Shown piece by piece: positions 1 through 64,000 of a stretch of 64,000 nt of DNA. The stretch is from the NCBI GenBank assembly GCA_976551045.1, contig CDPCPM010000050.1:12152001-12216000 (forward strand), given 5' to 3'. Below the pieces are notes generated by a model, which made no database searches, was not told the origin of the DNA, and saw only the letters and a program-made list of their open reading frames with translations. The stretch comes from Glaucostegus cemiculus. Taxonomy: Eukaryota. Position numbers and translations under genes: made by a program. Positions within the stretch are counted from its first letter, which is position 1, and the number at the start of each line of letters is the position of its first letter.

Positions 1-216
1 TGGGCTTCCCCTTTTCCTACCTTCAGACCCGAAGCGTTGACCATCTGCTTTTCTCCACGGACGCTGCCTGGCCTGCTGAGTTCCTCCAGCATCATTGTGT
101 TTTTCATCAATAATCAACCAATTGAATTAGATTCAAACCATGAAAGAAAAAGGAAAAATATTTTTGAAGTTATTAAATGGAATTCACAACCATTCAGAAT
201 AGTCTAAGTGTGTTTG

Positions 217-310
217 AACCAGAATTCTATACTCCAGAGACTTGATCACAAAATCTAGGCTGGAGTTTCTGTGCAGCACAAGGGGAGTGCTGCATTGGCA
301 GCGATGTCCA
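217..310 (+). mobile_element. DeuSINE/SacSINE-like core fragment
   Basis: ctccagagacttgatcacaaaatctaggctg...ggagtgctgcattg resembles the AmnSINE/SacSINE Deu-domain; similar decayed antisense copies at ~37020-37140, ~49530-49930 and ~57070-57430. Confidence 0.45.
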
Positions 311-944
311 TCTATTGGTCAGCTGGGACGAGGAGGGTGAATATCCAGCATGGCCAAAAACGATGTATCAAAGGGCAAATGAGCTCCCTGAAAACCATGG
401 GCCATGCAGAGGCATTCAGTAGGTGGCTGGCAGGAGGTCAGGCATTTGATGAATCAACCATGATGCAAAGCAGCTCAACTAACATCACTCAACAGGTCAA
501 ATCCTGTGTTATCGATGCTAGCTAGACACAGGCAAAGTACAAGATGGTTATCACAACAACTTTATTGTCCCAAGAGCCACAGGGACGATTTGACAATATT
601 CATCCAGTTGTTTACATTGCCCAAGAGTGTCTGTGTCCAGACCCCTGTCCCATTCATAAAAAAAACCTTCTCCACCTCTCCAGCTGTGTCTCCAATTGGC
701 AATACCCTTAGCTTTGGCAGGCTCTCCCTTTCATTTATATTCCTTTGTTATCATTCACTACACCTGGCACATCCTTACAACATTCACATTAGATCAATGT
801 GGCATCAATTTTTCTTTCCAAAATATTCCATCAGCAAGAGTTTGAGAAATAATCATACACAGCCTAGTCCTCCCTAAACCCTCATCCGTAAAACCTTCTT
901 CTATAATCAAAATACTTATCAACAATCCTAACATATCCTCACAA

Positions 945-1170
945 ACAACATACAAAATGCTGGAGGAACTCAGCGGGTCAGGGAGCATCTATGGAGGGAA
1001 ATGGACAATCAATGTTGTGGATCGAGGACTTTCTATTCCTGATGAAGAGTCTCAACCCGAAACATCGACGGTCCATTTCCCTCCATAGACTTTGCCTGAC
1101 CAGCTGAGTTTCTCCAGCAATTTGTGTGTTGCTCTAGGTTTCCAGCATCTGCAGTCTCTCTTGTGTCTCC
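945..1170 (+). mobile_element. Penelope-derived fold-back element with minimal hammerhead core
   Basis: Inverted arms (tgctggaggaactcagc...atggagggaaatggac / gtccatttccctccatag...gctgagtttctccagca) flank CTGATGA-A-GAGTCTCAACCC-GAAA-CATC. Confidence 0.75.
1034..1071 (+). ncRNA. Minimal type I hammerhead ribozyme motif (decayed)
   Basis: Core boxes CTGATGA (1039-1045) and GAAA (1059-1062) are intact and NUH = ATC; stems I and II carry mismatches. Confidence 0.55.
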
Positions 1171-2107
1171 ACATCCTCATGTAGCTCAGTGTTAAATTTC
1201 AACTGTTAAAACTCCTTTGAAGTACCTTAGGATATTTTACTTCATTAAAAGTGCTTGGAAAACGAAAGTTGTTGTTGTTGTTGCAAACCATTTGTTATTT
1301 TTATAATATTCCTTAGATTCATAGCCACTTTCACTGATTACAGCTTTTCACTTCCAGTTCAAATATTCAAACTGATTTAGACTCCTGTGGTAGATTATTA
1401 GTCCACACCTCAGTGCAACTAGCTCAGTAATAAAATCATTGAACTTCCTCGGCTTCAGATCAGTGTAGGAGAGAATGTTTGTGTTCTAAATAAATGAGCA
1501 ATGATGAAATAAGAGACATTCCTCATCTGTATTGATTTTGTGATTAATATTTTTCACTAACTCCAAATGGACTCTCCCCACCTACTCTGTTTGTTCAGTT
1601 AATTATTATATAGGTTCTCGGTGTTGCTCATTAACCTATTTGTAAATAAATCAGTTCAATTTACTTTAACGGGCTGGATCTCCCAACCTGTCACTCACCA
1701 CAATTTCACCAATAGAAAGCACATACAGCTCCACAAACCTACACCAATTGTGCTGAAATAGAACAGAGTGTTGCTGCCCATCTCACTGTTGTGGACATCA
1801 CTGGGATGTACTGAGGACCATGTGACTGATCTTTGCGCATACTGATGTTGTAACGCCCTTCGTTCGACGGATGATTATCATGGGAACATTGGATGACATT
1901 TCTTGGCTTGGCCCTTTTTAAGGGGTGAGAGGTGGTCATGACACCATTTAGACATGTCACTGAATCCATACACAGTGAACATCCCAGTCAGGCAAGAGAT
2001 GCAAGGCACAGCATAGGGATCATGCTTGATAAATGAGAGAAAGGGGGCACTTAGTAAACAAAAATTTAGACCCAGCATTCAGGGTGAAATTTGGTGGTTA
2101 CTAATCA

Positions 2108-2715
2108 CATAACCAAAGAATTAGAAGCAGGAGTAGGTCATTCAGCGCCTCAAGCCTATTTCACCATTCAATAAGATTATTTACCTCAGTACTATCCTCC
2201 TGTACTAAGTCTATATCCCTTGATTCCCTAAATATTCAGACTTCTATTGATTTCTGTCTTGAATTGACTCAGTGACCAAATCTCCACAATCCTCAAGTAA
2301 AGAATTCCAGATATTTAATTTCCTCTGGGTGACCGACTTTCTTCTTTACAGTCCTGACTCTTCAGTTTGAGACTGTAAGCCTTATTCTAGATATTCCAGC
2401 CGGGGAGATATCATCTCTACATCTGCATAAGAATTTTCCATGTTTCAAAGAGATCACCCCTTTTTCTTCGAAGTTGTAGAGAACCTAGGCCAAGTCTGCA
2501 TAATGACATCTCATAAGACAGTGTCTGCATTCCAATGCACTCCCTCTTTCGCAAGTATCCATTCCTTAGGAAGTGAAGTCTGACCTGTGCATAATATTCC
2601 AGTGCAATTTCACCAGGGCTCTGTAGAATTGCATAAAAACACTTTATTCCTGCACTCAAATCCTCTCGTGATATTGTCTAGCTTCCTAATTGCTTGCTAT
2701 AATTGCATGTTAGCT
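2108..2715 (-). mobile_element. CR1 LINE 3' fragment
   Basis: LEYYAQV...RLGL.SL..RRKRGDLFETWKIL; antisense CR1 3' end. Confidence 0.72.
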
Positions 2716-4669
2716 CTCAAACTTGCCAGGAAAGTTTGGCAGTCTCTGTATCACAAACCACACTTCACCTGAACCCCACTCCTACCTAAGTTCTGGACTG
2801 TGCCAGTCACCCCCACCCATTCACTCAGTCAGCTGGAGACTTCAGTCACTCAGCAATACAGGAGCGTCAAAAAGTCTCAATGCAGCCTGGTTCACCGGCA
2901 GTGGTGGCCAACTACTGGCGCAATGGTCAGGAGCTACAGGGAAATAAGTGGGGATGGGATTGCTTTGAGAGCTGGCATAAACTTAAAAGATCAAATGGCC
3001 TCCTTCTAAACTGTAAGAAAATATGAGATTCTGACCATTCATCAACCAGCCGAAAGAGGGTCAGGGCAGTTGGAAGACTGGTGAACTGATAATCGGTGCA
3101 TGTCTACACTGACACACCCAAAAACCAGGTGAATCCTGATAGTTTCTATTAGTCTCTGGGTGAGACAAGCCAGTCTGTTGTAATCCCAGAGTTAAGTCAG
3201 TTCTTTGCTATATTGTATTGGAAAGGGTTTGAAGGTAATTTTGCTAAAATAAAACATGTTTTGTTCCTTTGACTCCAATCACAATAGCTGTTCATGTGCC
3301 ATTTTTAACATTTATTTTTAGGACATGGCAATTCTAGTAAGGCCAACATTTATTGCTGATCCCTAATTGTCCTAGAGAAGTTAGTATTGTAGTAAAGAGT
3401 GTGGCCAAGCAGACAGTAAATGGTGGTCTAAAATCCAAGCTGCTTCCACGCCTGTCATTCTAAGTAAGTGTACGAGTCATTTTGTTTGGTCATTTGATCT
3501 CACACCAGACTTCTCCGTGACTGTGCATAGCTCTCTTATTTAATCTCATCCCTTGGCCAGTCTCCAAAGAATTCTAACCACCAGCAGCCTGTGCCTGGGT
3601 TGACACTGCCTCTCAGCAATGCACTGTCAGTTGCTCCACTAGGAATAGAATGGGTTGGAATCAGAATTACATGTAACAGCTGATCTGTGGGAGGTGCAAA
3701 CAATTGTACATGATCGCCTCTCTCTCCTTGAAGGACCAAATCACCACAGTTGGGGGAGGAAATGGCACAGACGGCACCTGCACTGCAAACTGTATCACAT
3801 TGAGATATTTGAAACAAGAATCAACAAAGAGTCAGCACTTCAGACCGCCAATAAGCAAAAGATCAGCGACTTGGAGGTTTAAAACTTCACTAAACATTGA
3901 CAGTGGCAGTGAAACTGCTAAAATTTATTGACTACAAACTGTTGATCATTTGATTTAGGAAAAGATACAACAGGGCTGATAAGTGAATGAATCTAGAATT
4001 TAGAATTTTCCATCACCAAGTAATGGACTCTGACATCAGAACATTGGTGCCTGGGGAGGGTGACAAAGCCTGTCTCCCTTTCCTCTTGTGGTTTCTGTAT
4101 CCATAACCCTACCAAATAAGAGTGAGTGCTATTAATCTCATTAATGCAAATAAAGGAAGTTGATTCAATTTGTGGCTCTAAGTCATAAATGCAAAATAGG
4201 CAAATTTTGAAGTCGCAAGAAAAATTCATGTACTGTAATTTATGTAACTCTTTCATGTTCTGTATTCAAATATAGTATACTTCAGCCAAGTCAAGAATTT
4301 AGGCTTTTGATTCTTGTTAACAAAAATATACAAAATGTATTTGATAACTTGTGTGAATGTTCTTGTAAGTTATCTGCTTGGTCCTGAACTTAGGATGCAA
4401 GATGAGCAATTTAAGAAAGGAAATGCAAAAGCTACAGGAGAAACAATTCTTAGAGTTTTGAAAATGACTTTCTTGTTGTATAAAGCTGAATATTCCTTTC
4501 TGTGAAAGCCCTGAAGCTGCAACTTTGAGGAAAAATAACTTTTCAGAGTAAAAAGCACTGAATTGTCAGATTAATCATTAAACTAATTGGTGGAAATAAT
4601 AAAAAAGAATGTACTGAGACACAAACACATCTACCTCTCCAAGTTGCAGCATTAAGGCAGTAGCCCTCT

Positions 4670-4952
4670 CTAGTGTAACAGTTAGTGTAACGTTTTACAG
4701 CACCAGTGACTCGGGTTCAATTCCAGCCACTGTCTGTGAGGAGTTTGTATGTTCTCCCCACGTCTGTGTGGGTTTCCTCCGGGTGCTCCGGTTTCCTCCC
4801 ACATTCCAAAGATGTACGGGTTAGGAAGTTGTGGGCATGTTATGTTGGTGCTGAAAACATGGCGACACATGTGGGCTGCCCCCAGAACACTCTATGGAAA
4901 AAGATGTATTTCATTGTATGTTTTGACATACATGTGACTAATAAAGATATCT
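4670..4952 (+). mobile_element. tRNA-derived V-SINE
   Basis: B box ggttcaattcc, V-SINE core gtttgtatgttctcccc...gggtttcctccgggtgctccggtttcctcccaca, tail gtgactaataaagatatctt. Confidence 0.8.
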
Positions 4953-7059
4953 TGTTCTGCTCTTTTGGAACAGAACATAGCTGTAGATATAATCAGTGAA
5001 CAAAATAACGAATTAATCTGTCAGTATTTTTCTAGTAGTCTGGATATTAATTATTTGCAGTTTTCTCTGTCCCTCTTGACCATTTAATGGACCAGCATAT
5101 TGGGCTGCCATTCCTAAACTCTACAGTGAAAAGCAAATAACTGCCGTTGTTGGCAATCTGGAATTAAAAGAGAAATTGGTGGGTCTCCTCAGCAAGTCAA
5201 GCAGCATTTGGGGAGAGAGAAAAACAGAGCTAACCTTTCGGATTGGTGACTTTTCTTAAGAGCTCTTGTATAAAAGAAAATTGCCCAGAAGAATGAAGTT
5301 TAGCACCACTCTATTCCCCTGCACCTTAATCACCCATCATCAGGAACTATTTCCATAGTTTACTCAGAGACCAGGTTTTACTCCTCTTCCTCCAGGGATC
5401 TCCAATCATTCTGGCTGCCATTCACTGTTCCCTGGAAATGCTGGCCCCCTCCTACCCCAATTTTATCCTCTCTCTTTCCTCTGCCCCATTCTCCCTCCCA
5501 CACCACCATCATGAACTCTAAACTCAATTTCCTGCAATGAATATTTGATATATTCTGCTGCAGCTGCCTGGAACTTACAGATTCTCCCTCAGTCCCCAGC
5601 CATTGCTGAACAATCTTCGCTGGCTCTTTTATTTCAGTGACAGAGCCCACTGGCCCAGCTCCATATTAAGCTCCCAGTTTTAGTTTCTGAGGGGCAAAGT
5701 TTGTTAGAGGCAGTCAAAACTTCCATTATGTAGCCAACTCAAGTGTCCAGCCCACGATCCTCAGCACCAGCCACACTAAATGAACCAAAATGCAAATGCT
5801 CCATTGAGAAATCTGGTATGGGCAGCTGTTGAATGCATGCTAATACTGGGATGGCAAAACTTTGCAGATCTCCCACTGGAGCCCAGAATCAAAGAGGAGT
5901 CCATCTCTCTCCACCACTAAGTGTTGCAGCATGCAGTGATAGGGCAGTTCATTAGGAGGGTTATCAGTGAATTGGGAGCATGCAGTCTAAAGATAACAGA
6001 TGTCATCTGCTGACCCTTGCATTATACATGAATTACTGTACAGGAATTGTACTCCTGGGCTGTTGAGAGCAGTGTTCAGAGGATTTAAGTATACAGCACA
6101 GACCAAATAAAACTGTTGTCTGGGCTGAACACTTAACACCCCCAGTAGACTTTATCCAAGGCTTAGCCACCCCAAGACCTATTCCACACTCCTCCCACAG
6201 TGCCATTGTTTTTGGATATCACTCGCTCCACAGTAAGAATGGATTTGCCACACCTCGAGTATGATCAGATAATCCTGCAGTGCAGTATGAAGGTACCACT
6301 CTCCCACCTAGATCCAGGTTTATCAAGCAAGCCTTTCTGATCAATAATGCTCCAATTTCCATCAAACAGTCTGGATGCTGGATGCACAATCCGATCTACA
6401 GTAACAGACTCCTGCAGAAGGTTGGTATGAAATAAAGACAAAGTTTAGAATCTGGAAGTGTGAGCTGGTGCTTCTGTTAGTAAGATAAGAAGCTTTTCCT
6501 CGTGTCTGGTACACAGCATCCAGGAGTGCTTGAGAGGAAAGTTCTGCAGATTCTTTCTCCTGTCCCTTTTGTATTTCCTGTCTTAAATCAATTTGTAGGA
6601 GTAATACTGATAATAGATGTTAACTTTAGCTTTCTGCTACAGACAAAGTGCTCCTTTTGATGTTAACAGTGACAGTAAGTATAAAAGGACTAAGTGTGGA
6701 ATTATTAATGATCAAAGGTGGTAGGTTTGCTTAAACATTGGAAAGAAATAAAACACCACAACGTTAAAGAACTAAAAGAAAAAAGTTATCTGATCCATCA
6801 TGAGGCATGTGGTGAATGGAGGATTGTGGGAGGTATCAGTCGACTGAGAGCATGCAGTCCAAAGAAATTATATCATCTTCTGACTCTTGCACTATACGTG
6901 AATCAGCTTTCTTTGTTTTGATAGATTCCCATGATGAGTGTTCTGAAGAGGAAACGTTAACAGTGTAGATGAAACAAAGGGGAACTCCAAAGTAGAGACC
7001 AACAGAGCCACTTGCAAACTATCAGCCATAAAACAGAGCATGACTTCGAATAAAATATC

Positions 7060-8010
7060 ATGAATTATGCCTGAACTTCTAATTTAAAAGGGAACATGAC
7101 TTTCTATCAATGTATAAAGTCCAGACCAAGCAGGAAAGGGTTGGCAATTGGGTGAGGATGAACAGAAACACATCTCAAAACAAAAGTAAAAATAGACTGA
7201 AGAGAATTAGAAAAATTGGCTTTGGATGGATAGACCATATTGTCATCAAAACATGTAGAACAGAATATAAAGGGGACAACGTTGCTTCCTGCATTTTCCT
7301 CAGAGTTGTCATGGTCATGTTTATCGTATCTTTTAATGGATGGAATCCATGCCACGATTCAGAGAGCAGCTCCTCAGTCACTGGGAGGAAGTCTGTGGTG
7401 GTAACTTTCCCAGTGTCAGACAGCAGGGAGGCCCCTCTGCAGTTGCTGCCATTCAACCGTTTTTCTTTCTTGAAGATGGGAATGACTGCAATACCTCCAA
7501 AGTCTTCTTGCATGTCTTCCTCTTCCCAAACATCAGAGATGAGACTGTGAATTTGTGTCTGAAGTTCCTCTCCACTAAGATTTACATACTCAGTGGCGAT
7601 AACATCTGCTTCAGAGGCCTTGTTATTTATCAGTTAATACACAGCCTTTACAGCCTCCTGTTGGTCTGGGATGGTGGGAATGGGATGGACCACATGCTCT
7701 CAATCCACTGCTATGGGATGGCATCAAGGATACCCATGTTAGTTGAGGAGCTCTTTAAAGTGCTCCATTCTGCGGGTGCTGATTGTCTCTCTGTCCTTGA
7801 CAAGTTCTCCTTCACTCTTAGCTCTCACCGGGATGCGCCCCTGGTTACTTGAGCTGTGTTTGGAGCAGGATCATCCAACTGGATGTCCACCCGTGACGTG
7901 CCCCAAGCACTGTCCAATGACGAGCCTACAAGCACTTGACTCGGTTTAGCAGGCCGACCCCGAAGTGCACTCCTCACCACTTGGTGATGGTTGACCAGCA
8001 GAGGAAGCCA
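7060..8010 (-). mobile_element. RTE-clade LINE fragment (decayed)
   Basis: AVIPIFKK...NCRGASLLS.TGK...LLSES.HGF. Confidence 0.68.
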
Positions 8011-8071
8011 TGTGACCAACCCTCACTCATGCTGACAACATGTGACCAACCCTCACTCATGCTGACAACAT
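8009..8071. repeat. Perfect 30-bp tandem duplication
   Basis: catgtgaccaaccctcactcatgctgacaa x2. Confidence 0.95.
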
Positions 8072-9439
8072 TACTTCCTTCCTTTGTTTCTTATCTCCCC
8101 AACCCCAAGTGAAAGAGACAGCTGAGGAACATCACTGGGTTTCCACTTCAATCTTCTGAGGGAAGGCAAGAGTTCAACAATATTCCAAATAGTTTTTTTT
8201 AAACTAAGCCCAGACCATTCCTTCATTTAATTGTTTATTCAAAATGCCTCTGCTTTGTTGGCTAGCAGTTTGGACAAACAATAATTTGGGAATGTTCACC
8301 AAATTCCCTTCCCCTTTTGCCTCACCCTCCCCACACTCTAAGTGTCTCAGAATGAATCAGAGGGAATCACCAGCAGCAAGGAGTCAGCTTACTCAGTGGA
8401 GAGTCAGTCAGAAGATGACCATTCTACTCATCTGGACGCGTTCCAGAAACAAAAGGAAGTACCATCAGTTATTAGAGTAACTCGTCCAAGCAAGTAGAAT
8501 TCACAGGTCAGATAATCCGATCCAAAAATTGGATCCACAGGTCAGAATGGACAACCTGACCCCAGGTTTAGACAGCACTAAAGAATCCATGCATGATGTG
8601 ATTATCAAAAAGGTACCCTAGCATCGACTGGCATTTGAAGATGAGAATTCAAAAACACCAACGGAATGAGAACATAAATTTTCAAACACTGGCTTTGCAA
8701 ATCAGCTGTGTCATTGCAGTTAGCAAACGAGTTCCACGCAAAGAGACTGACACTATCAGTGAGAATATAGAAAATGTCCCTCAAAGGGATAGCGGAAAGC
8801 TGACCACGCACAGGAGAGAGGAGAAAAAACATATAACTTAAAGATAATATTTATTTATAGATTATTTTTAACTTTGAAGTTATTTAACTTGCACCAAAAT
8901 TCAAACTCTAAACCACAAATGTGCTAACAAAATACAGTCATGAACAAACTTACTGACACAAACTAACACATACTAACCTACAAAATAACCATCCTTTACT
9001 AAGCACCAAGATTACTAAACAATAAATTAAAATTTTAACAAAATTTTTTTTTTACAAACCTGCAGATGCTGAAAATCTGGAAGTGCTGAAACACTCAGCA
9101 GATTAGGCAGCAATGAAATGTTAACCACAACTTCCCACAGAGCTCTGCAGGCTCAGTTGTGATGTATTTTTTTGAGTTTTCTTCACCCATACTGACTCTT
9201 GCACTGTTTTCTTCAGGCTCACTCTGAGACTGAAGGAGTTCATTGATGACCATATTCAAGAGGAGATTTGAATACAAGCATGAGAATTTAAAATTAAATT
9301 TGTTAACTAGATGGAAAGCCAAATTATTAACAGGGGCGATACGTGAACCTTGAATGACCTCAGGCCTCTTGGAGTGCAGATGATGGGAAGCAGTCCAGGA
9401 GGGTGCTGCATGAGTCAGGTCTGGAGGGGGTAACAGAAA

Positions 9440-10280
9440 CATGGATGAGAGTTTCAACAGAGGGTGAGCTAATGCAAGAACCGCTCAGTCAACACTACAG
9501 AGGAGAACTGTGACAATGAGGAGGATAATAATAGATTGCATGAAGATGTAAACACGCTAGTAGAATAGGAGGATAGTGGCAGGTGAAATTTAATACTGAG
9601 GAATGTGGGGTTACATTTTGGTAGGAAGAAGAGGCAATGTGAACTGGAGGGCACAATTCTAAACGTGGCAACAGAACACAGAGATCCAGAGATACTTGTG
9701 CAAATGTCATTGAAAATGCAGAGCAGGTTGAGAAGGTGACTATATGTGTAGATGGGATCCCAAGTTTTATAAACAGAGGCAGGGAACAGAAAAGCAAGGA
9801 ACCTTATTTAAACCCTGGTTCAGCCACATCTGAAGTCTTGTGTCTAATTCTGAGCACCACACTTTAAAAAGGATGGGAAAACAATGGACAGGGTGCAGAA
9901 GAGTTTTACAAACATGGTTTCAGGGAGAGGGACTTTATTGTATGGATAGACTGGCGGTGCTGGGCTTGTTCTGCTTGGAACTGGGGAAGGTGTGAGGAGG
10001 TATGATAGAGGTAGTTTAACTCATGGCTGTGGACAGGATACAGAGAGAGAAACTGCCCCCATCAGCGGAAGGATCCAAAAACCAGGACCATAAGCTGAAG
10101 GTGATTGGCAAAGGTGCCCAGTAAGTGGTTAGGGTCTGAAGGAATAGAAGTGCAGCAGATTGGTTTGTATCATTGAAAGGGGAGCTGGATAAGTATCAGA
10201 AAGGAAAGGGCTGTGGGGAGAGGACGGAGTAGATACAGAATTCACCATGGACTCCTCAGGACAAATGGCCTCCACTACTA
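9440..10280 (+). mobile_element. CR1 LINE 3' fragment (decayed)
   Basis: W.VKFN..C.V.HFG remnants, RVQK.FT, CR1 3' UTR. Confidence 0.72.
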
Positions 10281-10489
10281 CCTGATATGGAGTCGGAGTT
10301 CAGTTCAGGATCAAACAGAAGATCGAAAATTCCATCTTTACGTCCAATAAAGTTGGAAAAATAAGGAACCATATCATCCTTCTCCAATGCACGGATTATT
10401 TTGAAGGACGCTGTATTTAAATGTAATGAGCAACAGTCTGGTAACTAAGAGCAGTAGGACCCAGAGGAATCCTTTGCAGGAGAGGCTTG

Positions 10490-10820
10490 ACACTGCGCTT
10501 GGATTCCGCATCGCGGGCACGGGTGCGCCAGCTTCGCTCTCGGGGCTTGTGAGTTTCCAAAGCCGTGACTCTGGTGGTCCCCAGGAGTAAATGATGGGAT
10601 CCTCGCCTTCACTGTCTGCCAGGGAAACCCGCAACCTTTCCGACTTCCACCGGCTGTAAGTCCAGGCGCGTGTTTCCAGTTCTCTGGGGAATGTGCTGGA
10701 GTTTCACAGCTCCAGCAGCTCCAGCTGCTCCAGCAGCCCGCGGCACAGCTCCGGGCTCCGGGCTCCCGGCTCCCTGCGAGCCGGTCACCAGCGCCGGCGT
10801 TTGCTTTCCACATCTCGGGG
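10490..10820. promoter_or_regulatory. Small CpG-rich island around TESC-like exon 1
   Basis: Dense CpGs (e.g. ccgcatcgcgggcacgggtgcgcc, gcgccggcg) in an otherwise CpG-poor, AT-rich window. Confidence 0.55.
10594..10655 (+). CDS. TESC: TESC-like exon 1 ([20 protein letters not shown]); apparent +1 frameshift
   Basis: ATGATGGGA start, MGxxxS motif, ends ACCGGCT|GTAAGT (TG-F junction as in the CHP family), in a CpG-rich region. It is 62 nt long, whereas a phase-1 end (61 nt) is needed to join exon 2. Confidence 0.8.
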
Positions 10821-13800
10821 AATTGTTTACATGCAGGGAGACAGTTTGCTTCTCTTCTCTCCCCCCTCTCCCTCTCCTCCTCCCCCCTCTCCCCCTCTCC
10901 CCCCCTCCCTCCCTCCTCCCCTCTCCCCCCTCTCCCCCCCTCCTCCCCTCTCCCCCCTCTCCCCCCCTCCCCCCTCTCCCCCCCCTCCCCCCCTCCCCCC
11001 CTCCCCCCCTCCCCCCCTCTCCCCCTCTCCTCTCCCCCTTCCCCCCCCCTCTCCTCTCCCCCTTCCCCCCCCCCTCCTCTCCCCCTTCCCCCCCCTCTCC
11101 TCTCCCCCTTCCCCCCCCCTCCTCTCCCCCTTCCCCCCTCTCCTCTCCCCCTTCCCCCCTCTCCTCTCCCCCTTCCCCCCCCCTCTCCTCTCCCCCTTCC
11201 CCCCCCCTCTCCTCTCCCCCTTCCCCCCCCCTCTCCTCTCCCCCTTCCCCCCCCTCTCCTCTCCCCCTTCCCCCCCCCTCTCCTCTCCCCCTTCCCCCCC
11301 CTCTCCTCTCCCCCTTCCCCCCCCTCTCCTCTCCCCCTTCCCCCCCCTCTCCTCTCCCCCTTCCCCCCCCCTCTCCTCTCCCCTTCCCCCCCCTCTCCTC
11401 TCCCCCTTCCCCCCCACTCTCCTCTCCCCCTTCCCCCCCCCTCTCCTCTCCCCCTTCCCCCCCCCTCTCCTCTCCCCCTTCCCCCCCCTCTCCTCTCCCC
11501 CTTCCCCCCCCTCTCCTCTCCCCCTTCCCCCCCCCTCTCCTCTCCCCCTTCCCCCCCCTCTCCTCTCCCCCTTCCCCCCCCCTCTCCTCTCCCCCTTCCC
11601 CCCCCCTCTCCTCTCCCCCTTCCCCCCCCTCTCCTCTCCCCCTTCCCCCCCCTCTCCTCTCCCCCTTCCCCCCCCTCTCCTCTCCCCCTTCCCCCCCCCT
11701 CTCCTCTCCCCCTTCCCCCCCCCTCTCCTCTCCCCCTTCCCCCCCCCTCTCCTCTCCCCCTTCCCCCCCTCTCCTCTCCCCCTTCCCCCCCCCTCTCCTC
11801 TCCCCCTTCCCCCCCCTCTCCTCTCCCCCTTCCCCCCCCTCTCCTCTCCCCCTTCCCCCCCCCTCTCCTCTCCCCCTTCCCCCCCCCTCTCCTCTCCCCT
11901 TCCCCCCCCCTCTCCTCTCCCCTTCCCCCCCCCTCTCCTCTCCCCCGTGTTTGGAAGGGGCTTTCAAACATGCGAGGTATTCTCTGCTACGTCCCCCACT
12001 TGATGGTTACTGACACCCAAGGCTCGCTGGTGAGCGAGCACAGGGGGCTTCACAAGTGGGCAGAGACCGGAGCTCCCCACACACAGTTCCCACGTTACCG
12101 GCCTGTGACCGGGGAAGCTGGCTGAATTCCCGCCATCAATGAAGAGGAATTCCCCACAGCTACTGTGCTCAGCTGAATGCATACAACAACCTGAGCCCAC
12201 TGCTCTGTTAGGTTCACTCGCTATTCAAACTCTCACAGCTGCTTCTAATTGGAACACCAACCTGCCCTTTAAATGAAATGCTGTATTTGTTAAAACAGAA
12301 TATACTGGAAATACTTAGATCAGGCAAGGTCCGCAGAGGGCAGAGGGAGCAACAGGATCAACCTTTCATTCGATGATTTTATCAGCCTCTCAGCTCCTGG
12401 GGTGGCTGCAGGACCCCATTCCCCAGGGGTTTTGTTTGCAATGCAACATTAATTGCAGATCATTCCTTGAAATATGATTCTAGATAATTCTGCGGGTGCT
12501 AGTTTTGTTTTCTGCACTTGAACAAACTTCTGGGATTGTCTCCTGTAAAACCAGCATGTATAATCCAGTGAAGCTGTCTGCTCCAAGTATTTTGCTGGGA
12601 TGACTGTTGGAGGAAGTTCCCCCCCTTCCCCCCCTTCCCCCCCTTCCCCCCCCCCCTTCCCTGCCAATTCCACCCATCCCAGGTACTGCCCTGGAGGATC
12701 AGTTTGTCTCCCTCTGAGCTGCAGGCCGGGGCTTGGAGTAGTGGTCTTAGCCACATCCAGATCTTCCAGGGCTGAGGTGTGTGTACTGATGACGCTGATG
12801 TGCTGGGTTTGTGTTATAGCTGAATAGTCTTAAGACCAGAGTCCATGGGACACCAGACCAGCTGATTATTGACAGCAAATCCCACTGGGTGAAGATGGGA
12901 CGCAGTCCCTCCTCTGTGAGCTGGCCATCTGCTGTCGTATCTCACTTGGGCAGCAATACCAATGTCGGCTTCTGAGTTGCTGGGCTACGACGGCAGAGTG
13001 ACGCTCAGCTCTGTCGTTGTTGGGGCTGTCCCTGAGTTTCCTGACATTTCCAGGTCCTGAATTTCATATTGTGGACAAGCGTTGTCTGTGCACCAATTTC
13101 CTTTATCAACAGCTGCCACAGGGACTTCCATTGGTCCCCCCTCCATGAGCTTCCTTTCATCCCTCCCACCCTCAATCCTCACGTCCCTGAATCTCCTTCC
13201 TTTCCTGATCCCTCTTCCTTCCCCCAACCTCTTCCCTCTTCACGCCCTCCCCCTCCCTCTCCCTTGCATGCTGCTGGTTGGCCCTTTCCTTCCCCCCCCC
13301 CCACACAGGGCAAGCCACCCCCCCTGCCTTTTCTCTGGTTCACCAGTCTCCCCCATCAGCCCTTCCCCCCCCCCACCCCACCCAACACCTCCTCATACCC
13401 TCCCTTGCTCGGCAGCCCAATGCTAAACCCAGTGTGCTGCCACTGAGCAGTGTTCCCTCGGGAATGGGCCAGGGCTGCGGTGTGTGGGGCAGCTGATGCC
13501 AGCAGCTTCAAGGCTGGTGGAGGACAGAGTTAGACACAAGGAGGATGGGCCTCCCGAACACTTGTGGGGAGGGCTATCTCGCTCCCCCCCCTTCCTTCTG
13601 CATTCCTTCCCCGTGTGGAGTGAGACAAGGTGTGGAACAAGAGTTTTCCCAGTGTGGCTCACCATATCCACACGGAGCAGGGATCAGGGTTCCTGGGATT
13701 CCCCAGGGATTGGAGAGGCTGGGTCTGGTTTTTTTAGAATAGAGAAGGTTAAGAGAGGGTGTGCTTGAAGCGTATAAAATTATGAGGGGGGTAGATAGTT

Positions 13801-16800
13801 TCCTGCAGTCAATCTATCAGAAGCAGATAAAACTAGAGGGCAGAGATTTAGAAGGGATCTGAGCAGGGCCTTCTTCACCCAGAGAGTGGTGAGTACCTGG
13901 AATGCACTGCCTGAGTGGTGGGAGCAGAGTCGCTGACAGCATTTAAGAAGTGTCTGGATGAGCACTTGAATCACCTGTGGGCCAAGTGCTGGGAAATGGG
14001 ATTTTCCAGATGGGTCCCCACTGGTCAGTGTGGATGTGGTGAGCCACACGGCCTGTTTCCGTGCTGTATGACCCTATGACTCTGTTCTACACCCTGCCTT
14101 ACTCCACTCTCCCAGAGGGAGGTGGCCCTTCGACCACTGACACCGAGCAACACTAACAGCTCCTGCACCCAAAATGTATTGTCTTGGCCCAGTCAGTGAG
14201 AGACATAGCAGTGGCAGTAGTTTCCCACCATCATAACTCTCACCCAGTACTAGGTACTAACAAAAATAACAGCACCATTATAAACTTTGTCCTTCATCTG
14301 AATGCAACAAGCAAATGGTTTTACTTTTTTGGAATTATGCTTTCTTTGTCCATATTCAAGTGAATAATAAAATTAATACATATTACCTAAAAATCTCCCT
14401 AAGTACAGTAGCTGCTCCAAGCCAATTTTAAATCTCATTATTTAACTGCTGACATACAAATGGCAACCTTGCCTTCTTAATTAAAGCCATATTACAGCAA
14501 CTCAACAAATAACCATCATTTAGAAGAGAAAGCCCTCTCTGTAATTAACAAGATAATTATCTATAGACCTCTGAGTCAAACACAGGGTGTTGCTAGCTTT
14601 AGACTTCAGACTGATACAAAAACAGATTGTACAAAAAAAAATTAGGAACTGTAGAATCATCTAGCTTTCATTTTGTTTTTTGTGAACTAAAGCTCTGAAG
14701 TTATCCAGGAGTGTATTGCTGTGTGAAAATTTAACATAGCCCATTGGAAGTGTTTTCTTAGCTGTTTAAACTGACATTTAACATTGTAGATTGAGATTAA
14801 CAAGTGTTGTGGGTCTGTAATTACCCATTTGGTTCTTTGGGTTCTACCATGCTGGGCATTAAGAATGGGTTAGTGTCTCTGTGGCTATGAGGTCTCATTT
14901 GTAGAATTTCATTCTTCCCAGTTTCTTCAGAGCAAATTGAAATCCTCCACAGAAGATTCTTACACCTAACTGATGGGAAGCCTACAATGACGTAAATATA
15001 TTATTTTGGAATATTTTCATCCTAAAACAACCTTTGTATTAGAAATTTGCCCCTGAATGGAGTAGCTACACGTTTACCCAAATACCTATTCACTTTACGT
15101 TTACAGCAGAAGTAGCTTTGATAACGTTCCCGATTTGGACAATAATCCCATTAAGTCAAGAATCGTCAATGCATTTTTTGATGGGAGGTAAGTATTCAAC
15201 TTTTTCAAATAATATTTTTTATATATTGCTGCACAATGCAACTTGGTGGGTTGGCCCAATTTGCTTTCATTAGGTTACAAATCTAACTCAGATTAATGGA
15301 ATGGAAGTCTCCCTAACCTCCTAGGTACTTTTGAGCAAACTCTTAATTGCTTTGAAAATGTGTGAGTACACAGAATAAAATTGGAGATCTAATAGAGACG
15401 ACAGAAGTTGCTGGTATACAACATGGAAGCAGCACAGAACACAACAGGATGTGGTTTTCGATCTAGGAATTGAAAATGAGATTAATGGGTGCTTAAGTGG
15501 GGAAAATAATGCATTTCCTCAAACAAAAGTCACACAATGGCAAAATGAGATCATAAAATTAAAAATACTTTTAGTCTTTCGATGTGACAATTTCACCCTA
15601 ATTTCTATGTGCATTTTCCTAGAAACCTGGGCTTACAATCAAATGGAAAAGTTGATGAAATCACATTTGAAAACTTCCTGACCACTTTATCATTTTTCCA
15701 ACACATGGATGATAACCATCCAAAGGAGGACTTGGAACACTGCAAAACTGAAAAATTGAAATGTAAGTCTGAACACTTCATATTCTTTGTCAGAATCAGA
15801 ATCAGAATCAGTTTTATTGTCACAACCATATACATACATGGTACGCATAGGAGCGAGATACCGTCCTCCACAGGAACACGTCTCATAGAAAAGAATAACA
15901 TAACAACCAACAGAGAGACACATACACACTTGGCAGAATACACAGTACAAAACATTACTCATTAGTTCTTACATAAATAGATCTTAAAGTGAACGGGCTG
16001 GTGTCAGGCATTTAAAGTGCTGGTGCATTTCTGTGCACCTAGCATCTCCTAGTGTTAACAAAGGAAGATGGAGGGATGAGAGAGTTTGCAGTTCTTATGG
16101 CTTGCGGAAAGAAGCTATTGTTCAGCCTGGACGTTCTTGCCCTGATACATTTAAGCCTCCTCCCTGATGGCAAAATTGTGAAGAGGTGGTGGGAGGGGTG
16201 AGAGGGGTCGGCCATTATGCTTTTTGTCTTCCTCACACAACGGTCTTTGTATATGTCTGCGAGGGATGGAAGCGAGACACCTATGATCCACTCCGCAGCC
16301 TTAACTATCTTCTGGAGGGACTTCCGCCCAGCAGCTGAGCAGCTTCCAAACCAAACAGAGATACATTGAGTTAGGATGCTCTCAATGGTCCCCCTGTAGA
16401 AGGATTTCATGACTGAGGGGTGTGGGTACGCTTTCCTCAGTCTCCGCAGGAAGTAGAGGCGTTTCTGAGCCTTCTTCGTGAGGGCCGTAATGTTAGTGGA
16501 CCAGGTCAGGTCGTCGGTGATGTGCACCCCCAGGAACTTGGTGCTGCGTACTTGTTCCACAGCAGACCCGTTGATGGTCAGCGGAGCGTGCACACGATGA
16601 CCCCTCCTAAAATCCACTATCATCTCCTTGGTTTTATCCACGTTCAAGGAGAGGTTGTTGTCATGGCACCACACAGCTAGTTGGTTCACCTCCTCTCTAT
16701 AGTCCGACTCATCGTCATTCGTAACAAGACCCACCACTGTCGTGTCGTGTCACTTTGTGCACCAGTAATTACGAATTATAAATTTTATGCAGTCATAAAG

Positions 16801-19800
16801 TATTATTAAGCTAGAGAACAAGAAATAAAAAATGCTCAATGAACTAACTTGGTAATCTTCAGACTTCTAGAACTGCTTCATGCCTGCTGATTTGGGCTGC
16901 ATTTTGACTCAGTGATGCATAGCTGTCAACACTGTGATAACAGTAACTTGTACATATGAAACATGCCTCATAGTTAACATGTCAATGTGCAGTGGACGTG
17001 AAGAATTCAAACACACATCCCACAAAACAGTGCTTTCACTAGACACCACACTTGTGTGTCTGTGGCCTTTTCCCTGCTTTATTAAGCTTCATAGAGTCCT
17101 ACAGCACGGAAATAGGCCCTTCGCCCCAACTCATCAGTGCTGAGATACCTATGAACATTTATCCCGTTTTCCTGATTTTAGACCTTATCCCGCTATTCCT
17201 TTCCTATCCATGTACCTGTCCAAACCCAGTGATCACACCTGCCTATACCACCTCCTTTGGCAGCTTGTTCCACATACCCACCACCATGCATGAGAAGCGT
17301 GCCCCTTAGATCTTTAAATATTTCCCCTCTCACCTTAAACCTATGTCCTCTTGTTTTAGACTCGCTGCCCTTGGAAAAAGACAGTGACTATCTTCCCTCA
17401 TCATTTTATAAACCTCTGTAAGGTCAGCCCCAGCCTCTTGCGCTGCAGTGAGAACAATCCCAACCTGTCCAATCCCTCCTTGGAACTGAAGCCTTCCATT
17501 CCAGGCAACATCCCAGTGAATCTCCTCAGTGTTGTTAATGTATTTTCTCACTCGTTCACAATATTCTTGAACACTGTTCATTTCCTTTACAAGTTGGGGT
17601 TCTTTTTATTTATATTTCCTGCGGAGTGTGTTACCTCCCTGGAGATATCAATATGCTTTTGGACATTGTGTACATGGACAGGAGCTGGAGTGGACCAACT
17701 AGCCCCTCAGGCAGTGCCCTGTCATTCAGTCAGATCATGGCTGATCCAGTCTTGACCTCAGTACTACTTTTCCACTCTCTTCATACTGCTTAAAGGTTAA
17801 TTATCTGTAAATCTCTGCCTTGGATATCTTCAATGACTCCACCACTGAATCTTTCTGGTGTAGAGGATTCCAAAGATTCATGACTGCCTGAAAGAAGAAA
17901 TTCCACCTCATCTCCATTTTAAACAATCAACTCCTTTCTCTAACTGTTTTGCTGTTTCCTTCATAATGATGCATTCCAACATTTCCCCAGTGACAGACAT
18001 CAGGCTAACTCACCTATAGCTTTCTACTTTCTGTCTCCTGCCTTTCTGGAACAATGATGTTTTATTCACAGTTTTCCAATCTTTTGAGACCCTTCCAAAT
18101 CAAGGACGTTTTGGTCGATAACAACCAACGTATTGAGTATCTTGACAGCCACTTACTTGCATGCAGGCTAGGGAGCCTTACTACCTTTAGTTTGCCCAAA
18201 ACTTCTTTCCTTATGATGGAGATTAAGGGAAAAGGGATTCAGGATTAATGTTGTAGAACAGCACTGAGATAAAAGATAAGCATGACTCATTGAAATGCCT
18301 GTTTCTGATTCTATTCCTTGCGTTCTTGGGAATAGCAATTGAGGAAAATAGTTGGAAGGAAAGTAGGTTATTTATCACAAAGGAGAGGGCATGTTGGTTT
18401 TATTAAGTCTTCCTCCTGCTGCAGAAATTCTCAGTTCAGTTGTTGCATGTGTGACATTCTTCTTACTCTAAATTTAATGCCATAGCAAGACTGTTTCTGC
18501 CACAATACAGGTAAATGCAGTAAAGTTACTTTGGAGTTTATTTTTAAATTATTTATTTTAATTCAAGTGTGGATTCATTCCTTTATCTTAAGCAAACAAT
18601 GCACCAGTAGTGGTAACGATGCCCACACTTCAATGCTCCCATTTCCCACCAGAACTGGTTAGGTCACACAGGGACTTCCTATGAGAAGGTGGTTAGTTTC
18701 TCCCTGGCCCTGCCTCACATCAGTGGGATTGATAACACAAACTCGGGTGCAGAGTAATGCAGAGAAATGTGCACGTCCAATATTTGTGTGGTACTATCCA
18801 TAAGATCTCCAAACACCATCCCACAGCATCATCGTTTCAACAGTTATTCAGAGTGGCTGCCATATGTTTTACTTTCTACAGAATGACTGGTCACGCTCAT
18901 AACCACAACATGATTCATAGAGTACCTTTTCTTGTTCACTATCAAGCAATAGGAATGCCCAGAAACAAAACAAAGGCCCTTATTTCCTTTGTACACCAGT
19001 TAAAGGAAAATATTACCTACTTCTACATGATTCTCTTCACTTTGGAAGAAGGCTCAATGTGTCTATAATTGGATTGAAATTTAAGTTTTGAACCAATTTT
19101 ATTTAAGTAAAATGGGTAAATGACCAGTAATGGTATAAAAGTGAATCACATATCTTTCTCAACACATAAATTAATAGATCATACTTTGGACTACATATTT
19201 TATTTCTTACAACGTAGAAGGAAGCTATTTGATTCATTGAGTCTGTACCTGCTCTCAGCCCATTCTCATCAGTCCCATTCCCCTGTGACCTGTACTCTAT
19301 CACATGTCCATCAACTCCCCCTAATTCTCCTGACACTCACCTGTACTAAGGGTAATTTACAGTGGCCAAATTAACCCTCTGGCACATCACTGTGATGTGG
19401 GAGGAAACCAAAGCATCCGGCAGAAGCCCACAAGGAGAATGGGCAAAGTCTGGACAGAAATCGTCAGAGTTCGAGATCGCACCTGGAGTAGGAGCACCTA
19501 CTAACAGCACTAGATACTGCAAACAGTCTCTCTAAACACCCGTACTGTAAAACCGAAATTCATTTTGTGCTTTCTGGAGCACAGCATCAGAACTGACCCA
19601 TCTGTGCTGCAGCTGCTGATCCAACTAACTGGAAACTTAGGGCTCTTCCATGGGTTTTATCTAGCCAAATTACTTTGATCCTTAGCAAATGTGATTCCAA
19701 TTCCTCCTGATCATGGAAAAGGCAGTGGAGGGTGGCATATTTCATATTACACTGGAGCAGGTGCCATGCACAGAAGGCTGGATTTCCCTTATAAACTGAT

Positions 19801-22800
19801 AGCAAATCTTTGTCGGTGGCAATGAACTATGTGATTGAATGCAATGACTGTGTACTTTAAATAATTTGTCCCCTGGGTATCCCATTGCACTTGCCTCAGA
19901 CACATACCTTATCCAGCCATTGCAACAAACTTCAGTCACCCAGGGTTGATAGATTTTCTTCTGAAAAGCACCATGTGGCCTTCTTTATTTATCCGTTACA
20001 AGTTGTTTCCTGCAATAAAAAATACAAATTGCAGTTTCAACATGGTCAACGAGATCAATTTTTGATGCAACTGCTCATAAAACAATTTACCTAAAAGTAT
20101 TATCCACAAGGTACATCTTTGGAATATTGCACAAGCTAAAATGTTTGTTTTTTTGTGTGATCAAACAGCTATAAATTGATCGCTGTGTTACTTACTTCTT
20201 TAGAGAAATACACAGATAAATAAAATTTAATCAGGTGAAAACAAATTGATTTGCCCTACTGCACTCCTTCTTGTTGTTCGATATGTTTACCCCGTCCTTA
20301 TTCAAGCAGTATGTTGCAAGGATTTTGCCAGTGCTTGAGTAATGTTGAGTGTGTTAGCTAGCGCAGAGTCTGATTTTTGCAGTGTTGTTCATTGTTCAGC
20401 TGAGATCATAACACTCAAAGTGTGGGATTCACCAAAGGAATCCTCCACTCTATCACTTTGTAACTGAGGGATATTTACCTCAAACACAATGCAAATCATT
20501 TCACTATCCAGGTTTGCAATACAAGTCCTTCCAGGTTACAAACGCCCAACTTATGGAACCCCCTGCATATGAATGAGTGTTTGGGAAACTGGTGGGATGG
20601 GTGGGGGATGGATTTGCCGGTGGCAGCAGGCACCTTCTGCCAGATGTGAATGTGGCATTTCCACATGCCTGCTGTCCTTCCCCACCCCCAGCCTGAGTGG
20701 CAGGTCGGGGGCCTGGGTGGAGCCCAGCAGAGCTGGGAACACTGAGCAAACTCATTCGCTCCCTCACTGGGTCAGTGCGGCCGGCTGGTGGCTGCTCTTT
20801 CCGCACCTGCTGGCTGTCCCGTCTCCGTTCCCGTGGCCCTCTCCCCGTCTCCGTTCCCGTGGCTCTCTCCCCGACTCCATCTTTGTTCATTCCTGACTTA
20901 CGAACAGTTCAGGTTATGAACAGTTCTCAGGATTGGAACCCTGTTGTAACTTGGGGACAGCCTGTAATCTTTTCCCTGTTCAGTCACAAATATCTCTACT
21001 TATTTTTGAATACTTCTCTCTTTTTCAATGAATGGCCTGAAGTGCAGATGATAACTGTAAATTAAGGACAGCAACGTATCGGTTATGGAGCCAGGGAGGA
21101 AAACCTCCTCAAAGTCCGAATTCCTTTATTTGGTTCAATTCTGCCAGGGTTTCTTTCACGATTTTGAGAAATTAAACTGTTGGAATATGTACTTGAAATG
21201 ATCAAATTCCTATTCGTGAAGCCAAACAGAGGGAATTTCTTTCATTACAGAGATGTTGAAAGATATCCAACTGTGATAGTGGCAAAGTCAAAGTAACAGG
21301 CATGGTTGCATGATAAGGTATTGGGAGGGGAATGGGATTTAACAAGGTTGCTCATTTCAGCACATTTTCCACAGGTTTCTATGTTTTTCTCTTCCTTGTG
21401 CAGTGGTAAATCACTGATTTGAAAGGCAGAAAATGTTACAAAGCGGCAATGGAATATAATAAAGAGGAAATATTTAAGAGAATAGGCGTAGCCTCTATAA
21501 TAGACAGAGAACTTCAAGGCTACAGTTGACGGACTGTTGTTATGGATGGATGGTGTATCATTCAGACCAGTTGTAGAGCTTGTATTGGTACCCTCTTTAT
21601 TCAGAAAAGCACAAGCATATAATATGCAAAACAATTTCAAAGATAGTCAAGGATAGCTTGTAATCTCCTCTTCCCTGCCTCTTTTTCATTATCCTCACCA
21701 CATAAGACTCACACCAGGTATGGGATCCAACCAGGACAGGCAATCGTACAGTTCTACACATTAGCATGTGTCAATATTTTCCTTTAATTAGTTCCTGAGG
21801 CTCGGCGTTGCTGGCACGATCAGCATTTATTGCCTGTCACTTGTGCTTGTTGGGGTGGTCCATCTTTCTGAAGCAATTGATAATTCCACAGTTAGATGGT
21901 GAGTTCAGGGGTTTTCAAGATTCAAGATTGCTTTATTGTCATTGAGCCGTTGAGACAACAGAACAACGAGATTTCATTGGCACTCCCATGTCAGACAATA
22001 GGCACAGTACTTCAATATTAAATAAATAGAGAATAAATTAATTTAGAGTTTACACTGTAGGGTTTACTTGATGTATTAGAGGGAGAGAGAAGAAGCGAGA
22101 AAGAACTAGTGCAATCTGTGAAATTTAAAGTTCTTGTTTAAGATTTTCACGGCGTTGGGGAAGGAGCTATTCCTCAATCTGGCCGTGGATGTGTGGAATG
22201 TCCTGAAGTGTTTCCTTGAGGGGAGCAGACTGAAGAGGTGATGGGCCGGGTGGGAAGAGTCCTTAACGATGTTTGTAGCCTTGTTCAGACACCGGGACAC
22301 ACAAATGTCCACCAATGCGGGTAGGCGCACCCCTGTGATCTTCCATGCCGTGTCAATCACCCGCTGTAGGCCTTTCCTCTCTTTGTTGGCCCACCATGGT
22401 AGTACAGTGGGTAAGTTACTGGGCGAGCAGCCATAGTTCATTACCACTGACGCTGAGGCATGATTGCTGATATTGTCACGGCAGCTGGGAAATTTAAATT
22501 AATTAAAGAAGTTCAATAAAATCTGGAATTAAAAAACAGGGTTACTCTTAGTAAAGGTAGCCATGAAGCCACCAGGTTACTGTCAAAACCCATCCAGTAT
22601 AACTTTCTTCAAGGTAGGAAATCTGACATCCTTACGTGGTCTGCCTTGTATGTGAATCTCAGGCCACCAATGTGATGGATTCCTGAACCGTCTCCTTAGT
22701 TGTGGGGTGACTAGGGATGGAGAACCAATGCCAGCATTGCCAGTAATATTCTCTTCCTGTGAATGAATGAATAAAGAAAATGAGTGATGAAACACCAATG

Positions 22801-25800
22801 TGCATCAAAGTAAGGATGCTGGTGATTGTATGTTTGATTAGCTGTGATCTGAGTTTAATGCTGTGTATGTTTTAAATAATCTTCAAATGTTCAAAACATA
22901 AAAACAGTAGGGATGATGCCCAAATCTGTATAGCCAACAGGCTTGTACTATAATGGTGTGAACGTGCCTTGACTTGGTCAAGTTGGTGTGGGTATAGAGT
23001 GAGGGTTGGTGGGCAGGCATGGTAGTGTAGTGGTTAGTGTGCCAATGACCTGGGTTCAATTCCGACCGCTGTCTGTAAGGAGTTTGTACATTCTCCCCAT
23101 GTCTGTGTGGGTTTCCTCCGGGTGCTCCGGTTTCCTCCCACATTCCAAAAACGTATGGGTTAGGAAGTTGTGGGCATGCTATGTTGGCGCCAGACACATG
23201 GCAACACTTACGGGCTTCACCCCAAACACTACACAAAAGATGTATTTCACTGTGTGTTTCAATGTACACGTAACCAATAAAGATATCTTATCTATGTGTG
23301 GAGCAGCAAGATGATACAGAATTGGACCCCAGGAAGGCAGTCTCAGAGTAGAAGTGGGAGGTTCCAGGATCTGGGTATATTGGAAGCAGTGAATTGTGAG
23401 GCTGGATGTAACATGTGTTGCAGTGAGCAGTTGCTGGAATGCAGTGTTGGGATGTGGAAGCGTAACGTTGGGCAATGTTGCCCGATGTGAGTGCACTGGG
23501 GGAACGTGAGGACACTGCTGTTGAGAAATAGTTACACCCTTGGCCACAGCCCAAGAGCCAGCCACAAGTCCTTTAAAAGTTTCGGGGTGCCATTGTGTTG
23601 TTTGTAAAACAAAATGTTGGACGTACTTCAAGGAGGATGAAGCTGCTTCCCAAGTCAATGAAGCAAAAAGCCTCTTTTCTGTGGCATCAGAAGCAGAGGT
23701 TCTTGGACAGGGAGCCAGAGCAGCAAAAACAGAAGAGAGTAGAAAGAGGTGGAGACATGTGCATGATGGATAAGATGAGACAGAGAGAGAGAGAAGAGAG
23801 AGAGAGGCTAAAGTTAAAGGACAACAAAAGCTTTCATCACTTCCCCTATTTTGTTTAAAAAAATGACTTCCCCAGGGCTGAGCTTGGGAAGTTTCTGTTA
23901 ATGACAGTCTTTTATGAAGTTGTACTGTGACTGCCAACTGTATATCGTAAAATACAGAGGAAACAGGTGGGCAATAAAGACTTCATTGTTTTAATAAGAA
24001 ATACCAAATATAAATATTCCTTTGAAAAAGTAATAGAATTTGTCTTTTGGATTTTCTTCAAATCACATGACTGAAATTGTTTGGGTCTTCTTGCCCATCA
24101 AAAACAATCCAATAATCCAGTCAGCCACATCCTGAAAACTAGATTCAGTGTTTAAGTTCACCCTCCATTACTCAATACAACCCACGTCATTATAGATTTA
24201 GGGAAAATATTAGTTCATCCAACGATGAAATCTCCAAATAAAACCTTACTGAAGCCATTGATAGCACAAGAAAAACACTTTAATGAATAAATATAATCAC
24301 GTTTACTAAAAGTAGGTAATTTGAAAACATTTATCCCTTGGACAGGGAGTTGCCAGCACAGAAAAATTCATAAAGCTTAGTGTGCGAGGAAAAGTTAATA
24401 TTGGAAAATGTGTATGTGACTGTTCATAGTAGCAAAGTGTGATGAAACATCGCAACAGGAAGTAAGGTTNNNNNNNNNNNNNNNNNNNNNNNNNNNNNNN
24501 NNNNNNNNNNNNNNNNNNNNNNNNNNNNNNNNNNNNNNNNNNNNNNNNNNNNNNNNNNNNNNNNNNNNNNNNNNNNNNNNNNNNNNNNNNNNNNNNNNNN
24601 NNNNNNNNNNNNNNNNNNNNNNNNNNNNNNNNNNNNNNNNNNNNNNNNNNATAGTTGATCACAGATCCTCCTCTAAGTCTAAAGAATATGGACATTTTTA
24701 GATATTTAGACAGGAGTGAGGGGAGAAAGTTGGACTTCAAAAAGAAAAAGAACACTTGAGGGGAAGAAAGTAAAGGAAATGCATATTAGTTACAACAAGG
24801 AAAAGGGCCATTCTGCTTGTTCAGTCTGTGTCAATGTTTACTCTCCATGCAAGCAATTATTCCAATCACATTCACCCACCCATTCTCCTTCATCTAGTCT
24901 CCAATCTAATCTTCAGTGTTGGCATAATTTCTGCCTCTTTCACTAGTCCTGGAAATGATTTCTACAGAATCTTCTTGGTGGGCAGAAGTCTCTCCTGCCT
25001 TCTATTCTAAATCTTTAACCTTTTTACTCCTGTACATATCAACCCCAGACCCTCCTGGAATCAGCCTGCTTCTCTCTGAACTCTTAACCGTTTCATAATT
25101 TGTAGATGCTTCTGCCAGGTCAAATGTATTTCTTCTAATCTTTAAAAAAAAATTTAATTTCCTTTGTGAGAGGCAGTATTTGTTCATCAGCACAGTACCT
25201 TCCGAGGTCACAAAACAGGCCTCCTGTAGTATGGATCACTCCTATAGTACAGCGATCAAAACTGCAGCCAGTACTGAAATGAGTTTTAATGCTACACACA
25301 CGAGCAACAGACCTGATTTCTTTTGTAGTCTATATTTCATGAATTACTATCTAAAACTAATGAAGTTTTTAACATTAATTTCTATCAGTGTCAGGTGCTG
25401 CCTTTTATATCCTGTGAAACTGTTTTCCCAAATCCATCTTCTGTTTCATGCACAGTTTCCTTCCATTTAGAGTATAATCTGTGAAAATGAATTACTGGTG
25501 CGATCCCCAATATTACCTTTTCCCTCAATCTGTATTTCTGCTCCCTCAGGCTCTGCACTGTGATTCCTACCCCATTCCCTTGGCTCTATTTCTGCCCCTA
25601 ATCTCCCTTCCCAGCTTCAGGAGTCAACAACAGTGCTACGTACTTTAAGTAACAATAATTGGAGAAATGCTGGGTAAAAAAGGCTCCCATTTTAAAATGG
25701 CAGTTTAAGTTCTGAAGGAAAAGTGCTGAGAACAGTCGCTGTATTTCCTTTTTTAAACATGAGCAGACCCCGAGTCCACAGCTAAAGAGCAGGCAGTATT

Positions 25801-28800
25801 TTGTTTCTGAGTTGGCTTTTAAAGATTGAAGTACTGGGTACTTTTCCGTCTAAACAGCCTCTCCCACTGCATCACACCCCCAGCCTCAGCCTCAGCCCCC
25901 AACTACTCGAACTTCATTATTTAAATGATACTTTTATCTTCCACTTTAATACCCATAGTGCATGATCTCATTCTTAGTGACTTTGAGTATGTTGAAGACT
26001 GAAGTAAGCAGTAAAAAAAAAGCTGGGGGTACTCCACAGGCCAGGCAGCATCTGTGGAGCAAGAAACAGAATTAACAGTTCAGATCCATGGCCTTTCATC
26101 AGAACTAGAAAAGATCGCCATTGGCCTGAAACTCTAACTTCTTTTCTCTCTCCACAGCTGCTGCCTGGCCTGCTGAATATCCCCAGCATCTTCTGCTTTT
26201 ATTTCAGACTTAAATATATTCAAAATCACGAAGTGTGAGACCAGACATTACAAGTGTTAAAAAAGCAGTGAGGGCCATGTTATTAAATATTTCCAAGAGG
26301 TAGATGTATTTCTAAAAATCAAAGGAATCAAGGGATAGACAGAGACTGTACAGGAGCAGATACTGAAAAGGGTGTTCAGCCACAGTTGTGTTAAATAGTG
26401 GCCCAAGCCCAAATGGCCCATTTTTGCTCCTATTTCTGTGTGTTTTTTATAAAGAAAACCATAATGTGAGTCAATCCCTGAAGGAAGCAAAGGCCCAGAA
26501 ATTCAATCACAGCACATCCTGTGCTCATTCCACAGGGGCAATCCTGAGCTTCCCGTCCCACTTCCCACTCCGACTAGTCTGTCTGTGGCCCCCTCCTCTG
26601 CTATAGTGAAGCAAAATGTAAACTAGAAGAACACCTTATCTTCTGCCCTAAATGCTTTGCAACCCTCTAGAATGAATACTGAGTTTTCCAACTTCAGGTG
26701 AACTGCTCTCTCATCATTTACCAATAACGTCCTTTTCCAACCCATTTCTTCAGAATGTCTTCCAACTATCAGTCCTTATGTTCCTTTTCATCTGCTACAT
26801 CTTAATGGATCTCCATATGGTCTTTTGTCTTACACCTCACTCTTCCCCTACCGCCCCCCCCCCCCCCACCACCGCCCCAGCTCTTCTTTGAAAACTGTAA
26901 ACCCTTCAGTCTTCCCACCCCCCAGTTCTGAGGAAGGGTCACTGACCCTAAAACATTGACTCGTTTCTCTTTCCACAGATGCTGCTTGACTGGCTGAGTT
27001 CTTCCAGCTTTTCTGTTTGTGTTTCAGGTCACATTTGTAGTTTCATTTGTTTTCCAGCACATGATCTTAAAGCATTATAAAACTGATGTGCACTATAAAA
27101 TCCAGTGCAGGGCTAATTAGCACTCTGCTATGGGCATGGCACATGACGTGACCTTGAATTGTATGCTTGCAAGGAGTCAATGGACGCAAGTACAGGGGCT
27201 GTTGGGCATACAATGGTGACATCAGCAGTGTGAACAGGTCATATATTGCTGCTTCAAGAGTGGAGCGTGAACATGTTTGGAAATAGCTTGGTCCTCAATG
27301 AGAAAAGCAGAGGTTAATAGAATGTCCCCTTAAGCATTTCTTAAAGAGAGAGACTTTAGTTGTGTCATTATTGGGAGTCCATCATGGAAGGAAATAATGG
27401 ATTCTTCCCTGATGGAATCTTCTACCTCCTTTGATGAGGAAGGGTCATTTGAATCCATTCCAAGGGTGGCCACCTCCATTATCATGCTGTCTGGTCAAGC
27501 AACAGAGAAACAAAGTGTCTATTGCATGACCGTCCCAACATTCGTACTGTTAGGTCACTGAAGCTGTCCATTATCTTCGGCTGCAGCTCCTGTTGAAACT
27601 TGTTACTTTAATAGCTCCTGTCACAACAGGATATTGCAAAGGTAAGTTTGCATTTGGCATGCATCTCTGGAAGTTATGTTCTGTCAAAAAGTTTAAGATA
27701 AGCTGCAAATCTCACTGTACATGTCTGTACAAAAATCACTTTCCTAAATTCCTGGTTTAAAATGGCATTTCCCCCTCAGTTTCGCTTTAGCATGCCTTTC
27801 TCCGCTCAGTAACTTCTGAGCACATCATCAAGCTGAGCATGTTTCTTACTGCACAACGCTCGATAATCTATCTCTGAATTAGTTTTTATCTGTCTTATAA
27901 AGCTATTTTCAATATAAGGTGCCTTTAACCTAGCTGGAGACTACTTATTCAGGACTTTTTCCCATTACCCTTTCAATCAAGATTTACACTGCAAATAACA
28001 CAAGGAAATAGAGTGTTGGGTCATATATTACCTTTTTTTTATTTGTTGGATGATTGCTGTCTTTTTCCACATTAATCATATTACAAAGATAAATGAAGCA
28101 ATTTGCAACATCTTGACATTCTGAAAAGTACTATATAAATATAATTTGTTGCTGTTTTATCTCACTTTGTATTGTTTTAAGTAATTTGAGTCAAATTGCA
28201 GGAAATTACATTCACTGATCTCCTGGCATGCATTCCTCTGAAATGTATATTTCTTGTACTGCAATAGTAACTACACTATTAATTGAAATATCCTGAGGTC
28301 AAGAAAGATATTACATAAATGCAGACACAAGACACTGCAGATGCTGGAATCTGGAGGAACAAATAAACTGCATCAGTATCCTGGTGCAGGGTCTGAACCT
28401 GTAACGTTGACCACCCCTTCATCTTAACAGATGCTGCTTGACCTGCTGAGTTCTTTCTGCAGTTTAATTTTTGCTTTATAAATGCATTTTCTTTTTTTAA
28501 GAAAGCATCCTTAAAGGTATTCTACATATCAATTTATGAATCTTATTTTATGAGGAACTCCCTAGTTAATCTGTTTAAATATTTTTCTTGTTGACATTAG
28601 TTGAGCCCCTGAGTTTTGATTGATATCATTCATTTATCCCAGGTAATCCTATCAGGGACCATTGTCCTTACCTATCATGGATATGTATTACTTCTTAGGG
28701 CATCCCTAATAAGTCTGAGTCAAGAAGTAGTTATGTATTGCATTCAGACTTCAGATCATTCTGTTTGAGAATCAAACTGTTTGTCTGGTGTGTTCATGCT

Positions 28801-31800
28801 CCAGTCTTGAAGCAGTAATACAAAATATGTGGTCACGTTGCTTGCCATCACTACTGCGTGTAAAAAATCTGCAGCAATACAAGAAGCTATTTACAAGTTC
28901 TCATTTGAAGCAGGCTTCAACACAGCACCACTGTCAGCTGGTAGATTGTGTAATAGCCCTAGAGATAAAACTGTTGGCAGGGATCTTAGTTACTGTATTT
29001 TAAGGCACCCGTTCCGAATTTCACTTCTATCTTAAGATGATCCTACTCATAATTATGATTAGTTTACACATTATTGCACGTTACTGCAGTGTAGCCAATG
29101 AGAAAATGTTTTATTCATATTTGGTTCTTGAGCTTGGAAACACCAAGGGATAGGTCAGGCAGGGAGGTCAATAATTAGGCAAATAGCCCAACAATGTTTA
29201 GCATACTACATAGTTCACTATAACCTCAACTTAACCTCTCTTGTGCGAGCCATATATTTCTCCCTCCCTATATAATGGTTCAACTTCTTGATAGCTTATG
29301 GATGCCAACAATTACAACAGTCTTCAACTGGAAGATGCATTTGAGACAGAGGGTAGGGACTGATTTACCACTTTTAGAATTCGAATCCTGGAGCATTTCT
29401 TATTGCACTCTCCAGTAGCTGTTAAAATATAGGCCAGCATTCTAGAGCAAAGCATGCTTGTTTTTACTCTGTTTAACACTGTAGTTGCACAATAGTTATT
29501 TTCAGACGTTTTAAATCTGTTTATTAACTGATCAGTTACATCAAAACTAGAGCACTCAAAGAATTTCCTATCAATTGTTTAATTTTGATGTTTCTGTGTG
29601 TTCTCATTTTAATACACAGAAATTTTAATTTACATAGAAAGATTATGGTGGGCAATTTGGTAATTTAAACATGGTTGTTCTATTTGTTTCTGTGTATTAT
29701 ATTATTTGCATTTTCAGTACTCTATACTGTAAAGCTCTCTCACACTAACTTAAACTATCCTATACTTCTAGTTTTATTTCGCATGTACGACACTAATGGA
29801 GATGGAAAAATCACCTTGGAAGAATTAAAAGAGGTTGTATTATCTTGTTGTTTAAATCAAAGAATAAGAAGGTTGCTTTGTAATCTATGCAAAACAAATG
29901 TTATGTTAGCTGCACATTTCATCAAGCCTCCAAATACTAAGGCTAAAATGGAAATGAATTATGCAAACTTAACAGGCGTTGAATTATAATGTTAGTGAAC
30001 TAACAATTCCAAGTCCTGTCTGATGAAATGGGTTCAACCCCTAGAAGTGAGAAAATGTAAATGCAACCACCAGATTATAAACATCCTTTAGGGAAGGTAG
30101 CTCATTGTCATTGCTCAGTCCACACCCAGAACAATGTGATCAACACTTACCCTGGAGAATAGCCCAGAAATTTGGTTGATAAATACTGATCTTGCCAGCA
30201 AAATCTACACCCTGTGAATGATTTTTTTAAAAAAATTTGGCATCCTTATCACAATTGGCAGTTAGCTCCCATTACTGGCTCAGTGTTAAAATTCACCCCT
30301 GAGTTAGTGTACTCAAACCTGCTGCTATGTTTGCCTAGATTGCAATCATGATTGATTGGCTGTGGAAGTTCCACCTTGCAACAGTCATAGAACAGCACAG
30401 CACAGGAACAGGATCTTCACCCCCAAAATTAAAATTTTAAAATACATTGCTCTTTTCAGTATAAACAAAAGTGAGGTAGCAAATGAGGTAAAAGCTGTCA
30501 TTTAGTCTCTGGGTTCAAACATCATTTTGAAACCATTAGCCGGGGTCTGATGATATGGAAGATCTCAATCACCATCTGCCTTTGAGAATACTGTTGGTTT
30601 TCATTTTTCTCAGTGATAGTTAAAAATAAAATTTTCCATGCTTTTTTTCAGATTGTAGATGAACTATTATCCAAGAAATCTACTACAGAGAAAGCTTCTT
30701 CATCAATTGCAGACGCTGCAATGTTGGAGGCTGCAAACATCTGTGCGGGACAAACGGTTTGTAACATTTCAGATTGACATTTATGTAGTTAAGATACTAT
30801 CAGAATATCTGATTTCCCTTTCCATCCACTCCAATCTGTTTGGAATTAAAAGCTTTAGAACTTGCATGCAAAGGCAGAAGGACACATATACTGACTTCAG
30901 TGTGACAAAATTTAGGCCTTTATAATGGTTCTCCATCAAGGCCGAATTAGGTTATCAAACCATAAACTCCAGTTAGAATTATTCTATTTATGGAGGGTAC
31001 TTGGTGTTCATTCTGTCGGATCCTATCTGCGTACATATGCACTAATAATTATTCAGGTTACAGATGAATTGATTTAATGATTAAAATGCAGAAAGTATTT
31101 GACCATTTTGAAAGTTTTGATAAACTGTATAATCTATAACTGAAGCATTGTACACATATTATCAACACAGCTTAGAGGAAGAGTTAACCAACAGTAGTAC
31201 TACTTCAATATTAATTCTCTGACCTGGTGTTAAAAAGCTATTTTGAATGTTTTCATACAAAAGGTCTGAATGAACTGGATGTAATTTTATGAACAGGACG
31301 CTTCACATTCCTGATTGCATGGCTTCCAACAGAGGGAAGTTCTGTCCTATTGGAGGCAAAATCCTAGTGATACAGAGGAGAGTATCTTGGATGTTTCAGT
31401 GCTCAACCAGGTGTCAACTTCTAGTGATTTACCACTTGTAAAGAAGTTGCAAGGGAAAAGTAGTTTTGAAATTGGCAGATTTTTAAAAATGCATAATTTT
31501 GGTTTAATTTGAACAAATTGGGCATAAGCAGTAATTCTACCAATACATCTAATCAATAATTAACTTCAGATATTTAGTCTGCAGATGAGATTGGCGGATT
31601 CAGTTGAGTAAAAGAATGAGAAGCAAATTCATTATGATGAATGCTATTCTGGCAGGATTGTTAGAGCAGATCCCACCTCCCAATCTTGTTCTTTAACTCC
31701 ATATGCCTCAAAAACACCATGAGCAATATTCTCTACTGCACAAAACAGAGACGTTTTGAAGGAGAAACTGATGAAACAGCTGAACAGTGTGTGACCTGAA

Positions 31801-34800
31801 ACATTAACTCTTTTTCTCTTTCCACAGATGTGGCCTGAACTGATTATTTTCAGTTATTATTTTAAATTCTAGGTAACATGGGTTAAACTTTCCTTTATCA
31901 AAACAACTCCCCCGCCTTCACCCCAACACTACTCACTACTTTCAAGCTGTTTTGGGTTGAGACCCTGCATCAGTACTCAGAGGGAACAGGAAAAGAGTCC
32001 AATATATAGCAACGCCAAGAGGGGCGGTGTAGGTGGAACTGGATGGGGAGGAGATGACGGGCAGACAGAACCAGGTGGGAGGAGGGGATGGGAAAGGTAA
32101 GCAAAAAGGAGAAGAAAACTAGGTGAACTGGCGAGTGTGTGTGGGAGGCAAGCACCAGGGCTGTGTCTCTCGCACACCAACCTGTCACCTCTTCTCCTCA
32201 CTCCCACGCTGACCTTCTCCTTTGCTATGGAGGGACCAAACGCATAATGGAAGAACAATACCTTATATTCCACTTGGGTAACTTTCACTCTATGGTACCA
32301 ACATTGAATTTTCCGGTTTCAGATAACCTACATCCCAGGTACTCTCCTCCCACATACCTGTCCACCTAACTTTCTTCTCCCTTTTTTAATCCCTCCCATC
32401 TCCTCCCCCCACCAGGTTCCATCTGTCCCTCATCCCCTGCCCATCTGGCTCCACCTACTATCTACCAGCCCATCCCAGGCACCCCCACTTCCCACCCTTG
32501 GTTTCATTTACCAATCACCCCCTGCCCAACTGGTTCCATCTATCACCTACCAGCCTCTATTCCCCACCCTTCATTCTCTCATCTTTCCTGTTTCCTCTCA
32601 GTCCTGATACAGGGTCTAGACCCGAGATGTTGACTCGCACCTTTTGCCTCCATAGATGCTGCTCGACCCAGCATTCTGTTTCTCATGTTTCTCTTCCCAC
32701 AGATGCTGCCTGACCTGCTGAATATTGCCAACATTTTCTTTTTTGTTTTTAAATTTCCAGCATCTGCAGTTTTTTTTTTGTTTTGATTATCACTTACCCA
32801 GAATTAGTTTGTTTAGTAAATGGAGCCAAAAGGTGCAGCCTGTGAAATCTGTATTTTAAGTGCAACACCCTTGGCATGATTCTGAACTTTCCTCCAAACT
32901 TGTTTTTCTTGTTCTTCTCATACTAGTCAGAATGAATTTACACAACACATCATTTCAAGTGGTCCTTATCACACATTTTAAGTATATCAAGAAATATATT
33001 TAAAGATTAAACTTTAGAGAGCCCTTATACAGGGCTATTGGCATAAAGTACATTGGGTTAGTTTTACATCATGAAAGATGATACATTAATGCAGATTTTT
33101 GTTTTATAACCTCCATCAATATACCCCATTGAACCTTCTCCCTTGCAATGAAAATAAAGTTGTTCTAAGGATAATTCACAAGGACCAATGCTTTCCACTG
33201 TATTACTACTACACTTAGGGCAGTTTTTCAGCAATAAATTGGGATATGACAGATTGAGCTCAGTAGATTTTCACTGCCAGGAAGTCTACTTACATTTTGG
33301 CTTGGAAGTATATCTGCTTTCAGAACCAAACCCTTCACTCAAGGATTGTATACCTTCACAAAGCACATGAACTTTCTTGTACACTGCTGTTTTAAAAAAA
33401 ACAAAATCTTTATTTTCTAGAGACACAAACATTACGACTGTCATACTTTTTAAGGAAGATGTTTACATATCTGATTTTTTCATAGCGTTGTTCACAAATA
33501 TTTTTGGAAAATGTGCATGTAAAATGGAAATTTTAGAACCAATACAGTTCACAGCAGATAATTACAAATGGTTATTTTCCCACAGCAGCATATTGTTTTA
33601 TTGCTATGGAAATTATAATTATGAATTGCAACATTAAAATTATGTGGCAGGTATAGGCAAGGTGCACATCAAGTCTGACTTGGTGCTCAATGGTGCTTAA
33701 ATCTTACTAAATGTTTATCAAGTCATCACAAAAACTATTCTGTCGTAGACCAAAAATCATTTGCAAAAATGTTTCTGCAATACTTGGAGTTTACACTAGG
33801 CATAAAATACATGTGTAACCATTTTCACACTGACTTTGAGATTAATTTCCATTTAAATTGGATGTATTTATAAAGCATGATAGGGTGTCATGTGACTAAA
33901 CTAGTAATGATAATTATCTCATGGTATTGCAGCACAGCTTTTAAAAGGAATTTAGAAAAACAGAAAAAGCCAGTCTTACTCAACCAGCCAGGCAGCATCT
34001 GTGGTCAGAGAAGGAGAGTTAATGTTTCAGGAATGACTTCTCATCTAAACTAGCTAAGTGAGAAAAACAAGTATGTTTTAGGTTGCAGAGAGGGGGAGGG
34101 GTGGAGAGAACAATCGGAAATGTTTGTGATTAGACAGAGGCCAAGGTTCTCTAATTGACAATTGTTTTCAGTGCTGTCTAAGAGAGGGAAATAAATGTTT
34201 GTTAATCACAGCTCATCTACCTGGATGACTGTGAATAGGGGAGGATGTATGAGGTCAGTTTGAAAGTAAAATATGCAGGAACTGTGAGAATGCCTCAGGT
34301 ACTGGAAATCCAAAATGGAAAAGAAAGCTGGAAATACTGAGCAGACCAGATAGCACCTGTGGCAAGAGAAACAAAATGAGTTAATGTTGCAGATGGACAA
34401 CCTTACTTCAGAACTAGCCAGTTCTGTCAAAGTTGGGCAAGACTGGTTATTTGAAATTGTTGAACTTAATATTAAGTCCCAGGACTGCAATGTGCTTAGA
34501 TAAAGGATGAAGTGTTGTTCATCAAGCTTACGTTGTAGATTGGGAGGCCAAAAAAAGATTCAGAGGTCGGGGCAGAAGTGGGCAGGAGAATTACAATGAT
34601 CAGCTTCACCCTTACAGATGTTCTACAAAAGAGTCAACACATCAGCATTTGGTTTCTCCAATGTAGAAGAAACCACATCATGAACACCAAATGCAATGTA
34701 CTAAATTGGAAGAGGTGCAAGTGAAACAGTACTTCTGCTGGAAGGACTTTTGGCTCCCTTGAATGTGGAATGGGTCAAGGTAAAAGGACTCAGAGTTACA

Positions 34801-37584
34801 TGGTTAAGTGCCGTGGGGAGAATGGTTGGCAGAGATGGAAAGGCGAACTAGAAAGTCGCTTCAGAATGCTGACAACAAAGGGAAGGTGTATTTGACAGTG
34901 GAATCTTATTGAAGATGGTGGAAATTATGGATAATGATCCAGTTCCAACAGTCTCCAGCAACAAGGGCAAGTAACAAATCGAAACATTACCGCCAAGTTA
35001 CACTTGATCTGACTTGGAAATAATCACCTTTCTGTCTTCATCAAAAACCCACAAATTCTTACCTAACAGCAACCCCATTGAGAATGAAAGTTTAAAAAGC
35101 AAATGAGGATGGGTATAAATTCAATATACTGTATGTAGGCATGTTACACAATTTAAATTGTTACAGGTATAAAATTAAGGAGATTCATTGTACTTTCTGA
35201 AGTCTAACTGGACTAACAACATACATTCACTTTTATACACATTTGTTTCACTATATTTCACGTTAAGATTTGTTTATTCCTTCTGCAGGAACCCAATGAA
35301 CACTATGAGGCAATAACCTTTCAGGACTTCCTTCAGGTTTGTATTTTGCTCAACAGGAAGTGAAAGCAGACCTTAATACTGATCATACAATACAGCAACA
35401 TCACATGCTGCAAATTAATGCTGACCGATTTTAAGTAGCTGGTTTTGTTACTTTTCCAGCACATGCACAGACACTAAACATTGAGAAAGCCCTTCAACAT
35501 CTTGATGGATTCCGTGCTGTTCTGCAGTGGTAATAGGGTGTGTGGGGGGGTGGAGCCTTTTACACAAGCAGCAGGATTTCCCCACAATTGGTAACAGCTT
35601 ACCTACCACATTCTGCAGGGCTCAGGACTGATTTTCAGCTGCCTCTCAGTAATGACTACTGGACTACCCTAGCCTTGACCTGACTTCTCCAGAACTTCTC
35701 CAGATTAGCAGATATAGGATGAAGCAGATTTTCGTACATCAACTGGAATACTGCATTTCTTGAGACTAGGTCATTATATTGGATCTTTGACTTTCCTCTG
35801 TGTCCTTTTCACCCACCCCATCAGTGGGTGATCTTGAGACATGCACTGCACCTGTCCCAAAGTATGAGAAATATTTAAGTGCTCATATCAGGATCAGTTT
35901 TATAACATATTACCCCAACATTACTAAATTGTTTAAAATATCTTTTGGTAGTGGTCAATCTTTTTAAATTTTTCAATTGTATATTTCCTCCCCAACCACA
36001 TCGATGTATTCTTTACATTTAGTTTCATTTACCTTTATCTTCTGCTTTGTTGCTCCAACCATCTATGTCGGAGAAGTTTTTTGTTGGACAAGCCATAGAT
36101 AAAAACAAATTGGAAAATGTAAGTGGTCACATCAGAGGTGTATCCGTACCAACAATTCAATAACATTGGCAAGAAAGGTCTTTTGGTTACTTCAACAGGA
36201 CAGGAAGAACTTGCGTTGTTTCAGCTCTGCCGATGTCTCTGGCAAACTATTGCCTTTTGCTTCCTTTTCTCCGATAATTGGTCCTTAATTTCTTCAGCTT
36301 CTATCCTCTCCCTTATTGTGTCCATTTCCGGCTGCAGTCCCACTCATCAGGTAATTGGCCCAGACACTGCTGCAATCAGAAGTCACAGTCTACAACCTTT
36401 ATTGTTAGTTTACAGTAAAACAAGGACATCATGCAGACAGTCAGGAACCAGGTGTGATTTATATGGTCTCTGCTGGGACACTGATTCTATCTTCACTGGA
36501 TCCCGTACATTCACTAATGAGTGTTGCCCTTTTGCAGACAGATGACACTAACAATCATGGAATCTGCACACTAGGTATAGCCTTTTGTGGCCCTGATTGT
36601 TGTGGCAGCAGGCAAGGGTCCCCGTCAACCAACACTGCTTCATTGTAACCCTTCACAACCCCAATTTTTGTGTCCCTTCCACTCATGCTATTCTCCAATT
36701 TCCATCACATCCTACCAGCTGGCATAGAGAGTTCACTTTGACAACACTGACCAACCTCCCAGCAATTGCATCGAGTGAGAACACACAAACTGGGTTCGAA
36801 TTGTAAACATGAAAAAAAACACAATAGCAATTTCTTAAAGTGAGGATATACCAGACCTAGCACTTTTTTAGATCTCACCCAGTATAGCATTAGGACATAG
36901 ATTTTATTTTCACCGACTCTCCAATGTTGGTTTACACTTAGCACATCAGAAAATGGCTGAAATCCTAGTGTAGCATTTTCTAAAGCTGTCTAAGCATGCA
37001 AGTTTAATGTCTCACCATAGAGATGGCTCCTGACAGTCTGTGCTGGACTTGGGCATTAGCCCTGAATTTTGTGCTCAGCCTCTGGAGTGAATCTTAAAGC
37101 TACAACTTGGACTCAAGGAGAAATTACTACCAACTAAAGCTAAAGCATAATAGGTTGACATGATTAGCCTCTGCACTAAAGCTTCTTGTTTAATGGTTTA
37201 TAAAATCTTGCATTGTTTTTGTCTGCAGTGTATCAAAGGGCGATTCATGATTTTACTGTTTCAATGTACATGTGACTAATAAAGATATCTTAGTAATTGA
37301 CAGAGACCTGCTTTTACTGATAATATTTAAGAGGTTTGGCTTTGCAAAAATGTAATACATTGCATGCTGTTTTTAGAATTTTTATAATTCAATAATATAG
37401 AAACTAGATCAAATTATATTTTAATAATGGATATCTGTTATTAAAAATCTCTAAGTGTTAAAGCATTACAGTTGAATTGTTGAACAGCAATTCCTTTACT
37501 TTTCAGATAATGCAGGAACTCAAGATAGAAACCAAAATGCATGTGCGTTTTCTACAGATGGATACCACAGCCATGTGCAAATAG
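10594..37584 (+). CDS. TESC: Tescalcin (CHP3)-like EF-hand Ca2+-binding protein, 8 coding exons (gene span)
   Basis: Hand-spliced GT-AG exons of 62/70/81/140/62/105/48/78 nt give [17 protein letters not shown][+1][16 protein letters not shown]...[17 protein letters not shown]...[18 protein letters not shown]...[19 protein letters not shown], which is colinear with vertebrate tescalcin. The protein has an N-terminal MGxxxS myristoylation motif and one canonical EF-hand. It may be a paralog rather than the ortholog. Confidence 0.92.
10856..11946. repeat. Pure polypyrimidine/polypurine minisatellite, unit ~22-23 bp CTCTCCTCTCCCCCTTCCCCCCC(C)
   Basis: About 1.1 kb containing essentially only C and T on +; it generates the spurious Gly/Pro-rich ORFs. 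Confidence 0.95.
13700..14085 (+). mobile_element. CR1 LINE 3' fragment
   Basis: cccagagagtggtgagtacctggaatgcactgcc...ggcctgtttccgtgctgtatgaccctatgactct tail. Confidence 0.75.
14922..14991 (+). CDS. TESC: TESC-like exon 2 ([24 protein letters not shown])
   Basis: ttcccag| acceptor, |gtaaat donor, 70 nt; matches tescalcin FSSDQIEQLHRRF. Confidence 0.93.
15107..15187 (+). CDS. TESC: TESC-like exon 3 ([27 protein letters not shown])
   Basis: ttacag| acceptor, |gtaagt donor, 81 nt; NP-I-S-IV-AFFD motif. Confidence 0.94.
15623..15762 (+). CDS. TESC: TESC-like exon 4 ([25 protein letters not shown]...EKLK)
   Basis: ttcctag| acceptor, |gtaagt donor, 140 nt; DEI-FE-FL motif. Confidence 0.94.
15791..16748 (-). 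mobile_element. Rex1/Babar-type LINE, 5'-truncated, with open RT C-terminal ORF
   Basis: ORF 16039-16737 (preceded by DTT) reads [36 protein letters not shown]...KFLGVHI...[11 protein letters not shown]; tail AATAAA followed by (TGATTC)n. Confidence 0.88.
17085..18180 (-). mobile_element. Two adjacent CR1 LINE fragments
   Basis: Antisense tails catagagtcctacagcacggaaataggccct and gccccagcctcttgcgctgcagtgagaacaatcccaacct; [11 protein letters not shown]. Confidence 0.68.
19200..19520 (-). mobile_element. Older V-SINE (HE1-like) with CR1-type 3' end
   Basis: Antisense V-core (tgtgggaggaaacc...gcatccggcagaagcccac) and a CR1-like tail. Confidence 0.55.
20522..20964. mobile_element. Tigger/pogo-type MITE
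   Basis: TA-flanked imperfect TIRs (CAAGTCCTTCCAGGTTACAA versus revcomp CAGGCTGTCCCCAAGTTACAA), subterminal acttacgaac-like repeats, non-coding GC-rich interior. Confidence 0.62.
21913..22405 (-). mobile_element. Rex1/Babar-type LINE 3' fragment
   Basis: LQRVI.TA.KITG..LP...[14 protein letters not shown]...[10 protein letters not shown]; tail AATAAA followed by (AATCTTG)n. Confidence 0.82.
23012..23290 (+). mobile_element. tRNA-derived V-SINE (same family as 4670-4952)
   Basis: A box tggtagtgtagtgg, B box ggttcaattcc, V-core, tail aataaagatatctta. Confidence 0.82.
24470..24650. other. Assembly gap (181 N)
   Basis: Run of n characters. Confidence 0.99.
26010..26210. mobile_element. Penelope-derived fold-back element
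   Basis: Inverted arms caggccaggcagcatctgtggag / ctccacagctgctgcctggcctg; minus-strand agtt-CTGATGA-AAGGCC...GATCT-GAAC-TGTT-aatt. Confidence 0.65.
26520..27030 (+). mobile_element. Penelope-like element 3' remnant (GIY-YIG C-terminus, pyrimidine-rich UTR, hammerhead, tail)
   Basis: Decayed ...KLEE.HLIF...[12 protein letters not shown] ending near 26701, then agtt-CTGAGGA-AGGGTC-act-GACCCT-AAAA-CATT-gact, then the common tail ccacagatgctgcttgactggctgagttcttccagc. Confidence 0.75.
26924..26961 (+). ncRNA. Minimal hammerhead ribozyme motif with perfect 6-bp stem II
   Basis: Stem I agtt/gact, CTGAGGA, stem II AGGGTC/GACCCT; GAAACGTT has decayed to AAAACATT. Confidence 0.55.
29772..29833 (+). 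CDS. TESC: TESC-like exon 5, EF-hand loop [12 protein letters not shown]
   Basis: ttctag| acceptor, |gttgta donor, 62 nt; canonical 12-residue Ca2+ loop. Confidence 0.95.
30652..30756 (+). CDS. TESC: TESC-like exon 6 ([35 protein letters not shown])
   Basis: ttttcag| acceptor, |gtttgt donor, 105 nt; matches tescalcin VVEELLS...SIADGAMMEAA. Confidence 0.93.
31945..32770 (+). mobile_element. Penelope-like remnant with inverted upstream pLTR segment
   Basis: ORF 32139-32369 contains [14 protein letters not shown] followed (frameshifted) by NIEFSGFR*, a GIY-YIG C-terminus. Hammerhead-like agtc-CTGATAC-AGGGTCTAGACCC-GAGATGTT-gact at 32600-32635. An antisense UTR/hammerhead copy lies at ~31945-32130. 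Confidence 0.75.
33950..34950 (-). mobile_element. Penelope-like remnants (two tails plus GIY-YIG fragment)
   Basis: Minus-strand [16 protein letters not shown]...LNIKFNNFK* at ~34445-34535; tails at ~33950-34050 and ~34300-34420. Confidence 0.6.
35289..35336 (+). CDS. TESC: TESC-like exon 7 ([16 protein letters not shown])
   Basis: ttctgcag| acceptor, |gtttgt donor, 48 nt; matches EPDQVYEGITFEDFLK. Confidence 0.92.
37507..37584 (+). CDS. TESC: TESC-like exon 8 ([25 protein letters not shown])
   Basis: tttcag| acceptor, [10 protein letters not shown] motif, TAG stop. Confidence 0.95.
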   Translation: MMQELKIETKMHVRFLQMDTTAMCK

Positions 37585-38289
37585 TAAAAGAATCAGAACA
37601 GGCCATAAAAAGGAAAAAATAATTTGTCTTTGGTGAATGGAATGATGCAGTACAATTCCAAAGTAACTGTACTCATCTTAACATTTATAACTTAGTTTTT
37701 GTACTTTTATCCTCAAAGTTGTTTTATTTTCCAGAATTTAGAAATAATGCAGCTCCATGTTGAATCAGATTTCAGAGCTCTTTTGGGCACGTTGTTCTTT
37801 CCTCTCGCTCAGTAAACGATGCAGTAGAAGCTGCACAATTTTAATTAGTTCACATGCATTTTCCAGGGTTCTAATTGGATGGGTCCAATCTAAAGTTACT
37901 TGGTTCTTTGTTTGCTTGCACACAGTTCCTAAAGGAATTTAGTGACTTTCCCTAGCCTCCCAACTATTTTCCAACATAATTCATAGCCCACTGCTCAGTT
38001 TAATGTGCAGATGAAACATTGCAGCAAGCTAATAAACTAATCCCCTAACACTCAGTCATTCAAAAACAAAAAAAACATTCCTTTCAACCAAATCTGGGCA
38101 TTACTGAAAATTAATTTTAACATGGCTGAAATTAACTTGTTTAAATCAAGCTGTATGGGAACTGGTGAACTACCAACATGCCAATTAAACCTACTCATTT
38201 CTTGTACAATAACAAAGGTTTTGTTGGGCCTGCCCTTTCCTATCAGGTTCAGTTATCACCTCCAAGAACCAAATCTGAACTATGCTCTA

Positions 38290-38490
38290 GCAACACACAC
38301 AAAGTGCTGGAGGAACTCAGCAGGTCAGGCGGCATCTATGGAAGGAAATAAACAATCGATATTTTGGGAAACCCAAAATGTCAACTATTTATTTGCCTCC
38401 ACAGATGCTGCCTGACCTGCTGAGTTCCTCCAGCACTGTGTGTGTGTGTAGCTGCAGATTCAAGCATCTGCAGAATCTTATGTCTCTGGT
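38290..38490. mobile_element. Penelope-derived palindromic element (~80-bp arms, AAA loop)
   Basis: acacacacaaagtgctggaggaactcagcaggtcaggc...ttttggg-AAA-cccaaaa...gcctgacctgctgagttcctccagcactgtgtgtgt. Confidence 0.8.
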
Positions 38491-38847
38491 CTTTTGCTCT
38501 CCCTAAACTCTCATCAGACACCTATAATTTAGTTGCATGCACCATGTTGTCCTTTGCAACATTTTATATTTCTCATGCTCCATAGATTTTTTTTCTGGTC
38601 TCAAGGACATGCAACTAACTCCTGAAGGACTCTGTTTTTCACCCTTGCCACTGATGCCCAGGATACTGATCAATACCTGTACCTTCAGAAGTTATTTTGA
38701 AAACACTATGCCACTGTGAACCAACATTATGTCACTATTACATGATGAAAACAAGCTGCTGATGAATATTTTATTTTTATAGCAGTTTGTACTTGTATGT
38801 TTTACTGTATTCTTGCTGTTTTAAGTATCTAATTAGAAGGTCAATGC

Positions 38848-38853
38848 AATAAA
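38848..38853 (+). terminator. Candidate TESC-like poly(A) signal (alternative AATAAA at 38031)
   Basis: AATAAA downstream of the stop codon, in an AU-rich 3'UTR-like context. Confidence 0.35.
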
Positions 38854-39773
38854 AAATGCAAATGATTCTACCATATAATTAAAACAGTATTGACTGTATT
38901 TCCTGGCTGCTAACCACAATTTTTTCTTTTCAGAATGTGGGCATTGTTGCATAGCCAGCACATTTGTCTCCGCCAAACAGCTTGAAAAATGTAGTAGTGA
39001 GCTGCCTGCATAAGATGCAGTCCTTCTGGAGAGGGTTCTCCCACAGTATTGTGTAGGGAGTTCCAGGATTTAGATAAGCACCAGTGAAGGAACAGTGATA
39101 TATATCCAAGGTAAGATGGTGTGTGTCACCTTGTACATTTAGAGGTGGTAGAGGTTGCAAGCTTAGGAGATGGTGGCAGTAGCTGCAGTGCATGGTGTAG
39201 ATACGTACTCTGCAGCCATGATGCAGAGGTCGTGGAGAGAATGACCAGGGTGCTAAGCAAACAGATTGCTTTGGCCTGAATCCCTACACTGTTGGAGGAG
39301 TTTCACTCTTCCAGGGAGTTACAGGGTATTCCATCACTCTCATGATTTGTGCCCTGCAGCTGGTAGAAAGGCTCCAGGCTGTCAGGGGGTGGGCCAATTG
39401 CTGCAGAATATGCAGTCACTGGCCAAGTATTACTTTAGCTTACCTTGTTTGTGAAATTTGAGTCGCCTTTTAAAAATTGGCTTAACAAGAAGAATTTCAT
39501 ACCATTTTAATCCCCAAAATAACATTATTAAAGCGCTGCAAAATACAGCTTTTTGTACTGCAAAGTTTTTGTTGTCAAAAATCCCACCAGGACTCAAATT
39601 CTTATCTCCATTTGATCAACATCCAGGAACAGCTGATTTTAAAAACAGCAATTTCTGTTCAGAGGCAAACCAAACATAAAATTAAAGGAGTTTGATCTGT
39701 TTCATCACTTCCATAAGAAACCTTGCAATGCAAGCATGAATCAACTGACAAAATAACACAATCAGAAACTCAT

Positions 39774-39779
39774 TTTATT
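39774..39779 (-). terminator. Candidate FBXO21-like poly(A) signal
   Basis: AATAAA on the minus strand ~340 nt past the stop; another at 39857-39862. Confidence 0.4.
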
Positions 39780-40117
39780 GTTTTACAGCTTTTTGCACCG
39801 AAAATCAGGAAATTTCCAATGGAACATAGGTTGATTTGTACAACGGCGTACTGCAATTTATTATCAGCAAATCAACAGCTTCAAGTTTGGCAATACAAAA
39901 GATTTACATTCGCATTTTTTCATTTTCTTTAAATATACACATGGATTCTCAAAGCTACTAAGGTGCATAAAATTACATTTATAGATGGGGCACATGATGT
40001 CCTGAGATACTTATAGCACATTTCCAAACTTATATTAGTAGAATTCACTTGGTTTGTTCTGCTCATTAAAGACACTCATTGCAGCACTTCATCTCTTCCG
40101 AAAACAGAAGAGATCAT

Positions 40118-40290
40118 TCAGGAATGCTCATACACCTTCATGACGAGCTGTGATGTCAACACCAAGTCATCCGGGTACTGGATCTGCAATTCCTCATTCG
40201 CTACATAGTGTGTGCCACAAAATTCTGAAAAGTAACGACCAACTTCCTGATGGACTATTTCCATTGGTGATGAATTATAAATAAGATTCT
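40118..40290 (-). CDS. FBXO21: FBXO21-like last coding exon (ENLIYNSS...VGRYFSEFCGTHY...YPDDL...EHS*)
   Basis: attgcag| acceptor, TGA stop at 40120-40118. Confidence 0.94.
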
Positions 40291-43200
40291 CTGCAATATT
40301 AATCACAACACAAACATTTCAAATGTCAGGATGTAAAGGCATTTACTTTACACACACCAAGTATCAAAAACTAGCAACATTCTTGAATCTGGTGATATGC
40401 TATTGTTAAGAATTGACATTTAAAATGGATTCTTTCATTCCACAACAGACAGCTAGTGTGGCACTGGCAAAGGTTTAGAGTGCATCATCTGCTTTTCAAC
40501 TTGTTTAAAGTTTAGAAGCTACTCTAAAGAGCAGTCAAAAAAACACAAGAGGAAGATATAACAAAGATACACCAGCAAACTGTGCATGTTACTCTGCATA
40601 TAATGAACAAATTAACAGTGTGCAAAAACTAGGCCCAGAATTTTTATGATTTATTCAACATTTTGAAAAACATTTCACCACATAAGATTTAATTATACAT
40701 CAAACTATTTCAAAAAGTACTATTTCATTTCAAGTAAGGTTTTTATGACAATGCACTACTTTCAACCAAGATTGTTTGTTATGGTGTCATTCATTTAAAT
40801 TTTGTAATGTAAAAAATCTGGTCAATTAATATCTTTTATCCAGAAAGAATCGATCATTTTAAGCACTAGAATAGTTCCAGATGATTCAAGCAGTCTATAT
40901 GCCTTTCCTCCTGGCATACGCTCAAGAGTCCTCCCTGAGCTGTAGCCCAACAGGAAATTTGCCAGGAGAGTCTCGGTGCACAAGTCAACTTTAACCACAC
41001 TCCTGTATCATTCATTAAAAATATCAACTTGCAGCATTCAATATCAATGGTTATGAATTATTCTACAAATTATCCAGACTACAGCTCAAAACATAGTCTA
41101 CTTACCTTGCGCAGCATATCTACACGAACCATCTTGAACAAGGACATTGTAAAATGGCTGATCAGGCCCATGTGGTAGATTATGAACTCCCATCGTTCTC
41201 ATCCAATCCAATCCCATCATACACTTAGGATCCCATCCATATATCACACAGTCATATCCATACCTAAATTAAAACAATACAGGAATGTATATTTAAAACA
41301 AGCAGATTTTTTTAAAAAATTCATAGCCTTCAGGAATCTAGACTTCATTGATTATTGTGCTGCATGTCCTAGAATTTACAGGATAAAAGATGCAAATTGC
41401 AAAAATTCACAAAGTAGCATGTGTGGCCGATGTGACAGACATAAAAAGCCTATTAGAAACAAGAAAAACAGGGAATACACAAGGCTGACAATGACTTACA
41501 CACATATGACACACACACTAGAAAACAATGATAATCATAAGGGAATTAATATAACAATTTGACAGGGGAAGAGTTCAGAGAAGTTACCAAGAAGAACATA
41601 AAATAGGAGTAGCCTACATGGCTCCTCAAGCCTGCCCCAACATTCAACATGATTTTAGCTGATCTTCCCCAGTCCTCAACACCTCTTCAGCACCTGTTCC
41701 CCATAATCCTGAATTCCCCTTTCAAAAGTCTACCTAGCTCTTCTTCAATACCTCCAATGATTTAGCCTTCACAGCTCTCCAGGGTAGAGAAGTCCAGTGA
41801 TTTACCACCGTATGGAAATAGAAATTCCAATGCATCTCAGTTTTAAATGACTGTCCCTTATCTTGTAACAATGTCCCATTATTCAAGACACTCTCACTAA
41901 TGGGGAATTCTCAACATCTACTGTGTCCAGCCCCCTTAGGATCTTGTGCTTTAATATGATCACCATTCTTCTAAACTCCAAAGGGTACAGATCCAACTTC
42001 TTTAGGTAATCTTTATAAGAAAATTCTCTCATCCCATGATTTAGCCTAGTGAATCCCTTTTGGACTGCCTCCAATGATAGTATATCCTTTCTTCAATAAG
42101 GACATCTGTAGTTTTAGTTGTGAGGACTTGCTACTCTTGATAAAACTTCTAGTGGCCTGGATTAAGCATTTTCTATGCCCCTTTCAATTGAACCAGGACC
42201 AAGATCACCTCATGCATGTCAATGTTTCAACTGTGCTCTGCAACAGAGATGAAAGATCAAAGCCATCTTTATCTAACAGGGAACTTCAGTGCAGGAGTTG
42301 GAGTAAATCATGAAACAAGCCCCACCTGCTCCAAATATCAGAGCAAGACAAATGATTGAAAATGGACACAAACTGTTTTAGCAATGTTGCTATCACAAGC
42401 AGAGTGTAAGTATTGCCTACTTATAAAATAAAAATTTACCATCCATGGTCAGGACATTGACAACAGATGGATCCAATTACCAGATGTGATACAGATCATG
42501 CCTTGGTGTGTACCAATGTTGGGATGCAATCCTTGAAGGCTTTCTATTCTAAGCAGAAAAAATGCCCCCACTTTACTGTCAGCCATGCTGCTGACCAAGA
42601 TAAGGTGCTGACAAACAAGTGCTCTGCAGCAGTCTCATCTAAAGTCCAGAGGTAAACTGGAATACAGCTCATAATATCATTTACTGCACTCTTGATATAT
42701 ACAAAATAAGAATTGAAAGTTATTGATTTGTTCAGGGCCAGCATCGCTATAATGGAAACAGACATTGCAGCCAAGAAATCTTCCCTCATCAATTGCAAAA
42801 TGAGAAGACTGAATACGTTAAGAGCTGCTCAGAACATCCAACAGACTGCTAATACTTACTGAGTACAGCTCTGTCAGGGCATCCTGATGTCCTCCAACAC
42901 AAGGAATACTAGGTGCATATATGACAAGATCAAAAAGACATGTAGCTAGAAACAAGATGTCAAGCATCCTGTCAAGCTTTGGGAGAACATTAACTTGAAG
43001 GAGATGCTGGGAACCATGAACAAAAACAGTGATGGAAGGTCACATGAGCAATGCCTAGTCCGTCTCAATGTGAGAAAATAAGAGTTGCACCTACACACAG
43101 CTGACCCTGGGCACAGAACAAGAATGTTTTGGGAACTGACATTTTGTGAAAGGGGTCAGCCTGATGAATTAAAGTACAGGCACTCTTACAATTAAAGAAC

Positions 43201-46200
43201 TACCTGATCTGATAAGAAAGCAAGTGTGCCTCATTTACCGCATGCTGGGGAGTTAATTTTGTTGAATGACCAAATTTGATGGGCCCAAGTCCAAGTTAAA
43301 GGTGGTAAAAGAGGACAAGAAATAGGTGTCTTGTTTGTCCAATCCTTGAACGAATGACAGCTGGAATGATTGACTTCAGAGTCAGGAGGGTCCTGGACAG
43401 GGGCAAGAACAAGAAAATTGTATAAAATGGCTTGTCCAAGATGTCAGGAGCAAGAACCCTGGGAACAATCACTGCAGAAGGAGGACACCAAATTTGGATC
43501 TCAAACAGTACCACCCCTGTGAGAGTAAGCCTGGCCACTTCATTTCACACAGGTAGTAAAGTCCAAGGCACAAGTCTGTGATTTGGCACAAGTAGTGATA
43601 AGTTGGAACAGTAAATCAAATATGAAGTTCTTAGGAGTCAGTGGTACACATGTATGCTGAAATAACTCGAGTGCTAATCAAAATCAAGTAGTACTAAAAC
43701 TTGGTTTAGAGTCTCTTTGTGCAACATCAAGTAGTACTAAAACTTGGTTTAGGAGTCTCTTTGTGCAACAAGTCAGTTGATACCCTATAGAGGTAACAGG
43801 TCCACAAGCAAAGAAAACACCCAGTTTCCTTTTTTTGAGGAGCACAGGAAGTCATCACTAATTGGCACAGGAAGCTCATGTACCTGCAGTTTCACTTGAA
43901 CTTCTCTGTTGAAGGACTTGGTGGGGGTGGGGTGGTATGACTAAACACCAGAAGGCAGAAGATTATAACCTTGAATGGGAACGATGGTAAACAAAGTGCT
44001 TGCAAAATAAATTGAGTATTAATGGAAAAATATTTGAGAGAGTTGGAATACCAAAGTGCAGACCTTAACTAAATACATTAACCCAGAATCCCAGAGTGGT
44101 TTTAGAGCAGATAAAACTACTATTAATATGATCTTATCAATTAGATATGAGAAGTGCCATTATACATTGCCTCCACAGACCTCAAAGGCATTCCATTCTG
44201 CTAGCAGGAACGGTTTAAATAAGCTACAGAATACTAGTTCCTTGCCAAAGCTGTTTAATGTGATCCATTCCTTTCAAAACATGACAGGCAACATCAGAAT
44301 CCTTCAAAATCCACAGTGGAGTCAAACAGGGCTGCATTCTAGCAATAATGTCATTTGGCATGTTCTTCTCTTTGTTTGGCTCATGCAGAGGATGTCTATT
44401 CACACCCCAGGATATCAGAAGGCAAAGATCATGACCGTGTGCAAGAATAATGGCAACCAAAGTGTTGACACTGAGAGGCAAGACAAAAAAAAAAGTGTAC
44501 CGGGTTCTCATCAGGGAGCTGCTCTATGCTGACATGTAATACCAGCATCCAAAACGAAGAATAACAATTGGCAGCTAATGGACACACTCTCATACCTGGA
44601 GAAAGAGACCCAAATCCAAAGGGAAGGAAGCTTGCCAGTTACTGTAATTTTAGAGGAGATTAAAGAAATGGGTGAGTAGCTAGACAAGGGATGAAAAATT
44701 TAAATTTCAACATGTTATCGTAAACAGGATGATGGGAAAAACAGGATGATGGACAATAAAGATTTGGCACGGAAAAGGACACAGATAGCAAAGTTTCTGC
44801 TGAATTCACAATTGGATCAGACAGTGGGATTAGAAAAGCATGCTGGAGTAAGCCATTCTACAAACAGCAGCATTATCAATTTTATAAGCAGCTGGTATAA
44901 GGCAGAGGTGTAATAGCATGGGGTTAACCAGAATGTTGCCTGCAAGCATTTCAATTATCCCCAACAAAGGCCAGTGAGGGTAATGGAGAATTAAGGATTT
45001 TATGGCAAGGGGAAAAGACAATAGCTTCAGTCTTCGCAATGTTTAGCTAAAAGTATGCCATTTTCTACTGTCTAATCTGCAACAGGACCTTAGATGGAAA
45101 TCATAGATTTGCCATGCTAAGCCATACAGATCTATGGGAACAACACTTCCAATTGGCACCAACTTTAGATGCCTTCAAGGAAATTAAAGCTCCAGGACTT
45201 GAGCTGAGATTTAACTGCATCTTTTTTAAATCATTCATACATCAACCAAGAGTTTAAAAAATATTACATTGTAACAAATGACTTTTTCCATGCTGTCCCT
45301 AGATTGAATTTATTTTAAGTTGTTATGAAAGGTTCAGTATTCATAGGCACCATGCTCTCCAACCAATTTTGGACATTCACCCTTGTCAAATTGCTCTCTG
45401 CTAGCAACACAGAATCCTTTTTTCAGCTAGCTTTCCATATACACTTCTAAAAATTTCTCAGTTGCTTCTTTGGCTTCAGTGGATACCTTAGATCAGTGTT
45501 CTCTACTTACCAACCCTTCAGATTGTTGACTCAGCCCTACTTTCACACTCAATCCCCAAAGTCAATCAGTCCCAGCCTCAAATGGACTCAAATATTGAAC
45601 AGACACAGCTTTCAGGGTACAGAATTTCAAATGTTCATTTGCTCTGAGAGAAGATTTTTTCATTTGTCTTTAGTAGCTGAACCTTATGACTCCAACCCAA
45701 TATTCCTATATTCTGGTTACAACAGCATGTACGTACTTCTGAACATCAAAGTTTCTCACTTAAAAAATGTTTTTATAATTTCACTCCCAAAATGAACCAT
45801 CTCACATTTCTCCATATTAGATTCTATTTGCTATCTTCTTATCCACATTCCTTCACATTCTTTGTACATCCTCCCCACAACTTATTTCCCAACTAGCTTT
45901 CATTGTCAGCATAGACTGACATATTATACGGCTGACTCATCAACACAGAAAGTAAACAGCCTAAGCCCCAGCAGTGATCTTTTTGATATCAACAAGTAAC
46001 AGCATGCCAACCCAAAACCACCTGTTGATGTCTATTCTTTTTGCCAACTTCTCTTCATGCCATTAACCATGAGCCCTTATTTTTAAAAAAAAAAATATAA
46101 CCTTGTGGTAGCTTTTAAAATCCAAACAAAACCACATCCACAAATTTTCCTTGTCTGTTCAAATTGTCAAAGAAACCTCAAGATTTTTCAAAACAATACT

Positions 46201-49200
46201 CCAGCTGTAGTGTAAATATTACCCGACGTTTACATTTAAAGCCTTTTAATATCCCACATTTTTTTTTAAGTCAAAGATCTTCCAACTTATCCAATCTCCT
46301 TCAAAATTTGTCTACATGCTATCTAGTTAGCTCTTAAAATTTTATTCAATTAATCGTAATTCTATGCCCTAAACCTATAACCCTGCAGTATATTCTATAT
46401 TGATAAATGACACAGAAGGAAATGCATTCTAGCAATATACCTGTGATTAGAAGACAAAGAAATAATATTATAATGGTAGAAAAGGTTTTCTGGAATCCGG
46501 TAAGGATGCAAGAAATGCTGCACTTTTCAGTTCCATAGTAGATCTGATCATCTGTTTAATTGAAGAAAGTGAAACTTAAGTAATCTTTAAACACAGATTT
46601 TCCTGCTAGAAACTTAGTTTGAGGGTGATTTTAAAGATTAACTGCATACTCAATAGTTAAACAAACCTGGTGGTTGCCAAAACATAACAGATTTGTGGTC
46701 TAATTGAGTAGAAATGTGTTTGGAAAAAACACTGAATATCGTTATAATCTGGTTTGTGTCAAAACTATACATGGATTGAAGTAGAAGAAAGGAATTTTCA
46801 GTTAGAATAATCTTTAAATGGCATTTATCAATAATGGTGGATGCAAGCTGTGTAGATGACTGCATGCGACATGTACATTGACCAATAATTTATATTAACA
46901 CCTTTTCTAGATATTTATATAGTGCATTCCCACAAAGCATCTCCCATCCGCAGGTGTCAGAGGGTATTTCTTAATGATCACACACAGCACAGACTAAGAG
47001 GTTGCCAGGATGTTTTTCAGTTATTTTATGCTGGAAGATTTGGTTTGGAAACAGCAAGGCTGCAACCACTGTATTTTTTGGTTCATTCAGTACACAAATA
47101 TTGATAGATAAAGACTTAACTAGTGTCAACTATTCAATTTACTTTTTCAATTATATGGGTATACGAATTCAGCAGAGTACAAATTATTGTGTTAGCTTTA
47201 TTGCACACACTACTGCTACCGGTCATTGCCCATCTGACTGGATCTGAAGGACTGAACTTACTATCTTTATTATTATGTCAGATGCCTCCTGGGTGTTAGA
47301 GTCCAACAGCATTCTGATAGTCTTTAATGGCCTCAGTACCTGCCAAGTACTGTCAAAGAACTTGTGTTTCTAAAATATCTCTGATGTCAGAGACATTTAC
47401 AAAATATTAATAAATGCCATTGACTTAAATCAAATTAAAAACACACTATAATGCCAAAAAATTAAATATTGCAAAATAGGTTAAAAATTGACCTTCAGAA
47501 CTGCCAACTGCAGCCAACAAAATCCAGCCCAATCAATACAGATGAAAATGATTAATGGTCAATTGATTCTGAATGTGTGATTGAACAGGTTAGGAGAGAT
47601 GGATTCCTGGAATATAAAGATACATTTGGATAAAATATTAAGATGTTACTCATTAATACAGAGCACAATGAGTGAAAAATGTTTTATTCTGCCTATATAT
47701 CATGGCAAAAATAAAACAGGAAAGATACAAATCTATAAACTCTCACTTACATCCAAGTTTAAAAAAATAGTTGTTCATTTTAGCAGTCCCTCTCTTCACA
47801 GATGCTGTTTGACTTGCTGAATATTTCCAGCAGTTTGTTTATATTTAATAAAGATACCTTATATTTTTATTCCTCAAAGTATTGATGTAATTATCAATCC
47901 AATCTATCCCCAAACCCAGTTTTTACCCAGAGGTCAGAGACAGTAAAGTAAGTTTAAAAACAACTTTTAGCATTTGCTCGGCCGACCATCAGCATCAATT
48001 TTTAAAACAATAAAAATAATAGGAAATGTTTTGCTGCATAGGACTATTAATTTGAGGTTTTATTTTGTCAGACTTGAAAACACATAATTTGACATTAATA
48101 ACTTCAGCACCACTACTATTTATAATCACGCCACAAACCTCTAGGTTTTAAAAGGGTAATCTGGACACATCTGAAATGCAATGAAAGCAGCAAATCAAAA
48201 CTACCTTTTGTGCTTCATAATGAGTCCCACCGAAAACTCAACTTTTTTGTGCTTCTCCTCTGTATGCCGTTTCACTTGAACTTCAGCTGTTTGGTTCTTG
48301 CGTGCAATTTGCTCCAAGGTTAGCTGAACCAAGTGTCCCACCACACCATGCTGCAAGGGATCCACTGCCTGTATGTGCTGAAGAATGTCCAATACCTATG
48401 TAAAAGAAAGCAGTTCAATAGAGTGAGTTTATTGATACTCTTAAAAAAAAAGAGTTCTACAACAATCACAGAGATCCAAATATAGTACGTGGTAAGGTAT
48501 CTGGGCAGCTTAAACCATGGATACTTACAAATTCCAAACCACGAATAGCATTCCATGTACCAGGCCCTCTCTCAGATCTAAACAGCTTTGCAACAGGCTA
48601 ACTGGATCTTGTCCTGGTGCTTTACAATATGGCTGCACTAGTTCTGAATGTAGTTATGATGTGGCTTCATAGAATTATACAGCACAAGATGTGAATCAGC
48701 ACATTATACTTGCTTTCAAAGAACCACCAGTTAATCCCACTCACTCTTTCCCCCTGGCCTTGCATATTTTGAGTTCCAGCTCTATTTACAAATGTAAATG
48801 GAATAAATGTTACTTGCCATTTATCAGTCTATGGCTGAATGTCGTCAAGGTGTGGCTGCACGCAGGCTTGGGCAGCTTCATTTGTTAGAATTGGAAATGG
48901 AATTGAACACTGTGCAAATCACTGAATATTGCCACATCTGACCTAATGATGGATGAAAGGTTATTGCTGAGGCAGCTGAAAATGACTGGGCCTGGGATAC
49001 CTCCCTGAGGAACTCTTGCAGTGATGATTGACTTCTAATATCAATCATTGTACAAGTCATGACTCTATCTAGTAAACTAATTTTTTTCCCTTTAGTACAC
49101 ACCAACTTCAGGCTTGATACCAAACTTGGTCAATGCTGCCTTGATGTCAAAAGCAATAACTCTTACCTCTCTTATGGAATTGAAGTCATTTGTTCCATGT

Positions 49201-52200
49201 TTGGACCAAGGCTGTGATGAGATCTGGAGTCAAGTAGTCCTCCATTCCCCATCAGCAACCAGATGCAAGTCTAATTGGATCAATTACCTTTTCTGGATTG
49301 ATCCCCAGATGAAAGTAAAGTCTGGCCTGAAGCATCAAGTATTGAACATCATCAGGAGCCAAGGTAAGATACAAATCAAGTGCATTCCGTAGTAATTGGT
49401 AAGACTGGTCACTGTCCTCTCTGTAAACCACAACACAATTAATTTAGACAATGTGCAACAGAACATTTTTCTATAACTGGTTCTTTACTTCTACATTTGT
49501 GTTTCTTACTTTGATGGTAAATGGATTAAAAAAAAAATATAAAGTCTGGAATGCGTACTCACATGGTGCTTTTTACCCAGAACTTCCCAAACACATCATT
49601 GCTAATTATATACAGTCCAAAATGTTGTCAATGTTATTACAAGGTGCACATAAGATCCCAAAACACAGCAAACAAAAAAAACTATTTGCCTAGGCATTTG
49701 AGTCAGGGAAAAGAGTTGGCCAGAATACTAATGAAACTTGCCGACCTTCTTCAAGTATCACCCTGGTATCTTTTCTATTGACTCATGCAAGACGAGGCTC
49801 CAGTTTAATGCCTTATTCAATAGCTGGTGCTTTATTTTTGCAGCACTCTTTGTACTAAAAAAGATCTGCCAGATTATCTACACAGGTCATGGTGCATAGC
49901 TTTGGATCATTTGAGAAAAAAAATACTTTACTGCTCGAGAAATTGGCAATAATGTTTCCTACAATGCTACAGAAATTTCATAACCTAAGATGGACTGAAC
50001 TAATATCTCCTCTAGTAATGTTACTTAATTTCTCTGGAGTAACGCAGACAGATAGAGAGTCATATTTAGCAATTTTCCAAACATGTAAACAAGTTGAGAC
50101 AGGAATCAAGTCATTATTTTCTAAACACTGTCAAGATTTTAAAATAACTGCAGTATTTTAGAGTTATAATAATTAAATATTGTTCAGATTTAAAATGATG
50201 TGATGTGCATTTTGAAGCCATCCTTTCTCTTCCCCTATGATTTCATAACCAATAAGCATGTTCAAAACCATACAAGTCCTACATCCCTATAGACAAGCAG
50301 ACCTCCTCCTCCGAAACAACTTCCACTATTATTTTTGTAGTGAAATCAGGAATCATACAAGAGTATCAAAGCTGAAATAAACTATTTGATTTCCTAGTGA
50401 TTAGTTGTCAGCATGAATAATCCATTATTTTCTAAGTGAAAATATGGTTCTGGACAAATGACACCCAAGTATTTGGAAATGCTTGGGGTATACCCATTCA
50501 CTTCTTACCTCTTTCCCAGGTGGAATAGGTTTGTTACCATACGGAAAAGCACATCCTTTATCGTTACAGAACTGTAAAAATTAGCTGCAACTTTCTGACC
50601 AATTAGATGCTCACATTCCTTTGCTGTGCATCGTTTCCCATTGTCAAAGGCATCAATGTAAATATAGTCCAACATATCAGTACTCCTAAGAAAAACAAGA
50701 GAATATAAAAAGATTCAGTTACAGATATGCTAACCCAGAGATATAGAAAGGGTTACATAATGGCAAATAATTTAACAGTAAGAAAGGAATCAAAGTAATT
50801 GGCCAATTTCTGGGGGAAGTCCTTGTCTTTTGTAACAAACTAAAATATTAACCATCTTGGACAAGTTTTATTAGACCAATGAAACTTGCCGACCTTCTTC
50901 AAGTAACACCCTGGTATCTTTTCCATTGACTCATGCAAGACGAGGCTTCAGTTTAATGCCCTATTCAATAGCAAGTGCTTTATTTATGCAGCACTCCTTG
51001 TACTAGCTCCTGTATTGCAAAAGGATGACAATCCCATGAGGGTGTGCTCATTTCATCTGGTAATTTTGTTTACTGCATTTATTCAAGACATTGTGTTCAG
51101 TTTTAAAAGTGGGTAAGGTTCAAAAGCCTCATTATCAAAATATACAACTATACATTAGTTCAACTTCAAGAGAGTTACCAAAGTACTACTAGCTCTTCTT
51201 CTGTCCCACCGGGTACCCAAATATCCCTGACCATTGCTACACAAACAAAGATGCCTATCTATCCATCCCCTGCCCATACTTTGGTAAATCAGACCACCAA
51301 GCTGTGCTCCTTCTCGCTGCGTACAAACAGAAACTGGAACATGAGGATCCAGTACAGTGCTGGTCTGAGGAAATAGATGAGCTTCTACTGCTTTGAGTTG
51401 GTAGACTAGTCCACATTCTAAGATTCAGCAGCCAATCTAATTGAGTACATCACCACCATCACAGACTTTATCAGCAAGTGTGTAGAGGACTGTGTACCAA
51501 AGAGGTCAATCTGAGTGTTCCAAAACCAGAAATCATGGTTGAATCAAGAGATCCACTCCCTACTGAAGTCCAGGTCTGTGGTGTTCAATTTGGGTGATGC
51601 TGGCCTATACAAGAAATTGAGGTACGACCTTTGTAAAGCTATCAGAGATGCCAGGGGACAATACCAGTCCAATAATCAAGTCGCAGACCAGCTGTCAATT
51701 GTTCCAGGGCTTACATGCTATAATGGGCTACAGAACAGTCAAGCAGCATCGCCAACAACAGACATTCCTCTCCGATGAGCCTAACACATTCTATGCACGC
51801 TTTGAACAGAAGGGAAATGTAATGTTACCACCCGCCCTGACAGCCCTCAAGACACCTGTAACCCACAGTCACCGTTGCAGACACAAGGTCAGTCTTCCCA
51901 AGAGTGGAAAGCATCTGGCCTGGATGAAGTCCCCAGCTGTGTTCCTAGATCCTGCACAGATCAGCTGGCAGGGTACTTGCAGACATTTTTAACCTCTTCC
52001 TACTTCAATCCAGGGTTCTGCTTCAAGAAGACTGCCATCATCCCGGTACCAAAAACAAAAACAAGGTAACATGCCTTGATGATAAGATAAGCACATGGAA
52101 GAATGTGGAATAGTAGGATATGAGGGTGGAAAGAGTTAGTTTGGGAGATGTTTGTAGGATGGCACAGCTTGATGGGCCGAAGGGCCTGTTCTGTGCTGTA

Positions 52201-55200
52201 TTGTTCTATGTTCTATGACTATTGCCTGGTGGCTCTGACAACCACCATCATGAAGTGCTTCCAGAGGCTAGTCATGGCACACATAACTTCAGCCTCCCAG
52301 ACAACCTTGACCACTGTAATTCACCTACCGCTGAACAGGTCCACAGCAGACACCATCTTCCTGGCCCTACACTGATCTCTGGAGTATCTGGATACCAAAA
52401 GCACCTACATCACACTAACAATTATTGACTACAGGTCCACCTTCAATACCAATTTCCAAACAAACTCATCTCCAAACTCCTAGACCTGTGACTTAACATC
52501 TCCCTTTGCAACTGGATCCTTGACTTTCTGACCAGACTGCAGTGAGGCTAGGCAGTTCACCATGATCATCCTCAACAATGGTGCCCCAAAAGGCTATGTT
52601 CTCACACCTCCCCCCACCCCAACTTTACTCCCTATACACTCATAACTGTGTAGCCTGCTCTAACTTCATAGATGACACCACCATAGTGGGCTGTATCTCA
52701 AAGACTCATGAGTTGGAGTGCAGGAAGGCCTGGTGGCATGGTGTCATGACAACAATCTTTCCCTCAATGTCAGCAAAAGAGCTTGTCATCAACTTCAGGA
52801 AGCAGGGTGGTGCACAAGCCCATTAACATCTGAGGTGGCGATGGTTCAGAGCTTCAAGTTCTTAGGAGTGAACATCACCAACAGTTTGTCCTGGTCCAAC
52901 CACATAGACACCACAGCTAAGAGGGTGCATCAGCACCTCTACTTTCTCAGGAGGCTAAGGAAATTCAGCATGTACCTGTTGATCCTCACCAATTTTTAGT
53001 CAATGCACCACAGAAAGCATCTTATGCAGATGTATCACAGCTTGGTATGGCAACTGCTCTGCCCAAGACACAAGAAACTGCAGAGAATTATGGACATAGC
53101 TCAGCACATCACAAAAACCAGCCTTCCCACCTGGGACTCTGATTGTGCTGGCTGCTTTTCCGAGGCAGCACAAAGTGTAGGCAAAGACCCCATCCACCCT
53201 GGACATTCTCTTTTCATCTCTCCCATCAAGCAGAAAATACAAAAGCTTGAAAGCACATATCACCAGGCTTGAGGACAGCTTCTATTCTACTGTCATAAGA
53301 CTACAGAATAGACATCTTGAATGACAGGATGGACTTCACAATCTGCCTCATCATGGCTTTGAACCTTGTCTGCCTGCATTGCACTCTCTCTGTAACTGTA
53401 ACACAATGTTCTGCATTCGGTTATTACTTTTCCCTTGTACTACCTCAATGTACTGATGTAGTGAAATATCTGTATGGATGGCATGCAAAACAAGATTTTT
53501 CACTATACCTCAGTACATATGACAATAATTAAACAATTATTACCTATTAAAGCATTATTAGACAAAAATGGATGCCAAACTACAGGAGAAAATTAGAAGT
53601 GACATGGCATTTAAGGCCATTTCTTCAGGAGAGAAATGAAAAGGTAGCCTGCTCACAGAGGTAATTCCCGAGTGCAGAGCTTGGATGTCTTAGGATTTGA
53701 GGAGCAATTGATTGAGGATGCTTCAAAAGCCAGAATGAGAGTGCTGCTGGAGGATGTTAGCTTCTTCTATAATAAAACAAATGAAATCAAATCATGCTTC
53801 AAAAACATTTAGACATTATTACCCTACAGGTTTCTGGCACCATCTTAAGAGAAAGTGACCAGGAAAGCTAACTGGCTCCAGTCGTACACCCAGGTTCTTG
53901 CCGATCGTTGAATATATCACGCAAAGTGTGATGGGAATTCCTTTTTTTTGTCCAAGGACCTTGATGCAAAAGGAAACAGAAATAATTATGTTAAGTGCTT
54001 ATTTCACAATTATGCAAATCATAGAAATAATGATTTTGATTTATTTCACAATTAGACAAAGCTTCATCTTAAATGTCATAGACCTGGTGTATGTAGGAAT
54101 TCATGGGATTGTAATAATCATCTTCATTTCCTTTGAATTTCAGTTGCTTGTATAAGACACAGTTCATAATATCCAGAACCTGTTCCTGAAGTTCTAAATC
54201 AATAAACACGTCATCTGAAATATGAACCAAGGAAAAGTTGTTCAAATCAAATTACACAAATTATGTATCAATAACAATGCAGAGAAACTAAAAATTCATG
54301 TTAATTTTTCATATATTAGAACATGTATGGATTAAGAAAAATCAAGGTGCTTTGCATTTCAAAAATATATTCTTTTCCCATCCACCAGAGTACCTCTGTT
54401 ACCAGTGGAATCCTTTCAATTCAGCTGCTCAGAAACAGATGTACACAAGGAAGTGTGGTTTCCAAAAGGTCGTGTTCACAGAAACTGTTTCTAAAATGTG
54501 CAAGATTTTGGTCATGACTGTTTACATAAAGCCATCTGGAGTATGTGAGTTCTAATGTTAATCCAGGATACAACCTTGTTTCTCCAAATGCAAGCCTATG
54601 GTGTGTCTGACACTGGATCCTTGAAGATTGACTCAAAGTTAAAATTAGCCAAAGAATTGAGATTACTTTTTAAAGATAAACTCCATGGCAGAAACCAAAT
54701 GTGCAATTAAATAATCTACCTCTTTCTGCAGTTATACTTGGATGAGATGATTTTGTTAAACGCAGTACTTTTTTCACCTCTTCTGTTATATGGTTCAGCT
54801 GTAGCAGAATATTCTCCAGAGAGGTGTCTGCCAAAGGATTGCAGTACTGGTCAATGAGGACAACGCCTGATAAGACAAATGAAACTTTAAGCTGACATTC
54901 ACAATTAGACATTGTGCAATGATTACTTTTTTTAATGTATTACCTACTACTAACATTGCAAGAGCCCTAAGCACAGGCTAGCTGCTTGTTCCATCATCAA
55001 TGAATGGTGCATTTAAAATGACAATTTAAAATAGATACTTTACATGAAATAGAGCTTGAGCTGCACATCTTAATAATTTCTCAAATCATTGTCTTTCTAA
55101 TTGTTGAAAAATCAAATGCATCTGTATAAACATCTGAGGAATGTGGTTATTTATACAATTTTAAGAAAAATTCATTTACCTTCTATTAACTTTTGCTGTT

Positions 55201-56799
55201 CTGGAGGAGATGAAAGAAACTCCTTCAATTTTTCCATTATATTCTGTTGACGTAGAAAACACAATATCTTCCGAGAATAATATTTCCACGTCAGGTACTT
55301 CCTGCATTATTAAATGGTATTATTTGTAAGCATCCAACACTTCTTTATCTTTTAACATGCAAGAAGGAACTTAGCTTTCTAGACTAAAGTACAATTTAAA
55401 ATTTCTTGTTTTTTAAAATAAGTAATATTATTTACGCACCTTCCATCCATGTTTAGGATGGATAACAATTCATCTTCAATAAAATGAAAAGGACCACCTA
55501 AAGCCTCAATGTCTTTAAAGCCATCAACAGGAACCTGCCAACAACAGATTTGGTTACAACCAATGCCATATGAGCGCCATCTGCTGGCAATTACTTTTTA
55601 AAATTGTTCAACAATTATAAACTTAAACATAGTAATTGTTTAATTAATTTTGTTCTGTACCCATTCACAGATGAGCACCATTTTGCAGACAACATGGTTA
55701 TTGGTAGCATGTGTTCTTGATGCATATTTTCAGCAAAATAGTTTCCTCTAGATAAACTATATTGCTCAGTTAAAACACACAAAAAATGCTGGAGGAACTC
55801 AGCAGGTCAGGCAGCACCTATGGAGGGAAATGAACAGTCGATGCTTCGGCACAAGACCCTTCCAGCAGCTGCAGTTTTTCTTCTGTCTCCGTATTGCTTA
55901 GTTACATGTTCAGTTTATTTTCTGTTTACATAACCATTACCTTCTTTCTATAAACAGATAATTTATAATTGAAAATGGCCTCAACCCTAGAGAAAGCAAT
56001 GTATTAGGGTAGACACTGATGTAAGCACTTCCAATTATTCCAAAACATTTTGCTACATGTTTAATAAGATTTAAATTTTAATTTTCACAATACCTATCAG
56101 ATGTATCATCATGCAAGGCACCACTGTCCCATGAAACTACTTAAGAATGTTTCAACCTTGTTGAAATGCTTTTCCGTTACCTTAGAAAGCTGGTGTCATG
56201 AACTTTCCTGTTCCAAGTAATTAAAATGGTGATGTTGAATCGTGGAATTGACTGATTTCTATCAAGACTAAAATGAATATTTACAATTCTGTAACCATAT
56301 TATAATTTGTAACACAATTACAAGATGGATTTGCATGTAATAAGGAGAGTTACGTCTGAATAATGCTTTGGGAACATGCATCACAAGAGCTATAGCAGCA
56401 GTTTACTTGAGATGTTAAAAATCACCATCAACAAAAGAATCCGACAGCAGATTTTCCTAGCTCAAGGTATGTAGCAACTGCAATCAGTAACATTCAGGCT
56501 ATTTTGCTATTACATTCAAGTGCAGGAATTGTAGGACAATAATACTATATTCAACAACATGATATACAGCACAACCTTTCACAGATTAACACACTGTTAC
56601 ATGCAAGGCTCAGATTCTATGTTCGATGGTACAAGCTTATTCATTCACCATTACAATTCTAACCTCTTTTGTGAAAAATCGCTTTGAAAAGGAGTCCACA
56701 ATTTTCCGCAATTTCCAGCCAATAGTATGTCGAGTTCTGTATTCTTCCCACCAGTTATGATTTCCTGTCGTACTGTAGTACTTTGTTAGTCTTGGCCAC
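40118..56799 (-). CDS. FBXO21: F-box only protein 21-like, coding exons 2-12 (5'-partial; transglutaminase-like core and C-terminal YccV/hemimethylated-DNA-binding-like domain)
   Basis: Eleven GT-AG exons with consistent phases (1600 nt in total). They encode LTWKYY, IDQYCNPL, GIPI..LEPV.FP.HFLLRWCQ, YIDAF, QARLYFHLGI, GLIMKHKRYGY.CVIYGWDP, QPFYNVLV.DGSCRYAAQENL and VGRYFSEF.GTHY, as in FBXO21. The F-box exon 1 was not found in the window. Confidence 0.94.
41106..41263 (-). CDS. FBXO21: FBXO21-like exon 11 (YGYDCVIYGWDP...QPFYNVLVQDGSCRYAAQ), YccV-like domain
   Basis: aatttag| acceptor, |gtaagt donor, 158 nt. Confidence 0.95.
41590..42100 (-). mobile_element. CR1 LINE 3' fragment
   Basis: EAVQKGFTRL...L.LYPLEFRRM. 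Confidence 0.72.
42330..44590 (+). mobile_element. Scattered RTE LINE fragments
   Basis: CDTDHALV at ~42480; PESQSGFRADKTTINMI at ~44085. Confidence 0.55.
43684..43770. repeat. 43/44-bp tandem duplication
   Basis: tcaagtagtactaaaacttggtttag(g)agtctctttgtgcaaca x2. Confidence 0.93.
48205..48395 (-). CDS. FBXO21: FBXO21-like exon 10 (VLDILQHIQAVDP...FSVGLIMKHKR)
   Basis: tacatag| acceptor, |gtagtt donor, 191 nt. Confidence 0.94.
49288..49420 (-). CDS. FBXO21: FBXO21-like exon 9 (EDSDQSYQLLRNALDLYL...QARLYFHLGINPEK)
   Basis: tttacag| acceptor, |gtaatt donor, 133 nt. Confidence 0.93.
49730..51005. repeat. 128-bp direct repeat pair (49730-49857 and 50878-51005)
   Basis: Ungapped alignment by eye, 8 mismatches in 128 bp. 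Confidence 0.92.
50509..50685 (-). CDS. FBXO21: FBXO21-like exon 8 (DYIYIDAFDNGK...RMVTNLFHLGKR)
   Basis: ttcttag| acceptor, |gtaaga donor, 177 nt. Confidence 0.93.
51120..53540 (+). mobile_element. Decayed Rex1/Babar-type LINE ORF2 (APE end, RT, 3' tail)
   Basis: [62 protein letters not shown], tail cagtacatatgacaataa; many frameshifts. Confidence 0.85.
52083..52214 (+). mobile_element. CR1 3' end nested in the Rex1 LINE
   Basis: gggccgaagggcctgttctgtgctgtattgttctatgttct tail interrupts the CL.D|Y..VAL coding stretch and is flanked by an atga duplication. Confidence 0.7.
53823..53959 (-). CDS. FBXO21: FBXO21-like exon 7 (VLGQKKGIPITLCVIY...LEPVSFPGHFLLRWCQ)
   Basis: catcaag| acceptor, |gtaata donor, 137 nt. 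Confidence 0.93.
54084..54214 (-). CDS. FBXO21: FBXO21-like exon 6 (QVLDIMNCVLYKQLKFKGNEDDYYNPMNSYIHQ)
   Basis: atttcag| acceptor, |gtctat donor, 131 nt. Confidence 0.92.
54720..54866 (-). CDS. FBXO21: FBXO21-like exon 5 (GVVLIDQYCNPLADTSL...HPSITAER)
   Basis: ttatcag| acceptor, |gtagat donor, 147 nt. Confidence 0.92.
55180..55301 (-). CDS. FBXO21: FBXO21-like exon 4 (KYLTWKYYSRKILCFLRQQ...)
   Basis: aatgcag| acceptor, |gtaaat donor, 122 nt. Confidence 0.92.
55440..55534 (-). CDS. FBXO21: FBXO21-like exon 3 (VPVDGFKDIEALGGPFHFIEDELLSILNMDGR)
   Basis: ttggcag| acceptor, |gtgcgt donor, 95 nt. Confidence 0.91.
55572..55590 (-). promoter_or_regulatory. Putative CTCF binding site
   Basis: Minus strand TTGCCAGCAGATGGCGCTC closely matches the CTCF core CCASYAGRKGGCRS. 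Confidence 0.6.
56664..56799 (-). CDS. FBXO21: FBXO21-like exon 2 (WPRLTKYYS...NWWEEYR...IVDSFSKRFFTKE)
   Basis: tttgcag| acceptor, |gttaga donor, 136 nt. Confidence 0.9.
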
Positions 56800-59559
56800 C
56801 TGCAAATTTAGAAGCATCATATATTCATATTAATACATTTTTGGGGGCTATGACTCATCCTTGGAGGCCAATCCATCCAATGCTCCTGCATTGCTGTAAC
56901 TTTAAGTGCAGCATTATGCATTTTCCAAGAGGCAACTGACCTCCATTCTAGCAGCACAATGTGAATTCAGTGGAGAGGAGGAAAATAAGACTGGTTGCAT
57001 GGCTTCAATATTTCACCACATCAAACTCAATTTCTGAGAAAGGGAAGACCTAATAGAAAAGGCAAAAAGAACTTGCATTTCCATGTCTTTCACAACCACA
57101 GTATGCTGTAAATCACTTTACAACCACAAAGTACTTTTGGTGCAGTTACTGTTAAAATGCAAACAACACTATAATCAATTTGTACACAATATCTCACAAA
57201 CAACAATATTCAATAGATAATTAGTTTTAACAATGTTGTCAGGAGAGATAAGTATTCAATGGACACCGAGAACTAGCCTTGTTGTGCTGGGGGATTCTTT
57301 TATATTGACCTTGAAGGAAAAAGAAGAGTACCCTCCAGAAACTGCTCTGAAGTATTGCACATGCAATACATTTAAGTTTCTAAGTTCAACTTGAAAAGAC
57401 AATCATCGAGTGCTGCCATTGAGCTACAGCTGACTGAACTGACCAAAAAGCACACACCCTTGTTTTGAAGCTATTGCGATAAATGTGCTCACGTCCAAGT
57501 GAAATATTCAGCTACTCCTGACCCCACTATCAACTGTATTTTGTTCATCATCCAAGTCAATTCCTTCTTCCTGTCTTGGTCTTTCTCTGACACTTGAGGC
57601 CTTGCCTCTGCATTGCTGTGAACATCCCTGGGATATGTGCAGAAGCTGCCCAGCATAATTATCTCCTTCCTGGTGGAGGGCGTTGCCTAACTCTTGAACT
57701 AAATCAACAAATTAGAACATGGCTGATGATGAGTAACCTGTGCCAGGAATCTATCTCCTGTATTTAATGTGAATACAGATCATCCATGAAGGCGATAATC
57801 CTTAGTGATTGCTCGAAATGTTGAGCAATTCAGTACCAATGATACCAGTTTGGTAATTTCACTCAGCAATTGGCATCAGGAACAGGAATGTGCTGTTCCA
57901 GTGGGTGTGGTTATCTAAAGTTGTGATGCAGGCAGTGGCATAAGTGAAGTGGCCCTTGTAGTGAAAGGAATCGGCATCTCATTTTGGCATGTAAATACTC
58001 GAGGATAATGCAGACAAAATATGGTTTCACCTGCCAATGACATTATGTGCATATTTTCGTTTTGCCACTCCAGTTACAGGAAACTGACAAGTAGAAAAAA
58101 AGTGAGTAAAATTATCTACCATTAGTCCCCACACTATTACTATAGCATTATTTTTAAAAATCATCTTTAGGTAATGCTGAGAATACAATGTGTAATGTGA
58201 AACACAGAGTTAAAAATGCAGACAAGACTGAACAGTTACAAGGGAAGAAGAGACAATTTAAAAGTTCAGACAAGTGGACTGCTTTTGAAGAACACAGAAA
58301 TTATAATGACTGTATTGCTAAACACATTCTTCTCCCACATGGATGACAAACAGTTAACACAGTTTGATTCAAAATATTAAATCCCGTTTCTCTTTCCAAA
58401 GATACTACCACATCTGCTGAGCATTTCCAGAAATTTCCATTATATTTTAACATGCGTGATTATGCTTAGCTATGTCACCAGAGGGCAAGACAAGATTTAA
58501 AAGGGACTGGCGCTTTAAAAAGTGAACAACAAAAATCCCTGGGAAATGGAGTCACAGACAAACTTCCTCCAATGCTAAAATCTCTTATGAAACTGTATGA
58601 AAATTCTTTGTATTGAACCCAAGTCTGGGCAATGGCTAAGGATTTAAAGAATCACTGCCTCTTCAAAACGTACATTTAATGGAAAATTAAAAGCATGGGT
58701 TGGAACCTTAAATTACTTGCTCAAGAAAAAAAACAGAATGTGGTTATAAAAGAGAAAAACAAAAAAAAAACTAAACTGCTGCACTTGATTATGAAAGCAT
58801 GCTGGGAAGCTTAACTGAGTTTGAAAGTTATCACCATTTATTGCCTGCTGTGTTAGCCTTGGTAAAGCATTTTGATGTAATTTGAAGGACAGCAAAGACA
58901 GCAGTTTGTTTGATCCATGGAGAGAAAACTACAGGCAGTCTATTTTTCTATAAAGATAGATACAATATTAACCAGTGACAGTAAAGAAGCAGCACATCAA
59001 AGCAGATGTAAACAATGAATGAATGCCTCGAATATTCCAGAATTCATGATTTGACAATTGTTAGCTGAATAGCACTGCTATTAAGCATTGCTTTCTGTGG
59101 AAACAGTGTGTTTTAATCTCAATAAAATCAGCTATTTACAGGTTCAACTCTTAATTGACCTTTAAAGTAGTAACAAAAAGTTGTTCAAAATGTTAGTACA
59201 GAGCTATTTAAGATAATGTATTTTGTGAGAAGGACCCCCAAGCCCAACTCCACTTCCTCTTTGTGCAAGCTCTTAAGTTTGGCTCAGTCTACATTTGCCA
59301 ATCTTGACGTGCAAATGTCAAGCATACATTGGCCCCAGTTGAGGCTTCCAGTGGCCTCAAACCATAACTAGGGCTGTAGTCAAGCTTTTAAAATAGCAAA
59401 AATGGTGGTGGGGGGGAAAATTGATCTAAAAGACAACAAGATCAAAGCAACAGAGTAAAGAGGGAATTTTGAAACTGACAAACAGAATAAGGGGAGGGAA
59501 AGAGTTTAACAGTAAAAGTGCAAAGAAAAACACTGGTAATGGAAACTTATTGACAAACA

Positions 59560-61600
59560 CAACACATGCAGCTCTTCAGCATTGACAAGGTCATCCAGGT
59601 CCCAAACACTCAAAGCCCCAACCTCGCCAACAACTAAGGATTTTTCATGGACAGAGAGCCAGCCAATACATGCTGGAAGGAACACTTACTTCAAAGACTT
59701 TCTCAACCATGACTCTGTCTTGACTCTATCCCAAAACAGCCTATTCAATTCAGCCTTGCTGCAACTCCCTTCAGAAAAGTCATCCAAAAAAAGGCCACAT
59801 TCCAATTAAGGCGGCTTGCGAGCAGACAGTATCCCTGAAGCTTGGCAGTGAAGAGCTTCAGTCAAGAAATCATAATCTCACTGCCCACATTCAAGAGCAG
59901 GATGCTATACTCAAGCACCTTAGGGCTGCTGTAATCGTACACAACTTCAAAGTCAAGGTCGAGTTTATTTCCATATGCACAAGTACATGTATGTACAGGT
60001 CCAATTAATAACTTGCAGAAAAAGGGCACAGGCTAACTTTTTTTGTGAGAGGTCTCCATGCTGTCCGTCACAGAGAAAGTTATTGCCTGGGTCCTCAAAC
60101 TGCCTCTGTCCAGCAATCCTTAATTTGCAGTTGGATTCTTACCATCTAGAAGCACAGTGAATATGATTTTTACTGTATGGTAACACCAGGCAAGGTGCAT
60201 GGCCTTTACTGACCCCACTAAAGCTTTTAACTTGTCAACCAGAAGGGACTGTGGAGAATTCACCTCAGATTCAGCTACCGACAAAAATTCACCTCCAAAT
60301 TACATGCTGCATGATGGTGCAGAGACCATAATCCTAACCAATAGACCACAACAGCATCAATCTCCATGAAGACAAGTGTCAAACAAGGTTGCATCACAGT
60401 CCAAGCACTTCTTCCAATCGTTCTCACCACAATGCTGCAACTCGCTTCCAAGAAGCATCCTGCAGGAGTGCAACTCATCTCCACAACTAATGGGAAACTA
60501 TTTGACCTGCAGCAACTTCCTAGTACGGGTAAATGACAAAATAATCAAAGGAGAGCAAACATGATTGTGTCTTGCCCCAATGCTTTCTCAACTGCAAGGC
60601 TGCATCTGACCTCCATCAAACTTCCCACAGGAATAGAGTTGATCTTCAGAAACTGTTTAACCCACAGCAACTACACTTCAGAGCCAAGATCAAATCAACC
60701 TCAGCTGCAGACCACATGTTTGCACACAGGTGAAGGCCAAGCTCCCAGGCATGACCAACTCATGGACAGAGGTATGTAAAAAGATGGGACTTACAGTCAA
60801 AATCTTTGGGACGAGGGCCCCTCTCTAATCTGCCCCCATGGACAAAACTGGCCTCCAGTTAGAAAGATTCACATCAAGATCTTGAAAACCTGGACTTCTC
60901 ATTTCTTGGAAATTACATCTCAACAAGGGCAGAAAGTAATAATGAAATCTGCTATTGCCTTCAATGCGTCAATACAGCCTTCAATTAATTAAGGGGGATA
61001 CCTGAAGATCGGGACCTTAGATCTGGCACATAACTCCTGCCCTCCTATTTGCTTCCCAGACCTGAACTACCTGCTGCAAGCGCTAGAAAATTACCACCAA
61101 TTCTACCTCCATAAAATCCTTCAAATACACTGGAAGAATAAGCTAACCAAGAACAGTACCCTTTCCCAGACCAACATCCCCAGCGCTTGGGGCCCTAATT
61201 ATTGCCAATGTGCTTTGCTGGGGAATCCACACCATTCAAACGCCCGAAACAGAGCCTGGAACAGTGTCTCTAATGAGATCAGTAAGTGGAGAGAAAAGAT
61301 TCGAGGATGTACTCAAATTCCCATTAACTCTTGGGAATCCCTGCCACATGACAATTTGAAGTCAAAAGGAATATTCAGATCATACTGGGAACCTCAAGTC
61401 CATGCACTGGGAGAAAAGGAACCCAGCATAAATGGTAGAAGTAGTGCAACACTTCAAAAACTATCCAACCAGCTGCCATGTCGGGCACGTCCCACCCCAT
61501 CTGTAGAAATCCTGCAGTTCCACACTGGATTCAGTCACTTCAGAATCCATAAAACTGGAGTAGAAGCCAGTCTTCCTCAATCCCAAGGAACTGACTGAAA
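59560..61600 (+). mobile_element. RTE LINE, decayed RT and 3' region
   Basis: DPTKAF, gtcaaacaaggttgc (GVKQGC-like) and YHQ..L.KIL.IHW remnants. Confidence 0.62.
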
Positions 61601-62394
61601 TCAGCAAGCAAAGTCAAATCAAGGAAAAATGATAGAAATTTAAAATTAATGTCATATCTGAATGCACAGCACATTCATAACAAAACTCTGTGTCTTAATG
61701 ATTCTCTGATTCTGTAAAATAGAACTCACAGCACAAACAGAGATGAATTTGACCCAAGCCTATCAGAATCTGTATGCAAGGTGACCAAGGTTATGAATTA
61801 TATTTCCCAGAAAACCTGACTTTTAGGATGGACAAATAAAAGACAGTATCCTCAATAATAGAGGATGCCATAAAGTAGAGTGGAATGATCTTGGCTCAAA
61901 ACTAAAGGATGTACGCTCTGGATGGAGATAAGGAACAAGACAAAAATCAATGTTTGGTATTGCTTTCATTTGATCAGATCGTTAGTTATTAATAGAACAT
62001 CCGCATCACTGAGGAGACCAGCAGTTATTGCCCATCCCTAAAAAACCATACGAAAGTTGCTGCCTTGAAGTACTATTGCCCTGTTGAAAACATCTCCACA
62101 GGGTTATTATGAATGGATGTTACAGAATTTAATCCTTTTAGTGAAGGAGGAACAATAGGTTTTCACATTAAGATGGTGAAACTTGTAGGGAAAGCTGCAA
62201 TAGGTGCTTGTTGACATTGTCCTTCACGCTGCAGGTTACAGAGTTATCCTGAATGGTGTCATTGGACCTGCACAGGAAGAGTATTCCATCACATACCTGA
62301 CTCATGCCATATAAATGGTAGCAAAGTATAGTGAAGAGAAGAAAGGTGTCACCCACCACAGGATAGCCATCTTCTGACTCACTTGTGAAGTCAA

Positions 62395-63760
62395 AGTCAC
62401 AGAACACAGAGCTGTGCGGCTTAGAAACGGCCCCCTCGTCCATGCCAAACATGATGCTCATCTACAGTAATCCCAAAGAAGGGCCCTGACCCAAACGTTG
62501 ACCACCTGCTTTTCTCCACGGATGCTGCCTGGCCTGAGATCCCCCAGCATCATCGTGTTTTTCATTTACACTAACCATAGTGCCCGCATTAGGTCCATAT
62601 CCCTCTACTTTGTTCCTGTCCTGTTTAAATGCCTTTTAAATGCTGTCCCTACCACCTCCTCTAACAGCCTGTTCCACGTAACCACCAGCCTCTGTGTGGA
62701 AAAACTTGCCCCTCAGATCTCCTTTAACTTCCTCCTCTTTCACTTTAAACATGCTTTCCAGTTCTAGACTCCCGTATCCTTGGAAAAAGACCAATTATCT
62801 AACCTACCTATAGCCCTTATAGGTTTATAAACCTCAAGACCCTCAAAACCCCTCAGCCTCCTACACTCCAGTAAGAACAAACCCAGCCTACCCAATCGCT
62901 CCATGTAACGAAAGCCCTCCATTCCAGGCCACATCCTAGTGAATCTCTTCTGTACCCTTTTGAATACTACCACATCCTTCCTGTAGTGTGGCGACCAGAA
63001 CTGTACGCAATATTCCAAGTGCACAACAAATGTTTTGTACAGTTGCAACAAGACATTCCAACTTTTATACTCAGTGCCTTGGCCTGTTAAGACAAGCATG
63101 CCAAATGCCTTCTTCACTACCCTATCCACCAGTGTTGCCATTCAGGGAACCACGTACTTGGACCTCAAGGTCTCTTTTAGAGGTTTTTAGACACACGAGT
63201 ATGGAGGGATATGGAGGATACACAGGAGGAGGACATATTGTATAAATTAGCCTCAAGATTGGCACAACATTGTAGGCCGAATGGACTGTCCAGTGCTGGA
63301 CTGTTCTATGTCTCTCTGTATCAGCACTCCTAAGGTCCCAGCCATTTGCTGTATATGTCCTACAAGCATTTGATGTCCCAAAATGTACTATCTAACACTG
63401 TCTGAATTAAATTCCATATGCCATCACTCCACCCAATTTACCATCTGACCCATGTCCCTCTGTATCTTTAAATAACCTTCATGGTCTCAGACTACCAATT
63501 TTTCATGTCAGACCCCCTACATTCTAATCCAAGTCATTTGTATATGACAAGGAACAAAAGTCACAGCACCGATCCCTACAGTACACCTCTGGTTACAAAC
63601 TTCCAGTCAGAAAAGCAACCCTCCACCACTACCCTCTGCCTCCTATCACCAAGCCAGTTTTGCATTCAGTTTAACAGCATGCCACAGATCCCTTGTGCTT
63701 TAACCTTCTGAATCAGCATAATCCATCAAATCTCATCAAAAGATTTATGTGGTTCTGGTC
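62395..63760 (-). mobile_element. CR1 LINE RT/3' fragment with two nested insertions
   Basis: ORF 62764-63141 VVKKAFGML...HLEYCVQFWSPHYRKD..RVQKRFTRM; a Penelope tail at ~62475-62566 and a plus-strand CR1 tail at ~63178-63310 interrupt it. Confidence 0.85.
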
Positions 63761-64000
63761 AATGCTAACCCCAGGACGGTGATGATGGGGTAATCAATGA
63801 TGGTAATACCAAGGGTTGTTGGTTAACTTGGAAAACACAGATAATTGGACAAAGTCAGCATGGGTTTATGAAAGGGAAATCATTCCTAATAAATGTATTG
63901 GAATTGTGAGAATGTAATCAATATAGCAGGTAAGGGAGAACCATTGAGTGTGGTGTATTCAGATTTCCAAACAAGATCACACACAAGATTTTAGTGGGCA

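Follow-up and report, generated by a model that had tools for sequence, protein, structure and literature searches.

Short hammerhead-bearing repeats in Glaucostegus cemiculus are probable truncated ends of a Neptune-type Penelope-like retrotransposon

The short repeats dispersed through a 64,000-nucleotide stretch of Glaucostegus cemiculus DNA (hereafter the window) are, very probably, the 5′-truncated and often head-to-head pLTR ends of a Penelope-like retrotransposon of Neptune type, which encodes an endonuclease and comprises at least four subfamilies. The kind of ribozyme that they carry is already known and was published in 2014 (Cervera and De la Pena, PMC4209133). Penelope-like elements are expected to have it, and recognizing it here is a matter of correct annotation, not discovery. 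What is new beyond the known kind is a hotspot of 5′ ends just before the motif, the near-absence of starts at the predicted cut site, and a subfamily with C at core position 9 (C9). The ribozyme is probably slow and dispensable for copying.

Arm-by-arm alignment places one repeat at 17 loci of the window, comprising 23 arms (Table 1). An iterated nhmmer profile gave 21 matches in the window and none at E<0.1 in 10 shuffled windows. The first-pass annotation had listed 13 places as single short elements. Profile and arm alignment agree that all 13 hold copies of the one repeat, on the strands given there; four further copies had been omitted, and six of the listed loci are head-to-head pairs. 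Remnants of the ORF end lie upstream at three loci, 34428–34950 (−), about 26648–26698 (+) and about 32250–32330 (+, by eye), which are therefore not short stand-alone elements. The first of these remnants matches P0001 and P0002 by tblastn with E values of 6e-19 to 8e-19. An intact ribozyme is found in none of the 23 arms, and the ribozymes of the window copies are dead. Both core boxes are kept only at 1039–1062, in a copy without the ACGT palindrome and one stem II pair, while the first core box is absent from the pair at 38282–38486 and from copy 1–120. Copy alignments bear out the earlier statement that decay is mainly at CpG sites. Head-to-tail arrays are absent from the window, where copies are dispersed and either solo or head-to-head. 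The miRNA-family Rfam matches in the window are sub-threshold, fall on the head-to-head pair at 38.3 kb, and were rejected.

Table 1. Copies of the repeat and associated features in the window. Arm starts with a minus sign are counted from the predicted cut site.
Position	Strand	Feature	Remarks
1..120	+	Subfamily A end piece	91% identity to A; first core box deleted; clipped by window start
944..1033	−	Subfamily B inverted arm without tail	Head-to-head locus 944–1171
1029..1171	+	Subfamily B arm with tail	Head-to-head locus 944–1171; best-kept ribozyme of the window at about 1034–1071
5131..5280	−	Subfamily C arm with tail	Core decayed
9056..9112	−	Subfamily C fragment	Downstream portion only; omitted from first-pass list
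26013..26211		Head-to-head subfamily C arms	26114–26013 minus, with ribozyme remnant; 26125–26211 plus
26560..27052	+	Subfamily C copy	ORF-end remnant (about 26600–26700), 3′ UTR, ribozyme remnant, tail
26924	+	Initiator-like A	In copy 26560..27052; ribozyme remnant from 26928
28315..28475		Head-to-head subfamily D arms	Plus arm starts about −34, C9-type core; tail on minus arm
31781..31868	+	Subfamily C arm	Profile and arm alignment; omitted from first-pass list
31949..32679		Larger head-to-head insertion	Minus arm: C9-type core, end near 31949. Plus arm: ORF-end remnant (about 32250, by eye), 3′ UTR, ribozyme remnant, to 32679
32682..32774	+	Subfamily C arm with tail	Starts right after ribozyme
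33949..34110	−	Subfamily C arm	Core decayed
34296..34415	−	Subfamily C arm	Adjoins ORF remnant on its downstream side
34428..34950	−	Broken Penelope ORF	RT–EN linker and GIY-YIG endonuclease; stops and deletions
38282..38486		Head-to-head subfamily B arms	Both start inside or after stem II; tail on one arm
47790..47846	+	Subfamily C fragment	Profile and arm alignment; omitted from first-pass list
55774..55890		Head-to-head locus, subfamily B	Minus arm from −33, fused to plus-strand tail piece 55860–55890
58372..58453	+	Subfamily C fragment	Profile and arm alignment; omitted from first-pass list
62460..62568	+	Subfamily A arm without tail	Starts near −38; core damaged; 92% identity

The Penelope origin proposed by the first-pass annotation is supported by a link of the motif, on both sides, to an ORF for reverse transcriptase (RT) and GIY-YIG endonuclease (EN). 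The motif lies 150–700 nt downstream of the ORF on the same strand at 24 of 30 loci (23 of 29 once the locus of the query is set aside), and upstream of the ORF N-terminus in the same orientation at 7 of the 12 N-terminal loci. The full unit consists of the motif, about 100 nt, the tail, the ATG, the RT–linker–GIY-YIG ORF, a pyrimidine-rich 3′ UTR, and again the motif and tail; the ATG is about 40 nt beyond the tail and about 140 nt beyond the predicted cut site. One locus (L281) is a partial tandem, and no intact full-length element occurs among the 30 + 18 + 12 ORF loci. At L066, one open frame of 525 aa spans the RT motifs, the linker and GIY-YIG. Decayed frames from this genome stay under the Pfam cut-offs, the first 12 giving one sub-threshold GIY-YIG match; the relatives P0001 and P0007 match RVT_1 and GIY-YIG. 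The closest named proteins come from sharks and rays, with 55–67% identity. Neptune traits are present, namely a CX2-5CxxC linker between RT and EN and CCHH in EN. The linker reads C-x4-C-x2-C in L075, L077, P0001 and P0007 and is degenerate in L066 and L078; it is this motif, and no tree, that suggests the placement with Neptune. The tail measures 33–35 nt, and copies end with or without it, their 3′ ends being bimodal at about +64–74 (33 of 90) and +98–108 (50 of 90).

The minimal type I hammerhead anatomy and the very high copy number claimed at first pass both hold for the family. The core consensus given there (CTGAnGA, stem II, GAAA, CGT) is matched exactly 2,118 times in the 2.85-Gb genome and 0 times in the control. 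Among copies not chosen by ribozyme, CUGANGA, GAAA, U16.1 and H17 are the majority bases in subfamilies A, B and C. The consensus has a stem I of 3–5 bp, a stem II of 4–5 bp, no stem III, and palindromic 15.2/16.2; the hammerhead fold is also the minimum free energy (MFE) fold of a real subfamily A copy. An extra A stands between 9 and 10.1 in 109 of 113 A, 59 of 61 B and 30 of 34 C copies, and the 10.1–11.1 pair is G-C in A and B and mostly G-U or A-U in C. The consensus of A and of B shows all four minimal-hammerhead traits described in PMC4209133. The subfamilies retain the core bases, with variation at position 7, in loop II and at position 17. Covariation between subfamilies amounts to one compensatory switch, at 2.1–1.1, where the C-G pair of stem I becomes U-A in subfamily C (123 CG, 21 TA, 24 CA and 14 TG; p = 5e-7, but a single evolutionary event). 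Subfamily D carries C at core position 9 in 10 of 15 copies. The C9 subfamily would be either a tolerated new core variant, in which the C bulges out and the following A takes the place of A9, or a lineage that spread in spite of a dead ribozyme.

An accidental likeness, in which a palindrome-rich stretch of a retroelement end merely resembles a hammerhead, would agree with the lack of excess stem covariation across 49 decayed copies, where 56–324 of 500 shuffles reach the observed values. It would also agree with the Rfam results, since Hammerhead_1 (RF00163) gave no motif match in the window, at 8 young loci, or in a segment of 91 nt from an intact copy. Against it, Rfam hammerhead models probably need a stem III, and the 11 core positions, the extra A after 9, G10.1-C11.1, the palindromic 15.2/16.2 and the location in the pLTR all fit published minimal hammerheads, and we regard an accident as highly improbable.

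The copies had further been taken for a mostly non-autonomous family; in the sense of a SINE-like lineage, this view is not supported. In 90 copies anchored downstream of the ribozyme, the 5′ ends form a continuum that begins at +5 and reaches past −485 nt, inside the ORF, and no diagnostic position separates short from long copies at p<0.01 (22 vs 112 copies in A; 25 vs 44 in B); the copies thus stem, by truncation, from one set of coding masters. Truncation at the 5′ end affects most copies in the genome. An inverted partner lies at the 5′ junction of 29 of 76 truncated copies (about four in ten), with the tail on exactly one arm in 19 of these 29. Alternatively, the short copies could form an independent non-autonomous family resembling SINEs or retrozymes, in which truncated copies with a retained promoter are transcribed and the products mobilized in trans by Penelope protein. 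The nearly identical 5′ end in about a fifth to a quarter of copies would suit such a family, as would the TATA-like word and initiator retained in copies extending to −63, and non-autonomous retrozymes derived from Penelope have been reported for vertebrates, one chondrichthyan among them (10.64898/2026.07.22.740005). However, apart from the one hotspot the 5′ ends grade into the ORF and lack the fixed end of a SINE, short and long copies of A and B show no diagnostic differences, the window holds no head-to-tail arrays, and copies from −32 are without the TATA-like word and so would be dead ends. This alternative is quite improbable.

Few copies begin at the predicted cut site. Genome-wide, about 47 of 8,681 copies (about 0.5%) start there, so the templates would have been uncut; likewise, no cleavage footprint appears in the 90 anchored copies, with only 6 of their 5′ ends at −3..+2. 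RNA-seq reads map to both strands, with no position of many starts or ends on the element and no read ending at the cut site, which is weak evidence from three raw runs picked by species label (match unverified), at 85% likeness, with fragmented libraries and family-wide mapping. Efficient dimer cleavage in vivo, yielding unit-length RNA, circles and rolling-circle reverse transcription as modeled in PMC4209133, is unlikely here. It would be in accord with a conserved core in which position 7, loop II and position 17 are free, and with the stem I switch of subfamily C, one evolutionary event; a religated circle would likewise yield copies spanning the cut site. Yet there is no excess of 5′ ends or RNA read ends at that site, a circle would leave no 5′ end at −32, the C9 subfamily has been amplified to at least 1,711 copies in the genome, and the anole element inserts in vitro without cleavage (PMC11167929).

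The 5′ ends are concentrated 31–32 nt upstream of the predicted cut, at an initiator-like word. In the anchored copies, 12 of 90 fall at −28..−33, against 0.5–0.7% per base nearby (Fisher p = 7e-5); the interval was picked after the data were seen, and genome-wide counts were run later as a test. These counts are whole, with break fractions taken by eye among the first 100 matches listed of each, and place about 9% of copies at −31 and 8% at −32, compared with about 0.25% per base at −35..−47. The same hotspot is found in B (13 of 62), C (5 of 32) and D (3 of 20) for 5′ ends at −28..−35, and an AT-rich word peaks at −31/−30 from the initiator A in all four subfamilies. Tentatively, and with a probability somewhat short of even, the transcript may start at a TATA/initiator promoter 4 nt before the core, and about a fifth of copies may be complete run-off cDNAs that extend from an internal priming site to the capped end of an uncut RNA. 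An untemplated cap G does not emerge clearly: the 65 breaks at −32 show G 29, A 27 and T 9 times (by eye), and in two copies that have target duplications the junction lies directly at the initiator A, with the extra base absent.

The sequence at the hotspot can be read in two other ways, as a 3′ splice site and, for subfamily A, as the loop of a hairpin. The pile-up could reflect something other than a transcription start, namely RT stopping or folding back at a hairpin (loop −30) or the use of the splice site, and this is a lesser but considerable possibility. In the MFE fold of subfamily A the first core box is paired with the 7 nt upstream, leaving a loop at about −30, but B, C and D share the pile-up although their MFE folds lack this hairpin. 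A pyrimidine tract and CAG are present in all subfamilies, and the intron of Drosophila Penelope ends where helix I has its 5′ end (PMC4209133). Splicing is opposed by the sequence upstream of the breaks, which is target DNA or inverted partner, with no shared upstream exon seen for copies breaking at −30, and by the lack of a joint here among the 15 listed of 145 joints in RNA reads.

Reverse transcription probably starts on uncut RNA at two positions inside the element, +70 and +103 relative to the predicted cut, as the anole Penelope element does in vitro. Where the 3′ copy of these sites is primed, truncation at the 5′ end could be of any extent. The 5′ copy, when primed, would most likely lead to run-off at the TATA/initiator start and so to the common 100–135 nt pieces. 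Stem III of the minimal type I hammerhead would be available only to a dimer, unless a protein assists.

For repeat annotation of cartilaginous fish the family is of practical weight: 17 loci per 64 kb, in this one window, suggest several hundred thousand such ends, and pieces of the ORF are already inside shark and ray gene models. PMC8557442 treats the role of the hammerhead in Penelope elements as unsettled. The genome offers a large in vivo test set, with a sharp 5′ hotspot, no cut-site hotspot, and a natural core variant in thousands of copies. Should the run-off interpretation be true, thousands of insertions would record Penelope RT priming near the 5′ end of its RNA, and ribozyme cleavage would lie off the copying path. 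No paper was found on the family, the 5′ hotspot or the C9 core; Repbase/Dfam, Lunse et al. and the bioRxiv supplements may cover shark or ray copies and variants.

Minimal hammerheads in the pLTRs of metazoan Penelope-like elements were described by Cervera and De la Pena in 2014 (PMC4209133). Theirs share with ours the type I core without stem III, the extra base between 9 and 10.1, G10.1-C11.1, the palindromic 15.2/16.2 and the pLTR location, and also occur mostly as solo or opposite-strand copies of truncated elements, thousands per genome. Their reported hosts, however, are fishes, coelacanth, frog and reptiles, and the available part of the supplement names no shark, skate or chimaera; stem II here is 4–5 bp, the counts here are larger, and the accessible text mentions no C9 core subfamily. 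Dimer cleavage of Penelope-associated hammerhead variants is attributed to Lunse et al. in PMC6765202.

The Poseidon element PAc of Anolis carolinensis (Frangieh et al. 2024, PMC11167929) likewise has two internal RT start sites that bound the tail, cutting and extension of both strands, a hammerhead near the ORF start, uncut RNA as template, and a cut site without RNA-seq ends. The ORF of PAc, a member of Penelope/Poseidon, opens within the ribozyme, whereas here the ATG is about 140 nt past the cut and the protein has a Cys linker. Neptune EN+ elements (PMC8557442, PMC3846280) share the C-terminal GIY-YIG, CCHH, the C-x4-C-x2-C linker, partial tandems, the inverted 5′ copy and an optional 30–40 bp tail; Nematis shares the Neptune-type linker. 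A putative TATA and initiator are noted in the rotifer Penelope pLTR (PMC3846280), where, in contrast to the present family, the promoter is a motif reading without a genomic 5′-end pile-up. Finally, the non-LTR retrozymes (bioRxiv 10.64898/2026.07.22.740005) resemble our copies in having a type I hammerhead in pLTR-derived non-coding repeats, including one chondrichthyan, but they are head-to-tail tandem units. Ours lie scattered, singly or in head-to-head pairs, and form a continuum with copies that contain the ORF.

All 13 places named in the first-pass annotation belong to one repeat, as judged by an nhmmer profile and by alignment to subfamily references. The iterated profile matched the window 21 times and 10 shuffles of it not once, and alignment to the four subfamily references (A to D) resolved 23 arms, an arm being one copy or one half of a head-to-head pair, at 17 loci, of which 6 are such pairs. 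None of the 23 arms carries an intact ribozyme. Genome-wide (2.85 Gb), there are 2,118 exact matches to the core pattern (control, 0), 4,514 and 1,216 to the exact downstream anchors of A and B, and 12,121 occurrences of a 16-base word of the ribozyme (sum of three pattern counts), all four being lower bounds. Extrapolated from one window, 17 loci per 64 kb would correspond, roughly, to several hundred thousand loci.

Coordinates of the repeat copies and of other features observed
Position (strand)	Feature	Remarks
1039-1062	Only window copy with both core boxes	Palindrome and one stem II pair lost
28373-28475; 31949-32037; 32546-32679	Copies with C9 or a decayed form of it	
34428-34950 (-)	Broken linker and GIY-YIG remnant	Adjoins the copy at 34296-34415 on its upstream side
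4681-4948; 23012-23294; 19384-19443	Second dispersed short repeat family	82-86% alike; presumably resembles a shark SINE
16042-16749 (-)	LINE remnant	236-aa frame; RT C-terminal and ALKBH8_N matches
17239-17530; 62643-62953	Repeats related to the 16042-16749 (-) frame	
10777-12000	Long C/T-rich low-complexity tandem array	Periods 8-13 nt
L007 (genomic locus): 2853-2896 (-)	Weak Rfam Hammerhead_1 match off the repeat	22 bits vs cut-off 34, E 0.4; lacks first core box; probably chance
Contig C12: 37.47-37.81 Mb	At least 5 near-identical Penelope ORF copies (L073, L074)	L073/L074 98% identical across 5.2 kb; downstream ribozyme absent

The repeat almost certainly consists of Penelope end pieces. 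Among the first 30 ribozyme loci, 2 have decayed RT-thumb and GIY-YIG frames upstream. With one of these frames as a protein query, 53,435 candidates were returned, 121 of which were scored; in 24 of the 30 best loci (23 of 29 minus the query's own) the ribozyme unit lies 3′ of the ORF on the same strand. At locus L066, RT motifs, GIY-YIG and a Cys linker stand in one 525-aa frame, and the named proteins nearest to it come from sharks and rays, which suggests a cartilaginous-fish host. The C-x4-C-x2-C linker, a Neptune trait in PMC8557442, points at the sequence level to a Neptune placement. The N-terminal segment as query gave 63 matches; among the 12 fetched, the ribozyme unit or the tail lies directly 5′ of the ORF in 7, with the ATG ~40 nt past the tail, and locus L281 is a partial tandem. 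This pLTR-ORF-pLTR arrangement is the layout of Penelope-like elements; no intact full-length element was recovered among the loci examined.

Long pieces of this ORF also occur in four ray gene models (P0002, P0006, P0042 and P0075) with host-protein names (kinase, chitinase-domain, nicotinamide riboside kinase, mucin isoforms), through either mis-annotation or exon capture. The read-through C-terminus of a zebra shark protein, P0005, is similar to the translated ribozyme region of this genome, which suggests, indirectly, that a shark has the motif in that position too.

Three subfamilies separated when copies were clustered by their downstream sequence only, and the fourth, D, came out of core comparison. 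Copies of A, B and C that had not been selected for their ribozyme retain the core boxes and the palindromic 15.2/16.2 pair and have an additional A behind position 9; the subfamilies vary at positions 7 and 17 and in loop II. These features match the four defining traits in PMC4209133, in agreement with the minimal type I hammerhead proposed earlier; the CpG decay noted in that proposal was likewise recovered, losses in these copies being concentrated on CpG sites. As to the checks proposed with it, over 49 decayed copies pairing and covariation were no better than in shuffles (56-324 of 500), and the motif went undetected by Rfam. The inner pair of stem I reads C-G in two subfamilies, A and B, but U-A in C (p=5e-7 across copies, yet one event). 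Fully intact motifs are rare (12/113 A, 2/61 B, 0/34 C). The palindrome duplex is predicted to be weak, at ~-3 kcal/mol, and modelled dimers would exchange stem II between molecules. In subfamily D, core position 9 is a C with an A after it (1,711 exact genome matches; control, 0), and 10 of the 15 unselected D copies have C9; the text of the core-variant section of PMC3088659, figure content aside, does not name this change. At six loci on contigs C3 and C4 (L006, L008, L010-L013), young B ribozymes were observed within a longer common unit whose homology runs 700-1,000 nt beyond the tail (98% identity between L012 and L013 across 3 kb), which may be a composite repeat or a segmental duplication.

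The ends of copies, numbered from the predicted cut, were determined in 90 subfamily A copies picked solely by the exact downstream anchor (the first 30 and 60 of the other 70 listed, of 4,514). The 3′ ends are bimodal, with 33 at +60-80, 50 at +95 or beyond and 7 elsewhere, and the two classes differ by the 33-35 nt Penelope tail, which PMC11167929 connects with a pair of internal RT start sites. An inverted partner accompanies 29 of the 76 copies truncated within the reference; the tail is on exactly one arm in 19 of these rows, and on both in 2 (one insertion), while 8 rows are partial or unclear. The 5′ ends spread from +5 to past -485, and in 14 of the 90 copies they extend to the limit of the reference, which lies within the ORF. 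Because 5′ ends run into the ORF and short and long copies have the same bases, the family, first annotated as mostly non-autonomous, is better explained as truncated copies derived from coding masters.

Within this spread the 5′ ends pile up at one site. Twelve of the 90 copies end at -28 to -33, or 3.0% per base, compared with 0.7% at +5 to -27 and 0.5% at -34 to -60 (Fisher p=7e-5, window chosen post hoc), and in independent sets ends fall at -28 to -35 in 13/62 B, 5/32 C and 3/20 D copies. Among the 12,121 word-bearing copies, with break fractions tallied by eye on 100 rows each, 1,553 mismatch at -32 (~70 of the first 100 rows true breaks) and another 1,317 at -33 (~65 of 100); of the other 9,251, ~12 of 100 break within the next 14 bases, ~9 of these in the first two. 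Break rates are thus ~9% at -31, 8% at -32 and 0.25% per base further upstream. At the cut site, 237 of 8,681 copies mismatch, with ~20 of 100 breaks by the same tally, or ~0.5%. In public reads, 6 of the 7 strand-switch joints shown lie at -20 to -32.

From the observed layout, end distributions and motif anatomy we infer a transcript start and a priming scheme. Transcripts would start 4 nt before the ribozyme core, and two priming sites would each be present twice. Synthesis primed at the 3′ copy of the sites would leave 5′ ends truncated at random, synthesis primed at the 5′ copy would run off at the transcript start to give 100-135 nt pieces, and priming on both target strands would give head-to-head pairs with one tail. 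The templates would be uncut, or religated, because copies span the cut site without an excess of ends there.

The hotspot word, pyrimidine-CAGT-pyrimidine, is one we take to be initiator-like, and the most AT-rich upstream 6-mer starts -31, -31, -30 and -31 from the hotspot A in subfamilies A to D (55, 10, 20 and 8 copies, respectively). Against a promoter, this position also resembles a 3′ splice site, a predicted hairpin in subfamily A can place its loop there, the base at 65 breaks is G in 29, A in 27 and T in 9, with no clear cap-derived G, and no pile-up of starts was seen in RNA-seq from three runs with a related species label. On balance we lean slightly toward the promoter and run-off step. 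A second splice-acceptor-like site was observed at the tail start, just 5′ of the ATG, where all four consensus sequences have a pyrimidine tract and YAG (+70 to +74).

The three RNA runs gave 5,154-19,069 placed reads, with both strands represented. Plus-strand first mates at the locus exceed the others ~2-4:1 over the 3′ UTR and are ~1:1 over the ORF end. Provided that the library was made by the common stranded method, the plus strand is the element's sense RNA; a few host transcripts may account for the excess over the 3′ UTR, which is no more than a lead.

The hammerhead motif and its Penelope setting are already published (PMC4209133; review, PMC6765202), and a 2026 preprint (10.64898/2026.07.22.740005) describes Penelope-derived hammerhead repeats in one chondrichthyan. 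A literature search, with Repbase, Dfam and Lunse et al. outside its scope, found no paper on this shark/ray family, the 5′ hotspot or the C9 core, and the interest rests on the hotspot and the C9 subfamily. For a rotifer pLTR, PMC3846280 gives a putative TATA and initiator, whereas Drosophila Penelope has an internal promoter without TATA (PMC2377424).
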